In this document: one piece after another, positions 1 to 64,000 of the stretch
Numbering within the stretch: the first letter of the stretch is position 1
Layout of the letters: the number at the start of each line of letters is the position of its first letter
Source of the DNA: a virus
Direction: 5' to 3' (one strand)
DNA: 64,000 nt
Virus record (IMG/VR): IMGVR_UViG_3300031722_000008
Span: 1-64,000 of that record
The notes under the pieces: generated by a model
What the model was told of the DNA's origin: nothing
Databases searched by the model: none
The model's input: the letters and a program-made list of their open reading frames with translations, nothing else
Position numbers and translations under genes: made by a program

Positions 1-118
1 AGCAGATTCTTTCTCTTCTTTATCTTTCTCTTCTTTGTCCTTTTCAGAATCATCAGCAGATTCTTTCTCTTCTTTATCTTTCTCTTCTTTGTCCTTTTCT
101 TTGTCCTTTTCAGAATCT
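1..118 (-). repeat. ~54-bp coding tandem repeat (DSEKDKEEKDKEEKESA)
   Basis: agcagattctttctcttctttatctttctcttctttgtccttttc occurs at 1 and 55. Confidence 0.85.
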
Positions 119-309
119 TCTTCTGCTGCTAATTTTTGCTCTAATGTTAAATCACTTTCATTATCAGCATAACCTTCTATTTCTTGCGCTAATTTTTCAA
201 GAACCGCAGGATCTAAATTGCTTAATGTACTTTTAATGTTAGCATTTTCTGAGGCTTTCTTTTCAAAAAAACCACCCTCTATAAATTCACTATAAAAATT
301 ATTTGACAT
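1..309 (-). CDS. Partial acidic, repeat-rich protein following the prohead protease; putative scaffolding protein (runs off the window start)
   Basis: Manual translation from ATG at 309 (overlaps the protease stop, GGGAG upstream): MSNNFYSEFIEGGFFEKKASENANIK...LEKLAQEIE...EQKLAAEEDSEKDKEKDKEEKDKEEKESADDSEKDKEEK. No stop before base 1. Confidence 0.7.
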   Translation of the reverse strand, partial: MSNNFYSEFIEGGFFEKKASENANIKSTLSNLDPAVLEKLAQEIEGYADNESDLTLEQKLAAEEDSEKDKEKDKEEKDKEEKESADDSEKDKEEKDKEEKESA

Positions 310-2656
310 TTAACATTTCTCCCTTCTTTGTCTTGTTTATTTTATTTGTAGCTTTTTCGATACCTTTTCCTATACCTGCAAATATTAATCCATCAGCTAG
401 AAATCCTGGGATTGATCCTGCAAGTTGACCTTTTTTCGAATTGTTAAAAATAACATCACCTAGCATTGAATCTCCAATATCTCTAATGAAATTGCTTGCT
501 TGCTTTTCAATTTCTATTTTAAAGCAAGAACTTGCAGTTTTCAAGTACTCGTCCATATCTTGATATTTTAAATTTCCCTCAAGAAGTATATTCTCAGCAG
601 TATCTTCATTTCCGACACCAATTAGTACAGAGGCATATTTTATAATCGATATGTCTTTTTTTGAATAACCATTATCTTCCATAGCGCTATCGATGCTAGC
701 ATTTTTAAAAATATTATCATCGAAATCATCAGCTTGTTTTGGAATTTTTTTAGAAATATCTTTAATTAACTTTCCTGCTCCTTTCGAACCTTTATTTATT
801 GCTTTTATTCCTGCAGGTGTAACCATAGAATACAGGAATGCTGCATTTGTAGGGTTTTCAGCTATATACCTATTAAATGATGATGTCTGGTCTCCATTGT
901 TTATTCTGCTTCTTTGGAGTGCTGAATAAGAAAGTGTTAGTGGTATTCCAGCCATCAATGCTTTCATTGTACTTAACTTTGCAGTTTTTTCAAATCCAAA
1001 AGTATTATCATCTAAATAGTTTGCTATTTTCATTATACCATCATTTAACTCTCCGTTATTAGCTCTTTTAATTCTATCGTTTTGATATGCAGAATTAATC
1101 ATTGCTGACATAATAGCTGGAACAGTAAGGTCAGAGGCTTCTTCACTTGCTGCTTTAGTTAATATATTTGGTAGGAAATGATTTCTATTATTTTTTGGCT
1201 CTATTTCTCCTCTTGAAATCTTATCTAATCTAGGATATGCAAACTTTCTATGATTACTTCTAGATTCTAATAAGTGAGATACTATGCCATCCATGATGTC
1301 GTGGTTAAGGAAGTCACCATTGAAGCTTGTCTCTTGAGGTCTTGTTTTCATAATTACAAGTTTTATTTTAGCTGCTGGATGATTATTAAACATTCCATAT
1401 CCACTAGAATCACATTCACTTTTAATAGCATTTATCACATTCATAACATGACCTATTCCCATGTCCATGCCTAAATTTTCAGTTATAGAATTATTATTAC
1501 TAATAATAGATTTATCACCCAAACTACATGGAATCTGTCTTAAATCGTGACAATCCATATTCATGACTTCGAAAAAGATATCATGAATTTCGAGTGGAGA
1601 TAATTCTATAGCTGCAAAATCTAAAACTTTTAAAAATTGACTGAATACTTTTTCTGGAGGAACTTTATTCATCTGAGACAATTCTCTCAATTTCATTCCA
1701 ATATCTTGGCATTTAGCTTTATCCCAATATTCCGAGTAATTTAACTTCAATACATCGACTATATTTTCTAACATATTTAATCCATCTCTCGAAACTTCAT
1801 CACAAGCATTAGCTAATGCCTTATCTCTTATTTTGGTTTTTACTTTATCAACATCTTTAGGTGTTGATTTTTTATCCTCTTTAAAAGAAGAAGCTATCAC
1901 TTCCATATTTAATTCTTCATAAGGTTTTTCTGTTGCAACTTTAAATATATCCTCAATCTCAAGACTATCAATCATACTTGCTGTTTTCTCTAAACCTTTT
2001 CCTGATACAAATGCAACTTTACTTCCCTCGATAATTAGACCTTCAACTTTTGCAGTTCTTTCTGCTCCATTTAATACTGCAGATATATCGTGGAATTTAG
2101 GTCCTATATTGATTTCATAAACTTTCTTTCCATTGTCCATGACTTTACCTTTCATGGTCTTTAAATGCTCACAGTAATCAAATCTAGTTTTTGCAGCTTT
2201 ACCACAATAAGAACATACTACATGGTCTACTCTGCACCCCATAGATACATCGGTCATAAATCCTTTTTCGAAACCTCTAACTATTGATGGCGCTATTCTT
2301 CTATCTATCCTTATTAATAAATAGACAGACTTCATTTTATCTGACCAATCCGCCGTTAGTACATCACCTATGGCTTTTTCTATTAATTTATTTTCGTGAT
2401 TTTTAAATGTGTGAGCAGATAAGAATGTTTTATATCCTTTTAATAATTCTGTTTCAGGAAAATAATCATCATTCTTGTTACTGCCCCAATACTCTCCAGC
2501 ACTAACTGCTTTAACCTTAAGATATAAGTAATCAGGATCATAGGTAAAACCATCTGGTAATTTTACTGAGGCTGTTTTAATTAAGTCATTATCAATGACT
2601 TCAAAATCATTATTTTTAAAATCAATTAAAAATGTTGTGTGTTTGTTAAAAGACAT
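299..2656 (-). CDS. Prohead (capsid maturation) protease with long C-terminal extension
   Basis: N-terminal domain has NxNxDxF, NH, VSMGC (putative Ser nucleophile), a CSYCG...CEH Zn insertion and FHDISAV, typical of caudoviral prohead proteases. The extension has repeated KxA motifs. Confidence 0.75.
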   Translation of the reverse strand: MSFNKHTTFLIDFKNNDFEVIDNDLIKTASVKLPDGFTYDPDYLYLKVKAVSAGEYWGSNKNDDYFPETELLKGYKTFLSAHTFKNHENKLIEKAIGDVLTADWSDKMKSVYLLIRIDRRIAPSIVRGFEKGFMTDVSMGCRVDHVVCSYCGKAAKTRFDYCEHLKTMKGKVMDNGKKVYEINIGPKFHDISAVLNGAERTAKVEGLIIEGSKVAFVSGKGLEKTASMIDSLEIEDIFKVATEKPYEELNMEVIASSFKEDKKSTPKDVDKVKTKIRDKALANACDEVSRDGLNMLENIVDVLKLNYSEYWDKAKCQDIGMKLRELSQMNKVPPEKVFSQFLKVLDFAAIELSPLEIHDIFFEVMNMDCHDLRQIPCSLGDKSIISNNNSITENLGMDMGIGHVMNVINAIKSECDSSGYGMFNNHPAAKIKLVIMKTRPQETSFNGDFLNHDIMDGIVSHLLESRSNHRKFAYPRLDKISRGEIEPKNNRNHFLPNILTKAASEEASDLTVPAIMSAMINSAYQNDRIKRANNGELNDGIMKIANYLDDNTFGFEKTAKLSTMKALMAGIPLTLSYSALQRSRINNGDQTSSFNRYIAENPTNAAFLYSMVTPAGIKAINKGSKGAGKLIKDISKKIPKQADDFDDNIFKNASIDSAMEDNGYSKKDISIIKYASVLIGVGNEDTAENILLEGNLKYQDMDEYLKTASSCFKIEIEKQASNFIRDIGDSMLGDVIFNNSKKGQLAGSIPGFLADGLIFAGIGKGIEKATNKINKTKKGEMLNVK

Positions 2657-2740
2657 ATTGATATCTCTCCTCTCTTTTAATTACTGATTAAAGTATAGCA
2701 TTAATAAAATGGAACGACAATCTTCATGTTATTCCTATTA

Positions 2741-3246
2741 GTGGACACTTTTAAAATAGAAGTGTCCACTTTTTAAAAAAAGTGTCCATGCTTTTTTCCC
2801 GCAGGTAAGCCGAAAAAATAAAAATGGACAAATGGGAATAAAAGGGTGTCCATGCTTTTTCCTTTCACCAAGAGCAGAACTATTAAAAATGATGATTTTG
2901 GACACTTTTGGTTAGGGGTATCCCCCTCTCTTTAAAATTTTTAAAAGAAATTATCAAAATAAGATAGAAATTAAGAGGAAATAGGTGAATTAAAAAAATA
3001 CCCCTATATACTTTATCTTAAACTGTCCTATTATATATATAATAATAATATATATTATATATATATGAACCTATAGTAAGTGTCCATGAGGGTTTAGTAA
3101 AATAGATATATCCATTTTATTCCATTGATGGTGGACACTTGCAGGACATTTGGGGACATTAGAAAATATTCATTATTTTTATTTCCTTTACCTAAGCCAA
3201 ATCAATATAGGAAAATGGACACTTACAAAATTTGTAAGTGTCCATT
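2741..3246. repeat. Intergenic cluster of TGGACAC/GTGTCCA iteron-like repeats around an AT-only tract; putative origin or packaging site
   Basis: About 11-12 GGACA(C)/(G)TGTCC copies in both orientations; (TA)-rich run at ~3029-3066; no ORF; lies between divergent genes. Confidence 0.65.
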
Positions 3247-3272
3247 TTATTTTATAAATGCTAATTTTTGTA

Positions 3273-3287
3273 GTATAAGATATTAAA
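3273..3287 (+). promoter_or_regulatory. Conserved phage promoter-like motif GTATAAGATATTAAA
   Basis: Exact copy upstream of RBS and ORF 3299. Confidence 0.8.
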
Positions 3288-3298
3288 TAAAAAGAAAG

Positions 3299-3682
3299 GT
3301 GATGGTAATTATGAATACAAAAATGAAATTAGGTTTAGGAATTGGAGCAATAGCAACAACAATAACAGGAGTAGTAGCAAGCAAAATTATTACAAGTAAA
3401 AGCAAAAAGAAAATTGAGGAAGGAGAATTTGATGAAGATCAAGAAAAGAAATTCAAGATTAAAAGTAGAATATTCGAAGGAATAGGAATAGCAGGAGTAA
3501 TAGCAGGAGTAGCAACATTAGGAACAATATTAATGGATAGTAACAATAAAAATGAAGATGAAAATGACGTGGAAGAAATAGAATACAACAATGAAGTGGA
3601 AGAAATAGAAATCAATGAAAATGAAATAGATAATGAAAAATTGGAAAATGAAATAAATAATGAAATAAAAGAAAATGAATAA
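3299..3682 (+). CDS. Small membrane protein (two hydrophobic segments, acidic tail)
   Basis: LGLGIGAIATTITGVVAS and GIGIAGVIAGVATLGTIL; purine-rich coding strand. Confidence 0.75.
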   Translation: MMVIMNTKMKLGLGIGAIATTITGVVASKIITSKSKKKIEEGEFDEDQEKKFKIKSRIFEGIGIAGVIAGVATLGTILMDSNNKNEDENDVEEIEYNNEVEEIEINENEIDNEKLENEINNEIKENE

Positions 3683-3771
3683 TAAAAAAGGTGGGGAGAC
3701 TCACCATTTTTTATTGTCAGAATTTTGTTTTAGCATTAGAATAAGAATGAATAATATATGGAGGTAATGTA

Positions 3772-4575
3772 ATGAACGAAAATTTAGAAAATGAAAAGAT
3801 ATTAGCATTAGAAAGTAAGGATTTGAATTCTCATAATCCAGGATATAATGTTGAAAGGAAATCACTAGATAAGATGAATAATAGCATGGCGAACATATCG
3901 CATCTACCTAAAAATCAGATCAAAGAAAATAATGGAATTAAAACCAAAATAAGAACAAGAAAAGAAGCTCGTATTATTTGGCAAACTTTTCTTAAAAAAT
4001 ATGCAGTAGATTTTGAGGCATATATGGGATATGGAATCAATGAAATCAAGAAGATAGGTTGGAGAGAATTTATTGATTTTATGGATTGGAGAGAAAAGGA
4101 AGATATTCCTAGATACAGAACGGACAGAGTAAAAGTTATTCCATGTCAGCATTGTGGAAATCACTTCACTACATTCCAAATAGATTTTGGTTTATGTAAT
4201 CAATGTAAAAAAATATATAATTTAAAGCATTTTGGAGAAGTATGTCAGTATAGTGACCAAGTGGATGCTGGTTCAAGTGGTGCTTTAGTAATAGCCTTTG
4301 CATATATGGATGAATTCAGAAAGATGTACAGGAACGATTTACCGCTAAAAGAGAAGATTGAAATGGCCGGACAGCTAGATGATTTTAGTGGACTATATAC
4401 ATTAAAATTATTAGAGAGTATTATTAGTGAAAATAAGGCAGATGAGTTTTTAAAAATAACAGATGAAACCCTTATAACTCAAAAAGCGATAAATAAATAT
4501 GAGTCTATAAAAACTATTCTTTTATCTTATGATTCTAATGAATTAAAGTTAAAAAGATTAAAAGATATTTTTTAA
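3772..4575 (+). CDS. Hypothetical protein with CxxC..CxxC zinc ribbon
   Basis: CQHCG...CNQC; RBS GGAGG. Confidence 0.75.
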   Translation: MNENLENEKILALESKDLNSHNPGYNVERKSLDKMNNSMANISHLPKNQIKENNGIKTKIRTRKEARIIWQTFLKKYAVDFEAYMGYGINEIKKIGWREFIDFMDWREKEDIPRYRTDRVKVIPCQHCGNHFTTFQIDFGLCNQCKKIYNLKHFGEVCQYSDQVDAGSSGALVIAFAYMDEFRKMYRNDLPLKEKIEMAGQLDDFSGLYTLKLLESIISENKADEFLKITDETLITQKAINKYESIKTILLSYDSNELKLKRLKDIF

Positions 4576-4590
4576 ATGCCTATATTTGTA

Positions 4591-4634
4591 GTATAAGATA
4601 TTAAAGGAGAAACATTAATGTTTCTCCTTTAATA
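4591..4634 (+). promoter_or_regulatory. GTATAAGATATTAAA motif overlapping a 36-bp perfect palindrome
   Basis: Motif at 4591-4605; tattaaaggagaaacatt|aatgtttctcctttaata at 4599-4634. Confidence 0.8.
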
Positions 4635-4655
4635 ATTTTTTAGGAGGAATTAATT

Positions 4656-5087
4656 ATGTCGAAGTCAATCAAGGTAAGCGAAAAACATGGAGTTAATCCC
4701 ACAATACCACTTTGTTTTTATTGTGGTGGACACAAAGAAGAAATTGTACTTATGGGAAAATTAAAAGATGATGCTGAAGCACCTAAGAATTTATTACTTG
4801 ATTATGAACCTTGTGATAAATGTAAGGAGCAATTTAAACAAGGCTTTTTGGTTACGGAAGTTTCTAGTGAACCTACAATTGAAAATCAACCACCGATTAC
4901 TAAGGGGCATTATCCAACAGGAAAGCTTTTACTTATTAAAAAAGAATCAGCAAAAGATATTTTCGGTAAAGACAAGGAATGGGAAAGTATGGAGAGAAGG
5001 AGTGCTGTTCTTCTAGATAAAGAAATCTTTGAACACATATTTGGAGATGCATTAAGAGAACAGCAAAAAGAAGTACAGGCACAATAA
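4656..5087 (+). CDS. Hypothetical Zn-binding protein
   Basis: CFYCG and CDKC; RBS AGGAGG. Confidence 0.75.
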   Translation: MSKSIKVSEKHGVNPTIPLCFYCGGHKEEIVLMGKLKDDAEAPKNLLLDYEPCDKCKEQFKQGFLVTEVSSEPTIENQPPITKGHYPTGKLLLIKKESAKDIFGKDKEWESMERRSAVLLDKEIFEHIFGDALREQQKEVQAQ

Positions 5088-5120
5088 TAAATTATTTCTG
5101 TTAACGAAAGGAGATTAATA

Positions 5121-5795
5121 ATGAGAATAATTTATGGAACCAAGGTGCTGATTGAAAAAGATTTGTTTGAAAACTGTGGTAGACCCATAAATCTCATTCA
5201 ACTCGTTACAGATAATTTAGATAGTGTCTTAGAAGATTTGGATGATGTATGTTTATTCTTTATGCACAGAGGAACCTATCAATCAGCACAATTTAATTTT
5301 AGATTCATTCCATTAAATGTAATAGAACAATACATTCTTTATAAGAGTGTTAAATCTAATGCAGAAGATTCAATAAAAAACATGGCCACGAATTCAACTC
5401 GAAAATATTTTGATCAGATGATTGAAATTGCAAAAGATAGATTGGATTCTTTAATTAAAGAATATACAGATCTAGAACTTAGAAAATTAGAGTATGAAAC
5501 TTGCATGACTTTTATCTTTGATAAAAATGATAAGCTTAAGGATATCTGTCTAGCCATTCCAGAATTAGTGGTATCAAAAATCAATACACTTACAGAGTAT
5601 ACTTGTACGAAATGTGGAGCAACTAAAAAGACTGATATATTGCCCGAAGATATGTATTATAGAATTCATGATGGGCAAGTAATATATTACTGCAATAATT
5701 GTGTTAGTGATTATCCTGATGCAGTTCATGTTGGTGATATCTATGGAAAAGAAATCAAAAGTGCTTTACAAAAGGAAAAAATATATATAAAATAA
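5121..5795 (+). CDS. Hypothetical protein with C-terminal zinc ribbon
   Basis: CTKCG...CNNC; RBS AAGGAG. Confidence 0.75.
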   Translation: MRIIYGTKVLIEKDLFENCGRPINLIQLVTDNLDSVLEDLDDVCLFFMHRGTYQSAQFNFRFIPLNVIEQYILYKSVKSNAEDSIKNMATNSTRKYFDQMIEIAKDRLDSLIKEYTDLELRKLEYETCMTFIFDKNDKLKDICLAIPELVVSKINTLTEYTCTKCGATKKTDILPEDMYYRIHDGQVIYYCNNCVSDYPDAVHVGDIYGKEIKSALQKEKIYIK

Positions 5796-5821
5796 AAAAT
5801 GTTATCAAAAAAATAAATTCA

Positions 5822-5835
5822 TATAAGGTATTAAA
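5822..5835 (+). promoter_or_regulatory. Variant promoter motif TATAAGGTATTAAA followed by a hairpin
   Basis: One mismatch in the 14-bp core; ttaaacga...tcgtttaa stem follows. Confidence 0.6.
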
Positions 5836-5886
5836 CGAGGGAAATTAATCTTCGTTTAAAATAAATTTTTTTAGGAGGAATAAAAA

Positions 5887-6255
5887 ATGAAAACACAACC
5901 AGAATTTTTAGAATCAGTAATGGAAAAGGTAAAAGCGCAAGGTGTGGAATTAAGTGAAGCTGTAGTAAAGAAAGTACTTAAGGCAGCAGATGAAACAAGA
6001 GTAGAGGATCTTGTAGAAACAGGAAAAACAAAACTTACTGATATTGGTACTTTAGAAACAAGATATAGAGCTGCAAGACCAGGAGTTAATCCAAGAACAA
6101 AAGAAGAAATTACAGTTCCTGAAGCATTAACAGTAGGATTATCAGTTAGTTCTATAATCAAAAAGGAAATAGAAGAGAAAGTTGATATCGTTCCTTATAG
6201 AGAAGCAGCAGAAGCTAAGAAAGCAGCAGCAGAAGCTAAGAAAGCAGCAAAATAA
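5887..6255 (+). CDS. hup: HU/IHF-family histone-like DNA-binding protein with Ala/Lys-rich tail
   Basis: IGTLETRYRAARPGVNPRTKEEITVP arm motif; AAEAKKAAAEAKKAAK tail. Confidence 0.9.
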   Translation: MKTQPEFLESVMEKVKAQGVELSEAVVKKVLKAADETRVEDLVETGKTKLTDIGTLETRYRAARPGVNPRTKEEITVPEALTVGLSVSSIIKKEIEEKVDIVPYREAAEAKKAAAEAKKAAK

Positions 6256-6311
6256 TAAAATGTTAATTATTAAAAATAAAATAAAATATAAATCAAGGGG
6301 GACAAATTAAA

Positions 6312-7154
6312 ATGGCAGATGTTAAAGGTAAAAAAGAGGAATTAGCAGTAAAAGACGCAAGCGTAGTAGTTGAAGGATTCGGTGCATTTAAAAGTCCCAA
6401 CGAAGAAGTAGTTGGATTAGATGTAAATCAATCAGATATTCAATTACCAAAATATAAATTATTACAAACAACTTCTCCAGAAGTTACTAAATGTAAAGAT
6501 GGAAGTATAAAGGCTGGACAATTCTATAATACAGTAACAGGCGAAGCTAAAGATGCTATCGATTGTATATTATTAGATCAAGGGAAATCAATGGTAAATT
6601 GGAAGAAACCTTTTAAAAGAGGAGAGGACCCATTATGCAGAAGCTTCAATGGTAAAGTTAAAGTAGATGCTGATGGTGTTGGAGATGGTAACTGTGAAAC
6701 ATGCCAATACTCTTCTCAAAACCAAAAGGCTTGGAATAACTTACCTGAAGGAGAAACAAAACCAGCATGTAATATGAGTTATGTATTCCTTGCTTTAGAT
6801 TGTGAAACTAGAACACCATTTAGAATCATAGCAGCAGGTGCAAGTGTAAAAACTACCAAAGGATTCATGAACAAATTAATTCCACTTAACATTGCTCCTT
6901 TTGCATGTAAGGTAACATTTGGAAGTCACCAAGAAGAAAATGATCAAGGTGTATTCTATGTATTGGATTATAATAACTTTAGACCAAACGATGATGCTAT
7001 GAATCCTGATGGAAAAACTCGTAATGAAAAGGCTTATCAAGAATTAAAAACTATGAGTTTAGCGTTAAAGAAATTATTCATGACTGAAATCGTAGAAAGA
7101 GATATTATAGATGTAGAACAAGGTGCCGATGGCAAAGATGGAGAATTATTCTAA
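6312..7154 (+). CDS. Putative phage ssDNA-binding protein
   Basis: LPKYKLLQ..SPEV N-terminal motif, Cys cluster, acidic C-terminus ending in F; replication context. Confidence 0.45.
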   Translation: MADVKGKKEELAVKDASVVVEGFGAFKSPNEEVVGLDVNQSDIQLPKYKLLQTTSPEVTKCKDGSIKAGQFYNTVTGEAKDAIDCILLDQGKSMVNWKKPFKRGEDPLCRSFNGKVKVDADGVGDGNCETCQYSSQNQKAWNNLPEGETKPACNMSYVFLALDCETRTPFRIIAAGASVKTTKGFMNKLIPLNIAPFACKVTFGSHQEENDQGVFYVLDYNNFRPNDDAMNPDGKTRNEKAYQELKTMSLALKKLFMTEIVERDIIDVEQGADGKDGELF

Positions 7155-7230
7155 AACTATAATAGATAATTAAATGAAAGAGCCTTTCGGCTCTTTCATT
7201 TTTCATATTTTCATTTGGGAGGTAATTGTA

Positions 7231-7977
7231 TTGTTTAAGATAAGTATCGAAAAATCAAAAAATAAATATCTTGATATAGTTAAAGAAATAACTGATATAA
7301 TGAATAGCGAGAAATTAAAGAATGTAGATAAAAATGGATACTACATAGTATCTTGCTTTATAAGAGATATGAACAATTTATTATGCGAAACAACAATAAA
7401 AGAGAAAGAACTTTTGAAACAAAAAGGGTTTAGCAATTCATTGGTACACAATAGAACTGTTAAGTCTGTCTTATTAAATACTGAAATATCTGAACTTGCT
7501 GATGCTGTAAAGAAAGATTTAGGTAAAGAAGCAGAAGGCTTTGAGTTAGCTGATATAGTTATGAGATGTACAAATTTTCTTTGTTCTGATGAAACTATAT
7601 CTCAATACCTAAAATTAAGTATAGAAATTAAGAAAGAATTGAGCGAATTTGAGAATAAGTATTTTGCAATTTCAGTAAATACTTATTCTCAAAGCGAAAA
7701 TGAATCTAAATTTGTTATGATAGAAGATATGATGAGAGTTTGGAATGAAGTTAATACATCTTCAAAGATAATGATGTATGCTTATCATAATTCAGAAAAG
7801 AACTTCTTAAAACTATTTGTGGCAATGTGGAATAATATCATAGAGTTAGTATCATTATGTGATGTGTATGCTGATGTATTTTTGCCAGAGAATTTGCAGT
7901 ATTACGTTGAAACAAAAATGGAACAAAATTTTGGAAGACCGTTCAGATATAACATTTCCGGAAATATAGATAAGTAA
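7231..7977 (+). CDS. Hypothetical protein
   Basis: Long ORF; likely TTG start after GGGAGG. Confidence 0.7.
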   Translation: MFKISIEKSKNKYLDIVKEITDIMNSEKLKNVDKNGYYIVSCFIRDMNNLLCETTIKEKELLKQKGFSNSLVHNRTVKSVLLNTEISELADAVKKDLGKEAEGFELADIVMRCTNFLCSDETISQYLKLSIEIKKELSEFENKYFAISVNTYSQSENESKFVMIEDMMRVWNEVNTSSKIMMYAYHNSEKNFLKLFVAMWNNIIELVSLCDVYADVFLPENLQYYVETKMEQNFGRPFRYNISGNIDK

Positions 7978-7991
7978 TTTTGCATTTCTTT

Positions 7992-8023
7992 AATAGAGCA
8001 TCTATAATTATAGATGCTCTATT
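7992..8023. promoter_or_regulatory. 32-bp perfect palindrome centred on CTATAATTATAG, upstream of nrdD
   Basis: aatagagcatctataa|ttatagatgctctatt. Confidence 0.6.
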
Positions 8024-8047
8024 TTTATTTTGAGGGAGGAAATTTTT

Positions 8048-10210
8048 ATGATAGAAAAGGTTATAAAAAGAGATGGGAGAAGAACAAAATTTTCAGAAAG
8101 GAGAATAAGAGAAGCTATTTCTGAAGCTATGAGAAATTGCGGTGCCAGTACTTATAATGTTATAGGACAAGTTACTGAAGCATGCATTAACGCAATCAAT
8201 GTTAATTTTGATGAAGCTTCATATCCTAAAGTTGAAGAAATCCAAGATGTAATTATTGGAGTGCTTAAGGAAATGGAATTGGGGAATGTAGCGGAACATT
8301 TTGAGGAATACAGACAAGACAGAACTAAGGTTAGAGAAATTAAATCAGATGTAATGCAAGCAATTAAAAAGATTGGTGAAGAAACCACTAGAGATAATGC
8401 TAATGTAGGAAATAATTTCAGTGCTAAATTACTTCAAATAGCCTCTGTAGCAAACAAATATTTTAACCTAGCAAATATGCCCAAAGAACATTCAAAGGCA
8501 CATGAGCGAGGTGATATCCATATACATGACGTAGATAGTTTCAATCTTACTATTAATTGTCTTCATATTGATACTAGGAGAAAATTAGCGGAAGGATTTA
8601 ATACTGGATATGGGACAATAAGATCACCTAAGAGTATTGAAGCTGCTGGAGAATTATCATGTATTCTTCTTCAATCAACTCAGAATGATATGTTTGGTGG
8701 TCAAAGTCATGTTAATTTCGATAATGATATGGCGCCATTTGTAGGAGAAACTAGAAAAAAATATGAGATTGAGGAAATAAATAATTTCATTCACTATAGT
8801 CCTAATTTAATGAGAGAGAATTTAGTTATAAATGATTTTTCCGCGTTTGATCAAAAACTTATAAAAGATAATGTGGAGAAGAGAGTTAAAAAATCAGTTC
8901 GCCAAGCCATGCAAGGTGTATGCTACAACCTAAACACAATGCATTCTCGTGCAGGAAGCCAAGTTCCATTCTCATCAATTAATATTGGTATTCCTAAGAA
9001 TGAAGATGCAGCATTAGTATGTCAAATGTTCCTTGAAGAATATGACAAGGGCATGGGCAAGGGAGAACAAATGATTTTCCCGAATATTTGTTTCAGAACA
9101 AAGAAAGGTGTAAATACAGAAGAAAATGATCCTTACAGATATCTATATGATTTAGCTGTCAAAGTTGCAGCTCACAGAATGAATCCTACATTTAGAAATT
9201 TAGATAATTCTATGGACCTTTCTTATTACATTAGAGGTATATTGGCAGCACAGATGGGTTGTAGAACAAATGTAATGGCAAACAGAAATGGAGAAGATGG
9301 TCCTGAAGCTAGAGGAAATATAGCTCCATGTTCAATGAATATGGTTAGGTTAGGAATAGAAGCCAAAAGTAATTGGGATAAATTCTTCAAGTCACTAGAT
9401 AAATTAATGATACTATCAAAAGAGGAATTATTGTACAGATATGACGTACTTAAGAAATTAAGAATAAAAGATTTACCTTTCGTCGCAGGCCAAAAACTCG
9501 TAAAAGGTTCAGAGGGGTTAGGTCCTGAAGACAGTATTGAACCAATATTAAAACAAGGAACATGGGGAATAGGATTCATAGGTCTTGCAGAAACACTTAT
9601 CGCTATGATGGGAGTTCATCATGGAGAATCAGAAGAAGCTTATGAAAAAGCAAAAGAAATCATGAATTTTATGAGTGACAGAGTTGAAGCGTTTGGAGAT
9701 GAAACAGGCTTAAACTTTTCTCTATATGCAACTCCAGCTGAGGGATTAAGCGGAAGATTCACTGAAATGGATTTGAAAAGATATGGAGAAATAAAGAATG
9801 TAACTGATAGGGGATTCTACACTAATAGTTTTCACATTCCAGTTTACTACAATATTTCAGCACTTAAGAAAGCTGATTTAGAAGCTCCATTTCATAAATT
9901 ATGTACTGGTGGAATGATAAGTTACTTTGAGATCGATGGTGGCGATACAGAAACTAGAGAACGATATATTCATAGACATTTAAAATATTGTAGAGAGAAT
10001 ACCAATATAGTGTATGTTGCTTATAATTTCAGGATAAGGTATTGCAAAGATTGTGGCACAGAAGCAACTATGGATATGACAACTTGCCCTAATTGTGGAG
10101 GAAATCATTTTCAAGGAATATCTAGAGTTACAGGATATTTAAGTTTAGATGAAAGATTTGGGTATGGAAAAGAAAGAGAGAGAGAATCAAGAATAGTCCA
10201 TGAAATATAG
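8048..10210 (+). CDS. nrdD: Anaerobic (class III) ribonucleoside-triphosphate reductase
   Basis: N-terminal ATP cone (VIKRDGR), NTMHSRAGSQVPFSS, MGCR, TPAEGL, YTNSFH, CxxC-CxxC and the RVTGYL glycyl-radical motif. Confidence 0.97.
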   Translation: MIEKVIKRDGRRTKFSERRIREAISEAMRNCGASTYNVIGQVTEACINAINVNFDEASYPKVEEIQDVIIGVLKEMELGNVAEHFEEYRQDRTKVREIKSDVMQAIKKIGEETTRDNANVGNNFSAKLLQIASVANKYFNLANMPKEHSKAHERGDIHIHDVDSFNLTINCLHIDTRRKLAEGFNTGYGTIRSPKSIEAAGELSCILLQSTQNDMFGGQSHVNFDNDMAPFVGETRKKYEIEEINNFIHYSPNLMRENLVINDFSAFDQKLIKDNVEKRVKKSVRQAMQGVCYNLNTMHSRAGSQVPFSSINIGIPKNEDAALVCQMFLEEYDKGMGKGEQMIFPNICFRTKKGVNTEENDPYRYLYDLAVKVAAHRMNPTFRNLDNSMDLSYYIRGILAAQMGCRTNVMANRNGEDGPEARGNIAPCSMNMVRLGIEAKSNWDKFFKSLDKLMILSKEELLYRYDVLKKLRIKDLPFVAGQKLVKGSEGLGPEDSIEPILKQGTWGIGFIGLAETLIAMMGVHHGESEEAYEKAKEIMNFMSDRVEAFGDETGLNFSLYATPAEGLSGRFTEMDLKRYGEIKNVTDRGFYTNSFHIPVYYNISALKKADLEAPFHKLCTGGMISYFEIDGGDTETRERYIHRHLKYCRENTNIVYVAYNFRIRYCKDCGTEATMDMTTCPNCGGNHFQGISRVTGYLSLDERFGYGKERERESRIVHEI

Positions 10211-10221
10211 ATTAAGGGGTG

Positions 10222-10383
10222 ATGATATTGGAAGAAATAAAATATGGATATCTAAGGGAACTAGAAATAAAGGATTTAGTAACTAGAAGATTCCATTTTT
10301 CAGCTAGATCAGTTATAGTTCCAAATACAAAAGAAATTAGAACAGATAATACTGAAAAAATAATAAATGAGAGAAAGGAGTAG
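10222..10383 (+). CDS. Small hypothetical protein (53 aa)
   Basis: Manual ORF after AAGGGG: MILEEIKYGYLRELEIKDLVTRRFHFSARSVIVPNTKE...; fills the gap between nrdD and the next gene. Confidence 0.6.
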   Translation: MILEEIKYGYLRELEIKDLVTRRFHFSARSVIVPNTKEIRTDNTEKIINERKE

Positions 10384-10385
10384 CT

Positions 10386-10589
10386 ATGTTTGAATTCATT
10401 AAGAAAATATTTAAGAAAGTAACACCTGAAATAAAATGTAGCACATGCAAAAAATGTAAGAGAATTAAGGAAGGTTGGTATTGTTCGATTCATTATAGTA
10501 CTCGCAAAAAAGGCTATAATTACTATTCATCAATATGTGGCAAGCAACGAATAAAAACTAAACCTAGATGGTGTCCATTAATTAAGTAG
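10386..10589 (+). CDS. Small Cys-rich protein
   Basis: CSTCKKC...C...C...PRWCPL; RBS. Confidence 0.7.
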   Translation: MFEFIKKIFKKVTPEIKCSTCKKCKRIKEGWYCSIHYSTRKKGYNYYSSICGKQRIKTKPRWCPLIK

Positions 10590-10835
10590 TTGGGAGGAAT
10601 AGCTATGCTCAATAGAATAGGTAAATTTATTTATGAAAAAATAGTCAGGAAAGTATTTAAGTATGAACCACTCCCAAACATAAAATTGGAGAGTTCATTA
10701 GAATTTCAAGGACATATACTCATGATAGAATCTATTTCCATGCATACTGAACTTGGCCAAGGTACAGAAGTTAGTTTCAAATGTAGGGATGATATTCTAT
10801 TACGATTAAAAAGGAGGATTGACATTGAAAATTAA
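10590..10835 (+). CDS. Hypothetical protein
   Basis: ORF in operon; GGAGG RBS before an internal ATG. Confidence 0.6.
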   Translation: MGGIAMLNRIGKFIYEKIVRKVFKYEPLPNIKLESSLEFQGHILMIESISMHTELGQGTEVSFKCRDDILLRLKRRIDIEN

Positions 10836-11055
10836 AATTGGAGACCAAATACATGATAGTAAAGATGAGCCTATAATGGTAATCTTGTCTGATAAAGATA
10901 AAGAAAATATCAGTAATATGTTAACGGAATGTCACAAATATGCTTGTTTTCCTGATACCATAAATAAAGAAGAAGCAGTGGAATTTATGGATACAGAGAA
11001 CCCTAAGAAGATGCGTATCATTCAAGTACCTCACGATGCTAAGAAAGGAGAGTGA
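10819..11055 (+). CDS. Hypothetical protein
   Basis: AGGAGG RBS; operon packing. Confidence 0.6.
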   Translation: MTLKIKIGDQIHDSKDEPIMVILSDKDKENISNMLTECHKYACFPDTINKEEAVEFMDTENPKKMRIIQVPHDAKKGE

Positions 11056-11320
11056 GCTTGATATGGCAGAAGCACTCATCGTTGTTATGATAAGAGTAAT
11101 ATCTAGAGTTGATGGATATTGCGTATTCTGGATGCTGATAGCATTATCTATTGGAGTGAAGTGTGGAGAAAGTTATTATAAGATGTTTCTAGAATCAAAA
11201 TATAAAGATAAAGGTACAATTTATATAAACAAAAAGTCATACAGAATAATAAGTGAAAGCGAGGCTATCGAAAATGATTTACTCAACTTATCTATCAAAT
11301 CTGAAAAAGATACCAAGTGA
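11036..11320 (+). CDS. Hypothetical membrane protein
   Basis: Hydrophobic N-terminal half; RBS before MAEAL. Confidence 0.6.
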   Translation: MLRKESELDMAEALIVVMIRVISRVDGYCVFWMLIALSIGVKCGESYYKMFLESKYKDKGTIYINKKSYRIISESEAIENDLLNLSIKSEKDTK

Positions 11321-11699
11321 TGCAGTAAAAATATTTATTGCAAGGCAAGCGAAGCCAGTAGTAGTGGAATCGCTTAAGAAATATGATTGTTTATGGGCAA
11401 AACGTTTTGCTCCAACAGATGAATTAAGAGATGAATTTAAAAATAAGGAAATAGAATGGAAAGAATTCGTTGAAAAATATCTAGTAGAACAAGCATATGA
11501 CATAATGAAAGTAAGTATTCTAAGATTAGGATTAATGAAAATAATCGAAGATGCTCATAAAGAAGGAAAAGATATTTATTTCATATGCTATGAAAAAGAT
11601 CCATTAGAATGTCACAGAACTCCTTGGTGTAATTTTATTTCTGTATATTTAAAAACAGAATACAAGGAGGCTGATTTCAGTGAAAGCAAGGATAGCTGA
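11253..11699 (+). CDS. DUF488-family protein
   Basis: APTDEL...W..F..KY and ICYEKDPLECHR signature. Confidence 0.75.
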   Translation: MKARLSKMIYSTYLSNLKKIPSDAVKIFIARQAKPVVVESLKKYDCLWAKRFAPTDELRDEFKNKEIEWKEFVEKYLVEQAYDIMKVSILRLGLMKIIEDAHKEGKDIYFICYEKDPLECHRTPWCNFISVYLKTEYKEADFSESKDS

Positions 11700-12174
11700 G
11701 GAAATAATTCATGAATCTTTAGTGAATGGAGAAGGAATCAGAGCTACAGTATTTTTTGCTGGTTGTGATAAAGACTGTAAGGGGTGTCATAACAAGGAAC
11801 TTCAAAATTTCAAAGCAGGTATTTCAAGAGAAGTTGATGCTATTGTTACTGAAATCCTAGAAAGTAAACCAATGATAGATGGTGTTACTTTGAGTGGTGG
11901 AGACCCAATGTGTCAGCAACATGCAGCATTAGGATTATGTAGAAGATTAAAAGATCATGGGATTAATATATGGCTTTATACTGGAAGAACTTATAATGAA
12001 CTGATAGGCAACAGTATCTTATCTAATGTCGATGTCCTTGTTGATGGCAAATTCGAAGAAGATTTAATGAGTGAAAAGATAAAATATAGAGGTTCTTCTA
12101 ATCAAAATATAATGTATTTAAAAGAAGGTATACCATATAGGATAATTTCGGGGGAGGAAAATGGATATGAATAG
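11680..12174 (+). CDS. nrdG: Anaerobic RNR activating radical-SAM protein
   Basis: SLVNGEGIR..VFFAGCxxxCxGCHN, GVTLSGGDP, DVLVDG, RGSSNQ. Confidence 0.95.
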   Translation: MKARIAEEIIHESLVNGEGIRATVFFAGCDKDCKGCHNKELQNFKAGISREVDAIVTEILESKPMIDGVTLSGGDPMCQQHAALGLCRRLKDHGINIWLYTGRTYNELIGNSILSNVDVLVDGKFEEDLMSEKIKYRGSSNQNIMYLKEGIPYRIISGEENGYE

Positions 12175-12955
12175 ATTTCTTCTTGATATAAATCAAGAGC
12201 AATTAATAGAACTAGGAATGTTAATTGATGAGAATATTAAAAAGATTGAAAATAGTTCAGATAAGAAACTTCACATACTTCAGGGAATAGAGTATGCATT
12301 AGTAAGTGCAAAAGTGGTTCCTGAAGAAAGTCTAGCTGAAAGATATTTCAATGAAAGAGAAGTAAAAATGCCAAATAATACTTTAGGGAAAGCAGTCAAC
12401 GATGATAATAAGGTCAAATTAAGTATTGCTCCTCCGGAAACTTTCGAAGGTAAATTTAGTTTTGAATCAGGATATGAAGGTTTATTATCTAGCGAAACCC
12501 ATTACCATGAATTTACTTACGGCAAGTCGGGACAACTCGGAATATTTATCAGATCAAATGTCTCAGCAGTATCTAAGAGCTTATATATATGCAAAGGTGA
12601 TTTAGATGAATTGCATAATATATTTAATTTATTCGAAGAAGATTTGTTTATTTGTAAGCCTAGATTTGATAGATTAGATGAATATGATACCACTACAGAA
12701 CAAAATTTTTCTCCAGAACCCGGAATAATAGCTTACAATATGAATATAGCATCCATAAAAACAGGAGGCAGTTATAAAATCAGGATTGTATCAAGAATCA
12801 AAAATGAAGAAGATCTTAATCTTGAATTTATTTCATTTGAAGTATTCAAGTATAAAGATAATAATTTTGATAGCGAAATGAAATTCAATTACTTTGAGTT
12901 TCAAACATTCAAAAACTTTATTAAATTTTGGCAAGAACATGATTTAGAATTATAA
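12161..12955 (+). CDS. Hypothetical protein
   Basis: 264-aa ORF with RBS. Confidence 0.7.
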   Translation: MDMNRFLLDINQEQLIELGMLIDENIKKIENSSDKKLHILQGIEYALVSAKVVPEESLAERYFNEREVKMPNNTLGKAVNDDNKVKLSIAPPETFEGKFSFESGYEGLLSSETHYHEFTYGKSGQLGIFIRSNVSAVSKSLYICKGDLDELHNIFNLFEEDLFICKPRFDRLDEYDTTTEQNFSPEPGIIAYNMNIASIKTGGSYKIRIVSRIKNEEDLNLEFISFEVFKYKDNNFDSEMKFNYFEFQTFKNFIKFWQEHDLEL

Positions 12956-12970
12956 TAGGGGGAAATTAAA

Positions 12971-13981
12971 ATGGCAAACATAATCGATGGTGGAAAAGGA
13001 ATCAATGTAAAATTAATTGGTTCAATGGAAAGAGAAAGCTTTGTAGATATTGCTGCAACGATAACTAGGTCAGAAAAAAGTCTAGATGAGATTGTAAGTA
13101 TGGACTATAATGAGGACTTGGTTAAAAAGGTAGTTAGTATGAGCCACTTAGCTACAACAGAATTTGACTACTTTGTTTTTGCAGTTGAGGGTGCAAGCAG
13201 AGTGTGTGAAACTCAATTAGTAAGAAAAAGAATAGGTGCAGCATACATGATTAAAACTGGTAGGATTGAAAAGGGTGGAAAAAGAAGTTTCGATGTAATT
13301 AAACCACCCTCACTAGATGGACTATATGTATCAGTTAAATTAAATCCTTCCAAAATACTTATAAATGATCATGAAAATTTAGGAAGAATGATAGGTTTTG
13401 ATGCACTTACTGAAATAGACCTAACGTACGGAGATGTTATGGATATATTGGAACAATTCTATAATGGTGGTGTCGATAAAGGATATCCAGAAGAAGATAT
13501 GAGGTTCGCAAAGCCACAGGGTACAGAATTTAAATGTCTTATCGCTATGACTGGACATGCCCTACTAGATTGGTTTAAAATCAGATGTTGTAATAATGCT
13601 CAATGGGAGATTAAAATTTTAGCTGATAAAAAATTGGCTCTATGTAAATCTCACTCACCAGCATTATTTTCAAATGCAGGAGCGTCATGTAAAGTCCTTG
13701 GTTATTGTCCAGAGAATGGCAGACAATGCGAGCAATGCAAAGGCAAGATAATGACTCACGAAGAAGTTAAAGTTCTTATAAAGGAGCATATGAAACCTAA
13801 ATTCGAATTAAACAGTGAATGTTTTTTAGAATATACATGTCCTGGCGATGAGCATAAACTAATCTTAACTGGTCAAGATGGACCAACTATATATGCTAGG
13901 TGTCCTGAATGTAATAAGTGGTGGGCCATTGATGATAGAGATGGTAGTATCATTTTACATAAAGATAGATACACATTCTAA
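12971..13981 (+). CDS. thyX: FAD-dependent thymidylate synthase-like protein with a non-canonical motif
   Basis: H....EF..F.F.VEG.SR....QLVR, EDMRF..P, R.C.NAQWEI; the RHRx7S motif reads RKRIGAAYMIKTGR. Confidence 0.8.
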   Translation: MANIIDGGKGINVKLIGSMERESFVDIAATITRSEKSLDEIVSMDYNEDLVKKVVSMSHLATTEFDYFVFAVEGASRVCETQLVRKRIGAAYMIKTGRIEKGGKRSFDVIKPPSLDGLYVSVKLNPSKILINDHENLGRMIGFDALTEIDLTYGDVMDILEQFYNGGVDKGYPEEDMRFAKPQGTEFKCLIAMTGHALLDWFKIRCCNNAQWEIKILADKKLALCKSHSPALFSNAGASCKVLGYCPENGRQCEQCKGKIMTHEEVKVLIKEHMKPKFELNSECFLEYTCPGDEHKLILTGQDGPTIYARCPECNKWWAIDDRDGSIILHKDRYTF

Positions 13982-14108
13982 AATAGAGAGGAGATTTTTA
14001 CTAAATAAAAATCTCCTCTCTATCGATATATTAATTTTAGGGGGAATAAACTATGCTCAATTAAATTATAAATCTTCCAAAATTTAAAAGCAAATGAGAG
14101 GTACTTAA

Positions 14109-14810
14109 ATGAAAGATAAATTTACTGTCTTAGTTTTTGACTTATCTAGTGTTTGTGTAGGAGTTATAGCTTCCATTATTGATACAAATACTGGAGACCC
14201 AATACTAGTTAAGAGCTGTCCCATAATACCCAAAAGTTTTAATCCCGAAGAATTAGGATATAAAAAAACTAAGAAAAAATTACTAACCGGAAAAAATGGA
14301 GAGTCTATAAATTCATACTATAGACTTGGAGAAGAGTCTATAAGTAAGGTAGAGAAGAAGAAGAGAGATACTCAAGTAAGAAACAAGAAGAACTCTTTTG
14401 TGCTTAAATATATAGGAGAACAAATTACAAAAATAGTAACAGCCATACAGCCTGATTTAATTGTTGTAGAAAAGAATGAGATATTCAACGGAGTATTAAC
14501 GTCAGTACTTCTCGGAAAAGTAATGGGAGTACTCATTGGTGTTGCGAGTTCAAAGAGTATTGATGTTATTGAATATCCAGTTAAAGAAGTAAGAGGACCT
14601 ATCGACTTAGTAAAAGTCACTCATGATTTAGTAGATAATTTAACTGAAAAAGAAATACTTAAAATACCCGATATAACAAAAAGAGCACTCCGAAAATATA
14701 TGGAAAAGAAATACGGAAAGTATGGATTAGAGTGTAACACCGATGATGAAAGCGATGCGTGCGTGGTATTCAATTACTGGTTAGAGGAAAAGTTCAAAAG
14801 GAGTAGATAG
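14109..14810 (+). CDS. RuvC-like Holliday junction resolvase
   Basis: VFDLSS, VVEK, DDESDA acidic residues of the RNase H fold. Confidence 0.75.
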   Translation: MKDKFTVLVFDLSSVCVGVIASIIDTNTGDPILVKSCPIIPKSFNPEELGYKKTKKKLLTGKNGESINSYYRLGEESISKVEKKKRDTQVRNKKNSFVLKYIGEQITKIVTAIQPDLIVVEKNEIFNGVLTSVLLGKVMGVLIGVASSKSIDVIEYPVKEVRGPIDLVKVTHDLVDNLTEKEILKIPDITKRALRKYMEKKYGKYGLECNTDDESDACVVFNYWLEEKFKRSR

Positions 14811-14944
14811 AGAAAAATGAACCAAGGATATAATATTTGCTCAAAATGTCCACGAAAGCATGAGTGCAGAGTTGTATATACTTCATGTGAATATTTTTGG
14901 AGCGAGTATAACAAAAAGAAATAAAATATAGGGGGACGAGATAT

Positions 14945-15184
14945 ATGCCAAAAAATGTAAGAAACTTTTGGGTAGATGGAGAAATCGATGGATATACAAA
15001 TAATTTAACTGGTGGACCAAGAAACAAAGAGGGTGGTATTGATATAACCATCAAGCAAAGAGATAATGGTGCAGTAACAACAGCACTAAAAATTGAGGGG
15101 TTCGCTAATGACAAAGGAGAACTGTCATTAAGAGTAAAAGATAAAGATGATAATTTAGTTTTTGAAAATGATACAAAGAGATAG
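14945..15184 (+). CDS. Hypothetical protein
   Basis: RBS GGGGG; 79 aa. Confidence 0.7.
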   Translation: MPKNVRNFWVDGEIDGYTNNLTGGPRNKEGGIDITIKQRDNGAVTTALKIEGFANDKGELSLRVKDKDDNLVFENDTKR

Positions 15185-15195
15185 GGGGAAGTAAG

Positions 15196-15648
15196 ATGGA
15201 TAAGAATTTTATTGATTTAATTTATTTTGAACAAACTCCTAATTATATGAAAAATGAAATAAAAAAATTATGGAATCCACAAGTAGGAGATTTGTTTTGC
15301 ACAAACAAAGATAATTTGCATGTAGTTCTTTCATATACAAATAAATTCATATTAACATGGTGTGGTGACAATATAAGAAAAGATAATTGTATGCCATTAT
15401 TAAATGAGACACAGTTAATAAGCTTTATCCGAAATAAATTTCATGCAGTTGCTGATGTAACTTATGTAGATAGAGACTCATCCACTGGATTGTTCGAAAT
15501 TGGCTTTGATTTATTCGAAATTAATTCAAGAGATGGAATATCAACAATGATAGTAAGTCATACATTTAAGGTTGAAAATACTCTTATGGGCTATTGGTTA
15601 TTAATACAGAAGATGCTGGAGGAGGAAGATAGATGTCAAGAAAAATAA
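15196..15648 (+). CDS. Hypothetical protein
   Basis: ORF with RBS. Confidence 0.7.
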   Translation: MDKNFIDLIYFEQTPNYMKNEIKKLWNPQVGDLFCTNKDNLHVVLSYTNKFILTWCGDNIRKDNCMPLLNETQLISFIRNKFHAVADVTYVDRDSSTGLFEIGFDLFEINSRDGISTMIVSHTFKVENTLMGYWLLIQKMLEEEDRCQEK

Positions 15649-17720
15649 TATTAGATGATATATTTAATAATGATGGAGCCATAAGTGACTTAAGAGATGG
15701 CTATAAAGAAAGACCGTCACAGATAGAGGCTGCTCATAGAATAAAGGATTGTTTGGACAATAATAAGATTGGAGTTATTGAGGGTGAAACAGGAATGGGT
15801 AAATCATATGCTTATCTGTTCCCTGTACTATTAGATATAATTGAAAGTGGATTTACGCACAGAGCTGTCATTGCAACATCGGGAATATCACTCCAAGAGC
15901 AATTAAATACTAAGGACGTTCCTTTTGCGATTGAAGTAATGAAATCTTTATATCCAAATATAACCGATGAGTTACAGTATACCTTATTAAAGGGTAGACA
16001 AAACTTTATATGTAATGAAAAGGTAGCAGATTTAGGATTATACGAAACAACAAAAAATATGATTGATAGTTCATTTGAGAAGATTTATGATTTCGTAAAT
16101 AATACAAAAACAGGAGATTTATCGGAACTTAATTTCATTCCTGAACAAGACATATTAGAAAAAATATGCTGTACAAAGAAAGGTGAATGTACAGGGAAGA
16201 ATTGTAAGTATCAACAAGAATGTTTCTATGGGAAACATAAGATAAAATTAAATTCATCAAAAATAATAATAACCAACTATCATATGTTATTTGCTGATAA
16301 TAAAATAGGAGGAAAGATACTACCAGTTTACGACATATTAGTATTTGATGAAGCTCATGAAGCAGCTAATATATTCAGGGATTTTGATGCACTAAAATTA
16401 TCTTATAATACAGTGTCTATGCTTAGAAATAAGAGCAGTGAATTAAATCACATATGCGCAAATTATAAGGATTCATTAGATCCTGAAATGTTTAACTCTG
16501 TTCTCAAGGAATTTGAAATTGCATTTTTTGATATAGAAGGAAAATTTACTGATTTAAGTTCTCCAACTATTATCAATAATAAAGATGAACTACCAAAATC
16601 TTTTTATGAACTAAAAACTCCGATGACAAATATAGATAACTGTATCGCTGACGCATTATCTAATTGCGAACAGAATCTAGCTGCATTCGGAGATAGCTAT
16701 GATGATGAAGAAAGTAAGGAAGTAACGAAAGTATATCAAATTCTGCAAACCATGTCCGATTCATCATCTGACATATTATACTTTATTACATCTATAGAAA
16801 ATATTCTAAAAGATGATAATAAAGTAATTTGGCTGGAAAAGATAAATGAAACAGTAAGCTTGAATTGTAAGAAAGTTGAGGTCGGAGGTTCATTAGCTGA
16901 AGCTTTCTTTGCTAGCGAAACTGTCACTTCTATATTTACATCAGCTACAATGAGTGTCGGTGGTTCCTTTGAATATATAAAAGAACAACTTGGATTAAAT
17001 CTATCAAAAAAAGATGTAGTTGAATTTATAGGTTCATCTCCATTTAATCTTGAAGAACAGCAATTATGGTATTTACCGGAAGGAGCCATAGAGGGAAATA
17101 AATTTGGATTTGATAAAACTATAGCTGGAAATATTCACTCTATAGTAAAAGCTACTGGTGGTGGAGCATTGTGCCTATTTACATCTGTGAAAAATATGAG
17201 AAATACTTTCTATGAACTGCAATATCAATTGCCATATACAATATATGTTCAAGGAGATATGCCAAGAACTAAGCTTGTGGAAAAATTCAAGGAAGATAAA
17301 AACTCTGTATTATTTGGTACACGCTCATTCTTTACTGGTGTTGATGTTCCTGGAGATGCACTTAGATGTGTAATTATAGATAAGTTTCCATTCCCTCAAC
17401 CAACAGATCCAATACAACAAAAACTAAAAGATAGAGCTAATTCATTTTATAAGTATTCAATTCCCGATATGGTAATAACACTTAAGCAAGCCATAGGTAG
17501 AGGAGTAAGAAGTGTAACTGACAAATGTGTAATTGTTATTTTAGATGGAAGAATGTCTACAGCTAAATATAAAGGAAGAATAAATTCTAGCTTTGGATAT
17601 AAGAAAACAGGGACTAGGGATTTAGAGAAAGTAAAAGAATATTGCAAGGATTTTATTGAAGAATCTAAACCTCTTGAATATCCTGAAAACGGAGAGGGCG
17701 ACGAGGATATGCCTTTTTAA
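15633..17720 (+). CDS. dinG: DinG/YoaA-family ATP-dependent helicase (Fe-S type)
   Basis: EGETGMGKS, KGRQNFIC, Cys cluster, DEAH, TSAT, LFTS, GVDVPG, KQAIGRGVRS. Confidence 0.93.
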   Translation: MSRKIILDDIFNNDGAISDLRDGYKERPSQIEAAHRIKDCLDNNKIGVIEGETGMGKSYAYLFPVLLDIIESGFTHRAVIATSGISLQEQLNTKDVPFAIEVMKSLYPNITDELQYTLLKGRQNFICNEKVADLGLYETTKNMIDSSFEKIYDFVNNTKTGDLSELNFIPEQDILEKICCTKKGECTGKNCKYQQECFYGKHKIKLNSSKIIITNYHMLFADNKIGGKILPVYDILVFDEAHEAANIFRDFDALKLSYNTVSMLRNKSSELNHICANYKDSLDPEMFNSVLKEFEIAFFDIEGKFTDLSSPTIINNKDELPKSFYELKTPMTNIDNCIADALSNCEQNLAAFGDSYDDEESKEVTKVYQILQTMSDSSSDILYFITSIENILKDDNKVIWLEKINETVSLNCKKVEVGGSLAEAFFASETVTSIFTSATMSVGGSFEYIKEQLGLNLSKKDVVEFIGSSPFNLEEQQLWYLPEGAIEGNKFGFDKTIAGNIHSIVKATGGGALCLFTSVKNMRNTFYELQYQLPYTIYVQGDMPRTKLVEKFKEDKNSVLFGTRSFFTGVDVPGDALRCVIIDKFPFPQPTDPIQQKLKDRANSFYKYSIPDMVITLKQAIGRGVRSVTDKCVIVILDGRMSTAKYKGRINSSFGYKKTGTRDLEKVKEYCKDFIEESKPLEYPENGEGDEDMPF

Positions 17721-17734
17721 TTAAAAATAATCAA

Positions 17735-17770
17735 AAAAAGAAGAGTTGGCGAAAGCCAACTCTTTTTATT
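17735..17770. terminator. Bidirectional intrinsic terminator
   Basis: aagagttggc-gaaa-gccaactctt flanked by A and T runs between convergent genes. Confidence 0.85.
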
Positions 17771-17856
17771 TTAAACATAGTATTTACGCATTTCTCGGCC
17801 AAGAAATGTGGATTGTTAGGGCCCTAAAACAACCTAACTATGTTTGAAACCTATAA

Positions 17857-18276
17857 TTATTCTTTTACTAATTTTCCTAATACACCATGTTCTTTCACGA
17901 GTTCTTCATTACTAATTTCTTTAGCTCCCTCTATACTTATCTTTTCTGGGAACTTATTATAATCTTTCATGAGTTTCTTAGCTATACTGTTATCTCTTTT
18001 TTCTTTCAAGAAATTAAGTTTTTCAAGAAGAAAAATTTCTTGACCTTTAAGTATTGGTGTATTTGTTTTTGCCATTAATACCATTTGAGCAATCCCAGAA
18101 CCACCATCATCTTTGCCTGCTTCATCTGCATGACTAGATGCAAATTTTTCATAGAATTCTGCTTCGAGTTGAGTTGCAATTAATTCATCCCTAACTCTGT
18201 TTATATTTGCGTTTATTATCTTTTCTCTTGATGTTAGTTTAGGTGCTACATTTTTATTTTTTGTCAAAGTTATCAC
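17857..18276 (-). CDS. Hypothetical protein downstream of the RNAP gene
   Basis: 139-aa ORF. Confidence 0.65.
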   Translation of the reverse strand: MITLTKNKNVAPKLTSREKIINANINRVRDELIATQLEAEFYEKFASSHADEAGKDDGGSGIAQMVLMAKTNTPILKGQEIFLLEKLNFLKEKRDNSIAKKLMKDYNKFPEKISIEGAKEISNEELVKEHGVLGKLVKE

Positions 18277-18312
18277 TCCCTAAATTTTTATTTCTATAAA
18301 CAATATAACAAA

Positions 18313-18348
18313 TAAAAACAAGTTGGTCAATGACCAACTTGTTTTTTG
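18313..18348. terminator. Intrinsic terminator after the RNAP gene
   Basis: aaaacaagttggtc-aat-gaccaacttgtttt. Confidence 0.8.
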
Positions 18349-18353
18349 TGAAT

Positions 18354-21300
18354 CTATTTTAGGTATTTATTTACATCTATTTTGTTATTAAAGAAGTTAG
18401 ACATTTTATTTGTATATTTATCTTTAAATTCATCTTTTAGTTCTGCACCTGCCCCGATGTTCAACATCTTACCAGCCATAAGTCTTGCTCTTGGGTCTTG
18501 TAGATTATCTACTGCTCCCATTTCAGCACCAGAAGCTAATGTTCCCATAAGACCTCCGGAATTTCTACTTCCCATATCACCAAACCAATTTCCAGTAACA
18601 CTTGCTGGCATTTTACCTTGAAGTAAAACTTGATATTCTATTGGTTTATATAATACTTTCACTTTTTCAGTATATTTAGAAAGTAAGGCTACATTCTCTG
18701 ATGTTATTATTGAACCTTTTTTAGCGACCAATTTGCCTCCAATAATAATGTCAGTGGCTAATGTTCTTCCAAGTAATTGAGTTGCATCTACGGGAGAAAT
18801 ATCTACTGTTTTTGTTCCAGTACAATTTTCCTTATTCCATCTATCATAAAGATTTACATCACCTTTTTGTCCTTTCATGAATGATGAATCTCCTGAATCT
18901 GTAATTTGTGCAGTACCTGTTAATTTAGATACTATAGTTTCTGCATGTCTTCTATCCATATAAGCATTGGAAGCCTTGATAGCATATTGCATAGAGTTTG
19001 CTAAATAGTCCCTTGTGTAATTTACTGCTTCATGTTGACCATTAGCTTCTGCTCTCAATTTAAATAATTTGCTAGGATCAGCATTAGTAAGTACTAACGT
19101 TGTTTTGTTATTATCCATTGTAGCAACGATATCGCTGGAATCACCGACAGTTAAGAAATCTCCTTTCTCTACTACATCTCCACGTTTAACCTTTAATGCT
19201 GGAGGTGTTTGACCTAACACTTTTTTGATGACGTGTTTTCTTTTTCCGATCATTATAGTTATTTCATTTGGAGTTTCAGTTACACTATCTACTGTTCCGC
19301 TTTGTTCTGCTAATACAGCTTTATTTGAAGGCTTACTGCTAAGGTCTAGTATATTGTTAACTCTAGGTAATCCAAGAGTAGCAGCTGAATTTGCACCACC
19401 AGTATGGAAAGTATTCATTGTCATTTGAGTAACAGGTTCTCCTATAGCTTGAGAAGCTATAACTCCAACAGCAGTTCCTATCTTGACTGGTTGTATTGTT
19501 CCTGCCATCGCACCGTAGCAATGTTGGCATTTTCCATGTGGAGTTTTACATCTAAGTGGAGAACGTACTGGAACATATTCAATAGTATCATCTTTGAATA
19601 TTGCGTTATACATTTCACCAGTAATTATTTGGTTTCTTTTACAGATAACTCTTCCGGTTGAATCTTTTATGTCTTGACCTGCATATCTACCTTTGATTGT
19701 TTTATCATTCTTTGAAAGATTGATAAATTCCTTTGTTCCACAATCTTTTTCTGTTACAACTAAGTCTTGAGTTGTTGACCAGACATCTCTAGTTAATGCT
19801 CCTGGTGCTTCTGTTGAAACTGATCTGTCATACATACCTTTTCTTGAATCTCTGCCTAGTGTGTAATAATCTTGAGGACTTAATCCATCAAAATGGGAAT
19901 TTCTTATAGGGCTTAATGTTTTTAAACTAACGTCCATACCAACACCGATAGTTGAGAACATTTTTCTGATTTGTTGAGCATTAGCTCTAGCCCCAGAACT
20001 CATCATTACTTGTAATGGATTATCACTAGGAAGTAAACCACCTTTCAATTTACCTTCTATTTCATTTTCAACTTTTTTCCAAGATTCAGGATCTGTACTA
20101 TCTCCTTTTGCAGTAATTTTATTAATCTCAGATGTTACATTCTTATCGAAAGTAAAGTCTTTAACTCCAAGAGATAATCCTGTTCTTGTTGAAGCTTTAA
20201 ATCCTAAGTCTTTAACTGCATCAAATAAATTAGCTATTTCAACTTTTGACATTAATTTGAATCCTGTCAATTCTGATTCCTCATAAGTTTTTATAAGCAT
20301 TTTCATTACTTCATCCTTAGTCCAAACTTTTCTGAAATCTCTGTACTTCTTTATTCTTTCAGGAATTACCCAGTTAAATAAAGCTTGACCTGCAGTTGTT
20401 TCTTGCATACATATTGGAACTCTAACCTTACTATCATGGTTTACTCTGCCCATTAGATAATCTTTTCTAAGGTCTTTTTCATTAGCATAAGATTTCACTG
20501 TACCCTTTGGCTTATCCCAATGATTAGTTAATTGATATATTCCAAGAGCCATTTCATGTCTTATTTCTATAACCATTTTACCATCAGTAGGGTTAATTAA
20601 ATTGTGTGATGGCATAGCAAGTCTTCTAGCTTCTTCTTTAGCTTTTTCTGTTACAGGAACATGAGCTGCCATTGTATCTCCATCGAAGTCAGCATTGTAT
20701 CCAGTAACTACAAGTGGATTAAGTTGTAAACTTCTTACTACACCGCCATCTTCGTATTCTTTAATGACAGGCTTCATAGCTTGAATACTGTATTTATGAA
20801 GTGATGGCTGTCTATTTAAGAATAAAAGTCTATCACTTGCAATCTCTTGTATTATTTTCTTTACTTCTTGGTCAGGTTTATTTACTCTGCTTTCAGCTTC
20901 AATATCATTTTTGCATATACCCTTATCAACTAATCCTTTGATGATGAATGGCTTGTAGAGTTGTTTTGCCATATCTAAAGGAACTCCAACTTCGTCTAAT
21001 CTTAGATTAGGGTCAACAGTTATAACTGATCTTCCAGAGAAATCAACTCTCTTTGCAAGCATTTCTTTTCTAACTAATCCAGCTTTAGAACTTAATGTAT
21101 CTTTCATTGATGTTATTGTTTTGTCTCCATCTTTAGCATCGATGTGGCCTTGAAGCATCTTTAATGAATCGTACATAACTTTACTTCTTTGAGCTAAATC
21201 TTTTGGCGCTAATCCAGTACCATCAACATTTCCGTTGTTATCTAATACAGCCTCTCTCTCGGCTACCTGTTTAGCCGATAAAACTTTAGAGTATAATTTA

Positions 21301-24300
21301 TTCAAGTCATTAATCAATACACTTCTATCCTCTTGTTTAGGAATTATAGGTCTTAAATAAGAAGGAGTAACAGGTAAATATTTAACCATTAAATCTTGTG
21401 GCTTTAAGTTATTGTGCTTTAACATCTCAAAAGCCTTAACTTTTTTGTAAGCTTTATTTATGTCGTCACCATTTTTTGCAACATCTAAATCTATTCTAGC
21501 TTTATCTAATGATTTATCTACATCAATATTTTTCAAAATATATTCTAATGCAGCACCACCTGTCTTATAAGGAATATTAACACCTTGTTCTTTTAGTTTA
21601 TCTAATACATCTATAGGAACTAATTGACCTGTCTTGAATCCATGTTCTTCCATATTAGCTTTGAATTGTTCCTTATACATCTTAACAAGTTCTGGATTCT
21701 CAATTCTAGATAATGATGATTCCATTTCAGAAACATCAGTAATAATAGCCTTAGGTCCTTTTTCTCCTGTCACTGTAGCTGGTGCAGCTAATTGTTTTAG
21801 CTCATCTCTCTTTAATCCAGTTATATGCTCATAAATATTATTAGAAGCATTTTCCATAAATAAAGGATTTGGTACAGGAATAGGAAGTTTTATATAACCC
21901 CACTTATCTCTATCTTCATCTGTTCCTTCACCGAAAATTTCAGAATCCATAAGTCCACCTTTTTGATCTGGTGCAGACTTTTTACTACTATCAGTTTTTG
22001 TATCCTTATCTCCGTATAACTTTCTAGCATCTAGTATTTTAGATTCGAATACTTCTTTATCCTTACCTATAGTTTTTATGAATTCTTCTTGATTTATAGG
22101 AGCTAAACCTAAACTATTAAATGGTTTATCAAGTGATGTTTGCACTCCATTGTACATAGGTTTAACATGAAGTCCTAATGTCTTTAATGAATCAATATAA
22201 ACTTTTAGAGTTTCAGGAGTTGCTGATTTAGATAATTCAGCAGCATCAAGATTACCTGTTGATATAGCTTTAAATATTGCAGCCTTGCCCTTAGAATCGC
22301 CACCACCATCAGCTTTGATAGTTTGGTTCTCTAATAGATTCCATGCTGCTCCATGACCTTGTAATGCTCTCATTTCCATTTCGCCCAATCTTTGAGGATT
22401 GAACTTTTCACCTTGAGCTGTTCCAGTTTCTTTTTTAGGCATATGAGTTTTAGATGTCAAAGAAGTTTCTCTGTTACTTCTCGATTGAATTTTATCATCA
22501 ACCTTATGCTTAAGTTTCATGATGTAACAATTACCAACTGTTACTGGATTTTCGATAGGAACATCAATAATATTTCCATCATCGTCTTCTTCCTTTAATG
22601 TAACTTTCATTTTTCCATCAGGGAATCCGATTTGTTTCAATCCTTCAAGAACTCTATCCTTTTCACGATGGTTAAAGTTATCAACAACAAATGTCTTACC
22701 AGTCTTTTCGGCAATAAGTCCTGCTGCTGCTTCAAGTAATTGTCCTGGGTTCTTTCTTGAAGGTACTGCAAGAGGTGACATCATTAAATCTAATGGCTTT
22801 CCATCTTCTGCTACAGGCATTAGATTGTCAGCTAACACTCTTGTTATTGTTCCTTTATTACCATGTCTACCTGCAATCTTATCTCCTTTTTTCAAAGCCT
22901 TTTTATTAACTATACTGAATATTACCTTTTGTTTATTAACAGCATCAGGACTATTAACAACGGTAATTCTTTCTATTTTACCAGCTACATATGAACCATG
23001 AGGTACATTCATTTCACTATATTTGTATTTAATTTTTCCACTACCTAATGAAATTAAATCAATGATATCATCTGATTCTTTTGTTATTTCTTTTAGATAT
23101 CCAACCAATACAGAGCCAGCTTTGATTTCTGTGCCGACTTTTATAATACCATCATTATCAAATAATGAAAGATTTGAATTTGTAGTTTCTTTCATTAATT
23201 CGCTTTTAATGTTACTTCCTTTTCCTCCTAATGCATTTTGAGGAATCATTATTTCTACTTCATTAAATTCATCAGAAGTCATTCTATTTGCAAAACTTTG
23301 AGATACAATAACACCATCTTCATAGTTATATCCTTTGTAAGGAACATACCCTATTCTAGTATTTAATCCCAATGCTAATTTTCCATCTTTTGTGTGCCAA
23401 CCCTCAGCAATTATTTGCCCTTGATTTACTTTATCTCCTACTTTAACTTTCAGCTCATTATTAATATAACTTTGATTTAAAGGATAATAATGATAGTAAG
23501 CATGAGGATACTCTTTCCCATCTTCTCCGATAACTATGATAGATGAGTTTGTTATAGTTTGAACTGTACCATTAACTGCTGCTCTAATTGGTTTACCTTG
23601 TTCTTCTCCAACCTTTTGATCGAAAGTTTCACCAGTATGCTTGTCAGCTAATGTTGTAACAAGTGCAGCTTGTCTATTAACTAAAGGTATTGCTTGTTTC
23701 TGCATGGCAGCACCCATAAGAGTTCTTGAACCATCATTATGAGCAACAAAGGGAATCATATTAGCTGATGTACCTAAGATAGATTGAGGTGATGCATCCA
23801 CATAATTAATTTTAGAGATTGGATACATTCCGTTCTTATTCATGTATCTAGCAGGAACTACATCTTCTGTAAATACATACTTATTACCATCTTTATTTAC
23901 ATATCTTGAATCATTGAAAGCTATGATATTTTCCTCTTCCTCATTAGGAGATAATCTTAGTTTATTGGCATCACTTATGATAGCCTCACCATTTAACACT
24001 CTTAGGAATTCAGATTTTATTGTATGATTTTCTATCCTAGCTCCAACAGTTAAATGTTGAGTAAAACCTATCTTTCCACTTTCAGGAGTTTCAACTGGGT
24101 CTATTTTATTTATTCCACTTTGAGTTAAATTTCTAGCATCAGTTTCATTTCTCATGGAATTCTTACTCATTCCGTCTGGTCCACCTTGAGTAATTTCTCT
24201 TTGTTTAGCCTCCATAAATAAAGGATTTATTTCTTCTGAAGCTAAGCAAAGTTCACTATTCATAAGACCATTTCTACCATTTAAATCATTGTGAATAGTA

Positions 24301-25340
24301 TTTTGCATACCAGTAAGTAAAGGTGCACCTTTCTTTGTTGAATCATAAGAAGTCATCTTAGTTTTTACTGACTCTAAAAATTTATCTATACCATTAACTA
24401 TTGATTCAAAAATTAAATCATTGTCACTGTATATTTCTTTATATTTTATTAAGTCTTTTGTATCTTCCTCAACAAGTCCTGTAGAAACTGATACAGTCTT
24501 TTTTACAGCTTTAGAAATAAGTTCTTTATTTAGATAAAGATTATTTGTAGTCTTACCTAGTGTTGAACTTATAGCTGAACCATCTCCAAATGTAGCATGT
24601 TGAGCAAAGAAAGCTAATATATTTTCTCTCTTCTTAGCATCACTTAGATTTTCTCCACTGACTGCTCTAGGGAAGAATATTTTATATAATGTATCTAATG
24701 ATTTTTCATTTCTTTTCTTTTGATTTATAGTCATTATTGCATCAGAAGCATCGCTATCGCCGAATGACTTTTTAATTTCTGCATCAGTAAAACCTAATAG
24801 TGTCATTAAATTTACAACATTAAATTTAATTGCTGCACCATAAGATTTTATTTCTGTATTGAATACCTTTGTTTCGGGATCTAATATCATTGTCATTGCT
24901 GGCATGAATGCTCCAGCTACCTTATTTCTTTCAAATCTAAGCTGAGTCTTGATATTCCCATTACTAGATTTATTAGTATAACATCCAGGTTTCATTCTCA
25001 TTTGAGATATTATATTTTTTTCAATTCCATTAACAAGATAGGTACCTCTTTCTGTTGCTACAGGAAAAGTTACCAATTTTGCATAATGTCCATTATGAAC
25101 CGATGTACCTGCTCCATTAGTAATTTTAATTGTACCAGAAACAAACCCCTCAGTATTCCCACTTCCTGAGTATTTCATGTTAAGTTGATTATCGATATTA
25201 TAATTTGATTCAGGAATATTAACTTTTAAATTATCAATGTTAAGTTGTAATCCATGCTCACCTTTTAGGGGTAAACTTCCATTAATATATTTAACTATTC
25301 GATTCGCTAATTCTGTTGATTTATCAATCATTCTATTCAC
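18354..25340 (-). CDS. rpoBC: Single-polypeptide fused beta-beta' DNA-directed RNA polymerase (bacterial type)
   Basis: beta motifs PVETPE, GYNYED, GDKIAGRHGNKG, KLKHKVDDKIQSR, QRLGEME, then beta' motifs KRVDFSGRSVI, NRQPSLH, NADFDGD (20676-20696), SGAR, CxxxxGxCxxCYG, GEPVTQMTMNTFHTGG, all in one ORF. Confidence 0.97.
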   Translation of the reverse strand: MNRMIDKSTELANRIVKYINGSLPLKGEHGLQLNIDNLKVNIPESNYNIDNQLNMKYSGSGNTEGFVSGTIKITNGAGTSVHNGHYAKLVTFPVATERGTYLVNGIEKNIISQMRMKPGCYTNKSSNGNIKTQLRFERNKVAGAFMPAMTMILDPETKVFNTEIKSYGAAIKFNVVNLMTLLGFTDAEIKKSFGDSDASDAIMTINQKKRNEKSLDTLYKIFFPRAVSGENLSDAKKRENILAFFAQHATFGDGSAISSTLGKTTNNLYLNKELISKAVKKTVSVSTGLVEEDTKDLIKYKEIYSDNDLIFESIVNGIDKFLESVKTKMTSYDSTKKGAPLLTGMQNTIHNDLNGRNGLMNSELCLASEEINPLFMEAKQREITQGGPDGMSKNSMRNETDARNLTQSGINKIDPVETPESGKIGFTQHLTVGARIENHTIKSEFLRVLNGEAIISDANKLRLSPNEEEENIIAFNDSRYVNKDGNKYVFTEDVVPARYMNKNGMYPISKINYVDASPQSILGTSANMIPFVAHNDGSRTLMGAAMQKQAIPLVNRQAALVTTLADKHTGETFDQKVGEEQGKPIRAAVNGTVQTITNSSIIVIGEDGKEYPHAYYHYYPLNQSYINNELKVKVGDKVNQGQIIAEGWHTKDGKLALGLNTRIGYVPYKGYNYEDGVIVSQSFANRMTSDEFNEVEIMIPQNALGGKGSNIKSELMKETTNSNLSLFDNDGIIKVGTEIKAGSVLVGYLKEITKESDDIIDLISLGSGKIKYKYSEMNVPHGSYVAGKIERITVVNSPDAVNKQKVIFSIVNKKALKKGDKIAGRHGNKGTITRVLADNLMPVAEDGKPLDLMMSPLAVPSRKNPGQLLEAAAGLIAEKTGKTFVVDNFNHREKDRVLEGLKQIGFPDGKMKVTLKEEDDDGNIIDVPIENPVTVGNCYIMKLKHKVDDKIQSRSNRETSLTSKTHMPKKETGTAQGEKFNPQRLGEMEMRALQGHGAAWNLLENQTIKADGGGDSKGKAAIFKAISTGNLDAAELSKSATPETLKVYIDSLKTLGLHVKPMYNGVQTSLDKPFNSLGLAPINQEEFIKTIGKDKEVFESKILDARKLYGDKDTKTDSSKKSAPDQKGGLMDSEIFGEGTDEDRDKWGYIKLPIPVPNPLFMENASNNIYEHITGLKRDELKQLAAPATVTGEKGPKAIITDVSEMESSLSRIENPELVKMYKEQFKANMEEHGFKTGQLVPIDVLDKLKEQGVNIPYKTGGAALEYILKNIDVDKSLDKARIDLDVAKNGDDINKAYKKVKAFEMLKHNNLKPQDLMVKYLPVTPSYLRPIIPKQEDRSVLINDLNKLYSKVLSAKQVAEREAVLDNNGNVDGTGLAPKDLAQRSKVMYDSLKMLQGHIDAKDGDKTITSMKDTLSSKAGLVRKEMLAKRVDFSGRSVITVDPNLRLDEVGVPLDMAKQLYKPFIIKGLVDKGICKNDIEAESRVNKPDQEVKKIIQEIASDRLLFLNRQPSLHKYSIQAMKPVIKEYEDGGVVRSLQLNPLVVTGYNADFDGDTMAAHVPVTEKAKEEARRLAMPSHNLINPTDGKMVIEIRHEMALGIYQLTNHWDKPKGTVKSYANEKDLRKDYLMGRVNHDSKVRVPICMQETTAGQALFNWVIPERIKKYRDFRKVWTKDEVMKMLIKTYEESELTGFKLMSKVEIANLFDAVKDLGFKASTRTGLSLGVKDFTFDKNVTSEINKITAKGDSTDPESWKKVENEIEGKLKGGLLPSDNPLQVMMSSGARANAQQIRKMFSTIGVGMDVSLKTLSPIRNSHFDGLSPQDYYTLGRDSRKGMYDRSVSTEAPGALTRDVWSTTQDLVVTEKDCGTKEFINLSKNDKTIKGRYAGQDIKDSTGRVICKRNQIITGEMYNAIFKDDTIEYVPVRSPLRCKTPHGKCQHCYGAMAGTIQPVKIGTAVGVIASQAIGEPVTQMTMNTFHTGGANSAATLGLPRVNNILDLSSKPSNKAVLAEQSGTVDSVTETPNEITIMIGKRKHVIKKVLGQTPPALKVKRGDVVEKGDFLTVGDSSDIVATMDNNKTTLVLTNADPSKLFKLRAEANGQHEAVNYTRDYLANSMQYAIKASNAYMDRRHAETIVSKLTGTAQITDSGDSSFMKGQKGDVNLYDRWNKENCTGTKTVDISPVDATQLLGRTLATDIIIGGKLVAKKGSIITSENVALLSKYTEKVKVLYKPIEYQVLLQGKMPASVTGNWFGDMGSRNSGGLMGTLASGAEMGAVDNLQDPRARLMAGKMLNIGAGAELKDEFKDKYTNKMSNFFNNKIDVNKYLK

Positions 25341-25343
25341 TCC

Positions 25344-25508
25344 TTATTCATAACGTTCAATTTCAAGAAGATATAAGATCGTTCCTTCCTTTGGACAAGG
25401 GGAAATTACCTTATTGGTAATGTCTACCATATCATCATTTAATAATTCATTCAGAAGTCTTTCTTCTGCAGGAAGAGTATATACTTTCACCTCTTTTTTC
25501 TTCTTCAT
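25344..25508 (-). CDS. Small protein (54 aa) immediately upstream of the RNAP gene
   Basis: Manual ORF MKKKKEVKVYTLPAEERLLNELLNDDMVDITNKVISPCPKEGTILYLLEIERYE; its stop abuts the RNAP RBS. Confidence 0.6.
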   Translation of the reverse strand: MKKKKEVKVYTLPAEERLLNELLNDDMVDITNKVISPCPKEGTILYLLEIERYE

Positions 25509-25551
25509 TTTACCACACCCCAATCCATTTTTCTATTTAACCCTACACTAA

Positions 25552-25566
25552 GTATAAGATATTAAA
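25552..25566 (+). promoter_or_regulatory. GTATAAGATATTAAA motif with no substantial downstream gene
   Basis: Exact copy; terminator about 30 nt downstream. Confidence 0.75.
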
Positions 25567-25596
25567 GAAGAAATATAAACAGGGAAAGATGTATAA

Positions 25597-25630
25597 ATTA
25601 AAAACGAGGGCATTGCCCTCGTTTTTAATT
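25597..25630. terminator. Bidirectional terminator after the portal gene
   Basis: aattaaaaacgagggc-att-gccctcgtttttaatt. Confidence 0.85.
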
Positions 25631-27501
25631 TAGCTTTCTCTTCTTGGTGGTTTTTGATTAGGTAATGGTCTCATGTCAATTTTATCTTTAGATTGTTTAG
25701 TTTGTTTAGTTTGCTCTAATTCAGCTAATCTCTTTTCTACCATGCCTTTAGCTTCCATTGGTATCTTGGATAAATATTGGGTTTGTTGTTCTTTAGGCAT
25801 TTTAATTAAGCTAAGAGCTATCCTGTTTACTTCTTTCTCAACATCACCATTGTTTTGTTGTCCCTCTTGAGGTTGTTGAGACTGCTTACTTTCCCCTGCT
25901 TGTTGATTAGTGGCTTGTTGTTCACCAGTTCCTCCAGATTGAGGAGCTTGTTGTTCTTCAGGATTAATATTAACTCCGTATTGCTGTGCAAGTTTTTGTT
26001 GCATTGCTTGTAATTTAAACTGCATTTCCATTTGTTTTATTTGGAGTTGTTCCTGTAGCTCCATAGATTCTATTTGCATTTTAATCTTCTCATTTTCGGC
26101 TTTCGTTTGAAGAAGTAGAGCATCCATAGTTTCCTTTTCGATGGCTTCTTTCATCTTATCAGAATCCATACCCATTGCTTTCCACATATAATCATTAGAA
26201 CATTTATTTGCACTATTCAACTGAATAATTAATTGTTTTTGTTGAACATCATCTTGCATTTTTAGGTCAGACATTTTTACTGAAAGTAATGCATCATCAT
26301 CTTCTTCTGATAACCATTCACCCCTGGCTTTTGCCATACCCCTAATTATAAAGTTTTGCATAAAATCTTCTAAAAGAAGTCTATATGTTATAAATTGATT
26401 TTCTAATATTCTAAGAGATATTGAACTTCCTGAATAACTTACTCCACCGAAAATAAATTCTTTAGGCATATTCATACCAGCTAAGATTTCAGATTGAACT
26501 TGGTCTATTTCAGGAGCAAGTAATAAACTTCTTCCTTCTCCACCAACATTTATAACATTAACTGGTACTGGAGATACAACTTTATAGTTAGGATCCCTAA
26601 CAGATTTTTTTATTTGGTCAGCTAAGTCCTGTGCTGTTTTATTCCAATCAGCTTGAATGTTAACAGTATTTGTTCTATCAAGATAATATATTCTCATTGG
26701 CACTATATGCTCTCTAGCGATAGCCTCTTGTGCTTGCCTAAGAACATTTCTGTACATCAATAGTTTTAGTACGTTTGCTACTACAGGAACTCCCCAGACG
26801 CTATTATCACCCATAGAATCGGTCGCTCTACTGAAATGATAAACATTATCAGGGTTTAGTATGATACTTTTATTTTTTCTAACAGCTTGTTTCATAAGTT
26901 CTGGTATTTTTTCATATTCAGCTTTCGGTTGTTTCTTTGTTACTATATCTCTTATTTTTTGAGGAATAGTCCATCGAAATGTCTTACTTCCTGTAGCTGG
27001 ATTATAATCTATAATCATTTTCGAAGGATCTAATCTAATCATATTAGTCCATTCTTTTTCACCCTTAGAGTTTCCTCCAAGCTCACCCATAACAAAGCAA
27101 TTTCCATATAAAAAGTAATCTATCCCTATCTCTATAAGTAATTTATGAAGATTAAGATTTTTAAATAAAACCTTCTCATAGAGTTTAACTGAATCTGATT
27201 TTTCTTTACTTTTATTTTCATCATCTTCTAGTGTAACTTCGGATACAGGGAATGTAGCTAACGCATTGATAGCTCCACTTATTAATGGATCAAATGTATA
27301 GTAATATTTACACCATTTAAATACATCTATAGTTGATTCAGGTAATTGCATATCAGAAAGATTTAAAAAAGGTGATGGATATGGATTTTGCATATTACCT
27401 CTGAATGAGGCTACCTTTTCTTGCGAACCTTCAATGGCTGCATTAAGTTCTTTCTCTAACATGGCTTTTTTATCTTTCTCATCTAAAAACCCTTTACTCA
27501 T
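25630..27501 (-). CDS. Putative portal protein with Gln-rich C-terminal extension
   Basis: DPLISGAIN, DYFLYGNCF, RLDP, NVYHF, WGVP, ILAGMNMP portal-like pattern; near terminase and protease. Confidence 0.75.
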   Translation of the reverse strand: MSKGFLDEKDKKAMLEKELNAAIEGSQEKVASFRGNMQNPYPSPFLNLSDMQLPESTIDVFKWCKYYYTFDPLISGAINALATFPVSEVTLEDDENKSKEKSDSVKLYEKVLFKNLNLHKLLIEIGIDYFLYGNCFVMGELGGNSKGEKEWTNMIRLDPSKMIIDYNPATGSKTFRWTIPQKIRDIVTKKQPKAEYEKIPELMKQAVRKNKSIILNPDNVYHFSRATDSMGDNSVWGVPVVANVLKLLMYRNVLRQAQEAIAREHIVPMRIYYLDRTNTVNIQADWNKTAQDLADQIKKSVRDPNYKVVSPVPVNVINVGGEGRSLLLAPEIDQVQSEILAGMNMPKEFIFGGVSYSGSSISLRILENQFITYRLLLEDFMQNFIIRGMAKARGEWLSEEDDDALLSVKMSDLKMQDDVQQKQLIIQLNSANKCSNDYMWKAMGMDSDKMKEAIEKETMDALLLQTKAENEKIKMQIESMELQEQLQIKQMEMQFKLQAMQQKLAQQYGVNINPEEQQAPQSGGTGEQQATNQQAGESKQSQQPQEGQQNNGDVEKEVNRIALSLIKMPKEQQTQYLSKIPMEAKGMVEKRLAELEQTKQTKQSKDKIDMRPLPNQKPPRRES

Positions 27502-27504
27502 TTA

Positions 27505-29424
27505 TTATTCCCCCTCAGGCCTTACAATATTATAAGTCGAAAGTTGGTTTTGGATAGTTTTGTTATAAAAATCTAAAGCACTATCTAAAGCCATATTCAA
27601 AACAACTTGTCTTTTTATTATAGCAGATAAATCTTGCTTTATTGATTTTTTTGAAATTATTACATCAATTAAATCTCCATTAATCATTTGATTAGCACTC
27701 ATATTTGGATTATCAGCCATATATCTTCTTATCGATTTTAAAATAATCATTGAGTTATCAGCTATATATTCACATTTTGAATTTATTTCTTCGTCTAATT
27801 GTGCATCGTCCGAACTTAATGTCATTTTACCTTTAATTGCTTTTAATAGGGCTTCATTGAGTATTTGATTAAACATTGGCTCTGTAAGTGAACCAACTAT
27901 ACTTGTTGGATTATATATATAAATCTCTTGATCTGATAGAACATCACAGATGTAGTTCACTGCTTCTCTTGAAAAATTATCATAAATATCATCATATGGA
28001 GTTACCCTATCTAAGGCATCTATAGTAAAAGCAATATCTTGAATTTTAACATTATCTTTTTCTGACGATAAGAAATCTACGGATTTAGACGATAAACTTA
28101 GTATTGTTTTTTCGAAAGCATAAGCATTCGTATATGGGCTTTCTGATTGATTTGCTACTAGAATAGTCATTATTTTATTAAGATTTGATTCAGGTATATC
28201 TTCAACATTAAACTCTTTCTTTATAATTGACTCGATTGCACCTATATCATAAGTTAACCAATCAACTCCTAGTTTTGATGTTATAAATAAATACAGTACA
28301 ACTGGGTGAGTATCCGATGATTGTATGCAGTTGGAATAAGATGTTTGTGCTATATTTACTTCTGCTAACTTTTCTATTGCAGATTCTATAGTTACTTCAT
28401 TAGATTGTTTAACCATGTTTTTTATATTATTAACAAAATAATTTTTGAAATATTTAATATCCTGTTTTATGAAGTGTTGATAACCATCCTCATTCATAGA
28501 GATTAAAGGCAATGTACTTACTAATTGATTTTCTAGAGAAAACACAACTCTATCAGGAAAAAATCCTACTTTGATATTACTCATAACATATCCTGGGTTC
28601 TCTAGCTTTCTCTTTATTTCTTTAATATTTTCGCTACTACTATTTAATCCTAATGAGCTTTTTATTCCAGTAATAAATCCTGCATACTTAGTGAATGGTC
28701 TTTCTAAAACTAAATCTATATGTTCCACCTCAGAATCATTTTCCATATCACTAACAACAGCACTTGCTAATTTTTCTTTAATATCATTACCAATAAAAAA
28801 TTCTCCACTTTTTTTAGCTAATGATATTAAATCCACTTCACTTATATCATCTAAAAAAGAGGTGTCACTAGCATCTTTAGATATTGAATCTTTGATACCT
28901 AATTGTTTTCTTACGAAATTCTTAGTAAAACCTTGCTCTGCAATTTGCATTTCAGAATACATTTTGCTCATAAGTAAATTCTTGAAGTATTCCTCATTCT
29001 TGTTTTTCCATGCCATCTTCATATCAGAGTTCATTTCATTAGTTTCTATAGTATCGAGAGTAAATGGTTTATTTTTATTGTTTACTGTATAGATAGCACT
29101 AACAGGAGTAAATACAACTTTCAAATTGTTTGCTACTGAATTGACTTGATTGTAATAATTCCCATCAATTCTTGGCATCTCTTTATTTCTTCTTACATTT
29201 TCTTGAAGTACTCTTTTCTCATTTTCCTTTTCAATATTATTTTTAGCCATAAGTCCACCAACAATTGCTCCGAAAATTGCCCCAGGAGTTACCCCTATTT
29301 TTTTCTGTGGAGATGTTGGCCAATCAATTTGTGGTCTTCTTGATTCAGTAACTCCATCGGGAATTGGAAAACCATAGTCGCCATTAGGTATGAAATTATG
29401 ATTATATTTATAATTTTCGTTCAT
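27505..29424 (-). CDS. Putative virion protein
   Basis: 639 aa; hydrophobic GAIFGAIVGGL segment; several KxA motifs. Confidence 0.7.
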   Translation of the reverse strand: MNENYKYNHNFIPNGDYGFPIPDGVTESRRPQIDWPTSPQKKIGVTPGAIFGAIVGGLMAKNNIEKENEKRVLQENVRRNKEMPRIDGNYYNQVNSVANNLKVVFTPVSAIYTVNNKNKPFTLDTIETNEMNSDMKMAWKNKNEEYFKNLLMSKMYSEMQIAEQGFTKNFVRKQLGIKDSISKDASDTSFLDDISEVDLISLAKKSGEFFIGNDIKEKLASAVVSDMENDSEVEHIDLVLERPFTKYAGFITGIKSSLGLNSSSENIKEIKRKLENPGYVMSNIKVGFFPDRVVFSLENQLVSTLPLISMNEDGYQHFIKQDIKYFKNYFVNNIKNMVKQSNEVTIESAIEKLAEVNIAQTSYSNCIQSSDTHPVVLYLFITSKLGVDWLTYDIGAIESIIKKEFNVEDIPESNLNKIMTILVANQSESPYTNAYAFEKTILSLSSKSVDFLSSEKDNVKIQDIAFTIDALDRVTPYDDIYDNFSREAVNYICDVLSDQEIYIYNPTSIVGSLTEPMFNQILNEALLKAIKGKMTLSSDDAQLDEEINSKCEYIADNSMIILKSIRRYMADNPNMSANQMINGDLIDVIISKKSIKQDLSAIIKRQVVLNMALDSALDFYNKTIQNQLSTYNIVRPEGE

Positions 29425-29473
29425 ATTATAAAACAGACAGAGATACTCTGTCTGTTCGCACCTCCCTTATTAT

Positions 29474-29620
29474 TTATTTTCTGTTAGCATCTGAACCTGT
29501 TTCTTTTGCAGACACTTTCTTTTCTCTTTCTGATTGTGTATCAGAAGTATCTGATTTAACATTAGCACAACCAAAAGGCATAAATCCTGGATGACCTTTT
29601 AACTTATTCATATCAGTCAT
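29474..29620 (-). CDS. Small hypothetical protein (48 aa)
   Basis: GGAGGTG RBS; MTDMNKLKGHPGFMPFGCANVKSD... Confidence 0.6.
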   Translation of the reverse strand: MTDMNKLKGHPGFMPFGCANVKSDTSDTQSEREKKVSAKETGSDANRK

Positions 29621-29688
29621 TTAATTCACCTCCATAAATTCTTTACATTTAAATTCTATAACATTATCTGTTATCAGTAAACAAATAA

Positions 29689-31071
29689 TTATTTTTGCAT
29701 TCTAAAATTCTTCTTTACTCCATTACCGATAGATATTTTATTGGTCTTAATTCTGCTCGAATCACCTAACATATGATTAATATCTTTATCCGCATTGTCA
29801 GCAACATCACCAATATCAAAACCATTAGTACGTGTATCTGCTTGTTTTGATAATGCAGTATCTAGTTGTTTGGATATATCTCTTTTAATTTTTCTTTTTG
29901 TGCCATCGCCACTAACCTGAATGACTATTCCGTTAGCCATGCTATTTTGCATATTAGACTTATTGCTACGGCTATCTTCTAATCTTCCGAAAGAATTTGT
30001 AATATCTCTTCCGGTTGCAGCCATCAATGCAGCAGGGAAAATTGTTCTACCTAATCCCTCGACACCTTTTTCTAAATTCATTTTAACTTCACCCTCAACT
30101 TTAGGTGACATTTTGAATCCTGCTACTTTTTCAGGATCATCTTTTTTTTTTGGTTCTTTTTCAAATCCACGCCTTAAATTTCTACCAAGAGCAAAACTTA
30201 AAGCTGCTGGAGCTACATAATAAGGAATTGATTCTTTTCCTTTTTGAAGAAAGTGTTCATTCAATAATTTTTTTCCATATTCAGCATCGAAGCTAGCTAA
30301 CTTTTCTAAATCTAAAAGTTCATCAGAAGCTTTCTTTTTCCTCTTAAGTCCTTTATTGACTTGCGCAGCAACATCAACTACAACCTTTCCAGCCTTACTA
30401 TTATTTTTCACTACTCTTAATGGATATTTCATCATTTTATCGCCTGCAATGCTAGCCATAACACCCGCAGGTTTAAGTACTTTTTTGTGACTTAATGCAT
30501 TCAGTATTAATCCTGCACTAATACCTGTACCTATAGTATTGTATTCTAAATCTTTCTCAGGACTTCTCTCTTTATCGAATCGTTTCATTGTTTTTGTGGT
30601 TGCAACACCTGCACCCATCATACCCAATAAAGCTGGTATAGTTACTTTTCCAGCCCTAGCACCTTCTTTTAATGTCTCTTTTACGTTTTTATTTTTCGCA
30701 TTTTGAACCATATTTTTCAAATGCTCTGTATTTTTGGTATCTAAATCATCCACCTTACTCTTAACTTTGTTAATGCCTTTTTTTGCATCGTAAGAAAAGT
30801 TATGAACTATTCTTCTTACATCATTCCCACTTGGAATCTTCATTCCAGCCTGTTTACAAAGAAGATCAAGTGTTTCAGATGCTGTTACACCTGGACCTGA
30901 TATCATAGCATTATTTAATCCATTCTTATGAGTTATATTTTTTGAAACTGTAGTACCCATCATAGCATCATATTTATTTTCAGAATTATTATAGGTAGTC
31001 TTTGTTTTCTTAGCTCCATCAATAGCATCCATTGTGCCAAATATAGCATTTAATCCAGCTTGCTTATACAT
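29689..31071 (-). CDS. KxA-punctuated putative virion polyprotein with hydrophobic segments
   Basis: Likely start MYKQA; CKQA, KKKA, LEKLA, EKVA, SKQA; several Gly/Ala-rich helices. Confidence 0.75.
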   Translation of the reverse strand: MYKQAGLNAIFGTMDAIDGAKKTKTTYNNSENKYDAMMGTTVSKNITHKNGLNNAMISGPGVTASETLDLLCKQAGMKIPSGNDVRRIVHNFSYDAKKGINKVKSKVDDLDTKNTEHLKNMVQNAKNKNVKETLKEGARAGKVTIPALLGMMGAGVATTKTMKRFDKERSPEKDLEYNTIGTGISAGLILNALSHKKVLKPAGVMASIAGDKMMKYPLRVVKNNSKAGKVVVDVAAQVNKGLKRKKKASDELLDLEKLASFDAEYGKKLLNEHFLQKGKESIPYYVAPAALSFALGRNLRRGFEKEPKKKDDPEKVAGFKMSPKVEGEVKMNLEKGVEGLGRTIFPAALMAATGRDITNSFGRLEDSRSNKSNMQNSMANGIVIQVSGDGTKRKIKRDISKQLDTALSKQADTRTNGFDIGDVADNADKDINHMLGDSSRIKTNKISIGNGVKKNFRMQK

Positions 31072-31149
31072 ATTTATCCTCCTATTCTCTTCGTTATAAT
31101 ACAAAAGGCATTCCCTTGTAATTTGGGAATGCCTTTTACTCAAGGGATT

Positions 31150-31656
31150 TTATTCAAATTCATATCCATATGAAGCAAGAACTTCCATAGCTGCATTAAC
31201 TTCTATACAAGCATCTGCATAACATTCTTCAGCAGCAGCAATTTTTTCGCTACCATCATCATATATCCCTGCTATTTGATTTGTAAATTGGATAGCTTCT
31301 TCACTTGATTCAGCAGCTTCTTTATCTAATCCATTTTCATCATAAAGACCAGCCTCTGCAAGAGTTTCGATACATGCTTGCTTTTGAATTGTTCCATCTT
31401 CATACATTTCTTGGCAAAGTGCTATTTTATTCATAGCATTTTCATAAACAGCAGCAGCTTTTTCTTCTTCTGATGCTTTAGATCCACCTTGTGCTTGTGC
31501 TTTAGCTTGAGCCTTTTTAGCCTCAATTATTTTTTTAATTTGTTCAGGTGTAAGTTTTTGACCTTCACCAGCAGTTTTTTCAACACCAAAATCCTCGACT
31601 ATTTCATTTGCTAATTTTTCTACCATTTCACTATATTGATTATTAGTTAATTTCAT
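31150..31656 (-). CDS. Acidic KxA-motif protein (scaffold or internal head-like)
   Basis: VEKLA, VEKTA, DKEA, EKIA; RBS AAGGAGG. Confidence 0.75.
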   Translation of the reverse strand: MKLTNNQYSEMVEKLANEIVEDFGVEKTAGEGQKLTPEQIKKIIEAKKAQAKAQAQGGSKASEEEKAAAVYENAMNKIALCQEMYEDGTIQKQACIETLAEAGLYDENGLDKEAAESSEEAIQFTNQIAGIYDDGSEKIAAAEECYADACIEVNAAMEVLASYGYEFE

Positions 31657-31701
31657 TTCATTTTCCTCCTTTAATCTAAAATCTAAATTAATTATATTCT
31701 A

Positions 31702-32433
31702 TTAAAAATTATTATTCAAGTCAGGGAAGTAATTCTGTTGATCTATTGGGTTACTTCTATCTCTGACCTTTTTTATTCCAAAGCCAGCAGCACCTAATCC
31801 CGCAACTGTTCCGAGCCTTGCATTAGTAGTACTTCTAGTAGCTTTGTCAAAAACTTTTTGTTGATCGCCAATTTTACTATTTAAATCAGTAATGCCAATT
31901 TTATCTTCCCAATTTTTCATATTAGCTTTGTTTTTATCAAGCTTAGAATTTAAGTCTGATGTTATATTTTGTTTAGCTTGATTCTTTCTCATATTTAATG
32001 AGTCGAGTTGCTTTTGAGCAGAAGAGACTTCTTTAGTTGCCGCCCTACCTTCGCTATCAAATAAATTTTTTACAAAGCCTTGTTTTTGAGTTCTATCTAA
32101 AATAGTTTTGTTTTTGATTTTTAAGCCATCAACATTCTTCTCTGCATCACCTATTTTTTTATTCAAATTAGGCAAATATTTATCTGTATCATTCAACTTG
32201 CTATTAATCTTATCCATGTTATTTTTTATTGAATTGTATTCTGGACTACTATTCTTAAAATTATTGCCAAGAGATACCATATCATCTAATTTATTTTTGG
32301 ATTCTTTCTTAGCTATTCCAGTAACATTAGATAGATACTTATTTTTCTTAACTAGCTTTGTTAGATTCTCAATAGAGTCATCTAATATTCCAGCAGTTTT
32401 TTCAGGTTCACTTGGCTTTATTGAAAAAAATTT
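31702..32433 (-). CDS. Coiled-coil protein with C-terminal hydrophobic segment, probably made by -1 frameshift from the upstream gene
   Basis: Frame is open from the A-AAU-UUU site; no SD before the ATG at 32280; the extension encodes PEKTAG. Confidence 0.7.
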   Translation of the reverse strand, partial: KFFSIKPSEPEKTAGILDDSIENLTKLVKKNKYLSNVTGIAKKESKNKLDDMVSLGNNFKNSSPEYNSIKNNMDKINSKLNDTDKYLPNLNKKIGDAEKNVDGLKIKNKTILDRTQKQGFVKNLFDSEGRAATKEVSSAQKQLDSLNMRKNQAKQNITSDLNSKLDKNKANMKNWEDKIGITDLNSKIGDQQKVFDKATRSTTNARLGTVAGLGAAGFGIKKVRDRSNPIDQQNYFPDLNNNF

Positions 32434-33506
32434 TCTGGATCTAAAACCTCATCTGTAACTCCACAAGAAGCGCATTTTTCTCTTATTTTAATATATTCAT
32501 CATTTTTTTCAGAAAGAGTATTTACACATTGTTTAAAGTCACTAGCTAATTTAACAATATCATCAATACTTCTTAACGACTTATTTGTAGATAAAAGAAT
32601 ATTTGGTATTTCAGTATCACAAACAACACTTGCAATTTTGCTTAATGAATATTTACCTAGTGTAAATTTTTCACTAGCTTTTTTCTCAACATCAATATTG
32701 TTTAGCTCAACCGAGAAATTATCATGTAGTGCCTTTCTTTCTTTGTACATAGCTATTCTTTCTTCGGTAGCTTCCTTAATTAAGCCTATTTCTCTCTCAT
32801 TTAAATTAGCTGATTTTACTATTGCGGACATAACTTCATTAACATCTGAGCCTAATTTTTCAAGGCTTATAAAAGTATCTCCTAATTCATTACAATAATG
32901 CATAACTTCTTTTGAGATTTTATTAAGTTCATCTTCTTTTCTATCTAGCGTTTCTGCTATTTTTTTTAAGAAGAAATCTCCTCTTGAATATTTCATATTA
33001 ACAGACAAATCACCGAAGCTATGATCAAGATTACCGTTAAATAAATCATAGTGTTCATCACTTGCGATTTTTTCCATATATTCATCATCGATTTTATTTT
33101 GCTCGAAAGCAACTTTTTCTGATTTTTTAGGTTCATCTGTAGGCTCTGTCTTATCGGAATCAGAAGATGAACTTTCACCTCTCATACATTTCTTTACACC
33201 ATCGATTGATGCTATATTAAATTCAACTTCTCTATCTGCACCAACTAACTTCTTGTATTTTATTAGGTATACTTGATTATTAACTTCTTCAACAATTCTA
33301 TGAATCTGATCATCATTCATGTTTTCTCTTTTAGCAATCTTTGCTATTGCTTGATTTAAGTCAATATTGAATTTTAGAAATTCGGAAATAACCACATCTC
33401 TATATTCTAATATTTTTCTTGAAAAATCAGTAGATAAATCTCTCTTGTTTTGTAGATCATAACTTCCATCTGACAATGCTTGTAATAATGTTGACATTTT
33501 TATCAC
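32418..33506 (-). CDS. KxA-motif putative virion/head protein
   Basis: EKVA, EKIA, KKIA, EKKA, SKIA, VKLA, EKCA; directly after the terminase. Confidence 0.75.
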   Translation of the reverse strand: MIKMSTLLQALSDGSYDLQNKRDLSTDFSRKILEYRDVVISEFLKFNIDLNQAIAKIAKRENMNDDQIHRIVEEVNNQVYLIKYKKLVGADREVEFNIASIDGVKKCMRGESSSSDSDKTEPTDEPKKSEKVAFEQNKIDDEYMEKIASDEHYDLFNGNLDHSFGDLSVNMKYSRGDFFLKKIAETLDRKEDELNKISKEVMHYCNELGDTFISLEKLGSDVNEVMSAIVKSANLNEREIGLIKEATEERIAMYKERKALHDNFSVELNNIDVEKKASEKFTLGKYSLSKIASVVCDTEIPNILLSTNKSLRSIDDIVKLASDFKQCVNTLSEKNDEYIKIREKCASCGVTDEVLDPENFFQ

Positions 33507-33521
33507 TTCTTTCTTATTTAT

Positions 33522-35153
33522 TTACCATCCACCACGTTCACTTTCATCAACGCCGCTAAATGCTATTGCTCCACTTCCTGTTTCTCTGAATATCTCTTCG
33601 GCCAATTTAGCATATACGCATGAATGAAGAGCATCATCTGGTTGACCTTCAGGATGAGTATACATCAAATCTTCTGATCGACCAGTTTTTTCAGATTTTC
33701 TATATTCAGCTTGTTCAGATAAATGATGGTCATATAACCAAGGAAACTCTGATTTATCTGCTCCTGGCCATAATATATCTTCTTTCTGAATCGAAGTAAC
33801 ATACTCTTGCATTACTTGAGTCCTGTTAACAATCCATCTTGCTTGATCCAAATCATATTTCTTTCTTAACTTTTGATTAAAAGAATAGTAACAAGCAACA
33901 ACCCTACTTACCCCAAATATATTTTGTAATTTTTTATATCTATCATAACCAAATCCCCAATCCACAACAGCCAAGCAGACGTTGTAGTTTTGCATCATAT
34001 AGCAAATATCGTTTATTTGATAGTCGGGGTCTAATTCTTCTCCGACAGCATATCTTTTTATAAATAATAATTGGAATTTACCATTACTGTTTCTTGCATA
34101 TATACTCACTACAGTATATGATTTTTCTCCAGTTCCCCAATCCACTCCCATATACACAGGAACATTTGCAAATTCTCCTTCACATCGATTAAACATTCTT
34201 TGATTGTTTGCACTGATTCTACCCAACATAACAGGGGTAAATGGCTTCGAAGCATTCTCATAACTTCTTCCAAGAACTTCGTTATGAAACTTATCTAACG
34301 AATAGTTATCTGCATACTTTGACCAAATATCCTCGGCAGTTATCCAAGGAACCATTAATTGAGATATTCTAAAACCTTTTAATTTTTTCTCTGGTGCAAG
34401 TGGCAACCAAAATCCATTAACAATGCTCATTTTTGGTAATTCCATCTCGCACTTTCTACATACAAATTGTTTCGGTCTTAGATTCTTAATTCCCATTATT
34501 TGGTACTTACCACAATGAGGGCATTTTACTACCCATTCATTTTGTGATGATTGGTCCCATTTTTGCTGAATTGTATTGGAGAATGTTTTAGGTGTTCCTG
34601 TATACCAAGTAACTCTCATTCTTGCTCCAGCTTCAAGTGCATGAGATTGACATTCCTTTATTACTGGTAATGCATCAATGTGGATATCTTGTATTTCATC
34701 TCCCCATATTCCATTAACAGTAATACCTCTTATATTATCCCCAAGTCCATAGCAATGCTTTAAGTATACAGTAGAATTAGTCTTTTTTATTGTTTTCATG
34801 AATACAGCTTGTGAATCATGCTTATCTATATAGTCTTTTTTGATAACATCTTGATTGCTGTATTCATACAATTTCCCTAATCTTTCATTTGAGAATTCCT
34901 TAACTTGTGATGTTAAGGGTGCGAAATATAAACCCTTAAAGTTTTCAAGAAGCAACGTATGGTTAGCCATATGAGTGGAATTAGTAGTAGATTTCTCAAC
35001 TTGTCTTCCACTCATAATAAGTCCTTCTTCTATCTGACCATTATATATAGGATCTAGATAATGCCTGTCACTTAATCTAAATGGTTTCCCATCTAATCGA
35101 TATATGGATTCGGCAAACGTAGAAGGCAGTACTTGTTTGATTTGTTTTTCCAT
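33522..35153 (-). CDS. terL: Terminase large subunit (lambda GpA-like)
   Basis: GRQVEKST Walker A variant, DEIQD Walker B, TGTPK, CPHC/CRKC, nuclease GVDWG and PDDALH. Confidence 0.9.
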   Translation of the reverse strand: MEKQIKQVLPSTFAESIYRLDGKPFRLSDRHYLDPIYNGQIEEGLIMSGRQVEKSTTNSTHMANHTLLLENFKGLYFAPLTSQVKEFSNERLGKLYEYSNQDVIKKDYIDKHDSQAVFMKTIKKTNSTVYLKHCYGLGDNIRGITVNGIWGDEIQDIHIDALPVIKECQSHALEAGARMRVTWYTGTPKTFSNTIQQKWDQSSQNEWVVKCPHCGKYQIMGIKNLRPKQFVCRKCEMELPKMSIVNGFWLPLAPEKKLKGFRISQLMVPWITAEDIWSKYADNYSLDKFHNEVLGRSYENASKPFTPVMLGRISANNQRMFNRCEGEFANVPVYMGVDWGTGEKSYTVVSIYARNSNGKFQLLFIKRYAVGEELDPDYQINDICYMMQNYNVCLAVVDWGFGYDRYKKLQNIFGVSRVVACYYSFNQKLRKKYDLDQARWIVNRTQVMQEYVTSIQKEDILWPGADKSEFPWLYDHHLSEQAEYRKSEKTGRSEDLMYTHPEGQPDDALHSCVYAKLAEEIFRETGSGAIAFSGVDESERGGW

Positions 35154-35162
35154 AGAATCACC

Positions 35163-36017
35163 CTACTCTTGCTGTTCTTGTTGTTTTTTTAATCTATGCT
35201 TCTTGAAATTTACTATATTTTCAGGAGTGGCAAAATAAGTAGGTAATGCTGCAACTTCTTGTGCGGCTGCCATAGGAGCTAATGCTGCTCCAACTTTAAG
35301 TGCGCGCTTTGCAACTCTAACTGAATTATCTCCCATTTTTTTACTTACCATTTTTTGGAATTCAGGATTACTTGCCGCATCTACTGTAGTTGCTTTATTT
35401 GATAGGTCTTTAAAATCTCTAGCAAATATCTTTCCACTGGCACCAACTCTTCCCAATGATTGTTCTAGGTTTTTACCTATTTCACCACGAATAGCCTTAC
35501 CTTTCTTTAATCCGTATAAACCTCCCCATAATGCTGCAACTGGTGCTGTGCTTGCGCCTATAGTTGCGGCGATACTTTTAGCATCAGGAGCTGTTCCAAA
35601 TTCTTCTTTGTGTTTTTTATATAATTGATAAGTAGGAATTGTTGCTCCTCCTGCGATATCACCAATTGCCATGCCTGCCATGCCACCATGAACCAAAGCT
35701 TTATTGAATGGCATCTTGCCTTTTTTCATAGCGAGAGCAGTACCAGCTATACCTCCAATTTTCATTGCAGTATCTTGTGCTTCGCCATTAACCATCCCTG
35801 TTGCAATACTCTTGCCTACTGTCTTTACACCACTTTTTATCTTAGCTTTACCTTCATCATTACTTAAAGCGTATGCGCTACCTAATGCTCCTGCACCTAC
35901 ACCTGTTCCTATTCCAACTTTTTTAATTAAACCTTTATTTTTGTTGAACATTTTAATTGCTTTTTCTTTTATGCTTGCAGTCTTTTCTATAGATTCAATA
36001 TAATATTCCTTATTCAT
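35163..36017 (-). CDS. EKxA-tagged glycine-zipper membrane-like protein
   Basis: MNKEYYIESIEKTA followed by several GxxxG hydrophobic segments. Confidence 0.75.
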   Translation of the reverse strand: MNKEYYIESIEKTASIKEKAIKMFNKNKGLIKKVGIGTGVGAGALGSAYALSNDEGKAKIKSGVKTVGKSIATGMVNGEAQDTAMKIGGIAGTALAMKKGKMPFNKALVHGGMAGMAIGDIAGGATIPTYQLYKKHKEEFGTAPDAKSIAATIGASTAPVAALWGGLYGLKKGKAIRGEIGKNLEQSLGRVGASGKIFARDFKDLSNKATTVDAASNPEFQKMVSKKMGDNSVRVAKRALKVGAALAPMAAAQEVAALPTYFATPENIVNFKKHRLKKQQEQQE

Positions 36018-36121
36018 AACAATTATCACCTCCATCAAATTTATTATATATCAATCAATAGATTGTAACAACTTATTGATGAAAGGCTAATAATTGTGTA
36101 TGATTAATTTGAGGTGATAAT

Positions 36122-36757
36122 ATGGATAAAAATAATAACAAAGAAAATGAATTAAATATCGTAAAGTTTGAGGATAACGAAAATCCAATAGACAAAATAT
36201 CAGAATTAATTAAACAATGTTTTGATAGTCTTAAAGGACAAGACTTACTAATAACAAATAGGAGAATTAGTGGTGATTATTTTTCTACATTCGCTGACTC
36301 ATTATATGCGTATGAGAAAGGTATAGTTTTATTGGAGCGTTTCTTTAAAAAAGATAAATGTAAATGGATTGGACAGGAGTATAAGGAGTTTTCAGAAAAG
36401 GATAAAGAACTCTTAAAGGAGTTTGAAGAATTTGCTCATAATATCCCAACTTCTATTGATACAACTCAAGAGGAGAGAACTAAGTATTCTGACAAACTAG
36501 AGGGATATCAAGGAAGAATTAAGAATATAGCTCCCAAGATTGGTATAATTAATGATTATATGTATGATGATATAAGACTGATATTATTAGATGATGTTGA
36601 AGATGAGGGCTTAAAAAATTTAAGTAATTCATATAGTTCTTTCGGAATAGCAATGTTAACAACTCTTACATGGGGAAATATTAATGGATTATCTTTCGGA
36701 ATAACAACTATTAATTATGATGATTATGTGGATTTAATCTTAATACCAATAAAATAA
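36122..36757 (+). CDS. Hypothetical protein
   Basis: GAGGTG RBS; 211 aa. Confidence 0.75.
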   Translation: MDKNNNKENELNIVKFEDNENPIDKISELIKQCFDSLKGQDLLITNRRISGDYFSTFADSLYAYEKGIVLLERFFKKDKCKWIGQEYKEFSEKDKELLKEFEEFAHNIPTSIDTTQEERTKYSDKLEGYQGRIKNIAPKIGIINDYMYDDIRLILLDDVEDEGLKNLSNSYSSFGIAMLTTLTWGNINGLSFGITTINYDDYVDLILIPIK

Positions 36758-36788
36758 AAGTGTGGCTCCAAGAGCCACACTTTTATTT
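36755..36788. terminator. Bidirectional terminator
   Basis: aaaagtgtggctc-caa-gagccacactttt. Confidence 0.85.
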
Positions 36789-38044
36789 TATCTTTCCTCG
36801 TCTTCATTGAAGTTTAATGCTATTTCATCTAAACCTTCAATTTCATCTAACTTTACATTGCCGTAATTTTCATCACCAGTTTGTTCAGCAACTCTTCTCT
36901 TATTTTCTTCAATAAGCTCTTCTTCTCTTTTTCCATATAATTGAAGAACCACTTCTTGAGAGTGTTTATCATTATTTCCACTTCTTCCCGACATAGCTCT
37001 GATTTCTTCCACCTTATCATGAGCGAAAGACATCATTTTAGCGGTTTTAAATAATGGGTCAACTACATCTCTATCCTTATCAGCATCCAATGAAACGAAT
37101 CGCTTGTATGCTTTACCTACAACATCAGCAAACATATCTTCGAAGCTTGCCTCATTCATTTCTGCTATATTAACTGCAGCATTTGTATACATCATATTCA
37201 AACCTTTTATGTTGTCTGATAATTCAGATACTCTTTTTTCGGTTTGATCGATAAGACTAACCCTGTCTCCCATACTTAATTCTTCGTAATCACCAATGCC
37301 ATCTTCCACATCTTTAAGTAATGTGTTCAAGGAATTTTTTTCAGTAACAAGAGAGTTTATTTTATCCTCGATTGTTTGAGTCTGTATATTAAAAAACATT
37401 GATTTATATAATTGGATATCCTGATCATAAACACTAAATTTTAATTGTTCTCTACAATATCTAGTTATTCTATCTGTAGGAACATTTTCCAATAAGAATT
37501 TATCTATTAGGTATCTTTTCTCAAATAACAATATTTTTTCAACAGCACCTTTTCCTCTAGTCGATGTTGATGATGTAAGTAATCTATTTCCTTTTTCATC
37601 AACAGGTAAATTAACTGCACTGCCATGGAATCTGTATATTTCTTGGCACCACATCTCATCTATATCTAGTGATTTTATTAATTTACAAAATTTAACTTGA
37701 CCATCTAAATCATCTCCTAAATCCAGTCTATAATTCAGGAGTTCTTTAGTATATGCACCTCTCTTTGATTTTGCTCTAAGAAGTTTATTTTTATAATCTG
37801 CATAAATATTCGCAAGTCCGAAATGTTTTATCAATGGATCCATAACAGCTAAATAATATAGTGTCAATGGTTTTTCGTGAGGTGCTGATAGTCCCAATTT
37901 TTGTAATTCTTTCTTTATAACTATTGGAGAATACCTTTTACTTAAAAGATATCTGATGTACTTAATGTGAGGCTTCTTCTCTATTCCTTCAATGGTTTGC
38001 CTATATTTAGGATCTAGTTTTTCAAAATCTATTTTTATACCCAC
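36788..38044 (-). CDS. Hypothetical coiled-coil protein (possible terminase small subunit)
   Basis: 418 aa, helical, acidic C-terminus, near terL; function is speculative. Confidence 0.6.
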   Translation of the reverse strand: MGIKIDFEKLDPKYRQTIEGIEKKPHIKYIRYLLSKRYSPIVIKKELQKLGLSAPHEKPLTLYYLAVMDPLIKHFGLANIYADYKNKLLRAKSKRGAYTKELLNYRLDLGDDLDGQVKFCKLIKSLDIDEMWCQEIYRFHGSAVNLPVDEKGNRLLTSSTSTRGKGAVEKILLFEKRYLIDKFLLENVPTDRITRYCREQLKFSVYDQDIQLYKSMFFNIQTQTIEDKINSLVTEKNSLNTLLKDVEDGIGDYEELSMGDRVSLIDQTEKRVSELSDNIKGLNMMYTNAAVNIAEMNEASFEDMFADVVGKAYKRFVSLDADKDRDVVDPLFKTAKMMSFAHDKVEEIRAMSGRSGNNDKHSQEVVLQLYGKREEELIEENKRRVAEQTGDENYGNVKLDEIEGLDEIALNFNEDEER

Positions 38045-38104
38045 GTTATTCCCTCCGTTTCTATTTCATTATAAATGCAAAGATAATTTTTGTAAAACAA
38101 GGCT

Positions 38105-39721
38105 CTAACTACTAAACTTATTTTTTATCTTTTGAATTAAACTTTCTTTTGGTCTCATTTTACGGTTATTTTCATCAAGTAAATTATATAGTAGTTGATT
38201 TTGTTTAGCCTTATTATCAGCTATTTCATAAATAACTTCATCAGGAGTCCTATATGGAGATTTAAATAAACCTAACGTTTTTGGCATAGTAGATAGATAC
38301 CTATTTACTTCGACCTTTCGTTCGCCCTCCGCCCGTTTCGATTGACCGAACGCTCTTATTCCTCTGGCTTCCATTTGCTTCATTCTTTCTGGATTATAGT
38401 GACCATCTAAGGCACCTTCCCATGTAGTATCTCCAAGAGATAATCCTTCTGCTCCTGCCCCACTTATAAGCATTACTCTTTTCTTTCTAGCATTATAATC
38501 ATTAACATCATTCTGTCTAGTTTCTTCTGTAACTCCTTTATTACCCTTACCTATAAACTTTCCATAACTTATTCCTCTATCCTTAAGTCCTGCTTCTAAT
38601 ACATCAGCTCCACCATTAATCATATTAGTTAGTAGTATTGCTTGACCATCAGGAGTTGTCTTTAAATGTTCTTGCATATCACTAAGCATCTTATCTGTTT
38701 TTGGTGATAGCCTTGAACTTTCTTTTAGTGATATTCCAGGAACTACTGAACCAACACTATTAACTAATTTTCTTGCTTCTATCATACGATTAAATGCTTT
38801 TGATATTTCATCATCTTTTAGGGTTTCTAATCTTTTTTGTTTTATTATTTCTCTTAGTTTAGGGTCATTCTTAATTAATTGCTTATAATATTTAGCTTGC
38901 TCTTTAGATAATGGAACTTTTTCGGTATGAGTTTCTTTAAGTGGAATCTTGGCCATAGGTCTAACATCATCAACGCTAGCATAGTCAACATATTTAGCTA
39001 AGTCACCTTGCAATCTTTTCTTATTGTTAAAACCAGTAACAGGAACTCTATTCTCCTTAAGTCCTTTATATTTAGGTGAAGTACTTCTCTTTAGATAATT
39101 CTTATCAAAATCTTTCGAAGTAGCACCTAGATGATGTTCGCCTTGTGAAGCTAAATCAACTAAATTGTACATATCAGGAATATGATTATTTACTATAGAG
39201 CCTGTTAATCCTATAAAATTCTTGTATTTATCTCTAGTGCTTTTGAAACTATCTAATGTCGCAGTATCATTATTTCTAAGCTTATGCATTTCATCAGCTA
39301 TGACTGTGTCAGCACCAGTATCCCTTAAGATAGCTTCAGGATTTTTCCTGAACATTTCATATGAAATTATATTATAGTCAGAATCTTTATTGGGTGCATG
39401 ACCTGTTCCTTTTGATATCTCACCCATATTACCCACAATATTATATTTACTGTCCGTAAATTTTTTTACACCATCATTTCCAAAATTATGTCTTAAACTT
39501 GCTGGAGTAACTACGAGTGCTTTGTTCGCTAAGCCTTTTTCTTTCATCTTTTCGAACTTAGCTATCGATGATAATGTTTTACCACTTCCAACATCGTGCG
39601 CAACAATCATACTGTTTGATGGATTATCAACTACACGTTTTTGAAACGGATTAAATTCTATATCATCATGAAGTTTTGCTTGTTTCTCTATTTGCTCTTT
39701 ATATTTATCTCTTTTCATCAC
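38105..39721 (-). CDS. SNF2-family (SF2) helicase/translocase with N-terminal EKQA tag
   Basis: HDVGSGKT, TPASL, ISYE, DEMH, LTGS, GAEGLSL, QMEARGIR; starts DKYKEQIEKQA. Confidence 0.88.
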   Translation of the reverse strand: MMKRDKYKEQIEKQAKLHDDIEFNPFQKRVVDNPSNSMIVAHDVGSGKTLSSIAKFEKMKEKGLANKALVVTPASLRHNFGNDGVKKFTDSKYNIVGNMGEISKGTGHAPNKDSDYNIISYEMFRKNPEAILRDTGADTVIADEMHKLRNNDTATLDSFKSTRDKYKNFIGLTGSIVNNHIPDMYNLVDLASQGEHHLGATSKDFDKNYLKRSTSPKYKGLKENRVPVTGFNNKKRLQGDLAKYVDYASVDDVRPMAKIPLKETHTEKVPLSKEQAKYYKQLIKNDPKLREIIKQKRLETLKDDEISKAFNRMIEARKLVNSVGSVVPGISLKESSRLSPKTDKMLSDMQEHLKTTPDGQAILLTNMINGGADVLEAGLKDRGISYGKFIGKGNKGVTEETRQNDVNDYNARKKRVMLISGAGAEGLSLGDTTWEGALDGHYNPERMKQMEARGIRAFGQSKRAEGERKVEVNRYLSTMPKTLGLFKSPYRTPDEVIYEIADNKAKQNQLLYNLLDENNRKMRPKESLIQKIKNKFSS

Positions 39722-40544
39722 TATGCCTCCTAAACTTACTTAATCCATAAGCTCCAAGTCCAATACCAGCTGTCCCGATTCCAATTCCAAGTGCAAGCTT
39801 TTTATTTATTCTTGATTTAGGTATATTTCTTATTTTATCTTTATATTTCTCTTTGTTTTTATAGCAATGATCAATTATTATTTTGTCATTATCTCTAGCT
39901 AGATAAGCTTGAAACGGTTTTTTCTGAACATAATCCATTCTTGATATTTCTAAGTCCTTTTTAAATTGATTACTCATATCCTTATTGACAGATATTTTTT
40001 TGCCATAATTTTTCAAACCATCATTTTTAGGATCTAATAGGCTTCTTGATAATTTCAATTTTTTAGGGAAAGATTTATTCTCGTAATATGGAGAGAATGC
40101 TCCCTCATTCATCATTTGAGCATCAAAACCATGAGTTCCCTTTACTATAGCATTTCTCTTCGAAACAGCATTATAGAGTTCTTTATCTCCCTTGCTTAAT
40201 TTTTTTACTCCTGAAAACTTATCAAATACATTTAACATTGCTTTCTCGGATTTACTCATGTTTGAGTTCTTGATATCAAAATCAGCAAGTGATTTTGGTG
40301 ATACTATATTTGTCTTACCACCCTTAGAATTTATTTGCTGAAATTCTTTATCATCCACAATATCATTCATATCCCATTTTTCTATTAAATTTTTATTCCC
40401 TAGTTCCACACCCTTTGCAATTTCGGAATTACTCTTTCCTACAGTTTTAATTAATTTATTTCGATTTTTATTTGATAACTCATGATATTTCTCTTTCCAT
40501 TTTGTTGCAGCTTGCTTTTCTATTTGCTCTTTATATCGATTCAA
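39705..40544 (-). CDS. EKQA-tagged basic protein with C-terminal transmembrane segment
   Basis: MNRYKEQIEKQA...LALGIGIGTAGIGLGAYGL. Confidence 0.75.
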   Translation of the reverse strand: MNRYKEQIEKQAATKWKEKYHELSNKNRNKLIKTVGKSNSEIAKGVELGNKNLIEKWDMNDIVDDKEFQQINSKGGKTNIVSPKSLADFDIKNSNMSKSEKAMLNVFDKFSGVKKLSKGDKELYNAVSKRNAIVKGTHGFDAQMMNEGAFSPYYENKSFPKKLKLSRSLLDPKNDGLKNYGKKISVNKDMSNQFKKDLEISRMDYVQKKPFQAYLARDNDKIIIDHCYKNKEKYKDKIRNIPKSRINKKLALGIGIGTAGIGLGAYGLSKFRRHSDEKR

Positions 40545-40616
40545 TTCAACTCACTCCTCTCTATCTAACACTAATTCTATCACACATATTTTTTAAATTA
40601 AATAAATGATATATTG

Positions 40617-40631
40617 GTATAAGATATTAAA
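40617..40631 (+). promoter_or_regulatory. GTATAAGATATTAAA motif
   Basis: Exact copy upstream of ORF 40660. Confidence 0.8.
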
Positions 40632-40659
40632 GGAATAAAATAGAAAAGGAGAGATAAAT

Positions 40660-41193
40660 ATGGAAAAAATATTAAAAAATAAAAGTAACGTAATAGCAAT
40701 AATAGTGGCAATTTTTATAGTAGGTAGTGTAATGGGGATGAACATAGGAATAAGATATGAACAAACAATTAATACTCAAAGAGCAGCAGATGTAATTAAT
40801 GTGAATATACAAAAACAAATGAAAGAGAAAGAATATTTTGATATAGAGTTTAATAAAATAAAAAATGGATTCGTAGAATCAACAGGAGAATTATATAAAG
40901 AAACTAAGGACAAAACAGGATTTAATTTTGACAAGGATTCGAAACAAAGAATGGCAAATGCATTAGTTAAATTAGGAAACATAACAAAAGAAAGCAGTAA
41001 TTTGAAAGTACCAACAGATTTAGATAATATACAAATATATTCAGATATAAAGGATATAAGTAAATATATAGATAGATTTAGTATTAGATTTATTGATGGA
41101 GTTGATAATAAAAGCAAAGATAGTTTAGATCAAGCAGCAGAAGAAATAAAAAATATAAACAAAATAATTGATAATAACAAATTAAAACAATAA
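40660..41193 (+). CDS. Membrane-anchored protein
   Basis: N-terminal TM VIAIIVAIFIVGSVMGM; purine-rich. Confidence 0.8.
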   Translation: MEKILKNKSNVIAIIVAIFIVGSVMGMNIGIRYEQTINTQRAADVINVNIQKQMKEKEYFDIEFNKIKNGFVESTGELYKETKDKTGFNFDKDSKQRMANALVKLGNITKESSNLKVPTDLDNIQIYSDIKDISKYIDRFSIRFIDGVDNKSKDSLDQAAEEIKNINKIIDNNKLKQ

Positions 41194-41194
41194 A

Positions 41195-41223
41195 AATAAA
41201 GTGGCGAAAGCCACTTTATTTTC
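41195..41223. terminator. Bidirectional terminator
   Basis: aataaagtggc-gaaa-gccactttatt. Confidence 0.85.
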
Positions 41224-42018
41224 TTAATAGTTTAATGAATATCTTGCCTCATTTCTTATTCTATCTAAGTTTGGAGATACCTTATTTTGTGCGTGATTAA
41301 AGGCACCATTTTGATCCATCGCTACTCCAGTTAATCTTCCGAAACCTGCTCCAAGTCCTGCACCTAATCCTCCAGAAAGAACAACTTTCCCTAGTCTATT
41401 AGTTGTTCCTCCTGCCAATCCTAATCCTAATCCTGCTAATGCTCCAACTCCAGTTCCAATCTTAAGACCTGTCTTTTTTGCAGTTAAACTATCATATTTA
41501 TTTTGATATTCTTTAGAGCTGTAGACATTACTTATTGATGAATCTAACTCTTTATATTTATTTAAAGTATCTTCACTAACCCTTTTATTAGTCTTATGAG
41601 CAACTAATACTTTCATAATATCTTCATTCATACCATTAACTAAAGCTGATTGTATATCATTTCTGATATGAGGTTTCAGATCATCTTGAAGAGAATTTGG
41701 TAGTCTCCTATACCAAATAGAATTAGTTACATCACTCAAATGTTTATCGGTCTTTTCGCGTATAGATAAGGCTTCATTATTAGTCTTTTGGTGTTTTGCT
41801 TCGTTGCTTCTCGTCGGAGTGCTCGTCGCATATCTCGTCGCACTCCTTGTATGTTGATTAATATCGTTCTTATATTGTTCTTTAGTCTTTTTGAACTGAC
41901 CACTTCTAAATCCACTATCTGCTGATTGATTGGAATTACCTCCAAAATCTCCGCTTCTGTATTCGCCAGTTACTGCCTCTTTTTCAATTTGTTCTTTGTA
42001 ATTCATATTACAATACAC
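41224..42018 (-). CDS. EKEA-tagged protein with C-terminal glycine zipper
   Basis: MNYKEQIEKEA...GTGVGALAGLGLGLAG...GGLGAGLGAGFG. Confidence 0.75.
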   Translation of the reverse strand: MYCNMNYKEQIEKEAVTGEYRSGDFGGNSNQSADSGFRSGQFKKTKEQYKNDINQHTRSATRYATSTPTRSNEAKHQKTNNEALSIREKTDKHLSDVTNSIWYRRLPNSLQDDLKPHIRNDIQSALVNGMNEDIMKVLVAHKTNKRVSEDTLNKYKELDSSISNVYSSKEYQNKYDSLTAKKTGLKIGTGVGALAGLGLGLAGGTTNRLGKVVLSGGLGAGLGAGFGRLTGVAMDQNGAFNHAQNKVSPNLDRIRNEARYSLNY

Positions 42019-43591
42019 CTTCCTCTTCGCCCATATTCGTTTTAAAAATTTTTGAACTTAAGTCATTAAACTTATCTCTTGCAGGCTGTAACTTATTTGA
42101 AATTGCCCTAATCTTATTCTTGGTATCACTTGCTATCATTGATGCCCTTGGCTTTGCAACCTGTAGTCCGTTTCTTATTCCTTCTTTAGCAATATCCAAA
42201 TCTCTTTGTGACATCGCTAAAAGTGGAAAGGGTGCATCAAAAAGAGTATCGAAAGCATTGTCCTTAACTATTTTAGTTACTTTTTGAACAACTGGAGATT
42301 CTCTTAATTTTTTTCCATACATTTTTCCTCCAGCAAATATTGCTTGTTTTTCTATTTCCTCTATATAGTATTCCTTAGATTTCTTCTCAAAGTTAGAAGA
42401 TTTTTTTCCTTTAAGCTGATTCATAATATGGCTTTCTGATACTTTAAATAGTTTTAATCCATATTCCTTTGCCATATCCTTAAAACTATTAAATTGTTCT
42501 TCAAAGACTATGTGTATATCTTTATTTGTAGTTATGCTCTCAATATCATTCTTATATCTTAGAGGCTTAAAATCACCTTTTATTTTGTACATCGAACAAG
42601 GTTTGTTTATATCTACATCACTAGTATATTTTAATACTGTGCCTGTGTAGTTGCTTTCCGTAGGAACTTTACTATCCTTAGTCAGTACATTGAATCTAGC
42701 AGTACCATCATTCCACTTTAATCCAAAAGCAGCAGAGAAAGAAGGATATTTAGACGCGAATAAAACATCTCCTTTGTTGTTTCCTGATGTATCTTCTGAT
42801 AATCTAAATTTCTTTATTCCTTGAACTGGTGAAGCATGATAATAAACATTTTCTCCAGCTTCTTTTTCAATACTATTATCATTATCCTCGCTAGCTGTGC
42901 TTTTGATGAAAGAAAACTTTCCTATAGCACCTTTTAATGTTGGTGCAGTAGCACATGCTCTATGAGTGTAGCAGAAGTATATAGTTTCTCCACTAGGCAT
43001 AAATGCTTTCGATATACCTAATTCTCCATTATTATACCAAACCGCCTTACCCTCTCTTACTATTTTCTTTTCATCAGAAGTTAAAGGTATTTGATATTTT
43101 TTAAGATCTTTCATTTTGTATCTTTTCTCGGCTACTTTATCAAATCCACTAAGTATCTCATTTGCTTTTTGTTCAATAAGTTCTTCTATGCTTTTTTCTG
43201 CTCCACCTGTGTATTTACCATAATATACAGGAACTTCTTTGATTCCTTTAAATTCGCAAGCTTCCTTTCTATGATGTCCATCAAGCAAAATAGAATGACC
43301 TTTTGTTTGAGGGGTAATTCCTTGGAATTTATCTACCACCATGAAAGGATTAATATTTCCAGGCTTTATAGTTTCTGCAATATTAAACACCTTTTCTTTA
43401 TTTACAGGTTTATCGATACCTTGTAGTTTATCTATCTTCATCATTTTCTTTTGCCATTTATAATTCTTTACAAGTTTTATTGCACCATCTTCATTAGGTG
43501 TCTTGTATTCATGGGAAGTAGCAATCATATAAGCTACTTCTCTATCAATGGAACCTTTCAGAAATGCCCTATCTATCTTCTCTAATTTCAT
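42008..43591 (-). CDS. Multidomain KxA-punctuated protein: ParB/Srx-like domain, small domain, putative ADP-ribosyltransferase-like domain, tail
   Basis: ILLDGHHR (ParB-N); YYHASP...LFAS (ART-like); linkers EQKA/FDKVA, IEKEA, YYIEEIEKQA. Confidence 0.65.
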   Translation of the reverse strand: MKLEKIDRAFLKGSIDREVAYMIATSHEYKTPNEDGAIKLVKNYKWQKKMMKIDKLQGIDKPVNKEKVFNIAETIKPGNINPFMVVDKFQGITPQTKGHSILLDGHHRKEACEFKGIKEVPVYYGKYTGGAEKSIEELIEQKANEILSGFDKVAEKRYKMKDLKKYQIPLTSDEKKIVREGKAVWYNNGELGISKAFMPSGETIYFCYTHRACATAPTLKGAIGKFSFIKSTASEDNDNSIEKEAGENVYYHASPVQGIKKFRLSEDTSGNNKGDVLFASKYPSFSAAFGLKWNDGTARFNVLTKDSKVPTESNYTGTVLKYTSDVDINKPCSMYKIKGDFKPLRYKNDIESITTNKDIHIVFEEQFNSFKDMAKEYGLKLFKVSESHIMNQLKGKKSSNFEKKSKEYYIEEIEKQAIFAGGKMYGKKLRESPVVQKVTKIVKDNAFDTLFDAPFPLLAMSQRDLDIAKEGIRNGLQVAKPRASMIASDTKNKIRAISNKLQPARDKFNDLSSKIFKTNMGEEEGVL

Positions 43592-43611
43592 TGCGTTTCT
43601 CCTTTCATTTA

Positions 43612-44082
<471 letters not shown>

Positions 44083-44159
44083 TAATTTTCCTCCTATCAT
44101 ATAATTATCATAGGTTCATTATAACTTAATTTATTATTTTTTAAAAATAATAATAAATG

Positions 44160-44171
44160 GTATAAGATATT
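44160..44171 (+). promoter_or_regulatory. Variant promoter motif GTATAAGATATT
   Basis: First 12 of 15 bases match; upstream of ORF 44204. Confidence 0.7.
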
Positions 44172-44203
44172 TGTAAATAGAACAAATAATAAAAGAAGGA
44201 AGG

Positions 44204-44413
44204 ATGATTTACATGATAAACAAAATTAAGGAAAAAGTAGGGAAAGCAGGATTAATTGGAGGAGCAGCAATAGTAGTAGCAGGAATAGCAACAGGAGCAA
44301 TAACATTTATGGCAAGAAAAGACAAAAAGGATATAATAAACAAAATTAAAGAAAACAATGAAAAAGTTGAAGAGAAAGTTGAAAATGAAGAAGATCAATC
44401 AGAAACTAAATAA
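44204..44413 (+). CDS. Small single-pass membrane protein
   Basis: AGLIGGAAIVVAGIATGAITFMA; purine-rich. Confidence 0.75.
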   Translation: MIYMINKIKEKVGKAGLIGGAAIVVAGIATGAITFMARKDKKDIINKIKENNEKVEEKVENEEDQSETK

Positions 44414-44447
44414 AGAATAATTTGGAAGAAATATATTAAGAATAAAG

Positions 44448-44942
44448 ATGAAAATCTTTATTCTTTTTGTTCTCAAAAAAGAAAGGATGATATCGATGAT
44501 CAATAAAGAAAAATTAACAGTGTATGGTATACTAGGAGGATTAACAATTATATCAGGAACAATAGGTGGAGCATTAACTGCTGTTATAATGACAAAAAGC
44601 AATAGAGCAAATAAAAAGGCTATAGCAGTAAATGAAAATAAGAATGAAATATTTAAGAATGAGATCTATGAATCATTAAATAAATATAGTGCTGACTTCG
44701 AGAGCAGTATTGAAATACTAGCTAAGTCAAATGATGTAATAGAAGAATCTATCACTAGAGCGAAAGATACAATAACAAAAGTAGCAGAAGCTGAAAATAA
44801 AGCTACAGAAAATATATCCAATGAATTAAAGAAAATAACTAATGATTCTATCATTAAAATACAGCAAGAAGGAAATCGAATTTTCGCTGAAACAAATGAA
44901 CACTTTGAAAAAAATAAACAAAAATATTGGGAAGAAAAATAA
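44448..44942 (+). CDS. Membrane-anchored coiled-coil protein
   Basis: TM VYGILGGLTIISGTIGGALTAVIM; true start probably a downstream ATG. Confidence 0.7.
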   Translation: MKIFILFVLKKERMISMINKEKLTVYGILGGLTIISGTIGGALTAVIMTKSNRANKKAIAVNENKNEIFKNEIYESLNKYSADFESSIEILAKSNDVIEESITRAKDTITKVAEAENKATENISNELKKITNDSIIKIQQEGNRIFAETNEHFEKNKQKYWEEK

Positions 44943-44973
44943 ATAATAGCTGGGGTTCTGCCCCAGCTATTAT

Positions 44974-45654
44974 TTAATAGAAACTATTTATTTCATTTTT
45001 TCCTCTTTCAATATCATCATATAATCTACTTCTGTCATGATCAACATCATGAAGATCATCTCTTCTCTCTTGTGGCGCTTCTTTAGGCATTACACCACAC
45101 ATTGCTCCACATTGAGGGCATCTACCATCCTCACTATCAGGCTTTCCTGCATAGCCACATTGTTCACAATTAATATCACCCATATACCCCGAAAGCTTTA
45201 GTAGTGCTTGTTTCTCTATTTTATTTTTATAGTATTCTTTTTTTTCATCTTCTTCTGTTACGGAATTTACCATTCTTCTTTTCTCATCTTCATTTGGACT
45301 TTCTTGAACTTCCTTTTCCTCATCAGTCATCTTATTATCTTCGTCATGAGGAATTTCCATATCTGCTTTTTTGAATACCCCAAGAGCAGCAGAACCTAAT
45401 TTCTTAGCGGCACTAACACCTGGACCTGCTGCTAATCCACCAAGAGCTAATCCACCCATAACTCCACCAGCTATATTTCCAGCCTTTTCATCCGGAGAAG
45501 CACCAGGATTAGCTTCATTAGCTGATACACCCTTCATTGAGCCGATTCCAGCCCCAAGCAATGCTCCGCCAGTTGTTCTACCTAGAAATTTACCTACTTG
45601 AGCAAATCCAGCAGTTTTAAGTATTTCTTCACTTAAATTATTTATTTCATTCAT
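44974..45654 (-). CDS. KxA-punctuated protein: glycine zipper, acidic linker, zinc ribbon
   Basis: ILKTA, FKKA, YYKNKIEKQA; CEQC...CPQC. Confidence 0.75.
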   Translation of the reverse strand: MNEINNLSEEILKTAGFAQVGKFLGRTTGGALLGAGIGSMKGVSANEANPGASPDEKAGNIAGGVMGGLALGGLAAGPGVSAAKKLGSAALGVFKKADMEIPHDEDNKMTDEEKEVQESPNEDEKRRMVNSVTEEDEKKEYYKNKIEKQALLKLSGYMGDINCEQCGYAGKPDSEDGRCPQCGAMCGVMPKEAPQERRDDLHDVDHDRSRLYDDIERGKNEINSFY

Positions 45655-45723
45655 AACAATCGAACCTCCTTTATTAGTATAATTATATGATAAAAATAAT
45701 TCTTTGGAAAGGAAAGTGATTAT

Positions 45724-46236
45724 ATGTCAAGAATATCATTCTCTAGATGGGCTATGAATATAGCTGAGGAAACAAAAAGAAGAAGTACTTGTTGTTCCAG
45801 AAAAGTAGGTGCAATAATAGTAAAAGATAAAAACCTTATATCTACAGGATATAATGGCGCACCAAGTGGAGCAACTCACTGTACAGATATTGGTTACTGC
45901 AAAAGGAGAGAGATGGGATTTAAGTCAGGGGAGGGATTGGAGTTTTGTAGAGCTGGTCATGCTGAATCAAATGCAATAGATCAATGTGCAAAACATGGAA
46001 ATAGTTGTGATGGAGCAACTATGTATGTTACTACGCAACCATGTGTGTTTTGCACAATAAGACTCATTCAGGCAGGAATAAAAAAGGTTATATTTAAAGG
46101 AGAATATCCAACCAAACTAGCAAAGGAATTAGCTGATGAAAGTGGATTGGAATTTATTAAATATGGGGAGGACGTTTCGTACGAATTTTTGCCAGCTGAT
46201 AAAAATGCAGTAGTCCATCCTCTTAAGATTGATTAA
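45724..46236 (+). CDS. dCMP deaminase
   Basis: RSTC..RKVGA, TGYNG, HAESNAI, PCVFC. Confidence 0.93.
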   Translation: MSRISFSRWAMNIAEETKRRSTCCSRKVGAIIVKDKNLISTGYNGAPSGATHCTDIGYCKRREMGFKSGEGLEFCRAGHAESNAIDQCAKHGNSCDGATMYVTTQPCVFCTIRLIQAGIKKVIFKGEYPTKLAKELADESGLEFIKYGEDVSYEFLPADKNAVVHPLKID

Positions 46237-46261
46237 AACTTAATCAATCCACTATAAAATG

Positions 46262-46276
46262 GTATAAGATATTAAA
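46262..46276 (+). promoter_or_regulatory. GTATAAGATATTAAA motif
   Basis: Exact copy directly upstream of a tRNA-like element. Confidence 0.8.
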
Positions 46277-46286
46277 GAGAAAGAAA

Positions 46287-46353
46287 TAAATTATAGCTCA
46301 GTTGGTTAGAGCGGTCTATATGACATGTCGTAGGTTCAAGTCCTACTGATTTA
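46287..46353 (+). ncRNA. tRNA-like element with a shrunken anticodon arm
   Basis: Acceptor taaatta/tgattta, D arm gctc-agttggtta-gagc, mini arm gtc-tatat-gac, T arm gtagg-ttcaagt-cctac; no CCA. Confidence 0.75.
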
Positions 46354-46424
46354 TTTTTCTTTAATTTTTTATAGATTGGAGGTATACTAAATGAAAGATT
46401 AAAATTATGGGGGTATGAATAACT

Positions 46425-47042
46425 ATGAATACAAACATGGAAGTAATACTAAGAGAGCTAAGAAAAATGTTTATCGAATTTAATATCAAATATTTTGATG
46501 GGCAACTAAAAGAACCTATGATTGTGGTTCAAACTCATGGACAAAAGAAAAGTACATTAGGTTGGTGTTCAGTTCATCAGATATGGAGTGGAGAAAACGA
46601 GGACGAAAAAGAGTATGAAATTACAATGTGTGCAGAATACTTAAACAGAACCTTTCATGAACTTTGCGGAACAATGCAACATGAGATGGTTCATCTCTAT
46701 AATATTTATAACAATATCCAAGACGTCAATGCTAATGGAAAAACACATAATACAAAATTCAGAGATGCAGCAGAATCAAGAGGATTACACATAGAAAGAG
46801 CAGATAAAATTGGTTGGTCAGTAACAACACTAACTGATTCTATGCGAGAGTTTGTTGATTCTTTGGATATTGATAAGTCGGTGTTTTCATGGAAAAGAAC
46901 TAATTTTGTTGCTCCGAAGAAAACTAGAAAGCCATCGACTAAACTCAAATACGTGTGTCCTGATTGTGGAGCAAGCTTTGAGAGTAAAAAAGAAATCAAG
47001 GCTATATGTACAGATTGTGATACAATATTTAATCAAGCATAA
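46425..47042 (+). CDS. SprT-like zinc metalloprotease with C-terminal Zn ribbon
   Basis: FN..YF.G.L, HEMVH, H...F, CPDC..CTDC. Confidence 0.85.
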   Translation: MNTNMEVILRELRKMFIEFNIKYFDGQLKEPMIVVQTHGQKKSTLGWCSVHQIWSGENEDEKEYEITMCAEYLNRTFHELCGTMQHEMVHLYNIYNNIQDVNANGKTHNTKFRDAAESRGLHIERADKIGWSVTTLTDSMREFVDSLDIDKSVFSWKRTNFVAPKKTRKPSTKLKYVCPDCGASFESKKEIKAICTDCDTIFNQA

Positions 47043-47100
47043 TTAAAACAGTCATCAGAAATTGATGACTGTTTTTTATTTGAAAGGAATGAGATAATTC

Positions 47101-47721
47101 ATGAAGATAACAAAAAATACAATGCAAGAAAGTTTAGATAAAGCCCTAGAAATATTTTCGAAAAACGTAATAAAACCTAACTGTTCAGTCATAATAAAAT
47201 ATATCAATGACGAAGATTTCATAGCAAGTGCAAAGGATACACAATTCAATTCTATGCTAATTAATTCTAAATTCTACGAAGATTTCGATAAGGAATATAA
47301 AAGTTTTGCAGCAGTCTATCCGATGGACAAAACTCAAATAATTAAACTTATGGGATTACCTTATCGAATATCAATATCTTTAGACAGAGCCAAAAGAGTG
47401 CTTTCTAAAGAAAGCACTAAAAATACAAAGGAATATCTTTTACATGTTTTCTTCCATGAATTAACACATTTATTTGAGGACGAAATAAAAGATAAATACA
47501 GTGAATGCTATGATATAATTTCAAACAAATATAATAGTGAAAATCATATAAATGAAATGCTTGCAGAAACATTTTCTTATAAATATACTGACCATGTACG
47601 TTGCGATGAAATGGAGAAGAGATTGAATTACAAATTATATAAAAGGCTTAATAATCAGAGAATAAATATAGTGCATCATGATGATGAGAAAGAAATGACG
47701 GAATACATGAAATATATTTAA
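47101..47721 (+). CDS. HEXXH metallopeptidase-like protein
   Basis: FFHELTH...EMLAE. Confidence 0.6.
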   Translation: MKITKNTMQESLDKALEIFSKNVIKPNCSVIIKYINDEDFIASAKDTQFNSMLINSKFYEDFDKEYKSFAAVYPMDKTQIIKLMGLPYRISISLDRAKRVLSKESTKNTKEYLLHVFFHELTHLFEDEIKDKYSECYDIISNKYNSENHINEMLAETFSYKYTDHVRCDEMEKRLNYKLYKRLNNQRINIVHHDDEKEMTEYMKYI

Positions 47722-48029
47722 TTAATTTCAATGTTCCATCTAGCCTCAAAAGGCTTCTTTGTTTCTTTGATACCTTTTATATTTTTTGTTTTGAATCTCC
47801 TAATTTCATTTTTTGTAGTATCGAACCCCCAAAAATCATCACCTGAAAGTTTGTAGGGTTCAACCAATCTTTTTGTTTTAGTACCTTTTTTGTCTTTGTA
47901 AGATATCTCTAAGAGATTTTTATTGAGACCACAATTTTTAATTTTGTTGATTCTTTTATCATTCATAGTTAATTCTTGTGCCTGTTTTTCAATATAATCC
48001 TTATATTTATTTCTAAGATGAATATTCAT
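47718..48029 (-). CDS. Stand-alone WYL-domain protein with N-terminal EKQA tag
   Basis: YKDYIEKQA then EISYKDKKG..TKRLVEPYKL...FWGFD..KNEIRRFK..NI. Confidence 0.75.
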   Translation of the reverse strand: MNIHLRNKYKDYIEKQAQELTMNDKRINKIKNCGLNKNLLEISYKDKKGTKTKRLVEPYKLSGDDFWGFDTTKNEIRRFKTKNIKGIKETKKPFEARWNIEIN

Positions 48030-48098
48030 TAATATCAACTCCTTGATTCTTATTTTAATCAAGGAGTTGATTAGTATCAATAAGAAAGAGGGAGATTT

Positions 48099-48437
48099 AT
48101 GAAAATAATTAATTTAGTAGCACATAATATAAATGTATTAAACAAAGATGGCAAAGAAATAATAATTCCTCCTAGTGGGAAAATAGTAAGAGTAGAATTT
48201 GTTCAAGAAGAAATTAATAATGTAGATAATTTTTCTATCTTTAAGAAAAGTTATAACAATGTAAAGTTTCCTATTGATATAGAAAGTGATAAATTCTACA
48301 TCGTCAGTAGAGAGGTGCTTAAAGCTCTACAAGAGCAAGATTATCCTATGGTTAATAACTTTATGTCTCCGAACACAACGAAGGCTAAGAAAGACGAGAA
48401 TGGGGTTATTTTAAACGTTAGGGGCTTTACTGTATAA
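48099..48437 (+). CDS. Hypothetical phage protein
   Basis: MKIINL..H.I...IPPSG; RBS. Confidence 0.75.
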   Translation: MKIINLVAHNINVLNKDGKEIIIPPSGKIVRVEFVQEEINNVDNFSIFKKSYNNVKFPIDIESDKFYIVSREVLKALQEQDYPMVNNFMSPNTTKAKKDENGVILNVRGFTV

Positions 48438-48446
48438 GATATTAAA
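48432..48446 (+). promoter_or_regulatory. GTATAAGATATTAAA motif
   Basis: Exact copy overlapping the upstream stop codon. Confidence 0.8.
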
Positions 48447-48459
48447 AAGAAGAAAGAGA

Positions 48460-48867
48460 GTGATAGTAATGAAAATGACAGAAAATAACAAAAACAAAAA
48501 AATATTAAAGGGATTAATTAAAGAGTACAAATCAATGACAAAAAAATATGAAAAGGAGAGATTTGCTCATCCAGGATTAAAAAATGATATAAATCAATTA
48601 GGAAATGATATATTGGAATTAAATTCAAAAATAAAACATAACAGTATTATTGTAAATATAGAAAAAAGAAAAACAATTAAAGAGTGTGACAAGAAGATAG
48701 ACAATATGGTATTGGATTACAAAGCAATGAATAAATCATTAGATAAGTATGAAAAAGAAGGTAGTGAATTTAGTAAGAAAAAAGCAGATAAGTTAAAAAT
48801 TAAAATTAAGAAAATAGAAAAAGATATTTTAAGAATAAATGAAGAAAAAGAATTAGCAGCAAAATAA
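48460..48867 (+). CDS. Lys-rich coiled-coil protein
   Basis: Purine-rich ORF behind the motif. Confidence 0.7.
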   Translation: MIVMKMTENNKNKKILKGLIKEYKSMTKKYEKERFAHPGLKNDINQLGNDILELNSKIKHNSIIVNIEKRKTIKECDKKIDNMVLDYKAMNKSLDKYEKEGSEFSKKKADKLKIKIKKIEKDILRINEEKELAAK

Positions 48868-48923
48868 ATTAGGGGAACAGCAATGTTCCTTATTTTTTGC
48901 TTTAATATGAGGGGGAGATTAAA

Positions 48924-49349
48924 ATGTCAAAATATATTTATCAAACAGTTCAAGAAAATGAATATCTAGATGTATATAGGATAACTGAGGGAGTACTCTT
49001 AAAAGTTTACAAAGTTAGAGCAATAGAAGGAGTTTATTTTATTGACATAAATAAGAGAAAAATGGAGAAGATATCTAAAGATATATATAAGCTCAAAGAA
49101 AAGAACAGTGTCTACGGAACTATTCTAGAAGCTGGAACTATAGTACTTGAAAATGTACCAGTAAAAATAACGGAATTAAAGAATTATAGATATGAAATAA
49201 AAACAACAGGAAACTCATTAGGAGGCTCTGCAATTAATTTCTCTAGGTACTTAGATACAATTAATCATCTAATAAATAAAACTCAAAATCCGAGCCAATA
49301 TGAATGGGAGAATGGAAATCCTGAATACATGCAGGGAGGACAAAAATGA
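48924..49349 (+). CDS. Hypothetical protein
   Basis: RBS GGGGGAG. Confidence 0.7.
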   Translation: MSKYIYQTVQENEYLDVYRITEGVLLKVYKVRAIEGVYFIDINKRKMEKISKDIYKLKEKNSVYGTILEAGTIVLENVPVKITELKNYRYEIKTTGNSLGGSAINFSRYLDTINHLINKTQNPSQYEWENGNPEYMQGGQK

Positions 49350-49606
49350 AGAAAGTTATCATAATAGGCGTTGCAAGTGTAGGCTTCGAGGGGAGAGCTT
49401 TTTTACTTGAAGCTATAGCGAATGGGGAACTTGTAATTCCGGCTGAGAAACCTGTAAAGAAAGAGGATATGATACTTAACACTATGGATAGATTTGAAGT
49501 AATGGATGATTTTGATTTTAAGAAGATAGGTAACGAGGTAGGCAAGGCTAACAAGAAAGGTAAGTCAATTAAAAATTGGAATAAGAATAAATTTTGGCAA
49601 GGGTGA
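49346..49606 (+). CDS. Hypothetical protein
   Basis: ATGA overlap with the upstream gene; RBS. Confidence 0.65.
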   Translation: MKKVIIIGVASVGFEGRAFLLEAIANGELVIPAEKPVKKEDMILNTMDRFEVMDDFDFKKIGNEVGKANKKGKSIKNWNKNKFWQG

Positions 49607-49607
49607 T

Positions 49608-49928
49608 ATGATGGCAGTGTGTAATAATTTTTTTGATGGAATGAGAATAGCTAATTTTGGAAACATTTCATTACATGGATTAGAGGTAATAGAAAACGTA
49701 CAACTTACTGATGGATTCTTAGAATACCCATCTAAAAGAAATAAGAACAAAAGGATACAAAAGAAATGGATCAAGAAATATGGATATAAACGCAAGCCAA
49801 TCCCAAATAAAAATATCTATATTTTTGAGAATAAGATATTGATGGCACATCCAGCAATTATTAAGAAAATGATGAAAGGAATGAATAAGGTTGAGAAAAG
49901 TACAGGAATCAATAACAAAAATATTTAA
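49608..49928 (+). CDS. Hypothetical protein
   Basis: KRIQKKWIKKYG basic motif; operon packing. Confidence 0.65.
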   Translation: MMAVCNNFFDGMRIANFGNISLHGLEVIENVQLTDGFLEYPSKRNKNKRIQKKWIKKYGYKRKPIPNKNIYIFENKILMAHPAIIKKMMKGMNKVEKSTGINNKNI

Positions 49929-50232
49929 AGATTTTAAGTCCTTAAATAATCTTGATTTAAATAGTGAAAGGCACGAAGTAATAGAAGTATTGAATTTATT
50001 GGAAAAAGATATATCAAAAACAAAGGAAATGATAAATAATCAAGAAGGAGATTTTAAGCAATATTTAGAGTGCATGGCTTGCGGACACAAAAGCGTTCCA
50101 ATTAAGAGTGATTGTTTTGTTCTTCAGATGAGTAAATGTGAAGATTGCAATATAGAATTTTCTGTTAGGATGTTTAAAAGTGGTAGATTTAGAATGAGGA
50201 ATATGGGGGTAAAAAATGAGCGAAGTTCGTGA
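49891..50232 (+). CDS. Hypothetical protein with zinc ribbon
   Basis: CMACG...CEDC. Confidence 0.6.
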   Translation: MRKVQESITKIFKDFKSLNNLDLNSERHEVIEVLNLLEKDISKTKEMINNQEGDFKQYLECMACGHKSVPIKSDCFVLQMSKCEDCNIEFSVRMFKSGRFRMRNMGVKNERSS

Positions 50233-50431
50233 ATCATTAGAAAAGAAAAAGAATAAAAAGGTTCTATTGGATAGAGAAATCATAAATACAATGCTTAGAG
50301 CTATCACTAAAGATGAAGATGTAGTAAGGAGATGGAACAACAAATGCAGATCAATTAAACAAAAACAGAAATCTATAAGGCGAATTGATAGACATATTCG
50401 TAGATTGGAAAAACTAGCAAAACCATTTTAG
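50216..50431 (+). CDS. Small basic protein
   Basis: RBS GGGGG; operon packing. Confidence 0.6.
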   Translation: MSEVRESLEKKKNKKVLLDREIINTMLRAITKDEDVVRRWNNKCRSIKQKQKSIRRIDRHIRRLEKLAKPF

Positions 50432-50443
50432 GGAGGAATTAAT

Positions 50444-50614
50444 ATGTCTGATAACAAGAAAAATCCTATCATTGGAGAAACTATCAGTGATGTCCATTAT
50501 GGCAATCCTATGATTATAGAATTTGAGAGTGGAGATAAAATAGAAATGGAATTTTGCAGAGTAGATGGAGAAAACACTGCTCTTACGAAATATATAAAAA
50601 AAGAAAATAAATAA
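50444..50614 (+). CDS. Small hypothetical protein (56 aa)
   Basis: Manual ORF after GGGAGG: MSDNKKNPIIGETISDVHYGNPMIIEFESGDK... Confidence 0.6.
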   Translation: MSDNKKNPIIGETISDVHYGNPMIIEFESGDKIEMEFCRVDGENTALTKYIKKENK

Positions 50615-50650
50615 AATAATAGCGTGGCGATAAGCCACGCTATTATTTTT
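50614..50650. terminator. Bidirectional terminator ending the + operon and the - RNA array
   Basis: aataatagcgtggc-gataa-gccacgctattatt. Confidence 0.85.
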
Positions 50651-50933
50651 CGAGGTGCTACTTCATAAAATCCCTCACATAATCGATATAGTTTCAGTTT
50701 ACCATGCAGATTGTTATCTGACAAAGATATCAATTATTTTTACTTGTGGGCTGCAACGGCCACAAGCGAAGTCTTTTTTGTAGGGTTCGAACCCACTAAA
50801 CAGTATCATTCTTCACTATACAAATGCACCGTTTTTTCGCCGAGGTCAAGGATTAGAAGTCCTAGCCTATACCGGAGAGAACTAAAGCAAAAGTACACGA
50901 ATGCTGATATGAGAAACCCACTGTTTCTGCCAC

Positions 50934-51009
50934 TGGCCAAGGGAGCAAGGTTCGAACTTGCGCATACATATTCTAAGAATACAGCTCTACCACATTAAGC
51001 TATCCCCTG
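50934..51009 (-). ncRNA. tRNA-like gene with non-canonical anticodon arm (5-nt loop CUUAG), CCA end
   Basis: Intact acceptor, D arm and T arm gcaag-ttcgaac-cttgc; anticodon arm gtatt-cttag-aatat. Confidence 0.7.
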
Positions 51010-51127
51010 AAAATCTTTTTTGGTATCCATTGCGGTATTTCCGCTAGTCCAATACCTGTATGATAAATCATACTAAATGTCACGATTTGAGCATGTCGTG
51101 AAATGACAGAGGCTTGTGAGGCTCTTT

Positions 51128-51222
51128 TGGCGGAGCGACAGAGATTCGAACTCTGGCATCGGTGACTAACCGACCTAGCAGTTTTCAAGACTGCCCCCTT
51201 ATAGCCACTTGGGTATCGCTCC
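51128..51222 (-). tRNA. tRNA-Ser(TGA)
   Basis: gcagt-ct-TGA-aa-actgc, long variable arm, GCCA end. Confidence 0.93.
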
Positions 51223-51229
51223 ATATGTA

Positions 51230-51345
51230 CGACCAGTGAGGGATTTGAACCGCCTACTCAAATTTAAATCTTTAAATAACCCAATCCGGAAAAGTTAAGT
51301 TAGTGTTTTAAATCGTGCTTTAACCAAACATAAGCTACACTGGGC
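51230..51345 (-). ncRNA. tRNA-like RNA with a greatly elongated anticodon arm
   Basis: ccagtg/cactgg acceptor, D arm gctt..ggtt.aagc, GGTTCAAATCC T loop; ~55-nt hairpin in place of the anticodon arm. Confidence 0.65.
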
Positions 51346-51564
51346 ATGTAAGAGTAAATTAATACTCTAAATATAATACTAGGCTTGCAGAAGTTAACAA
51401 TACTGCAAGATGATGCCTTACTAATCTCGCCTTTATTCGCAAAACTAGGTTTACCTACTTCTTTCTTCTCATACTTCCTAATATTCTATTTACAATATTA
51501 ATTTTATGCCCCACATCATCTTAGCATTTTTAAGTATAAACTTAAAACATTGAATCAGCAGAGC

Positions 51565-51719
51565 AAGCAGAGAATAAGAGGATTCGAACCTCCAATGGAT
51601 TTCCCATGTATAATTTCAACACAGCCAGATTATGAATCATCTGACAAGCTAATCTTATCAGTTTAGTACAAAGCACTAAACTGACTTAGCAGCGTATGCC
51701 CATTCCGCCATATTCTCTG
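51565..51719 (-). ncRNA. Expanded (~150 nt) tRNA-like RNA with extra hairpins
   Basis: cagagaata/tattctctg acceptor, Leu-type D arm (tggcggaatgggcatacgc), T arm ggagg-ttcgaat-cctct, four internal hairpins. Confidence 0.7.
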
Positions 51720-51896
51720 TACTTAGTCCCAACCTACTAAGTGATGAGCTCCTCATGAACTCTCCGAAATTTTCTCCTATTTAGGTACCTAACGGTGGAA
51801 ACTCATGACCTCTTGCGGTGCAGTACTACACATATTTACCAAGATCACTTATTCTCTTTAAGTCGAGGAGACATAATTTCTGAAACCTTTTGACTT

Positions 51897-51969
51897 TGGT
51901 GGACGATTGAGGATTCGAACCTCCGACTTTCAGACCAGCTGACACGCTTTACCCTTAAGCTATTCGCCC
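51897..51969 (-). ncRNA. tRNA-like gene with 5-nt anticodon loop (CUGGU), CCA end
   Basis: tcag-ctggt-ctga arm; D and T arms present; ACCA. Confidence 0.7.
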
Positions 51970-52118
51970 ATATTAAATCCAGTCTTTCCTGGAAGTCACC
52001 TAAAATACTGATTACTCGACAATGGTTATGCCGTTATAACTCCGTATCAGCTTGGAGAGTTTCCTTATACACATCGTAGCCAATCCTAACCGCAAAAGCG
52101 CGGTGTGTACGGATTTAT

Positions 52119-52205
52119 TGGTGGAGCGAGTAGGACTTGAACCTACAATGAGCGAACTCAACAGATTTACAGTCTGCCTGCCTTTTCCAATTTGCATATC
52201 TCTCC
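52119..52205 (-). tRNA. tRNA-Tyr(GTA)
   Basis: gcaga-ct-GTA-aa-tctgt, variable arm, ACCA. Confidence 0.9.
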
Positions 52206-52266
52206 ATAGTGAGAGTTTCTAATTATTTGACCTAGCCCGGAAACTCAATAAGGTAAATGGCTATTT

Positions 52267-52355
52267 TGGCGGAGAAGAAAGGACTCGAACCTCCATGCCG
52301 ATTTCTCGACAATAGCTTAGCAAGCTATCGTGGCTACCAATTTCACCACTTCTCC
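52267..52355 (-). tRNA. tRNA-Ser(GCT)
   Basis: atagc-tt-GCT-aa-gctat, long variable arm, GCCA. Confidence 0.9.
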
Positions 52356-52439
52356 AAGTTGTTTCTAATTATTTTCGTAACTTCTTTTCGTCGTTACTTT
52401 CTAAGCCTAGAAACCTTTCAAATATGGCTCGTATTGTAT

Positions 52440-52514
52440 TGGTGCAAAGAGTAGGAATCAAACCCACTACACTTGATTATTAGTCAAGCGGTTTACCAAT
52501 AAGCCTATCTCCGC
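52440..52514 (-). tRNA. tRNA-Ile(AAT) (unusual A34)
   Basis: cttga-ct-AAT-aa-tcaag; T loop TTTGATT; ACCA. Confidence 0.75.
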
Positions 52515-52589
52515 ATATTATTTTGGCTTAGCGCCAACCGATAATTATCAGTCAACACTAATTGGTAACTTGCTGGATACCAAGCCTTC

Positions 52590-52677
52590 TGGTGCAAGTC
52601 ATGGGATTTCAACCTCATAATCTCTAAGTCACGTTAATGAAGCTTCCTTAGTGTTCTATCATCGAACTAATACTTGC
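52590..52677 (-). ncRNA. tRNA-like gene with 18-nt anticodon loop, CCA end
   Basis: ctaag-gaagcttcattaacgtga-cttag; gcaagt/acttgc acceptor; ACCA. Confidence 0.65.
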
Positions 52678-52686
52678 ATAAAATAG

Positions 52687-52757
52687 TGGGGCTAGATGGA
52701 ATCGAACCATCAACACCAGGCTTACGGCCTGTGCTCTACCGTTTGAGCTATAGTCCC
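52687..52757 (-). ncRNA. tRNA-like gene with 5-nt anticodon loop (CGUAA)
   Basis: Canonical acceptor, D and T arms; caggc-cgtaa-gcctg. Confidence 0.75.
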
Positions 52758-52762
52758 TATAA

Positions 52763-52854
52763 TGCAGAAATGACTGGATTCGAACCAGTAAATATCAAGA
52801 TATACAATTCTAGAAATTGCAAAGCCTCTCCTCTGACTATATCGCGTTCCCACA
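52763..52854 (-). ncRNA. Degenerate tRNA-like element with a CTA anticodon
   Basis: gcaat-tt-CTA-ga-attgt and T arm actgg-ttcgaat-ccagt; weak acceptor and D arm. Confidence 0.45.
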
Positions 52855-52923
52855 TCATGTATAATAATATATCATTTCTAAAAATACTTTGTCAATACTA
52901 TTTTTTAAAATAGTATAAATAGG

Positions 52924-52938
52924 GTATAAGATATTAAA
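52924..52938 (+). promoter_or_regulatory. GTATAAGATATTAAA motif
   Basis: Exact copy upstream of ORF 52958. Confidence 0.8.
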
Positions 52939-52957
52939 TAAAAAACAGAAAGAGAGA

Positions 52958-53305
52958 GTGATAAACATGAAAAAATTTATAGTAAACAGTTTAGCAGTAA
53001 TCGGAGGATTAACAGTAGTAGGAACAATAGCAGGAATGATGATAACAAAGAAAGCAATTAAAGGAATTAATGAAACAATGACACAAGAAGGTTTAGGAGA
53101 TTTAAGTCAAGTAATTAAAAAGGCAAGTGAAGATCATAAAATGAATGAGGAATTAAATAGACATGCAGAAAAATATGAAATTAAAATAGCAAAGAGTGAT
53201 AATGGATCAATAACGTTTATAAAAGATGGAGAAATTAGAGATGAATATGATAGTTTAGAGCAAGCATATAATTATGTAACAGAACATGAGGAAATTAATA
53301 AATAA
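52958..53305 (+). CDS. Membrane-anchored small protein
   Basis: SLAVIGGLTVVGTIAGMMI. Confidence 0.75.
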   Translation: MINMKKFIVNSLAVIGGLTVVGTIAGMMITKKAIKGINETMTQEGLGDLSQVIKKASEDHKMNEELNRHAEKYEIKIAKSDNGSITFIKDGEIRDEYDSLEQAYNYVTEHEEINK

Positions 53306-53327
53306 GAAGTGGGCGAAAGCCCACAAA

Positions 53328-54263
53328 TTATTTTCCTGCAATTTTTTCAAAACATTCTTCGATGATTTCATTTGCTTCTTTGTGATGAGGATTTTTTGTC
53401 TTTTTGAAAGAATCAGCTAACAGTTTTCCCCCTATAGCTATTGGGATTGCTCCTAATCCTACATGTCCAAGACCTTTAGCAAAATGTTTAGGGTTTTCCT
53501 TTATGAACCGACCAATACCTTTTAATGTTTGTTTCTCATAACCCTTTCCACCCTTTACATATTTTGATGCTATATCTCCTTGAATAACATCTGTTTGTGG
53601 ACCTAACTGATTAAATCCACTTCTAGCTACATTCATAGGAATTTTTTGACCCATATACATGATATTGCCATCCACTTTCTTTTGAAGAATTTTTTGAAAT
53701 TCTTTAGCATTCTTAGCTCCCATTAATTCTGGATTGTCTACTTTATGCATACCCTTATAATCCTTAACAGGAATATTAACTTTTAGTGTTTCTTGAGTTT
53801 TCTTTGCACCAAAAAGATCTGGCATAAGTCTTCCGTTATCAATTTGATCTCTTCTCATTCCTATTCCATCAGCTACACCTTTCTTTTTCGCCATATAAGT
53901 TTTACCTGCTTGTTCTTCTTTTCCTATACCTGCTGCCATAGAAGTTAGGTTATCAGGGTCCATAGCTTTATTTGATAATATTCCATGTTCTTTGATTCCA
54001 CTAACATTATCTTTCTTCGTATTGTGATATCTTCTAACTACACCATCTAGCATTCCTTCTTGCCTTGCCTTATTTATAACGTTTGCTCCGACTGCTCCAC
54101 CAACAATTCCTGCTCCACCCTTAGCAACTTTTTTATTATGTTCTTTTTCAGCATAGTCGAGATCTTTATTTGAAATTTCATCTACAGAAACTCCCCACTT
54201 TTTCGCAAGTTGTTTTTTTGTATATTCTACTGCTGTTTTTTCTATTTGATTTCTATAATTCAT
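53328..54263 (-). CDS. EKTA-tagged protein with putative ADP-ribosyltransferase-fold domain flanked by hydrophobic segments
   Basis: MNYRNQIEKTA; RRYHNT....V.GI.EHGI...TYM (ART/KptA-like); C-terminal KEANEIIEECFEKIA. Confidence 0.65.
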   Translation of the reverse strand: MNYRNQIEKTAVEYTKKQLAKKWGVSVDEISNKDLDYAEKEHNKKVAKGGAGIVGGAVGANVINKARQEGMLDGVVRRYHNTKKDNVSGIKEHGILSNKAMDPDNLTSMAAGIGKEEQAGKTYMAKKKGVADGIGMRRDQIDNGRLMPDLFGAKKTQETLKVNIPVKDYKGMHKVDNPELMGAKNAKEFQKILQKKVDGNIMYMGQKIPMNVARSGFNQLGPQTDVIQGDIASKYVKGGKGYEKQTLKGIGRFIKENPKHFAKGLGHVGLGAIPIAIGGKLLADSFKKTKNPHHKEANEIIEECFEKIAGK

Positions 54264-54293
54264 ATATTCTCCTCCTAATGTTTTATATTTATA

Positions 54294-54308
54294 GTATAAG
54301 ATATTAAA
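54294..54308 (+). promoter_or_regulatory. GTATAAGATATTAAA motif
   Basis: Exact copy. Confidence 0.8.
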
Positions 54309-54333
54309 CAAGATATAGAAAGAGGTGAAATTA

Positions 54334-54483
54334 ATGAAAAACAAAACAGTAGCAATAGTATTGGGATTAGGAATACTAGGAATAGTAGCATACAGAAAAA
54401 TAGAAGGAGTGATGTTTCAGAAATACTATTTAATCGCACAAGGCGAAGAAATAAGTAAATATAGAGATTCAATAAAGAAATAA
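54334..54483 (+). CDS. 49-aa single-pass membrane protein
   Basis: Manual ORF MKNKTVAIVLGLGILGIVAYRKIEG...; GAGGTG RBS; terminator follows. Confidence 0.7.
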   Translation: MKNKTVAIVLGLGILGIVAYRKIEGVMFQKYYLIAQGEEISKYRDSIKK

Positions 54484-54506
54484 AGAGTTGGGCAATGCCC
54501 AACTCT

Positions 54507-55697
54507 TTATTTCTTTTCAATTATGTCATTAACTATATCCATAGCTGTTTTTGCTAAAGCTTTTTTTGTAGATATAACACCTGCTCCATGAGTTAAGTTA
54601 TTTTTCTTACCTCTTTCAGCTTCTTCATTTTTTACAATTGTAGCTTTAGAAAGTTTATGATCTAATCCTTTTTCAGCTTCTTCTTTTCTTACACTTTCAG
54701 CTTTGCCAAGCTTATGATTTAATCCATGATGTTCTTCTTCCTTTTTCGTGATAGTAGCTTTCGCAATTGGAGAAGTTACACTTCTTGCAGCTTCTTCTTT
54801 TTTTGTGATTTCAGCTTTAGGTACTGGCGATTTCAAGCCTCTTTCTCTTTCTTCATTTAGTGTAATTGTAGCTTGAGCGATTTTTTCAAAAGTATCACTA
54901 ACTACAGTGCTTGCTTCTTTTTCAGCTAATGCTCTTCTTCTTTTCTTTTGAATTACAGCTTCTGGTGTTGTTCCAAGACTTGCTGCTAATCCTACTAATC
55001 CCATACCAGGAGCATGTTGACTTAATCCACTAGCAGCATAATTAGCAGCACCACCTAATTGTGTTTTTAAGTGCTCTTCCTTGCCTGCTTTTCCTCCGAT
55101 ATATTTTTCATGCAACTTATTAGTATCGTGAGCCCTAAATGCTGCATTTGCTCCAGCACTACCTATCCCCAATACTCCTAATTGCTTTGCACTTAACTGA
55201 CCCATATTTCCTTTACTATGAGAATGCGCCATCATTGCTATTCCAACAGGTAACATTGCTCCGAAAGTTTTAAAGCCTCTTCCGAATTCTGGAGCAATTC
55301 TATCTCTCCACATTCTAGTTTCAGTATCATCATCTCTATCTCTTGCAATTTTTTCGAATTGATCTTCGATTATATCGCTAGCCGTTTTTTGTTTTTTACT
55401 TCCAGCAGCATATCCTGCTCCAGTTGCACCTGCAAGACTTGCTGCACCTACTCCAGTAGCCACCCTTGCGTTCTTTGTCGCAGAACTTGTACTGTCAGCT
55501 TTAGCTTTAGCTTTATCAGCTATATCGCTTATTCTTTGCATGTGAGCTCCTTGATTAGATAAATTTTTGCTTCCATTTGCTGGATCAGTAAGTCTTGTTG
55601 ATGCTTTATCTAATGCTCCCTCTGCTTTATTGAGCGCTCCTTTTGCCTTTTTCAATGTCTTTCCTGTGATTAAATTTTTGTATTCGTTGAAACCCAT
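54507..55697 (-). CDS. KxA-punctuated putative virion polyprotein with hydrophobic modules and ~19-aa repeats
   Basis: KTASDIIEDQFEKIA, EKEASTVVSDTFEKIA, KTAMDIVNDIIEKK; repeats like KATITKKEEE.RGL. Confidence 0.75.
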   Translation of the reverse strand: MGFNEYKNLITGKTLKKAKGALNKAEGALDKASTRLTDPANGSKNLSNQGAHMQRISDIADKAKAKADSTSSATKNARVATGVGAASLAGATGAGYAAGSKKQKTASDIIEDQFEKIARDRDDDTETRMWRDRIAPEFGRGFKTFGAMLPVGIAMMAHSHSKGNMGQLSAKQLGVLGIGSAGANAAFRAHDTNKLHEKYIGGKAGKEEHLKTQLGGAANYAASGLSQHAPGMGLVGLAASLGTTPEAVIQKKRRRALAEKEASTVVSDTFEKIAQATITLNEERERGLKSPVPKAEITKKEEAARSVTSPIAKATITKKEEEHHGLNHKLGKAESVRKEEAEKGLDHKLSKATIVKNEEAERGKKNNLTHGAGVISTKKALAKTAMDIVNDIIEKK

Positions 55698-55741
55698 AAT
55701 ATGATCCTCCTTTTTATTCTTTAATCTTTAATCTATTTATA

Positions 55742-55756
55742 GTATAAGACATTAAA
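55742..55756 (+). promoter_or_regulatory. Variant motif GTATAAGACATTAAA
   Basis: 14/15 match. Confidence 0.75.
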
Positions 55757-55782
55757 CAATAAAATAAAAGGGAATGATTATA

Positions 55783-55869
55783 ATGGAAAGGATGATAGCA
55801 ACGATAATGGTTTTAATAGTGGTTAGTATAGCAACAAAATATATTAAAAATAAGAAGGAGAATGATTAA
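55783..55869 (+). CDS. 28-aa membrane peptide
   Basis: MERMIATIMVLIVVSIATKYIKNKKEND; behind the motif. Confidence 0.55.
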   Translation: MERMIATIMVLIVVSIATKYIKNKKEND

Positions 55870-55870
55870 G

Positions 55871-56002
55871 ATGATTAAAAGAGGAATAGTAGCAGGAATA
55901 GAAATAGGAATAGCAATAGTAGTAGCAAATTTAGTGATGGCAGGGGCATATCATATGTCAGAAAAAGCAAAAAGAAAAATAAAAGAAAATATAAAAAATT
56001 AA
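55871..56002 (+). CDS. 43-aa membrane peptide
   Basis: MIKRGIVAGIEIGIAIVVANLVMAGAYHM...; AAGGAG RBS. Confidence 0.65.
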   Translation: MIKRGIVAGIEIGIAIVVANLVMAGAYHMSEKAKRKIKENIKN

Positions 56003-56034
56003 GGTGAGGGGTTAAAATCCCTCACAATATTCTC

Positions 56035-56049
56035 GTATAAGATATTAAA
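56035..56049 (+). promoter_or_regulatory. GTATAAGATATTAAA motif
   Basis: Exact copy. Confidence 0.8.
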
Positions 56050-56067
56050 AAGAACGGAGTAGATAAT

Positions 56068-56253
56068 ATGGGATACGAAATAAATAAAAATGAATTTGAA
56101 GAATATGAAACAAAGATGAATAAATTGGAAGATATACATAATAGGTTTGATAGTAAAATTAGATTATTAACAAGAAATGGTAAATGTACAAAGACATTAG
56201 ATAAGTTAGATTACATAGAATATAAAAAAGAATTAATGATTGAAGAATTATGA
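56068..56253 (+). CDS. Small hypothetical protein
   Basis: Own motif, RBS and terminator. Confidence 0.7.
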   Translation: MGYEINKNEFEEYETKMNKLEDIHNRFDSKIRLLTRNGKCTKTLDKLDYIEYKKELMIEEL

Positions 56254-56289
56254 TTAATGGGGATAAATCCCCATTAATATTTTTTATTA

Positions 56290-56304
56290 GTATAAGATAT
56301 TAAA
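56290..56304 (+). promoter_or_regulatory. GTATAAGATATTAAA motif
   Basis: Exact copy followed by two hairpins, upstream of the amylase. Confidence 0.8.
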
Positions 56305-56376
56305 TAAAAGACTTGAAGTATTTCAAGCTTTATTTCATAATATTAGTAAATGAACTAATATTATGAAGGAGTTAGA

Positions 56377-57282
56377 GTGAGAATGAAGAGAGAAAAAATA
56401 TTTCAAGCTTTTAACTGGAGGATAAGTGATATTATAGATAACTTAAGAAAAATAGCTAGTCAAGGTTTTACAATTATACAAGTAAGTCCGCTTCAAGGAA
56501 CGAAACAGTGGATTGGTCCCTGGTGGATTTATTACCAACCTACCAATTTTAGGATTGGTAATTTTTTAGGGAATGAAAATGATTTAAGAGAACTTTGCGA
56601 AAAGGCAAATGAATACGGTATTAGAATTATAGTTGATGTGGTTTTCAATCATGTCGCTAATGCAGGTGATGGCTTAAATTCATTTATCCCTCACGAAAAT
56701 GTAGATCCATCAATCAGAAACAATCCTAATTTTTTTCATGAACGAAGAGGTATAGAAAATTATAACGATAGGTGGCAAGTTACTCATTGGGGAATAAATC
56801 TACCTGATTTAAATACAAGTAATGAGGAACTTCAATTTATTATGATTAGATATCTTCATGACTTACTTGGATGTGGAGTAAAAGGATTTAGGTTCGATGC
56901 AGCTAAGCACATAGAATTGCCTGATGATTTTGATGGGTCTAATTTTTGGCCAATGATACTGTCGGGATTAAAAGGTAGGGATTTATTTGTCTATGGTGAA
57001 GTTATAATGGCAGACAAAGAAACTGTTGATAGGTATACTAAATATATAAATGTGGGAACAGATGGATATGGCAGTGATAAGAATAAATTAATATTGTGGT
57101 CGTTTAGTCATGACGAGGACTTAACATTTAATAAGTTATCTAATTTAACTAGAGATATGACTATTAATGAGTGGTCCAATTTATTGCAAGATAACAAAGA
57201 GAGCCATGTTTTATTTTATCCAAGACAATTTGATGATACTTGGACAGATAATAGAATAAGAGAAATAAATGAAAAGTATTGA
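56377..57282 (+). CDS. Alpha-amylase (GH13 catalytic domain, cytoplasmic)
   Basis: QVSP, WWIYYQP, DVVFNH, LPDLNT, GFRFDAAKH, YGEVI, SHD; no signal peptide. Confidence 0.92.
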   Translation: MRMKREKIFQAFNWRISDIIDNLRKIASQGFTIIQVSPLQGTKQWIGPWWIYYQPTNFRIGNFLGNENDLRELCEKANEYGIRIIVDVVFNHVANAGDGLNSFIPHENVDPSIRNNPNFFHERRGIENYNDRWQVTHWGINLPDLNTSNEELQFIMIRYLHDLLGCGVKGFRFDAAKHIELPDDFDGSNFWPMILSGLKGRDLFVYGEVIMADKETVDRYTKYINVGTDGYGSDKNKLILWSFSHDEDLTFNKLSNLTRDMTINEWSNLLQDNKESHVLFYPRQFDDTWTDNRIREINEKY

Positions 57283-57288
57283 AAATTC

Positions 57289-57322
57289 AATAAGATAAGC
57301 TATAATTATAGCTTATCTTATT
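57289..57322. promoter_or_regulatory. 34-bp perfect palindrome centred on CTATAATTATAG
   Basis: aataagataagctataa|ttatagcttatcttatt. Confidence 0.6.
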
Positions 57323-57358
57323 TTTATATACAAAATAAAAGAATGGGGGATCATCAAA

Positions 57359-57940
57359 ATGATGAATATAGTAAAAGATAGTGAAGAAATTATTAAAGAA
57401 ATACGTAACCGAATACGGGGGATAACAAATCAATTCGTTAATAAGCCGATGACTAGCGATACTTTGGCATGTATAAGTTCAAATCTTAATTCGTTTCTAA
57501 AAAGTATTATTAGTCAGGGTAGACTTGATGATGGAATAAGCGCAAAAGTTGATGGAGATAAAGATACTGCTAATATACATTTTTATTATGGCGATAAGGA
57601 ATTGTATTTAGTTGATATATCGAATTTAATTGATTTTAATCCTAATGATTATTATTATGTTGAGAATGATCAAATATATCACTATTGCCCTAATAGCATA
57701 ACATTCACACTGTCATTGGATGAAGAAAAACCAACTAAGATGATACAGATTCATGAATGTAAAAAATGCCCATATATGCAACTTAGAAGTAAACGTAGAA
57801 ATCTTGGAGTTTGTGATAACCTTGATTTAGATTTATCTCATGATGAAGAAAACTTTGAACTCAAGGATAATTATATTCCCGATTGGTGTCCACTTGAAAA
57901 TTATAAGAAAGTTGATGAGGTGAAGAATAATGAAAAATAA
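57359..57940 (+). CDS. Hypothetical protein with C-terminal Cys motif
   Basis: CKKCP...C...IPDWCPL. Confidence 0.7.
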   Translation: MMNIVKDSEEIIKEIRNRIRGITNQFVNKPMTSDTLACISSNLNSFLKSIISQGRLDDGISAKVDGDKDTANIHFYYGDKELYLVDISNLIDFNPNDYYYVENDQIYHYCPNSITFTLSLDEEKPTKMIQIHECKKCPYMQLRSKRRNLGVCDNLDLDLSHDEENFELKDNYIPDWCPLENYKKVDEVKNNEK

Positions 57941-58319
57941 TAACGAAGAATTTGTAAAAGAGTTAGATATAATTGTTAAAGATGTTTGGCAACAAATAAT
58001 AGATAGGCTTGCTATTGATAAGGAGATAGCAATAATAACAGATGTGAATTTCTTCATCGAAGATAAAAGAGTTAAAGAGCTCCTAACTAAATATGAATTA
58101 AAAGCAGATAAATTTGATATAAAAATGGAAACTTCAAAAAATAAATATATTGGAAACAAGTGTAAATATTATTACAATGAAATGGAAATGAAACCAGTAT
58201 GTCATTATATTCAACCTAAAGATCGTAGAGAAGTAACATTATTGCAAATGCTAAGAGAATGTGAGAAGCAAGACACTCATACTCCTGACATCAAGCACTT
58301 GGAAGAACCTGAAAAATAA
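57930..58319 (+). CDS. Hypothetical protein
   Basis: GAGGTG RBS. Confidence 0.65.
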   Translation: MKNNNEEFVKELDIIVKDVWQQIIDRLAIDKEIAIITDVNFFIEDKRVKELLTKYELKADKFDIKMETSKNKYIGNKCKYYYNEMEMKPVCHYIQPKDRREVTLLQMLRECEKQDTHTPDIKHLEEPEK

Positions 58320-58337
58320 AACATATTGGGGGAGGAA

Positions 58338-59783
58338 ATGGAGAGAAAATCTATAAAATTAAAGATAGATTCAAAGGAAGAAATAAGGGAAATGTCTATA
58401 GATGAAGTTTATGAACAATTTAAAAACTTCATCTATAAGTCCTGTCAATCATGGCTCAGACAATATGAATTTGATGATTTATGCCAAATTGCATCAATAG
58501 GATTAACAAAAGCTTATAATAAATATGACGTAAGTAAGGATATATTATTCCTAACATATGCAGCAAGAATAGTGCAAAATGAAATTCTCATGTACAATAG
58601 AAAAAATAAAGAGAATTATTTTTGTGATAGCCTTAATAGAACAATACTTGGAAAAGATGATAGTGAGGAAGAGTTACAATCTTTTATTCCTGACAGTATC
58701 AATATAGAAGATGATGTTGTTCAAAAATATCAATGTATTGAATTACAAGAAGTAATAGAGAATCTAACAGATAGAGATAAAGAGATAGTGACAGAGATTG
58801 CTTTTAATGAAAAGACACAGCTTCAATTATCGGAGAAGTTAGGCTTGTCCCAATCTTACGTATCAAGAATATATAGCAGAACATTAAAAACAATAAAGGG
58901 TAGAATGGAGAATGATGATATGCCTCACGAATTAAAAATAACAAGAGAACAATTACTCAAAGATTGCTTAGTTCTTGGCACTAGCAAAACAGCACAACAA
59001 ATAATTGCTGATACTTATGGATTCTCGAACCGATTAACTGTCGGTAATTATATTTCTAAGTTTAAAATAAAGGAGGAAATGGTAAAAATCAAAGAGAAAG
59101 AAATGAAAGATGAGGGGGAGGATATTAAAGTGAGAAAAGAAGATGCAAAAATAACAAGAGAGCAATTACTCAAGGAATGCATGGCTGTCGGAACCAGTTG
59201 GTCATCAGCTAAAAAAATAGCTGATAAATACGGATTGGCTCACGCAACCATAGGTAATTATATCAATAGAATGAAAATCAGAGAAGAAATTGATAAGATG
59301 GATAATAATAAAAAACCTGAAGAAATTGATAAGATGGATAATAATAAAAAACCTGAAGAAAATAATGTAGTTGAGAATCCTATTCTTGATAATAGGATTT
59401 CTAAAGAGATTGTTAGTGATAATATAAAGCTTTCAAAAACAATAAATAGAAATCCTGCGCTATCAAAGGACAATATTGTTATGAGAGACTATAAACCTAA
59501 AACATGGGATGAATACGCGAAAGACCATGATGGCGATGTTCCTAGACAAAAGATTCTGGAGAATAGATCAAAATTAAGATCTATTCTCCGAGGTAATATT
59601 GGTGAATATGATATTACAGGTGAATTGATAGCAGCAAAAATTAATGGTTCTAGTATAATTATAGATGAATCAGAGATACCAGAACTAATCGAAGAACTTC
59701 AAGAATTAATGAAAGCAATGAAAGGTATGGCTTATGTGAACTATCTAAAGAATGATACAGAAAGGAAAGTAAGTAATGATTAG
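58338..59783 (+). CDS. SigE/SigK-like sigma-70 factor fused to a C-terminal region with duplicated HTH-like repeats
   Basis: Region 2 DDL.Q.ASIGL.KA..KYD...FLTYAARIVQNEILMY; region 4 TQ.QLSEKLGLSQSYVSR; two KITREQLLK.C...GT repeats. Confidence 0.85.
   Translation: MERKSIKLKIDSKEEIREMSIDEVYEQFKNFIYKSCQSWLRQYEFDDLCQIASIGLTKAYNKYDVSKDILFLTYAARIVQNEILMYNRKNKENYFCDSLNRTILGKDDSEEELQSFIPDSINIEDDVVQKYQCIELQEVIENLTDRDKEIVTEIAFNEKTQLQLSEKLGLSQSYVSRIYSRTLKTIKGRMENDDMPHELKITREQLLKDCLVLGTSKTAQQIIADTYGFSNRLTVGNYISKFKIKEEMVKIKEKEMKDEGEDIKVRKEDAKITREQLLKECMAVGTSWSSAKKIADKYGLAHATIGNYINRMKIREEIDKMDNNKKPEEIDKMDNNKKPEENNVVENPILDNRISKEIVSDNIKLSKTINRNPALSKDNIVMRDYKPKTWDEYAKDHDGDVPRQKILENRSKLRSILRGNIGEYDITGELIAAKINGSSIIIDESEIPELIEELQELMKAMKGMAYVNYLKNDTERKVSND
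59283..59354 (+). repeat. Perfect 36-bp tandem duplication in the coding region (EEIDKMDNNKKP x2)
   Basis: gaagaaattgataagatggataataataaaaaacct twice. Confidence 0.9.
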
Positions 59784-60330
59784 AAATAAATATGAGAGTG
59801 ATTATGAAATAAAAAGACTTGGATTAAATAGAATGCTAGAGGGAATATTTACAAAAGATTCAAAGACAGAAGACCTTGAAAAGTTCTTAGATGATAATGT
59901 TTTTGAATATTACAATATAAGAGATAAATCAGTATCATCCGGTAAATTCCTATATAAGCTTACTAGAGAAGAAATTCTAGAAGCAAGTAAGAATTACACC
60001 AAGTTTGCAGTTTATGAAAGCCTAGCGTTGGCAGACGATAGATTAGTGCTGCAAGGAGATATAGAAATAGATAAGGATTTTGTTATGAGGGCATCGCTTA
60101 GTGATATAAAGAATATGTCCAATAGACTGGCGATGCAAGAGCCAGTCTATCATATTTATAATCATGATTTGAGAGAGCGAAAAGAACCATCGATATATGG
60201 TCTATCAAAAGTTATAGATTATATAGCCAGTAAAGAATTAATTGGAATGGTGGTAGAGTTTTCCCTATTTGAGATACCAGTTGGAATAAATAGGGAACAT
60301 TTGATAATATGGGAATTAAGAAATTATTAG
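59776..60330 (+). CDS. Hypothetical phage protein
   Basis: 184 aa; ends VEFS...VG.....IIWELRNY. Confidence 0.75.
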   Translation: MIRNKYESDYEIKRLGLNRMLEGIFTKDSKTEDLEKFLDDNVFEYYNIRDKSVSSGKFLYKLTREEILEASKNYTKFAVYESLALADDRLVLQGDIEIDKDFVMRASLSDIKNMSNRLAMQEPVYHIYNHDLRERKEPSIYGLSKVIDYIASKELIGMVVEFSLFEIPVGINREHLIIWELRNY

Positions 60331-60340
60331 GAGGAAACAG

Positions 60341-60664
60341 ATGAAAGAAATTATAAGAATAAAAAGAAGTACGTTCGAAACACGAAGTAAATTCTTAACT
60401 TTGGTTGCTATAGATTCGAACACATTTATATATAAGAAAAGATTTAAATACAAAATTAAAACCTTTTTAAAGGTAATAGGTATGATATTATGGATACCTA
60501 TTAATATACCTTACTCATTAGTAGTGGCAATACTGTTTACTTTGGCTGAATGGTGGGTAGATATGATTGATAGTTTCAGAGGTAATGACATTAAAGAATG
60601 GTGTCAAGATATCAAGTCAGAATTTAAGTCTATTCAAGATTGTATTTTTGAGATTGAAGATTAG
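60341..60664 (+). CDS. Membrane protein
   Basis: Hydrophobic segment VIGMILWIPINIPYSLVVAILF. Confidence 0.7.
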   Translation: MKEIIRIKRSTFETRSKFLTLVAIDSNTFIYKKRFKYKIKTFLKVIGMILWIPINIPYSLVVAILFTLAEWWVDMIDSFRGNDIKEWCQDIKSEFKSIQDCIFEIED

Positions 60665-60673
60665 GAGGAATAA

Positions 60674-60847
60674 ATGGATTGCAATGTTAGCTGTAAATGT
60701 AAAGAATGTGGAAAATTAATGGAATTTGATACCACAAATGAGGCGTTCAATCTACGGATATTGATGAAAGCTTTAGAAGGAATAGGGCATAAATGTATGC
60801 AATGTGCATTGAGAGATTTAAGCATAGAGGCGCAGGAATCAATATAA
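60674..60847 (+). CDS. Small zinc-finger protein (57 aa)
   Basis: Manual ORF after AGGAGG: MDCNVSCKCKECGK...CMQC. Confidence 0.65.
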   Translation: MDCNVSCKCKECGKLMEFDTTNEAFNLRILMKALEGIGHKCMQCALRDLSIEAQESI

Positions 60848-60875
60848 TAAAAGAAATCTAGATGGGGGTAATGGT

Positions 60876-61061
60876 ATGAGAATAATTGTAGGTATGATAA
60901 CAGGGTTAGGAGTAACAGCAGGAATAGTATCAGAGAGAGAAGATGTAAAATTAATAAATAAAGTACAGAAGATAGAGCCAATAAGTGAATCTCAAAGAAC
61001 AGCATATGATGATAAGTTTCAGAGATTATTAGATAGAAGCAAGAGAAATGTAGGGTTGTAA
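60876..61061 (+). CDS. Small membrane-anchored protein
   Basis: IIVGMITGLGVTAGIV; purine-rich. Confidence 0.65.
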   Translation: MRIIVGMITGLGVTAGIVSEREDVKLINKVQKIEPISESQRTAYDDKFQRLLDRSKRNVGL

Positions 61062-61092
61062 AAATAGAGGTGGCTTAGCCACCTCTATTTTT
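61061..61092. terminator. Bidirectional terminator
   Basis: aaaatagaggtggc-tta-gccacctctatttt. Confidence 0.85.
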
Positions 61093-62239
61093 ACCTTTTC
61101 TTTTTTTGTTCATCAAGCATTGATTTTGTTTTCATTCCTGTATTATATTGCATATGAGAAGATGATGCATTCAATGCTCCCCCAGCTACTCCTGTTCCTA
61201 GAGTAGTTAATGCGGTAAGCGCTCTTTCTCCACCTTCTGATACTTTCTTTCCACCGTAATAGTTTTTAGAAAGGTCCTCACCTACATCTTGCAATTTAGA
61301 ATTTATATCTCTAACTCTTTTACCTGAATCAGCCATACCTTTCATGTGATTTAATGCTTCTTCCTGTTCTTTCTTTGATAACCTCTTGCCCTTTTTAGCT
61401 GCATTAAATAGTTGTTCGGCTTTATCTACGCCACCCATTGTTTTATTAGATTCCCTCATTAAATCGCCACCAAGTCCTTGGAATTCGGATAGCTTACCTA
61501 GTGATTTAGTGTATTTCATTACTCTTTTTGGATTAAAGGAATCCATACTTCCTTTTGCCATATTCATAAGATTATGTGATAACCCTGGCATTTTCTTTCT
61601 TACTGCAAGTGCTGCTGCCCCTGTCATTGCTGCTGGCATTAATGCGCCTGTTGCTGCTCCACTAATAAATCCACTGGCGTCTCCTACAGCTTTATGAATC
61701 TTATGATGCTTTTCATTTTGCAGAGAGTTTCTAAATGTACTAACTCCTGTTGGGTCAAACCCCGATACAAAATCTTTCATATATGATGATTCTGCTAATT
61801 TTTCACAAGCTATCTTTTCTATTTGTTCTTTATAATTCATATTTGCCTCCTTATTCATCCAATTATTAAATTTACCTATTTGCTCAATCAAGTGTTTCGG
61901 ATTACCATCAAAGCATACTGCATTATCATCGACATACATTATTGCTGGTGGTTTTTCTTTTGCCACCCCATCTACTTTAATATCATATTTTTCTAGCCAT
62001 TTTTTAATAGCATCTATCCCACCTTTTTGGAAACATCTGGTAGATACAACAACGATTTTATAATCTTGCCTTAATTTATCTATAGCTTCTTTTATTCCCT
62101 CTACTGGTTTATCAGGTATATTGGTTGTTCCTTTCCAACCACTAATATAGGAGTGAATCACTCCGTCAAAATCAAACACTATGGTTTTTTTAGCGCTTGC
62201 TATTTTTTCTATTAATTTCTTATAATTCAACATCATCAA
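61091..62239 (-). CDS. Two-module KxA-tagged protein: HAD-family phosphatase plus hydrophobic module
   Basis: NYKKLIEKIA, then FDFDGV...STR...KP..YVDD (HAD), then KEANMNYKEQIEKIACEKLA, then Gly/Ala-rich helices. Confidence 0.8.
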   Translation of the reverse strand: MMMLNYKKLIEKIASAKKTIVFDFDGVIHSYISGWKGTTNIPDKPVEGIKEAIDKLRQDYKIVVVSTRCFQKGGIDAIKKWLEKYDIKVDGVAKEKPPAIMYVDDNAVCFDGNPKHLIEQIGKFNNWMNKEANMNYKEQIEKIACEKLAESSYMKDFVSGFDPTGVSTFRNSLQNEKHHKIHKAVGDASGFISGAATGALMPAAMTGAAALAVRKKMPGLSHNLMNMAKGSMDSFNPKRVMKYTKSLGKLSEFQGLGGDLMRESNKTMGGVDKAEQLFNAAKKGKRLSKKEQEEALNHMKGMADSGKRVRDINSKLQDVGEDLSKNYYGGKKVSEGGERALTALTTLGTGVAGGALNASSSHMQYNTGMKTKSMLDEQKKKR

Positions 62240-62306
62240 CTCCCTTCCTCCTTAGTATAAAATAAAAATAAGAAATAAGAAAGCTAATAAACTTTCGAAA
62301 TTTATG

Positions 62307-62351
62307 GTATAAGATATTAAAGCAGAAGAGCAACGATATCGTTGCTCTTCT
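62307..62351 (+). promoter_or_regulatory. GTATAAGATATTAAA motif followed by a 28-bp perfect palindrome
   Basis: Motif at 62307-62321; agaagagcaacgat|atcgttgctcttct at 62324-62351. Confidence 0.8.
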
Positions 62352-62374
62352 CTAATTTTATGGAGGTATTAAAA

Positions 62375-62764
62375 ATGGAGAGAGTATCATTCAAAGAAGC
62401 AATAATAGAAAGTGCAAAAGATATGATTACAGATTTTACAGTGGACGGTGAGTGCTCAAATTGTGGTAATTGCTGTACTAATTTACTACCAATGAGCAAG
62501 GAAGAAATAAAGAGAGTCCAAAAGTATGTCACAGATAATAATATAAAGGAGCAGTCCAATATCAATCCATTAGAAAAATATCCACCAATAGATATGGTAT
62601 GTCCTTTCAGAAACAATAAGAATAAGTCTTGCAATATCCATGATGTTAGACCAAAAGTATGTAGAAAATTTATCTGCAACAAACCAGTAGAAGCTAAGAA
62701 AAATAGAGATTTATTCAGCAGAACATTACAGATAATTAATTGCAGAGCTACATTTTTTAAGTAG
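62375..62764 (+). CDS. YkgJ/CxxCxxCC-family Zn/Fe-chelating protein
   Basis: CSNCGNCC...CPF...CNIHDVRP.VCRKF. Confidence 0.85.
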   Translation: MERVSFKEAIIESAKDMITDFTVDGECSNCGNCCTNLLPMSKEEIKRVQKYVTDNNIKEQSNINPLEKYPPIDMVCPFRNNKNKSCNIHDVRPKVCRKFICNKPVEAKKNRDLFSRTLQIINCRATFFK

Positions 62765-62776
62765 GGGGAATTAAAT

Positions 62777-62968
62777 ATGAAATTTGTAGGAATTATAAAA
62801 TTGAAAAATGGACACAATATACCAGTAAAAATAGATGCTGATAATGAAATTAAAGCGAAAGATGAAATTAAGGAAAACATTAGTCAAGTTACTAACCAAG
62901 AAGTAGAAGATATTATTTGTGCGAGTTTAAATTTTGGATTCAATATTATCACAAGGGGGCATCAATAG
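62777..62968 (+). CDS. Small hypothetical protein
   Basis: RBS GGGGG. Confidence 0.6.
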   Translation: MKFVGIIKLKNGHNIPVKIDADNEIKAKDEIKENISQVTNQEVEDIICASLNFGFNIITRGHQ

Positions 62969-62970
62969 AA

Positions 62971-63657
62971 ATGCAATTATATTTATATGATCCAATGAAC
63001 AATGTTAAAACGCCAACCAGCTACAAATTATTATCAGGAATAACAGGAATGAACAAAGGAGATTTAGCAGTCTATAAGTCTAGACGTAATAAGCTTGGAG
63101 CTCTACATCGCTACATTGTTGATGAAAAAACAACCAAAGAAGAACTCTATGAATTAATGCTTAAAGAGAAACCTAAAGATGAAATATGGAAGAATGTTGA
63201 GAATGAATATCAAATAAGTAATTATGGTAGATTCAGAAGATTGTATAAATCTAAAGGACCAAGACTTCTGATGCCATACAGGAAGAAAAATAAGTGGCTA
63301 GTAGTAAAGATACATGGTAAGGAAGTAGAGATTCATAAGTTAGTTGCCCATGCATTCTTAGAAGTTCCTGAGGGCAAATGTATATATCATAAGAATGAAA
63401 ATATTTGGTACAACCATGTAAGTAATATAGGTTTTGCAACAAGAAAAGAACTTGGCGAAATGTTTGGTGGTAGTAGTTCAAAAGGAATCCCTGTATCAAA
63501 GATAGATTTAGATACAGGCGAAGTCTTAGATGAATATGATAACATGGCTGTCGCAGGTAGAGAAAATTATATGAGTAGAGAAGCTATAAGATTGGCCATT
63601 GAGGAAAATAGACCATCTTGTGGATTCGGTTGGAAGAAATGTGCTAATTGGGACTAA
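62971..63657 (+). CDS. NUMOD4/HNH-type homing endonuclease-like protein
   Basis: EIWK.V...YQISNYGR (NUMOD4), HKLVA.AFL, H.N.N...N.VSN, C-terminal NUMOD1-like region (G.GWK). Confidence 0.8.
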   Translation: MQLYLYDPMNNVKTPTSYKLLSGITGMNKGDLAVYKSRRNKLGALHRYIVDEKTTKEELYELMLKEKPKDEIWKNVENEYQISNYGRFRRLYKSKGPRLLMPYRKKNKWLVVKIHGKEVEIHKLVAHAFLEVPEGKCIYHKNENIWYNHVSNIGFATRKELGEMFGGSSSKGIPVSKIDLDTGEVLDEYDNMAVAGRENYMSREAIRLAIEENRPSCGFGWKKCANWD

Positions 63658-63681
63658 GTACCTAGTAAGGAGGAATTAATT

Positions 63682-63924
63682 ATGAAAAAAGATAAAATGT
63701 ATTGTGGTAAGGTATATATTGACGAGGAATTAAAAAATGTTCTGATTGAATATGGGGTAATAATATTAGGTATCTATGACAAGAAACTTAAATGTTATGA
63801 AAATTGTTTGATGTCAATCCCAGTCTTTAATAAGCTAATGTTATTAGCGAAGAAAGGTGCATTATATTTCGACGGTTCTTTAATGGCCAATGTAGATGAG
63901 TTACAAAAACATATTTCTTTATAG
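63682..63924 (+). CDS. Hypothetical protein
   Basis: AAGGAGG RBS. Confidence 0.65.
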   Translation: MKKDKMYCGKVYIDEELKNVLIEYGVIILGIYDKKLKCYENCLMSIPVFNKLMLLAKKGALYFDGSLMANVDELQKHISL

Positions 63925-63938
63925 TATAAGATATTAAA
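63924..63938 (+). promoter_or_regulatory. GTATAAGATATTAAA motif (precedes a partial ORF starting ~63967)
   Basis: Exact copy. Confidence 0.8.
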
Positions 63939-64000
63939 TAAAAATGAGGAAGAGAGTGTGGTAAACATGAAAAAAGAAATAATGATAGTAATAGGAATGG

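Follow-up and report, generated by a model that had tools for sequence, protein, structure and literature searches.

In phage T4, the prohead protease gp21 cuts after Glu in (L/I)-x-E, and the internal proteins IPI-III and Alt carry an N-terminal capsid-targeting sequence (CTS) of about ten residues (PMC9026906; Mullaney and Black 1996 cited there). The prohead proteases of phiKZ (gp175) and SPN3US (gp245) cut at S/A-x-E or A-x-E (PMC10052503, PMC5694885). The assemblin-scaffold precursor of herpesviruses (UL26 type) is cut after Ala, at YLQA-T and VQA-S (PMC4498786), and the 250-kDa DarB protein of phage P1 bears an N-terminal capsid-targeting signal of 30 residues (PMC9024508). No published Lys-x-Ala specificity for a T4-type head protease was found in the literature searched. 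Since the characterised proteases of this fold (T4, phiKZ, SPN3US) cut after Glu, the Lys-x-Ala specificity to which the sequences below point would be a departure from these enzymes.

The window analysed here, a 64-kb stretch, comes from an uncultured contractile-tailed phage of ~160 kb and spans its head and cargo region; relatives of the phage carry Clostridia-type MAG labels, and its host group is Clostridia-like bacteria. Motif counts refer to 80 kb, half of the genome, with the capsid gene lying outside this half; counts given for the window refer to the ORFs of both of its strands.

The first complete gene of the window (Table 1) encodes a predicted head-maturation serine protease of the T4 gp21/herpesvirus-assemblin fold, joined in one chain to a helical scaffold-like region. 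In an AF2 model, residues 37-196 (N-terminal domain) adopt the T4 gp21 fold and residues 263-785 are helical. The model matched T4 gp21 (5jbl_A) with a VIA Z of 9.4 and an rmsd of 3.0 over 125 residues, ahead of the VZV (Z 7.5) and HSV-1 (Z 6.4) proteases; a profile comparison with T4 gp21 was not significant. The strings KNH87E and DVS138MG, in which all 43 homologs keep H87 and S138, resemble LNH85P and GVS140SRG of T4, the catalytic residues being paired by eye only. Across the same 43 homologs, K27, A29, K224, A226, and A559 of the four Lys-x-Ala sites are invariant and K557 and S227 are at least 90% conserved, in contrast to the flanking stretches, which are rich in insertions and deletions. 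The sites at residues 28, 223, and 556 lie in stretches with pLDDT <50. The fusion differs from the T4 enzyme in its 560-residue helical region and in a Cys/His insertion. As in the UL26 type, an N-terminal protease and a C-terminal scaffold part share one chain, and putative sites after residues 226 and 720 correspond to the protease-release site (R) and the near-C-terminal site (M), respectively. The cut predicted from the motif would likewise follow Ala, frequently before Ser. On the other hand, the virus group and host are different, P3 is Lys rather than hydrophobic or Gln, and there are far more sites, with many non-structural substrates. The protease domain shares 39.6% identity with gp19 of the cultured Bacillus phage G, and gp19 has VKTA/A, LEKVA/S, and LLKIA/S at the corresponding places; the motif also occurs in gp7 and the portal gp14, and EK.A in the neighbouring head proteins numbers 9 versus 3. 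Phage G differs in its 498-kb genome and in a gp19 of 300 aa without the long scaffold fusion; no published cleavage data for it were found in the literature searched.

Table 1 Features of the window. A slash marks the predicted cut; nt, nucleotide positions of a site or leader.
Feature	Coordinates	Strand	Length (aa)	Match, sites
Scaffold-like ORF, start (off window edge, downstream of protease)	1..309	-		FFEKKA/S, VLEKLA/Q
Predicted protease-scaffold fusion	299..2656	-	785	phrog_18299 head maturation protease, 9.8e-10
Conserved site, residues 25-29	nt 2570-2584	-		LIKTA/S
Conserved site, residues 222-226	nt 1979-1993	-		LEKTA/S
Conserved site, residues 555-559	nt 980-994	-		FEKTA
Conserved site, residues 716-720	nt 497-511	-		IEKQA/S
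139-aa protein	17857..18276	-	139	one site, FYEKFA/S, residues 41-46
Fused beta/beta'-like RNA polymerase (untagged control)	18354..25340	-	2328	no site
Portal	25630..27501	-		phrog_16240, 1.6e-21
Portal N-terminal site, residues 27-31	nt 27409-27423	-		QEKVA/SF
Conserved head-module protein	27505..29424	-	639	four sites, P1 at residues 185, 220, 248, 354
Head-module protein	29689..31143	-	484	five sites
Scaffold-like protein	31150..31656	-	168	leader YSEMVEKLA (nt 31609-31635), four more sites
Head-module protein	32418..33506	-	362	six sites
Large terminase, TerL (untagged control)	33522..35153	-		no site
Cargo candidate	35163..36038	-	291	leader YIESIEKTA/S (nt 35976-36002)
SNF2-family helicase	38105..39721	-	538	PF00176, 2.4e-22
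SNF2 leader, directly ahead of helicase core	nt 39677-39703	-		YKEQIEKQA/K
Cargo candidate	39705..40544	-	279	leader YKEQIEKQA/A (nt 40509-40535)
Cargo candidate	41224..42018	-	264	leader YKEQIEKEA/V (nt 41974-42000)
Multi-module protein	42008..43591	-	527	internal SIEKEA/G (nt 42857-42871), YIEEIEKQA/I (nt 42341-42367)
Glycine-zipper protein	43612..44100	-	162	leader YKQEIEKQA/G (nt 44041-44067)
226-aa protein	44974..45654	-	226	N-terminal site ILKTA/G, then glycine-zipper segment
Internal leader of 226-aa protein	nt 45205-45231	-		YKNKIEKQA/L
WYL-domain protein	47718..48080	-	120	PF13280, 23.9 bits (cut-off 21.8)
WYL leader	nt 47979-48005	-		YKDYIEKQA/Q
Cargo candidate	53328..54344	-	338	leader YRNQIEKTA/V (nt 54231-54257)
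C-terminal two-site element of 338-aa protein	FEKIA nt 53337-53351	-		KEA/NEIIEECFEKIA/GK-stop
Three-module protein	54507..55697	-	396	two two-site junctions
Junction in 396-aa protein	FEKIA nt 55344-55358	-		KTA/SDIIEDQFEKIA/R
Junction in 396-aa protein	FEKIA nt 54876-54890	-		KEA/STVVSDTFEKIA/Q
Two-module protein	61091..62239	-	382	leader YKKLIEKIA/S (nt 62198-62224), HAD-type module (FDFDGVIH), junction, second module
Junction in 382-aa protein	nt 61808-61834	-		KEA/NMNYKEQIEKIA/C

In the 80 kb, the word EK.A was observed 49 times, where per-protein shuffles gave 11.7 (z 10.8), and the excess was repeated in four complete relatives (z 4.9 to 7.9); the reversed word A.KE showed none (8 versus 11.7). 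The initial annotation had centred on EKxA, which is enriched but too narrow: K and A are the invariant positions and Glu is dispensable. The conserved core is hydrophobic-x-K-x-A, frequently with S, G, or A next (K.AS, 35 versus 9.4 expected from shuffles). A long form, (M-D-K-V-A-x)-Y-K-E-x-I-[E/Y]-K-x-A, is a short amphipathic stretch found N-terminally, where modules join, and at one C-terminus in about a dozen otherwise unrelated proteins, including the SNF2 helicase, the WYL protein, the HAD-type phosphatase, glycine-zipper proteins, and several unknowns. Its pattern Y...h.K.A has 14 copies versus 1.5 expected; one of these, in a spurious ORF (51000-51224) within the tRNA region, was rejected as a chance match. 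All eight N-terminal peptides quoted in the initial annotation are present (genes at 35163, 38105, 39705, 41224, 43612, 47718, 53328, and 61091), as are the internal copies in 42008, 44974, 54507, and 61091 and those in the protease, scaffold-like ORFs, and portal. The minus-strand bias that it described is also real, with EK.A at 47 versus 6.2 expected on the minus strand and 2 copies on the plus strand in the 80 kb, and [IVLF]EK.A at 25 minus and 1 plus in the window (~1 expected on each). However, strand is not the rule, because the minus-strand RNA polymerase (in which K.A is under the shuffle expectation), TerL, and a 418-aa ORF have no site; the motif tracks the head/cargo protein class instead.

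Site positions in the protease fusion, the portal, and other head proteins are kept across phages 30-60% identical, in genomes whose GC ranges from 30 to 47%, or as high as 63% among more distant relatives. The portal site is kept in 4/4 relatives (5/5 genomes with this phage), its K and A unchanged while P4 varies. All four sites of the 639-aa head-module protein and the site at residue 148 of the 362-aa protein are likewise conserved in 4/4, and homologs of the ORF at the window edge (200-260 aa) have 3-6 sites each. In relatives, a site directly precedes the capsid-protein fold; in G001 (phrog_2522, 5.1e-24), GGLEKIA occupies residues 30-36 and the family match begins at residue 43. No sites were found in the tail sheath and other tail genes of the same operon in relatives. 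The head loci of relatives have 8-15 EK.A on the protease strand versus ~2 expected, and more distant protease relatives show M.K.A (10 versus ~1) or KR.A (23 versus 1.5) instead; mycobacteriophage Myrna, with a related protease domain, gave no clear [KR].A signal. The initial proposal of a protease site thus gains strong comparative support from kept positions, disordered linkers, and enrichment in relatives, and hydrophobic-x-K-x-A is strongly supported as a putative protease site.

Beyond the motif, no similarity among the tag carriers was detected with Pfam, PHROGs, and the relatives compared. The proposed interchangeability of polyprotein modules is supported, with HAD, WYL, SNF2, and unknown modules joined in differing orders in relatives, in every case at the tag. 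In SNF2 homologs, K at -3 and A at -1 precede the core in 115 of 118 (79 N-terminal, 36 where fusions join), and fusion partners attach at the leader site; in the fused homologs (~40), most sites lie at module joints. The WYL module is also fused upstream of SNF2 in G001, G002, and several metagenomic homologs. An 882-aa protein of G001 consists of modules of the window genes 61091, 42008, and 53328, with the leader at three joints. Both 61091 modules occur in other polyproteins of G001 and G002, and those of 42008 occur in different orders and fusions in relatives; residues 246-417 of the latter protein resemble DUF6886-like clusters only. The 44974 protein gave a weak match to phrog_342, an internal virion protein (0.0036), and that of 35163 matched nothing in Pfam or PHROGs. 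From the module list of the initial annotation, SNF2, WYL, HAD, and glycine zippers were recovered, but its ART-like and ParB-like domains had no match in Pfam or PHROGs. A PARP-domain fusion to the SNF2 protein exists in one relative.

From these sequence comparisons and the analogy to T4, we infer, with a probability of about 0.6, that the K-x-A peptide is a T4-type head protease site combined with a CTS-like leader on swappable head cargo. The protease would cut after the Ala of hydrophobic-x-Lys-x-Ala, mostly ahead of Ser, Gly, or Ala. Within the procapsid, it would free itself from the scaffold part near residues 29, 226, 559, and 720, trim the portal as well as, in relatives, the capsid protein, and dice the scaffold-like proteins. 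The leader would dock cargo in the assembling core, like the T4 CTS, and the protease would then strip the leader and split the modules apart; the freed enzymes would remain in the head and exit with the DNA. The cleavage and its scissile bond, like packaging and injection, are thus predictions, and capsid targeting, injection, and a use as portable packaging tag are suggested by analogy with the T4 CTS and P1 DarB.

The T4 system is similar in having a short N-terminal peptide common to unrelated proteins and ending in a protease site, aromatic and hydrophobic positions upstream of the cut, a cargo set that differs among relatives, and a protease bearing its own sites. Here, however, Lys at P3 and Ala at P1 are conserved where T4 has Glu at P1, the tag also joins polyprotein modules, sometimes in the form of two sites on either side of a short helix, and the cargo would include an SNF2 helicase conserved across the clade. 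With phiKZ and SPN3US the locus would share the processing of many head proteins, several redundant sites per propeptide, trimming of portal and capsid protein, and a large mass of ejected proteins, whereas a shared leader on enzymes and shuffled enzyme polyproteins are not described there (PMC10052503, PMC5694885). The P1 Dar system resembles the predicted one in that a large nucleic-acid enzyme is head-loaded via a short N-terminal signal and presumably acts on entry, but its published description presents that signal neither as a protease site nor as common to many proteins (PMC9024508), and the sequences are unrelated.

A rather unlikely alternative is that the peptide is a cleavage site only, the Tyr leader being an extended subsite preference and folded modules or other partners deciding head entry. 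The Tyr leader is indeed not universal: many SNF2 homologs have only a minimal leader such as MYGLAKLA, G004 has no Y...h.K.A excess although K.AS and h.K.A are enriched, and sites in structural proteins are without the Tyr. A lineage-specific substrate preference, and not a targeting signal, may therefore account for the extension. Against this, the same leader of 9-15 residues is found at the start of about ten unrelated proteins in each of the genomes G000-G003 (14, 16, 22, and 8 copies versus 1.5-3.5 expected), including the 168-aa scaffold-like protein, whose homologs in G001-G003 open with it. The leader is also seen at joints and at a single C-terminus, and it was added to a HAD enzyme whose homologs mostly lack it: of the 116 found, 114 are without any K-x-A within 6 residues of the core. 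Furthermore, comparable N-terminal peptides suffice for packaging in T4 and P1.

We consider it improbable that the tagged enzymes stay unpackaged and are cut in the cytoplasm, or at the prohead as it assembles, as a late on or off switch. T4 gp21 does accept a substrate that is not a virion protein, a CBASS CD-NTase loop, yet the sites here are common to portal, scaffold, capsid protein, and protease, all of which come together in the procapsid; the glycine-zipper and internal-virion-like modules resemble ejection proteins, and the untagged RNA polymerase and TerL show no need of such control. There is similarly little to recommend pure docking, in which K-x-A peptides would bind a partner in the scaffold or portal and remain there uncut, since the sites flank the protease domain on both sides, fall in disordered linkers joining modules that elsewhere are genes of their own, are followed by a small residue as at protease sites, and take propeptide-like positions on portal and capsid protein. 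An artefact of Glu/Lys/Ala-rich helix composition, paralog ancestry, or a DNA-level element is very improbable even though several carriers are helical and Lys/Glu-rich, because the shuffles and the reversed word rule out composition, the carriers lack other mutual similarity, synonymous variation in the E, K, and A codons places the signal at the protein level, and positions are conserved across the range of GC contents.

If the combined reading as protease site and targeting leader is true, the probable virion cargo of these phages would be readable from sequence.

The window corresponds to bases 14-64013 of a 79,987-base record, which is itself half of a 160,540-base contig; at the contig start, the first 50 bases of the record are repeated at offset 54 (record bases 1-104) as a short tandem repeat. 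The GC content of the window DNA is approximately 31%. A close cultured relative was sought and rejected, since the DNA-level search found no close cultured phage and the identity of the large terminase to Bacillus phage terminases is at most 31%. Gene calls and family matches indicated that the minus strand carries a head and virion module (see the table). Searching viral contigs with only the portal protein returned no relatives, whereas the search with an alignment of the 785-residue protease succeeded. Its more than 300 metagenomic homologs include many on 150-175-kb contigs, and some of the contigs are labelled Clostridia, Paraclostridium, Herbinix or Anaerovoracaceae. Four complete relatives, G001 (166.8 kb), G002 (152.6 kb), G003 (168.2 kb), and G004 (174.2 kb), were compared whole; in all four, scaffold-like ORFs come after the protease gene, together with a major head protein (phrog_2522, 5.1e-24) and a tail sheath.

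Coordinates of features on the source phage and its relatives (window positions unless another sequence is named)
Feature	Position	Strand	Remarks
Protease-like gene	299-2656	-	
Fused beta/beta'-type RNA polymerase, 2328 aa	18354-25340	-	
Portal	25630-27501	-	
Large terminase	33522-35153	-	
SNF2 helicase	38105-39721	-	PF00176 79.8 bits, cut-off 24.9; PF00271 26.7 bits, cut-off 23.5
WYL protein	47718-48080	-	PF13280 23.9 bits, cut-off 21.8
HAD-type module	61091-62239, module 1	-	FDFDGVIH; phrog_1238 7.4e-15; PF18143 18 bits, cut-off 27.5
1082-aa protein	L001:5582-8830 = genome 69582-72830, outside window	-	11 EK.A; no family match
Untagged WYL paralogs	G001 36386-36628; G002 96343-96597; G003 71101-71361; G004 86249-86581		

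The initial annotation had described EKxA as a combined capsid-targeting and protease code on minus-strand cargo, and all of the peptides that it quoted were found at the genes named. In the window, minus-strand ORFs contained 25 copies of [IVLF]EK.A (a full stop denotes any residue) and plus-strand ORFs a single copy, where approximately one was expected in each, so that the motif is not equally common on the two strands. In the 79,987-base record, EK.A was found 49 times against 11.7 expected when each protein was shuffled on its own (z 10.8); by the same shuffle, K.AS was found 35 times against 9.4, and the reversed word A.KE 8 times against 11.7. The per-protein shuffles and the reversed word rule out composition or helix bias. 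The Glu, Lys, and Ala codons of the motif vary synonymously, indicating that the constraint acts on the protein and ruling out a DNA-level element such as a promoter or repeat under the leader. The strand, which had been taken as the rule, was discarded as the determinant, because the polymerase, the terminase, and a conserved 418-residue protein lie on the minus strand without a site, and tail genes of the same operon are likewise free of sites in the relatives. The 418-residue protein (36788-38044, minus strand) adjoins the terminase, is conserved in all four relatives (29-50% identical), and matched nothing in Pfam or PHROGs.

Across 43 aligned protease homologs (33-60% identical), K27, A29, K224, A226, and A559 are invariant and conservation is at least 90% at K557 and S227, while insertions and deletions abound in the columns beside these sites. 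Residues 1-30, 206-262, and 551-561 of the AF2 model have pLDDT values below 50; these stretches hold three of the four protease sites and part the beta-rich domain (37-196) from the helical region (263-785). The portal site reads QEKVA/SF, MVKIA/NF, MVKIA/SF, MSKFA/SF, and MVKVA/HP in the source phage and the four relatives (a slash marks the predicted cut), and conserved sites can have V, S, Y or L in place of the P4 Glu. Thus, the Lys and Ala of the originally described motif hold, and its Glu is dispensable. Based on the protease alignment, the position of the sites in low-pLDDT linkers, and the dispensability of Glu, the core motif as read from sequence is hydrophobic-x-Lys-x-Ala, with Ser, Gly or Ala as the usual next residue.

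The model of protease residues 37-196 matched T4 gp21 (5jbl_A) with Z 9.4, rmsd 3.0, and 125 aligned residues, clearly above the next entries; herpesvirus proteases gave Z 5.3-7.5 against the same model, that of VZV being 7.5. The link to T4 gp21 is drawn from this fold comparison alone, because hhalign gave no significant match between the protease profile and T4 gp21, and a profile search of the PDB gave no relevant match. H87 (KNHE) and S138 (DVSMG) are invariant in the 43 homologs, and the strings KNH87E and DVS138MG resemble LNH85P and GVS140SRG of T4, whose H85 and S140 we take to be the matching residues. H87 and S138 are likely the catalytic residues, an assignment that we grade no higher because the profile comparison was not significant. 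The gp21-fold domain also contains an inserted Cys-x-x-Cys ... Cys-x-His cluster (2164-2215, minus strand; residues 148-164), which is absent from T4 gp21. Its C148, C151, C162, and H164 are invariant in the 43 homologs, and the insert may be a zinc ribbon.

The motif flanks the protease domain on both sides, lies near the portal N-terminus, and occupies residues 30-36 of the G001 capsid protein, in which the family match begins at residue 43. It is present in multiple copies in scaffold-like proteins. Several sites of the 1082-residue protein, which is probably a diced scaffold or internal-body-like protein, are kept in its homologs in the four relatives (796-1173 aa). At every locus with a full-length protease homolog, the motif was enriched on the protease strand (8-15 against approximately 2, at 30-47% GC). 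In the head genes of more distant protease relatives, M.K.A was found 10 times against approximately 1 (one such locus has 63% GC), and KR.A 23 times against 1.5, with SKRTA/S repeated sixteen times in one protein. Furthermore, gp19 of the cultured Bacillus phage G is 39.6% identical to the protease domain and has VKTA/A, LEKVA/S, and LLKIA/S at the corresponding places, and its neighbours are EK.A-rich. The head region of mycobacteriophage Myrna showed no clear [KR].A enrichment, and hence the K-x-A rule belongs to a subgroup rather than to all carriers of the protease domain. Since the motif brackets the protease, marks portal, capsid, and scaffold, and tracks the protease homologs across genomes, we infer from sequence that K-x-A is the site of the gp21-fold protease.

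The predicted cut is placed after Ala on three grounds. Conservation extends from a hydrophobic residue five positions before the putative cut to the small residue that follows it; in the relatives, many proteins start with M-D-K-V-A, which leaves exactly five residues ahead of the Ala; and the related herpesvirus assemblin-type enzymes cut YLQA-T and VQA-S (PMC4498786).

The 2328-residue RNA polymerase contains no hydrophobic-E-K-x-A site. In this protein and in its homologs in the four relatives, K.A is rarer than in the shuffles (9/14.9, 6/14.8, 7/12.8, 6/12.5, and 10/14.8); these five values do not represent independent tests because the proteins are homologous. The low counts would fit the avoidance of protease sites by a protein sharing the procapsid, namely a virion polymerase.

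Nine window proteins begin with a longer form of the motif, the leader Y-K-E-x-I-E-K-x-A. The pattern Y...h.K.A (h, hydrophobic) was found 14 times against 1.5 expected; one of the 14, YKGAVLKTA in a 74-residue ORF of the tRNA cluster (51000-51224, minus strand), is a chance match that should not be counted as a leader, and this ORF is almost certainly not a gene. The same pattern occurs 16, 22, and 8 times in G001, G002, and G003, respectively, against approximately 3 expected, and the leader in these three genomes reads M-D-K-V-A-x-Y-K-E-x-I-Y-K-x-A, that is, two sites round a short amphipathic stretch. In the window, this double form was found at the joints KTA/SDIIEDQFEKIA/R and KEA/NMNYKEQIEKIA/C and at one C-terminus. 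A variant, Y-K-N-L-I-[TN]-G-K-[TS]-L-K-[KE]-A, in which a few residues are added to the usual leader, starts the proteins encoded at 54507-55697 and at genome 64471-64794 (both minus strand). As in the T4-type capsid-targeting sequence (CTS) system, a short N-terminal peptide common to unrelated proteins ends in the putative protease motif.

Among the tagged modules (genes are named by start coordinate), the SNF2 and WYL assignments of the initial annotation were upheld by scores above the Pfam cut-offs, for SNF2 in both the N-domain and the helicase C-domain. The HAD-type module of 61091 showed weak matches to polynucleotide-kinase phrogs, and some of its homologs carry a precomputed PF18143 match. 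For the proposed ART-like and ParB-like domains, no Pfam or PHROG match with E up to 0.01 was obtained in 41224, 42008, 53328, and 54507; residues 246-417 of 42008 resembled only DUF6886-like clusters in an Atlas query, and Pfam and PHROGs returned nothing for most tagged proteins. P0217, a metagenomic SNF2 homolog of 758 residues, has a PARP-type (PF00644) module between a site at residue 8 and a joint at residue 243, preceding the SNF2 core, and therefore cargo of the ADP-ribosyltransferase type is present in the clade. Of the glycine-zipper proteins 43612 and 44974, the latter gave a weak match to phrog_342, an internal virion protein. A small untagged WYL paralog (80-110 aa) is encoded in the head module of each relative, between the homologs of a 484-residue and a 639-residue protein; no ORF of at least 80 residues was seen in the matching window gap (29425-29688).

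The SNF2 homologs (51-87% identical) have Lys at -3 and Ala at -1 before the helicase core in 115 of 118 cases, 79 at N-termini and 36 behind fused modules. The fusion partners include WYL, a module of gene 42008, and a PARP-domain module, and in approximately 40 fused forms the sites lie mostly at module joints. An 882-residue protein of G001 links the HAD module of 61091, two modules of 42008, and the module of 53328, with a leader at three of its joints; G001 and G002 have WYL fused to SNF2, and in the window phage WYL is a separate tagged gene. Modules of the window are thus re-ordered at the tag, in agreement with the earlier suggestion of interchangeable modules in polyproteins. K-x-A was absent within 6 residues of the core in 114 of 116 HAD-module homologs, with the start of 97 of the 114 lying only a few residues from the catalytic FDFDG; a tag is carried by the window protein and, at an internal junction, by P0247 and P0251. 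Taken together, the SNF2, module-order, and HAD comparisons show that the tag is portable. Genes 35163, 39705, 41224, 43612, and 54507 have no counterpart in the four relatives; T4 internal proteins have likewise been reported without counterparts in relatives (PMC9026906).

We propose that the leader would dock its carrier protein in the assembling head core, by analogy with the 10-residue T4 CTS (PMC9026906) and the 30-residue P1 DarB signal (PMC9024508), which dock cargo in the head. The main alternative is that the Tyr-containing extension reflects substrate preference only; some lineages have leaders of 8 residues and G004 lacks the Tyr form, both in its favour. Under the docking model, the protease would arrive fused to a scaffold part, in the layout of herpesvirus UL26, and then free itself, and the freed enzyme would remove the leaders and separate the modules, which would remain in the head and exit with the DNA. 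The glycine-zipper proteins would fit ejection proteins, and SNF2, WYL, and HAD would fit early-acting enzymes. The furthest-reaching interpretation, given roughly four chances in ten, is that the short amphipathic peptide, with K-x-A at its end and often also in front of it, is a portable, self-removing capsid-docking tag, whether N-terminal, internal or C-terminal, which would be read by a widespread, undescribed Ala-cutting class of the gp21 fold resembling herpesvirus assemblins and would let a whole clade of Firmicutes phages inject an SNF2 DNA translocase and fast-changing enzymes.

The protease shares its fold with T4 gp21, and its neighbours in the four relatives (scaffold-like ORFs, major head protein) agree with the placement of such protease genes beside scaffold, capsid, and portal genes. 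However, the head proteases of T4, phiKZ, and SPN3US cut after Glu (PMC9026906, PMC10052503), and the T4/phiKZ-type sites end in Glu ((L/I)-x-E, S/A-x-E, A-x-E), whereas the word enriched here is h-x-K-x-A with a variable P4 Glu; the enzyme is therefore filed as a separate specificity group within the gp21 fold. UL26-type herpesvirus proteins have an N-terminal protease, a C-terminal scaffold, and release and maturation sites after Ala, and the layout and the positions of the predicted cleavage sites fit here. The principle of a head protease combined with a targeting peptide and variable injected proteins is known from T4 (PMC9026906), and phiKZ and SPN3US provide precedents for processed ejection proteins (PMC10052503). 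What would differ is the Lys-x-Ala specificity in a protease-scaffold fusion laid out as in herpesviruses, the systematic joining of modules by the tag within shuffled enzyme polyproteins, and the clade-wide tagged SNF2 helicase. Our literature search found no paper on Lys-x-Ala head-protease specificity, and the multi-omics paper on phage G gives no cleavage sites.

Because the cultured relative phage G carries the same signal, the idea is testable by ordinary virion proteomics. If true, the rule would predict head cargo and exact mature protein ends from sequence for a large group of uncultured phages that infect Gram-positive anaerobes, covering approximately 20 window proteins and the clade-conserved SNF2 helicase. 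A Lys-x-Ala class would then join the T4-fold head proteases, of which those characterised in the literature surveyed cut after Glu, and the assemblin-like site with the protease-scaffold layout would bear on a shared origin of these enzymes and those of herpesviruses. It would also suggest how phages come by injected effectors: in the data, a common enzyme has gained a tag of 10-15 residues or been spliced into a polyprotein at the tag.

Follow-up and report, generated by a model that had tools for sequence, protein, structure and literature searches.

Arrangement of the motif and its neighbouring genes

The window, by which we mean the whole analysed stretch of 64,000 nt of viral DNA, carries 12 exact copies of a 15-bp motif, GTATAAGATATTAAA, all on the plus strand and at the coordinates given in the preliminary description; the chance expectation from 100 dinucleotide-preserving shuffles is 0.00. 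Three variants lie on the same strand: GTATAAGACATTAAA at 55742–55756 (one mismatch, T9C, the commonest motif variant genome-wide), ATATAAGGTATTAAA at 5821–5835 (two mismatches; placed one base further on, at 5822, in the preliminary description) and GTATAAGATATTTGT at 44160–44174 (three mismatches, all at the 3′ end), the last of which is probably a weak or variant site. Scanning both strands over 79,987 bp of the record (genome G000), about half of its length, gave 13 exact copies, 20 with at most one mismatch and 21 with at most two, and no copies on the reverse strand.

At the left end of the window, the copy at 3273–3287 follows a terminator-like hairpin (3212–3248) and heads the genes 3311–3682 and 3772–4575, and that at 4591–4605 is followed by a leader hairpin with a T-run (4599–4634, −14.9 kcal/mol), an RBS and the gene 4656–5087. 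The variant at 5821, with a leader hairpin behind it (5831–5859), heads a long operon of replication and nucleotide metabolism (NrdD, an NrdG-like protein, ThyX and a helicase). Some copies head single plus-strand genes embedded among minus-strand ones, namely those at 40617–40631 (gene 40660–41193, closing hairpin 41192–41223) and 52924–52938 (gene 52967–53305, terminator 53309–53324), and the copy at 54294–54308 heads a small ORF (54325–54483) in similar surroundings. The variant at 44160 lies upstream of 44204–44413, and the T9C variant is divergent from a minus-strand gene (54507–55697). Behind the copy at 46262–46276 there are a tRNA-like stretch, an SprT-like gene (46425–47042) and a terminator (47045–47075), and the copy at 48432–48446 heads 48469–48867, with a terminator-like hairpin at 48872–48891. 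The copy at 56035–56049 comes right after a hairpin (56004–56025) and heads 56068–56253; the terminator of this gene (56253–56278) is immediately followed by the copy at 56290–56304, which heads an operon for a GH13 amylase-like protein and a sigma factor, sigma(a). Further on, a leader hairpin (62324–62351, −20.1 kcal/mol) lies immediately 3′ of the copy at 62307–62321, and the copy at 63924–63938 heads a gene starting at 63958.

On the minus strand, the window encodes a fused beta-beta' RNA polymerase (RNAP) of 2328 aa (18354–25340), with NADFDGD at residue 1549 and with the clamp coiled-coil, the dock of sigma region 2, retained. The portal gene (25630–27501, minus strand) is directly upstream of a small ORF (25344–25508) and the RNAP gene. 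In this region lies an exact “orphan” copy of the motif (25552–25566), which reads into a terminator (25594–25632); the five bases at its 5′ end are shared with the TATACT box of a candidate minus-strand promoter of the RNAP operon, and the same divergent arrangement occurs in the relative L155.

Evidence for a promoter

The motif copies are intergenic and frequently located just 3′ of terminators. The distance from the motif end to the start codon is mostly 17–30 nt, in line with the short spacing described earlier, and the terminators described as usually closing the units were recognised as terminator-like hairpins at the ends of several of them. Such hairpins number 16 at 1–20 kb versus 7.1 ± 2.6 expected, and 26 at 45–64 kb versus 9.1 ± 3.4 expected. 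In relatives, the motif keeps its position ahead of orthologous operons.

The conserved block is sharply edged at positions 1–15. An extra T stands two bases 5′ of it in 42 of the 46 non-redundant sites from three genomes, a weaker GAAnA follows on the 3′ side, and the family consensus reads T-n-G-Y-A-T-A-A-G-R-N-A-T-W-A-A-A. Once paralogous cassettes were collapsed, the flanks proved unrelated in 18 of 21 sites, so the conservation of the motif is not just a result of duplication.

Because the copies are intergenic, post-terminator and near ribosome-binding sites, head single plus-strand genes amid minus-strand ones and are kept ahead of orthologous operons, their anatomy strongly supports the reading of the motif as a promoter. 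The position just 5′ of ribosome-binding sites, and the inclusion of the last three motif bases in the leader hairpin of some copies, would also be consistent with an operator bound by a phage protein or with a signal acting in RNA, such as a processing site or a leader element of transcripts begun elsewhere. We regard such a non-promoter role as very improbable: no upstream plus-strand transcript is expected at the post-terminator copies or at the single plus-strand genes in minus-strand blocks, the motif lacks the symmetry typical of dimeric operators, and no other promoter-like element occurs in the 17–30 nt between it and the RBS.

The genes headed by the motif belong to replication and nucleotide metabolism or encode sigma and many small proteins, and none of the virion and RNAP genes is motif-headed. 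The best explanation is that the motif represents the core promoter of one transcription class, comprising replication and nucleotide-metabolism genes, sigma and dozens of small lineage-specific genes.

Distribution among relatives

The motif core is common to phages whose fused beta-beta' RNAPs are 41–69% identical, being present in L155 (69% RNAP identity), in L156 and L157 (46%) and in G001–G004 (42–45%). L155, the closest relative of the window, has the ATTAAA variant in common with it. In L159 (32% RNAP identity) the motif was not detected, and in phages Arash and D69 it did not rise above control. Among the matches listed, three complete unrelated phages have one chance copy each, with no enrichment and no such RNAP. 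Across the relatives, which form a small sample, the motif therefore co-occurs and co-diverges with the phage polymerase; its many near-identical copies head one gene class and are distinct from host-type promoters.

The strand bias of the copies is 21:0 in G000, 23:0 in G001 (where the motif reads GTATAAGA) and 14:2 in G002. G002 has an inverted virion block: over approximately 18 kb of head, portal and RNAP genes running in the motif direction there are 0 copies, and the replication operon headed by the motif in the window is motif-headed in G002 too, by the copy at 83269. Motif placement is set by gene class, not by strand. The strand specificity proposed in the preliminary description thus holds for all copies of the window, and the comparison with G002 presents it as a by-product of gene class.

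Contrast with sigmaA-type promoters

The motif conforms neither to the −10 nor to the −35/TGn pattern of bacterial housekeeping (sigmaA/sigma70) promoters. A TAnnnT −10 box is kept in no register across G000, G001 and G002. As described earlier, a TTGACA-like −35 box is absent: T makes up only about 60% at positions −24 to −21, and just 2 of 46 sites have G as the third base of the hexamer. No TGn extension stands in register, the conserved T-n-G being out of register.

The same genomes have a canonical second class, TTnAnA-17-TATAAT, at virion and RNAP genes. When the virion-strand upstream regions are anchored on TATAAT, positions −23 to −18 read T (15/20), T (14/20), T/G, A, n, A. In G001, TATAAT was found in 15 of 26 regions in the sense orientation, in 6 of 26 in the antisense orientation and in 0 of 10 regions of the motif class. 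Minus-strand sequence matches in the window include TTTACA-17-TATAAT (38068–38096) upstream of the gene 36788–38044, TTGACA-18-TATATT with TG (52866–52895) upstream of a tRNA array, and the candidate promoter of the RNAP operon (25551–25579), composed of TTTATA (25579–25574), a 17-bp spacer and TATACT (25556–25551). The sequence patterns are best explained if sigmaA-type promoters precede the virion genes, the RNAP gene, the tRNA array and the gene for sigma(b), a putative second sigma factor of the lineage. An ordinary sigmaA-like promoter of the RNAP gene also fits a host-first order of transcription.

One can suggest that the motif itself is a uniform, strong, −10-only promoter of the host sigmaA enzyme, with TATAAG as the −10 box and the remaining bases conserved because they strengthen the start site or discriminator or serve a phage regulator. 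Indeed, TATAAG in the core matches TATAAT in five of six positions, a weak T-rich-then-A-rich tendency (TTT..A) is seen at the canonical −35 distance with 17-bp spacing, and host RNAP transcribes the early genes of many phages. T−7 ranks among the most critical −10 bases, and in the TATAAG register this position is an invariant G in approximately 60 sites of three genomes. Moreover, there is no in-register TGn to offset the missing −35 box, the relatives offer no alternative register with TAnnnT, the canonical promoters serve another gene class, which leaves two classes to tell apart, and invariance of 15–17 bases across phages of different environments is atypical of sigmaA promoters. A host sigmaA promoter is therefore quite improbable in our opinion.

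Sigma(a) and a candidate second sigma factor

Sigma(a) (58338–59783, plus strand) is a sigma-70 family protein with regions 2 and 4, similar to SigF/E/K, and with a C-terminal extension of approximately 290 aa (Pfam Sigma70_r2 7.7e-11, r4 1e-8; TIGR02937 81.6 bits versus a cut-off of 42.9). It is encoded in a motif-driven operon, in G001 the orthologous gene comes right after a motif copy, and sigma(a) was not found in the complete genome G002. Since sigma(a) is a regulon product and is absent from G002, it is unlikely to read the motif. Sigma(b) is the better candidate.

Sigma(b) is a putative, divergent sigma factor encoded in the baseplate/tail-lysin module of G001 and G002, both complete relatives that carry the motif; between them, synteny is kept and the proteins are 37% identical (E 1e-55). 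It is homologous to regions 2–4 of RpoD/SigA (E 1.2e-11; PDB 7ckq_F 2.2e-7), yet falls below every curated cut-off, and Pfam did not detect it. The segment of the tryptophan dyad is replaced (YATWWIRQ to YIFDTLPN). Complex prediction for sigma(b) with the beta' clamp region gave a score of 0.59 (best control 0.00), the runs agreeing in at least 57% of contacts with a partner pLDDT of at least 71. Among 80 solved complexes, 58 attain the mark set for such predictions, as do 2 of 110 mismatched pairs; passes at 0.60 or below include only 7 of the 80 solved complexes but both passing mismatches. The prediction thus lends weak support to the pairing, and the pass may reflect mere likeness to solved sigma-core structures.

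Sigma(b), either virion-delivered or expressed from a sigmaA-type promoter, could instead redirect the host core RNAP to the motif, leaving the phage RNAP to serve another class. Retargeting of the host core is a textbook role of phage sigmas, exemplified by SPO1 gp28 and gp33/34 and by T4 gp55; sigma(b) co-occurs with the motif, and T4 late promoters are also −35-less and extended −10-only. We nevertheless consider a redirected host core unlikely. It would leave a 2300-aa phage RNAP without a distinct class, the only other class being canonical sigmaA-type; the divergence of sigma(b) beyond Pfam detection is more in keeping with co-evolution with a diverged core than with attachment to a conserved one from the host; and in the aligned beta' clamp helix the phage departs at several basic positions from the bacterial consensus, which would also speak against the host core.

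Proposed reading of the motif

We infer both the reader enzyme and the timing of the motif class. We suppose that the phage single-chain beta-beta' RNAP, and not the host sigmaA holoenzyme, reads the motif, given its occurrence together with the fused RNAP, the absence of sigmaA features and the different, sigmaA-type promoters of virion and RNAP genes. This agrees with the preliminary description, where the motif was taken for a target of the phage RNAP unlike sigmaA promoters: the non-sigmaA features and the co-occurrence stand, and the assignment to the RNAP is indirect. Judging from sequence, it is moderately probable that the motif is a promoter for the phage RNAP together with the virion-module sigma(b), possibly delivered in the particle, with sigma(b) as the likely specificity factor. 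The motif block probably covers the stretch from a −10-like region to the start site, so that initiation would occur at about motif positions 13–18, and no −35 box would be needed. Loss of the N-terminal beta' zinc-binding domain, noticed earlier, was verified in all three genomes; its proposed link to −35 independence stays speculation.

As for timing, we slightly favour virion delivery of the RNAP and sigma(b), with the motif as an early class as in AR9, over a T7-like host-first order. An EKxA tag occurs on 19 of 27 minus-strand proteins; the RNAP has none, and its sequence therefore bears no packaging mark.

More tentatively, one can imagine a self-contained sigma-dependent system in this lineage. 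A single-chain RNAP without the beta' zinc-binding domain and a tryptophan-dyad-less sigma would be carried in the virion and, upon injection, would read a 17-bp promoter that has no −35 box and carries G where T−7 is usual, so that early and replication genes would be expressed without the host polymerase. The delay from immediate-early to delayed-early expression would come from attenuators close to the promoter, consisting of a hairpin plus T-run ahead of the replication operon. This joint reading is possible, and we hold it with more doubt than the assignment of the motif to the phage RNAP and sigma(b).

Comparison with known systems

AR9 early promoters are contiguous, AT-rich and near-invariant and are read by an injected multisubunit RNAP (PMC5312081). 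The motif resembles the early promoters of AR9/phiKZ-like phages (AAATATATATTAT-N6-G+1) as a contiguous, AT-rich, near-invariant block of approximately 13–15 bp with no −35 box (PMC5312081). Further likenesses are the dozens of copies at early-type genes, often back-to-back with opposite virion-gene promoters, and the location of polymerase genes among late or virion genes. The resemblance is, however, architectural only, as the sequence is unrelated and does not fit the AAATATATATTAT-N6-G consensus. The RNAPs of AR9/phiKZ are split, extremely diverged and without a sigma-70-family factor, whereas this lineage has a bacterial-type single-chain beta-beta' enzyme and two sigma-70-family proteins, one of them putative. 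Virion delivery has been demonstrated for AR9; here it is suggested by gene position and by analogy with Arash.

Tailed phages encoding beta and beta', mostly metagenomic, are also represented by the mReC Caudovirales, and the paper on this clade does not treat promoters, the word being absent from it (Weinheimer and Aylward 2020, PMC7481178). In Salmonella phage Arash, the portal (gp204), a small protein (gp205), beta (gp206), beta' (gp216) and a helicase (gp217) are accompanied by two sigmas, gp10 and gp196; purified particles contain beta (the protein with the highest number of spectra), beta' and the sigma Gp10 (PMC10585845). Arash and Vibrio phages D69, D148 and D181 belong to the same broad RNAP family (25–26% identity over 67–92% of the protein). 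The portal-small ORF-RNAP order of the window corresponds to gp204-gp205-gp206, and two sigmas are likewise encoded by these phages, one amid genes for structural proteins and cell-wall hydrolases. They differ in that their RNAP is encoded by two genes, their hosts are Gammaproteobacteria and, in Arash and D69, the motif was not detected above control. To our knowledge, no promoters have been described for Arash, D69, D148 or D181.

T4 late promoters (TATAAATA at −10) are recognised through gp55, a minimal sigma, together with gp33 and the sliding clamp. They share with the motif the lack of a −35 box, an extended TATAA-type −10 region and, if sigma(b) reads the motif, a highly diverged sigma-family reader, but depend on the host core and form a late class, whereas the motif heads a replication/early-type class and the core is phage-encoded. 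Promoters of T7-type single-subunit RNAPs span 23 bp (−17 to +6); as with the motif, a single contiguous promoter recurs in invariant form and on one strand along the genome, and it serves the phage polymerase alone, as the motif would. The preliminary description likewise compared the motif with phage-RNAP promoters. In T7, however, the enzyme is single-subunit and Pol I-like, its gene is early and host-transcribed, and the promoters drive late genes.

Phage-private promoters are known for T7-like, N4, phiKZ/AR9 and crAss-like polymerases, and we know of none among these that is a sigma-using bacterial-type core. In one sub-lineage the promoter and the core enzyme are now defined and two sigmas are candidates, a combination testable in vitro. 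It could reveal sigma-70-type recognition without a −35 box, without T−7 (G instead) and without the beta' zinc-binding domain, and may provide an orthogonal sigma/core/promoter set for Firmicutes. In these uncultured genomes, the motif serves as an annotation marker splitting non-virion from virion gene classes, and the approximately 400 relatives of the fused beta-beta' RNAP revealed by a metagenome scan imply that the family is large.

Strand-specific copies of the motif

The features of the sequence suggest that the near-invariant 15-bp block GTATAAGATATTAAA is probably the core promoter of the phage's own RNA polymerase (RNAP), used together with a divergent sigma factor. It occurs in the window in 12 exact copies, 12/12 on the + strand, and the number expected by chance from shuffles is 0. 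The preliminary description had placed 12 copies on this strand, and its coordinates match; its three variants are all real and on +, with the correction that one of them starts at 5821 instead of 5822. They carry 1 mismatch (55742), 2 mismatches (5821) and 3 mismatches, all at the 3′ end (44160). The window corresponds to bases 14-64013 of a virus record that is 79,987 bp long and 52% complete (CheckV), and a scan of both strands of this record revealed 13 exact copies, 20 at ≤1 mismatch and 21 at ≤2 mismatches on +, and none at ≤2 mismatches on the reverse strand (21 vs 0).

The position-wise count demonstrates a sharp-edged block at motif positions 1-15, in which position 9 (T, C or A) is the sole variable one; a GAAnA tail follows 3′ of the block, and a T lies two bases 5′ of it. 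Since the flanks are unrelated at 18/21 sites once paralogous cassettes are collapsed, one can suggest selection on the short block itself.

Arrangement of the transcription units

All copies are intergenic in a simple gene map, and a start codon preceded by a strong Shine-Dalgarno sequence is found 17-30 nt 3′ of most of them. Directly 5′ of many copies lies a terminator-like hairpin (e.g., 3212-3248, 56004-56025, 56253-56278), such sites being two- to three-fold above shuffles, and several lone + genes among − strand genes are bracketed by the motif and a hairpin (40617 to 41223, 52924 to 53324). The organisation first described, in which the motif mostly precedes a ribosome-binding site and a terminator usually closes the unit, is recovered here, the closing hairpin in several units. 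Because a + gene located inside a − block or right behind a terminator needs its own promoter, we infer from this layout that the motif acts as one. The alternative that it represents an operator or RNA signal conflicts with its siting after terminators and before isolated genes, and we consider it highly improbable.

A minority of copies is followed directly 3′, ahead of the ribosome-binding site, by a stable hairpin with a T-run (-7 to -20 kcal/mol), and this arrangement is conserved. Such hairpins occur in the window at 4599-4634, 5831-5859, 62324-62351 and in the leader of 56290; beyond it, they follow the copies at 72906 and 74631 (window numbering) of the parent record, G000, and in its complete IMG/VR relatives those at 15437, 62589 and 108374 (G001) and at 22649 and 83269 (G002). 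The stem often starts exactly at the terminal AAA of the motif, and in each of the three genomes the replication operon is headed by a hairpin-followed copy. The leader hairpin could act as an attenuator close to the promoter (a timing device) or as a stabiliser of the 5′ end. Strong terminator-like hairpins at 7172-7201 and 7992-8023 (+), within the long replication operon, have no motif behind them, so read-through or antitermination would be needed to reach NrdD and beyond. Right behind the motif at 46262, the stretch 46277-46364 (+) looks tRNA-like (tagctcagttggttagagcgg ... ggttcaagtcctac), but ARAGORN called no tRNA in it.

An orphan copy at 25552-25566 (+) overlaps the TATACT box of the candidate sigmaA-type promoter of the RNAP operon (25579-25551, −; TTTATA-17-TATACT), and transcription from it would meet a terminator about 30 nt further on. 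In the metagenome locus L155, a motif divergent from the RNAP start occupies the same position. The orphan may occlude the RNAP promoter and in this way autoregulate the gene, or may give a short RNA.

Two promoter types

TAnnnT is kept in no register of the motif across the family; when the motif is read as TATAAG, G invariably takes the place of T-7, and the conserved T-n-G is not aligned with the TGn of an extended -10. At -35 distance, the sites tend weakly to T and then to A, and 2/46 have G at the third position; part of this tendency is explained by the terminator T-runs just upstream. These data agree with the earlier statements that a conserved TTGACA -35 box is missing and that the motif is unlike sigma-A promoters. 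The invariant G at -7, together with the missing -35 and TGn elements, speaks against a direct reading by host sigmaA and makes it quite unlikely.

The late -10 box of phage SPO1 is GATATT; a resemblance of the motif to it was rejected because the relatives read GAAATA or GAGATA there. The sigmaK -10 box is CATAnnnTA, to which GCATAAGATA of G002 is a partial match only, not kept in G001; this reading also fails because the SigK-like sigma factor encoded in the window is absent from G002.

A different pattern is seen upstream of the virion-strand genes. Whole-region sigma-70 consensus scans were not above shuffles (86 vs 102; 93 vs 93.5; 88 vs 105), and since they are uninformative in AT-rich DNA, we used a TATAAT-anchored analysis. 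Regions aligned only on TATAAT show T (15/20), T (14/20), T/G, A, n and A at -23 to -18, a pattern that matches a canonical -35 at a spacing of 17 bp. The strand-mixed TATAAT count was uninformative; with sense and antisense then counted apart, TATAAT was found in G001 in 15/26 virion-strand regions in sense, in 6/26 antisense and in 0/10 motif-class regions. Matches of the sigmaA type in the window are located at 38096-38068 (−; TTTACA-17-TATAAT), 36071-36043, 18330-18302 and, before the tRNA array, 52895-52866. The presence of both classes means that some component must distinguish two promoter types.

Gene classes

The motif-class + genes encode NrdD (anaerobic ribonucleotide reductase), an NrdG-like activase, ThyX, an XPD-type helicase, a SprT-like protein, a GH13 amylase-like protein and a sigma factor, together with many small products without orthologs in the relatives. 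The − strand carries the gene for the fused RNAP, a single-chain beta-beta′ polymerase of 2328 aa (18354-25340), with the portal gene directly upstream, as well as TerL, a prohead-protease-like gene, a helicase and the tRNA array. The two gene sets are separated by an independent marker, the EKxA peptide, which among proteins of at least 100 aa is present in 19/27 of those from the − strand (299-62239) vs 1/46 of those from the + strand (p = 2e-10).

EKxA often appears as an N-terminal YKEQIEKQA and is present in enzymes too, e.g., in the helicase at 38105-39721; in G001 and G002 the peptide gives a far weaker signal. EKxA may serve as a tag for capsid targeting or protease cleavage, and its use as a sign of RNAP packaging was rejected because the RNAP itself has no EKxA.

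NrdD, the NrdG-like radical-SAM activase and ThyX, all located within 8030-13981 (+), suggest a strictly or facultatively anaerobic host. Strong AGGAGG ribosome-binding sites, about 31% GC and this anaerobic gene set indicate that the host is probably a Firmicute.

Distribution of the motif among relatives

Megablast found no close relatives in the annotated phage collection, and an alignment-based viral scan added none. The best cultured RNAP relatives, Vibrio phages D69, D148 and D181 and Salmonella phage Arash, have about 26% identity. In IMG/VR, four contigs encode a full-length fused RNAP at 42-45% identity, G001 (166.8 kb, 38% GC) and G002 (152.6 kb, 31% GC) being complete. Both have a sister motif just 5′ of ribosome-binding sites, GTATAAGA[A/G]ATAAAA in G001 and G[T/C]ATAAGA[T/A]ATAAAA in G002, with strand counts of the 8-mer core of 23:0 and 14:2, respectively. 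According to the ortholog map, the motif stands at the head of the same replication operon in each of the three genomes. Inversion of the head-portal-RNAP block in G002 brings this block onto the strand of the motif, yet 0 copies occur in it over about 18 kb; therefore, motif placement is set by gene class, not by strand. The inverted segment (G002 91766-107711, corresponding to window 18354-33506) immediately follows the replication operon and shares its strand.

A metagenome scan returned about 400 contigs from freshwater, soil, marine and engineered sites, loci L155-L234 among them, that encode a full-length relative of the fused RNAP, mostly at 25-30% identity; it is a large family, most of which is undescribed. 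Loci L155 (RNAP identity 69%), L156 (46%, four copies) and L157 (46%) carry the motif, which was not detected in L159 (32%). The motif is not enriched in Arash and D69 against a reversed-pattern control, nor in three complete unrelated phages, which have one chance copy each and no such RNAP. The ATTAAA variant is common to the window and its closest relative, and ATAAAA occurs in the more distant ones. A motif-first scan of IMG/VR gave mostly single chance copies among the matches listed; G005 among them is ambiguous, since this 11% fragment has two copies but encodes no RNAP in 32 kb.

Polymerase and sigma factors

Every Pfam beta and beta′ domain is present in the fused RNAP, as are the catalytic loop (NADFDGD) and the coiled-coil of the clamp, on which sigma region 2 docks. 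Since residues 938 to 1476 include no cysteine, the polymerase lacks the zinc-binding domain at the beta′ N-terminus, as had been proposed; it is likewise missing in G001 and G002, and the C-terminal Zn site is retained. No alpha subunit (PF01000) is detectable in the three genomes (the 52%-complete G000 record and the complete G001 and G002).

Two sigma-70-family proteins occur in the lineage. The first, sigma(a), is encoded in a motif-driven operon (58338-59783, +) and has SigF/E/K-like regions 2 and 4; a motif copy directly precedes its reciprocal best match in G001, and the complete G002 has no ortholog. Being made from the motif and dispensable in G002, sigma(a) is unlikely to be its reader. 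About 290 aa extend this protein at its C-terminus and give weak HTH/GerE-like matches, and the G001 ortholog is only 201 aa long. In G002, a stand-alone 61-aa ORF of the GerE/LuxR HTH type (region-4-like; L022:4005-4190, −) adjoins an NlpC/P60 gene.

The second, sigma(b), is a protein of 280-300 aa encoded on the virion-gene strand between the Baseplate_J and M23/PG-binding lysin genes of G001 and G002. In G001, its gene is located at L013:14055-14945. Pfam does not recognise it, and it is homologous to RpoD/SigA regions 2-4 (NCBIfam 1.2e-11; PDB 7ckq_F 2.2e-7), with YIFDTLPN in place of the canonical YATWWIRQ. The two copies share 37% identity (E 1e-55) and conserved synteny. The factors co-occurring with the motif are sigma(b) and the RNAP.

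For G001 sigma(b) with the beta′ clamp region, complex prediction gave a score of 0.59 (best control 0.00), a mark reached by 58/80 solved complexes and 2/110 mismatched pairs, of which just 7 of the 80 and both passing mismatches stand at ≤0.60. The runs agree in at least 57% of contacts, with a partner pLDDT of at least 71. Since sigma-core complexes are already solved, the score may reflect likeness only; it lends weak support to a predicted docking of sigma(b) on the clamp region. The same sigma factor might redirect the host core RNAP to the motif, but the phage core would then have no promoter class to itself, and we find this alternative unlikely.

Proposed mechanism

If the phage RNAP with sigma(b) reads the motif, the latter would span the -10-like region to the start site. 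Transcription would start at about motif positions 13-18, as suggested by the short leaders (17-30 nt) and, in the hairpin-followed copies, by the stems that often begin at the terminal AAA.

Two orders of events can be proposed. In one, RNAP and sigma(b) would be made with the virion proteins, packaged, injected and used to read the motif as an early class. This order is supported by the sequence of portal, small ORF and RNAP genes, conserved to Arash, and by the proteome of Arash particles, in which beta leads in the number of spectra, alongside beta′ and sigma Gp10 (PMC10585845). It also fits the early-type functions behind the motif and the AR9 precedent (PMC5312081). In the other, T7-like order, the host sigmaA holoenzyme would first transcribe the RNAP and sigma(b) genes, and the phage enzyme would then read the motif, which fits the canonical promoters before these genes and the RNAP without EKxA. 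We lean slightly towards the packaged order, and both orders agree with the central claim of the preliminary description that the motif is the likely target of the phage RNAP.

In the searchable literature, we found no description of promoters for this RNAP family: the mReC paper never mentions them (PMC7481178), and the Arash paper describes none (PMC10585845). A private promoter for a phage-encoded polymerase is of a well-known kind. A sigma-using, bacterial-type single-chain core associated with a -35-less 17-bp promoter, the reading of which by the phage enzyme is predicted, is not among the well-known variants.

Follow-up and report, generated by a model that had tools for sequence, protein, structure and literature searches.

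Does a phage gene that joins the beta and beta' subunits of RNA polymerase (RNAP) in one reading frame encode a functional enzyme, and with which partners and at what point of infection might such an enzyme act? We addressed this question for a locus in a window of 64,000 nucleotides (IMG/VR record IMGVR_UViG_3300031722_000008, positions 1 to 64,000). The carrier of the gene is an uncultured tailed phage of ~160 kb, whose record as analysed is only 52% complete and whose host is probably a low-GC member of the Bacillota. In a scan of contigs with the fused RNAP, the matches were mostly haloarchaeal RNAP loci that were reached through low-complexity patterns, and the sole relative, a phage fragment of 2.9 kb within a Cyclobacteriaceae MAG, was uninformative on the host.

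The fused reading frame and its relatives

The earlier note on this DNA had described a single 2,328-aa ORF with all core beta and beta' motifs, and both the Pfam domains and the motif positions agreed with this description (Table 1). Rpb2 domains 3, 45, 6 and 7 were found at aa 369-1061 and Rpb1 domains 1-5 at aa 1115-2158, and the motifs GYNYED (aa 670), GRHGNKG (aa 824) and KRVDFSGRSVI (aa 1430) were followed by NADFDGD (aa 1549) and TFHTGG (aa 1977). The double-psi-barrel active site was kept: beta' has NADFDGD, and beta has the GRHGNKG loop with its two lysines. Translation probably starts at ATG 25331, which has AAGGAG 8 nt upstream and would give a protein of 2,325 aa. The beta lobes were also kept (AF2 model; TM 0.71-0.76 versus bacterial beta) and the size was that of a compact bacterial beta plus beta' from which lineage-specific inserts are absent, so that the term "streamlined" used previously was overstated. 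Judged from its sequence, the ORF specifies in one polypeptide the entire catalytic core of a double-psi-barrel RNAP of bacterial type, and it very likely functions as a single-chain core. The T7/N4-type RNA_pol profile (PF00940) had no matches in the three records, and the control genomes were equally silent.

Table 1. Positions of the fused RNAP gene, its elements and the neighbouring features in the window.
Feature	Positions	Strand	Remarks
Intrinsic-terminator-like hairpin	18314..18346	-	directly past the RNAP stop codon
Fused beta-beta' RNAP ORF	18354..25340	-	2,328 codons from GTG 25340, stop-free
beta' module	18354..22148	-	aa ~1065-2328; no spacer domain after beta
Second beta' zinc site, retained	19512..19745	-	one Cys in DCGT..., three in ...RCKTPHGKCQHCYG
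Catalytic Mg-binding motif NADFDGD	20676..20696	-	
Clamp-helix (sigma-docking) coiled coil	21141..21323	-	tip insert of ~16 residues
Cys-free linker in place of the beta' zinc-binding domain	21903..21929	-	9 residues, aa 1138-1146
beta module	22149..25340	-	aa 1 to ~1064; lobes, Rif-pocket region, flap, GRHGNKG
beta active-site motif GRHGNKG	22851..22871	-	equivalents of E. coli K1065/K1073
Flap-tip region	23016..23102	-	divergent and shortened
Rifampicin-pocket segment	24189..24236	-	cluster I equivalent, contacts changed
Conserved 54-aa ORF between portal and RNAP	25344..25508	-	predicted beta-alpha-beta-beta fold
15-mer copy	25552..25566	+	opposite strand to the RNAP unit, portal-directed, runs into the terminator
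Bidirectional intrinsic-terminator hairpin	25594..25632	.	boundary of portal and small ORF-RNAP unit
Portal protein	25630..27501	-	homologue of Arash and Vibrio D69 portals
SNF2-type helicase	38105..39721	-	homologue of Arash virion-associated Gp217; N-terminal IEKQA tag
sigma70-family factor	58326..59783	+	region 2 at aa 29-95, region 4 at aa 144-191

We identified ~60 full-length homologues from independent assemblies that share both the fusion and the loss of the beta' zinc finger, and both features also occur in a group of ~2,000-aa fused proteins, in Salmonella phage Arash and in Vibrio phage D69. This sharing shows purifying selection and rules out an artefact; an assembly chimera was rejected because these independent homologues carry the same join. 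In one relative an intein lies inside the NADFDGD loop, a location typical of an essential active site.

Bacterial rpoBC fusions do exist (NCBIfam models NF007172 and NF011417), and host rpoB/rpoC contamination occurs in public phage collections, which would favour a mis-joining of rpoB and rpoC, or a mis-binned bacterial fragment such as one from an rpoBC-fusion symbiont. However, besides having independent full-length homologues, the gene is surrounded by terminase, portal and helicases, it falls in a phage-only group in the beta' tree, and its scores lie far under all cellular equivalog cut-offs. Furthermore, two relatives, of 166.8 and 152.6 kb, are complete phage genomes bearing terminal repeats, each containing one Rpb1_2 and one Rpb2_6 locus and hence a sole RNAP gene. 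We therefore regard an artefact or a cellular gene as exceedingly improbable.

The fused RNAP was 28-30% identical to the beta and beta' subunits of E. coli or Staphylococcus, which are 52-56% identical to each other. In an unrooted beta' tree, the family, the ~2,000-aa fused group, Arash and Vibrio D69 were placed together (37 rows), and a branch with SH-aLRT support of 100 set them apart from every bacterium sampled. The proposal that the enzyme is host-derived was not borne out by this identity level and this exclusion of bacteria, and recent capture of a host rpoBC was rejected. With the curated equivalog cut-off as the threshold for a cellular orthologue, the fused RNAP stayed under all three, scoring 544 bits against TIGR02386 rpoC (cut-off 963.5) and 443 and 415 bits against the rpoB models NF001616 and TIGR02013 (896 and 801). 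The head-to-tail order of beta and beta' in a single chain is that of Helicobacter- and Wolbachia-type rpoBC, but the scores against the models of those cellular fusions (NF007172 and NF011417) were 592 and 525 bits, with cut-offs of 5,372 and 4,632. Three fused metagenomic proteins that bear the zinc-binding domain (P0064, P0065 and P0153) clustered with bacteria, apart from the phage family.

Remodelled elements and the absence of alpha and omega genes

When the fused RNAP was aligned with E. coli beta', the ribbon with C70/C72/C85/C88, which spans 37 residues from the IFG to the GHIEL anchor, was matched by only 9, in agreement with the earlier view that the four-Cys beta' zinc-binding domain has been replaced by a short linker. 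Every bacterial sequence compared contained this ribbon (CxC...CxxC), which the fused RNAP lacks, and sequence comparison likewise upheld the wider description of a phage-encoded, single-chain, bacterial-type beta-beta' without this domain. The flap tip was divergent in the alignment, as had been noted. In the rifampicin pocket, the changes at the E. coli equivalent positions were Q513L, F514A, D516E, H526K, R529E, S531T and L533G (six to seven rifampicin-contact positions), which confirmed the prior reading of the D516/H526/S531 equivalents as E/K/T. Because these contact residues are changed, it is a reasonable prediction that the fused RNAP is insensitive to rifampicin.

The alpha N-terminal-domain profiles PF01000 and PF01193 and the omega profile PF01192 had no matches in the record or in the two complete relatives, and the controls were all matched; the lack of a visible alpha subunit that had been noted for the window was therefore seen in the complete relatives as well. 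The prevailing view is that bacterial beta and beta' assemble into an active enzyme only with an alpha dimer, and cellular rpoBC fusions still assemble with alpha2 and omega. The phage RNAP may use the alpha and omega subunits of its host. We consider it fairly probable, however, that it is independent of both: the covalent beta-beta' link would substitute for the assembly platform that the alpha dimer provides, in which case the chain would work without alpha and omega, like the split phiKZ/AR9 enzymes.

The gene order portal, small ORF, RNAP was conserved in relatives with gaps of at most 15 nt, and this order is present in Arash and Vibrio D69 too; in the window, the stop codon of the 54-aa ORF coincides with the ribosome-binding site of the RNAP gene. 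We rejected this small ORF as an omega analogue, since its confidently modelled fold is beta-alpha-beta-beta and not helical. A Foldseek search of this model against the PDB and a viral library gave no matches at E < 0.001, and a profile of the small ORFs had no significant match to Arash gp205 or D69_260.

Promoter-like motif, sigma factor and possible virion packaging

A strand-specific, promoter-like 15-mer, GTATAAGAyATTAAA (template form GTATAAGATATTAAA), was present 21 times on the forward and 0 times on the reverse strand of this record and was kept in relatives, where its variants numbered 19/0 and 12/2 (forward/reverse; controls at most 3). The copies lie 20-45 nt 5' of start codons, and the motif also stands ahead of a tRNA. 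The motif is near letter-identical across phages with RNAPs that are just 42-45% identical; it is accompanied by neither a -35 element nor a TG extension, and five of the six letters of its TATAAG agree with the sigma-A -10 hexamer. No second motif that is specific to the minus strand and thus a candidate late promoter emerged from a k-mer search.

The same window contains a sigma70-family gene, which the earlier note had not linked to the RNAP. The encoded protein was nearest to Bacillota SigK/E/F/G-type models, with a Clostridium sigma at 39% identity, and has a C-terminal extension of ~290 aa for which a protein atlas search gave no informative match. If the fused RNAP uses this factor, for which we see about even chances, the sigma, co-packaged or made early, would confer or switch promoter specificity. 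Several observations count against this part of our explanation: the sigma gene stands behind a 15-mer in the plus-strand block and not among the late genes; in one complete relative a full sigma70-family gene is not recognisable; and the sigma of the window has no BLAST similarity to that of Arash. For the N-terminal 200 aa of sigma and the clamp-helix fragment of beta', the predicted complex (alignments A1, A2) scored 0.00, 0.49 and 0.00, which we take as evidence for neither side. The phage sigma could instead redirect the host RNAP, as do SPO1-type/sporulation-like phage sigmas, leaving the fused RNAP functionally unlinked to it and with another specificity factor or none. The resemblance to the Bacillota models and the Clostridium sigma, and the relative with an RNAP and no full sigma, are consistent with such redirection. 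We nevertheless judge it unlikely, since RNAP and sigma occur together in Arash virions, the clamp helices and the flap tip that serve as docking elements are still there in modified form, and sigma, beta and beta' form an operon in Cobetia phage Carin-5.

In purified Arash virions, Gp206, Gp216, the sigma factor Gp10 and the helicase Gp217 were detected, with Gp206 having the top spectral count among the virion proteins; this proteome is permissive, with 116 of 252 proteins called structural, including ribonucleotide reductase and ligase (PMC10585845). Packaging of the enzyme in the virion is plausible by analogy, because the portal-RNAP operon is conserved and the Arash homologue was found in purified virions, and we put delivery of the RNAP by the virion at an even chance. 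Within this lineage, an RNAP in virions is known for Arash only. We propose that the RNAP gene would be expressed along with the portal, late in infection, and that the RNAP would be loaded in the capsid and delivered together with the DNA, whereupon it would begin to transcribe early genes from the lineage-specific 15-mer in a rifampicin-insensitive manner.

Two observations in the window stand against this proposal: the RNAP lacks the [ILVF]EKxA tag that 17 further proteins of the minus strand, the SNF2 helicase among them, carry, and a terminator lies between the portal and the RNAP unit. These also agree with a polymerase that is not carried in the virion. On this reading, the 15-mer, with its strong -10-like box, would serve the host RNAP as a promoter of host type for the early genes; the phage sigma and fused RNAP, produced once infection has begun, would take over the middle and late genes; and the adjacency to the portal would be purely historical. 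The sigma-A-like TATAAG of the 15-mer, the location of the sigma gene behind a 15-mer, the sigma-A-like hexamers that lie with the terminator upstream of the RNAP unit in the window, and the permissive Arash virion list are further points in its favour. However, in four relatives the RNAP gene is directly behind the portal with no space for a promoter of its own, a timing that fits a packaged enzyme and not one for middle genes. Furthermore, the 15-mer is near letter-identical at such RNAP divergence even though it lacks a -35 element and a TG extension, and Gp206 leads the Arash spectral counts. We thus consider a polymerase made only after infection to be rather unlikely. On balance, the explanation that we slightly favour is a single-chain RNAP core, free of alpha and omega, that is delivered by the virion and reads the 15-mer with the phage sigma. 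Less probable is the complete scheme, in which a self-sufficient core without alpha and omega, loaded in the capsid and injected with the DNA, would read a lineage-specific 15-bp promoter lacking a -35 element with the phage sigma and unaffected by rifampicin.

Relation to known polymerases and implications

The closest counterparts are Arash Gp206 and Gp216 and the RNAPs of Vibrio phages D69/D148/D181, in which beta is likewise fused to the N-terminal part of beta'. Arash and Vibrio D69 also share with this phage the short Cys-free linker in place of the zinc-binding domain, an RNAP gene that follows the portal after a small ORF, a homologous portal and SNF2-type helicase, and a position on the same side of the fully (100%) supported branch of the beta' tree. 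However, their RNAPs are only ~25% identical to the one described here, their beta' is split after ~residue 1640 to give 1,525 + 606 aa where we found one chain, their catalytic loop reads AADYDGD instead of NADFDGD, and they infect Gammaproteobacteria. In the Arash study the subunits were reported from virions, and the fusion, the loss of the zinc finger and the absence of alpha were not analysed there (PMC10585845).

The virion and non-virion RNAPs of phiKZ/AR9 are rifampicin-resistant and free of alpha and omega, and one set is packaged (PMC7618050, PMC7598289, PMC13282480). They resemble the present enzyme in being phage-encoded double-psi-barrel RNAPs from genomes in which alpha and omega homologues are absent. 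In contrast to the one continuous ORF described here, they are divided among 4-5 polypeptides and diverge far more strongly; two sets occur per genome, whereas each complete relative has one copy; and their specificity subunits are non-canonical (gp68, gp226), whereas a canonical sigma70-family gene is present here. Cobetia phage Carin-5 (with its sigma-beta-beta' operon) and Rhizobium Kleczkowskaviridae (beta') likewise have bacterial-like phage RNAP genes, but these are unfused and not adjacent to the portal, and the Rhizobium phage beta' still has a zinc ribbon with four Cys and is placed on the side of the bacteria in the tree.

We found no prior account of a fused beta-beta' phage RNAP in the literature, and reviews on phage multisubunit RNAPs up to 2026 cover only the split, sigma-less phiKZ/AR9 type. 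The lineage is large and scarcely described, comprising ~60 clusters at 90% identity in this family and the ~2,000-aa sister group, with Arash and Vibrio D69 as cultured members. Having cleanly shed the beta' zinc ribbon throughout, the lineage offers a natural experiment on what this domain does, with bearing on RNA exit, termination and the docking of sigma and host factors. If the complete scheme is true, no simpler natural multisubunit-type RNAP would be known, and virion-delivered transcription would have been solved independently a third time, besides N4 and phiKZ. A natural chain that works without alpha and omega while having a near-canonical active-site sequence would directly test the requirement for the alpha dimer. 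Such an enzyme would be a compact, probably rifampicin-insensitive and sigma-programmable polymerase for mechanistic work and orthogonal expression systems.

The fused polymerase chain

The 2,328-codon frame that the earlier note had described as a single fused beta-beta' RNA polymerase (RNAP) gene proved to be uninterrupted. Although the ORF caller started this frame at a GTG, AAGGAG sits 8 nt upstream of an ATG at 25331, and the true product is therefore most likely a protein of 2,325 residues starting there. Pfam placed beta domains Rpb2_3, _45, _6 and _7 at aa 369-1061 of the protein (P0001), and, after them, beta' domains Rpb1_1 to _5 (aa 1115-2158), with the beta C-terminus joined to the beta' N-terminus near aa 1064 without a spacer domain. 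All quoted RNAP motifs were located (GYNYED at aa 670, GRHGNKG at 824, KRVDFSGRSVI at 1430, NADFDGD at 1549 and TFHTGG at 1977), and the closest solved structures were a bacterial beta chain (E 1e-98) and a bacterial beta' chain (E 2e-116). We modelled aa 1-560 with AlphaFold (pLDDT 84, pTM 0.82), and the model superposed on bacterial beta nearly end to end (TM 0.71-0.76). The beta lobes overlooked by Pfam are therefore present, and the enzyme is compact, not truncated.

A word-indexed search returned about 60 full-length homologues (2,225-2,340 aa, 32-72% identity) from independent assemblies, which rules out an assembly artefact at the fusion; the contigs bearing them reach 170 kb. We aligned P0001 with E. 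coli RpoB+RpoC and 58 homologues and observed, consistent with the claimed loss of the N-terminal four-Cys beta' zinc-binding domain (zinc ribbon), that the C70, C72, C85 and C88 region is replaced by a 9-residue linker. The ribbon is absent from all of the roughly 60 full-length homologues, and the second zinc site of beta' is retained in P0001. The flap tip, reported earlier as divergent, is also shortened, and a tip of about 16 residues is inserted in the clamp helices. At the level of sequence, these comparisons established that one chain holds a bacterial-type catalytic core, complete and conserved, that lacks the zinc ribbon. In the 2,805-aa RNAP of a relative (L007:9971-18388, +), NADFDGD is immediately followed by an intein that contains a homing-endonuclease-like insert; an intein in the active-site loop is the usual mark of an indispensable active site. 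Three further homologues (P0036, P0067 and P0086) also bear intein or LAGLIDADG Pfam domains.

The rifampicin pocket reads E/K/T at D516/H526/S531, as claimed, within a fuller set of E. coli-equivalent changes (Q513L, F514A, D516E, H526K, R529E, S531T and L533G), and is variable among members of the ~2,300-aa family. As the changed positions are direct rifampicin contacts, and Q513L by itself is a known resistance substitution, rifampicin insensitivity of P0001 is a sound prediction.

Features of the window discussed in the text
Feature	Position	Strand	Basis or detail
Fused beta-beta' RNAP ORF	18354-25340	-	open frame and Pfam domains
Cys-free linker in place of zinc ribbon	21903-21929 (aa 1138-1146)	-	alignment
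Conserved small ORF, 54 aa, between portal and RNAP	25344-25508	-	conservation in relatives
Bidirectional terminator between portal and RNAP unit	25594-25632		
Proteins with [ILVF]EKxA (examples)	38105-39721, 39705-40544, 41224-42018, 43612-44100, 61091-62239	-	
Sigma70-family protein	58326-59783	+	region 2 aa 29-95, region 4 aa 144-191
15-mer copies	3273-63938, e.g. 3273, 4591, 25552, 40617, 46262, 48432, 52924, 56290	+	

Placement among phage and bacterial polymerases

P0001 matches its counterparts in E. coli, S. aureus and E. faecalis (beta and beta') at 28-30% identity, against 52-56% between the S. aureus and E. coli chains, and scored far under all NCBIfam equivalog cut-offs, including those of two models for cellular rpoBC fusions. 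An unrooted maximum likelihood tree was built from the beta' core (65 rows, 820 columns). Members of the 2,300-aa family were monophyletic in it (support 100), and a branch with SH-aLRT support of 100% set them, a fused group of ~2,000 aa, and two cultured phages, Salmonella Arash and Vibrio D69, opposite all bacterial sequences, named and unnamed, a Rhizobium phage beta' and ribbon-bearing fused proteins. This placement and the identity to bacteria do not support the proposed host derivation, taken as a recent capture, although the unrooted tree may still accommodate an ancient bacterial origin of the phage lineage. The ribbon was absent in every phage-side member and present in every bacterial sequence, and because its status splits exactly with the two sides, fusion and ribbon loss appear to be derived characters common to an old phage lineage. 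The Arash and D69 RNAPs lack the ribbon, as does P0001, but their fused gene covers beta and just the N-terminal half of beta', and a separate gene encodes the C-terminal part.

Among other phage records, cultured Cobetia phage Carin-5 (L102) has an unfused bacterial-like sigma-beta-beta' operon, and cultured Rhizobium phage RHph_TM3_3_6 (L103) has an unfused beta' with a four-Cys ribbon that groups with bacteria. The rpoB-rpoC loci in OR844998.1, OR846602.1 and similar records (L100, L101), which carry the label UNVERIFIED_ORG and are listed as phages of Staphylococcus, Enterococcus or Listeria, are ordinary host genes present through contamination rather than RNAPs of a phage.

Genome setting and possible virion packaging

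The window comes from an IMG/VR record of 80 kb, with a completeness rating of 52%. An identical copy of the small ORF next to RNAP occurs on a 160,540-bp contig, and the genome of this phage is therefore about 160 kb; two complete relatives with direct terminal repeats measure 166,758 and 152,620 bp. Six-frame HMM searches of the record and both complete relatives found neither alpha (PF01000, PF01193) nor omega (PF01192), with 14/14 controls matched, extending the earlier observation that no alpha was visible. Since the sole Rpb1_2 and Rpb2_6 loci of each complete relative fall inside the fused gene, these genomes, by their gene content, have a single RNAP, whereas phiKZ-like phages have two sets. 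The phage lineage thus has no RNAP besides the fused enzyme and neither an alpha nor an omega gene, and in it the covalent beta-beta' link may replace the alpha platform.

Genes around RNAP encode the large terminase, the portal, and YoaA/DinG-like and SNF2 helicases. The YoaA/DinG-like helicase, of iron-sulfur type (15633-17720, +), adjoins the RNAP unit and matched the YoaA model at E 3e-133, under that model's cut-off; similar 710-717-aa ORFs lie near RNAP in two compared loci (L005 and L008). Relatives whose RNAPs are just 42-45% identical keep the gene order (640-aa protein, portal, small ORF, RNAP), with portal-to-small-ORF gaps of at most 15 nt. The small ORF was confidently modelled as beta-alpha-beta-beta (pLDDT 92.7), and a structure search with this model gave no match to anything known. 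Arash has the same slot and order (portal Gp204, Gp205, RNAP Gp206), as does D69. The C-termini of Arash gp205 and D69 CDS 260 are predicted to form strand-helix-strand-strand, resembling the window's small ORF, which has no significant sequence match to either.

The strongest, though indirect, support for virion packaging of the window's RNAP comes by analogy from Arash, whose portal and Gp217 are homologous to the window's portal (E 3e-49) and SNF2 helicase (E 3e-36). Gp206 gave the most spectra in gradient-purified Arash virions, which also yielded Gp216, helicase Gp217 and sigma Gp10, within a permissive proteome of 116/252 proteins (PMC10585845). However, 17 minus-strand proteins (299-62239), among them the SNF2 helicase at its N-terminus, contain an [ILVF]EKxA motif, often in the form YKxxIEKxA close to the start of the protein. 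From its sequence the motif looks like a prohead-protease or capsid-targeting tag; the window's RNAP, portal and terminase lack it. Both the untagged RNAP and the terminator parting it from the portal count against packaging in this phage, and would suit the main rival explanation, in which host RNAP reads the early genes and a non-virion fused RNAP takes over afterwards.

Sigma factor, candidate promoter and proposed early transcription

The 15-mer GTATAAGAyATTAAA, an earlier-noted motif, proved to be real: the plus strand of the window has 12 exact and 2 near-exact copies and the minus strand none, versus 1.2 expected. Over the full record the count is 21 forward and 0 reverse; for variants (GTATAAGAAATAAAA and similar) it is 19/0 in one complete relative and 12/2 in the other (control pattern at most 3). 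The distance from a copy to the start codon downstream is 20-45 nt, and a terminator often lies directly before the copy. One copy stands ahead of a tRNA, which points to a role as a transcription signal. The copy at 25552, opposite in strand to the RNAP unit, is aimed away from RNAP toward the portal and runs into the terminator; no second motif specific to the minus strand was found. Because the 15-mer is rigid and lineage-specific, has neither a conserved -35 nor a TG extension, and stands before small early-looking genes and the sigma operon, recognition by the phage enzyme appears to fit better than recognition by host holoenzyme.

The window's sigma passes the superfamily model, and its nearest specific models are of Bacillota SigK/E/F/G type, below their cut-offs. 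Its C-terminal extension of about 290 aa (aa 200-485), for which no informative homologue was found, has a tandem EEIDKMDNNKKP repeat and weak HTH-like matches. Relatives (40-52% identity) occur on phage-sized contigs, and Clostridium genomes hold one that is 39% identical. The first complete relative encodes a 219-aa sigma, and no recognisable full sigma was found in the second. A further rival is that the phage sigma works with host RNAP instead of the fused enzyme.

In the mechanism that we propose, the fused RNAP would be produced along with the portal, packaged and injected, and would begin rifampicin-insensitive early transcription at the 15-mer, with the phage sigma giving or switching promoter specificity. 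phiKZ and AR9 already provide examples of phage multisubunit-type RNAPs that lack alpha and omega, and reviews to 2026 describe this type as split, sigma-less and duplicated (PMC7824862, PMC7598289, PMC13282480, PMC7618050); Arash beta, beta' and sigma have been listed in virions without further analysis (PMC10585845). Our literature searches found no account of a fully fused, ribbon-less beta-beta' phage RNAP with a sigma70-family partner, and such a fused phage RNAP is of interest to transcription and phage biologists.
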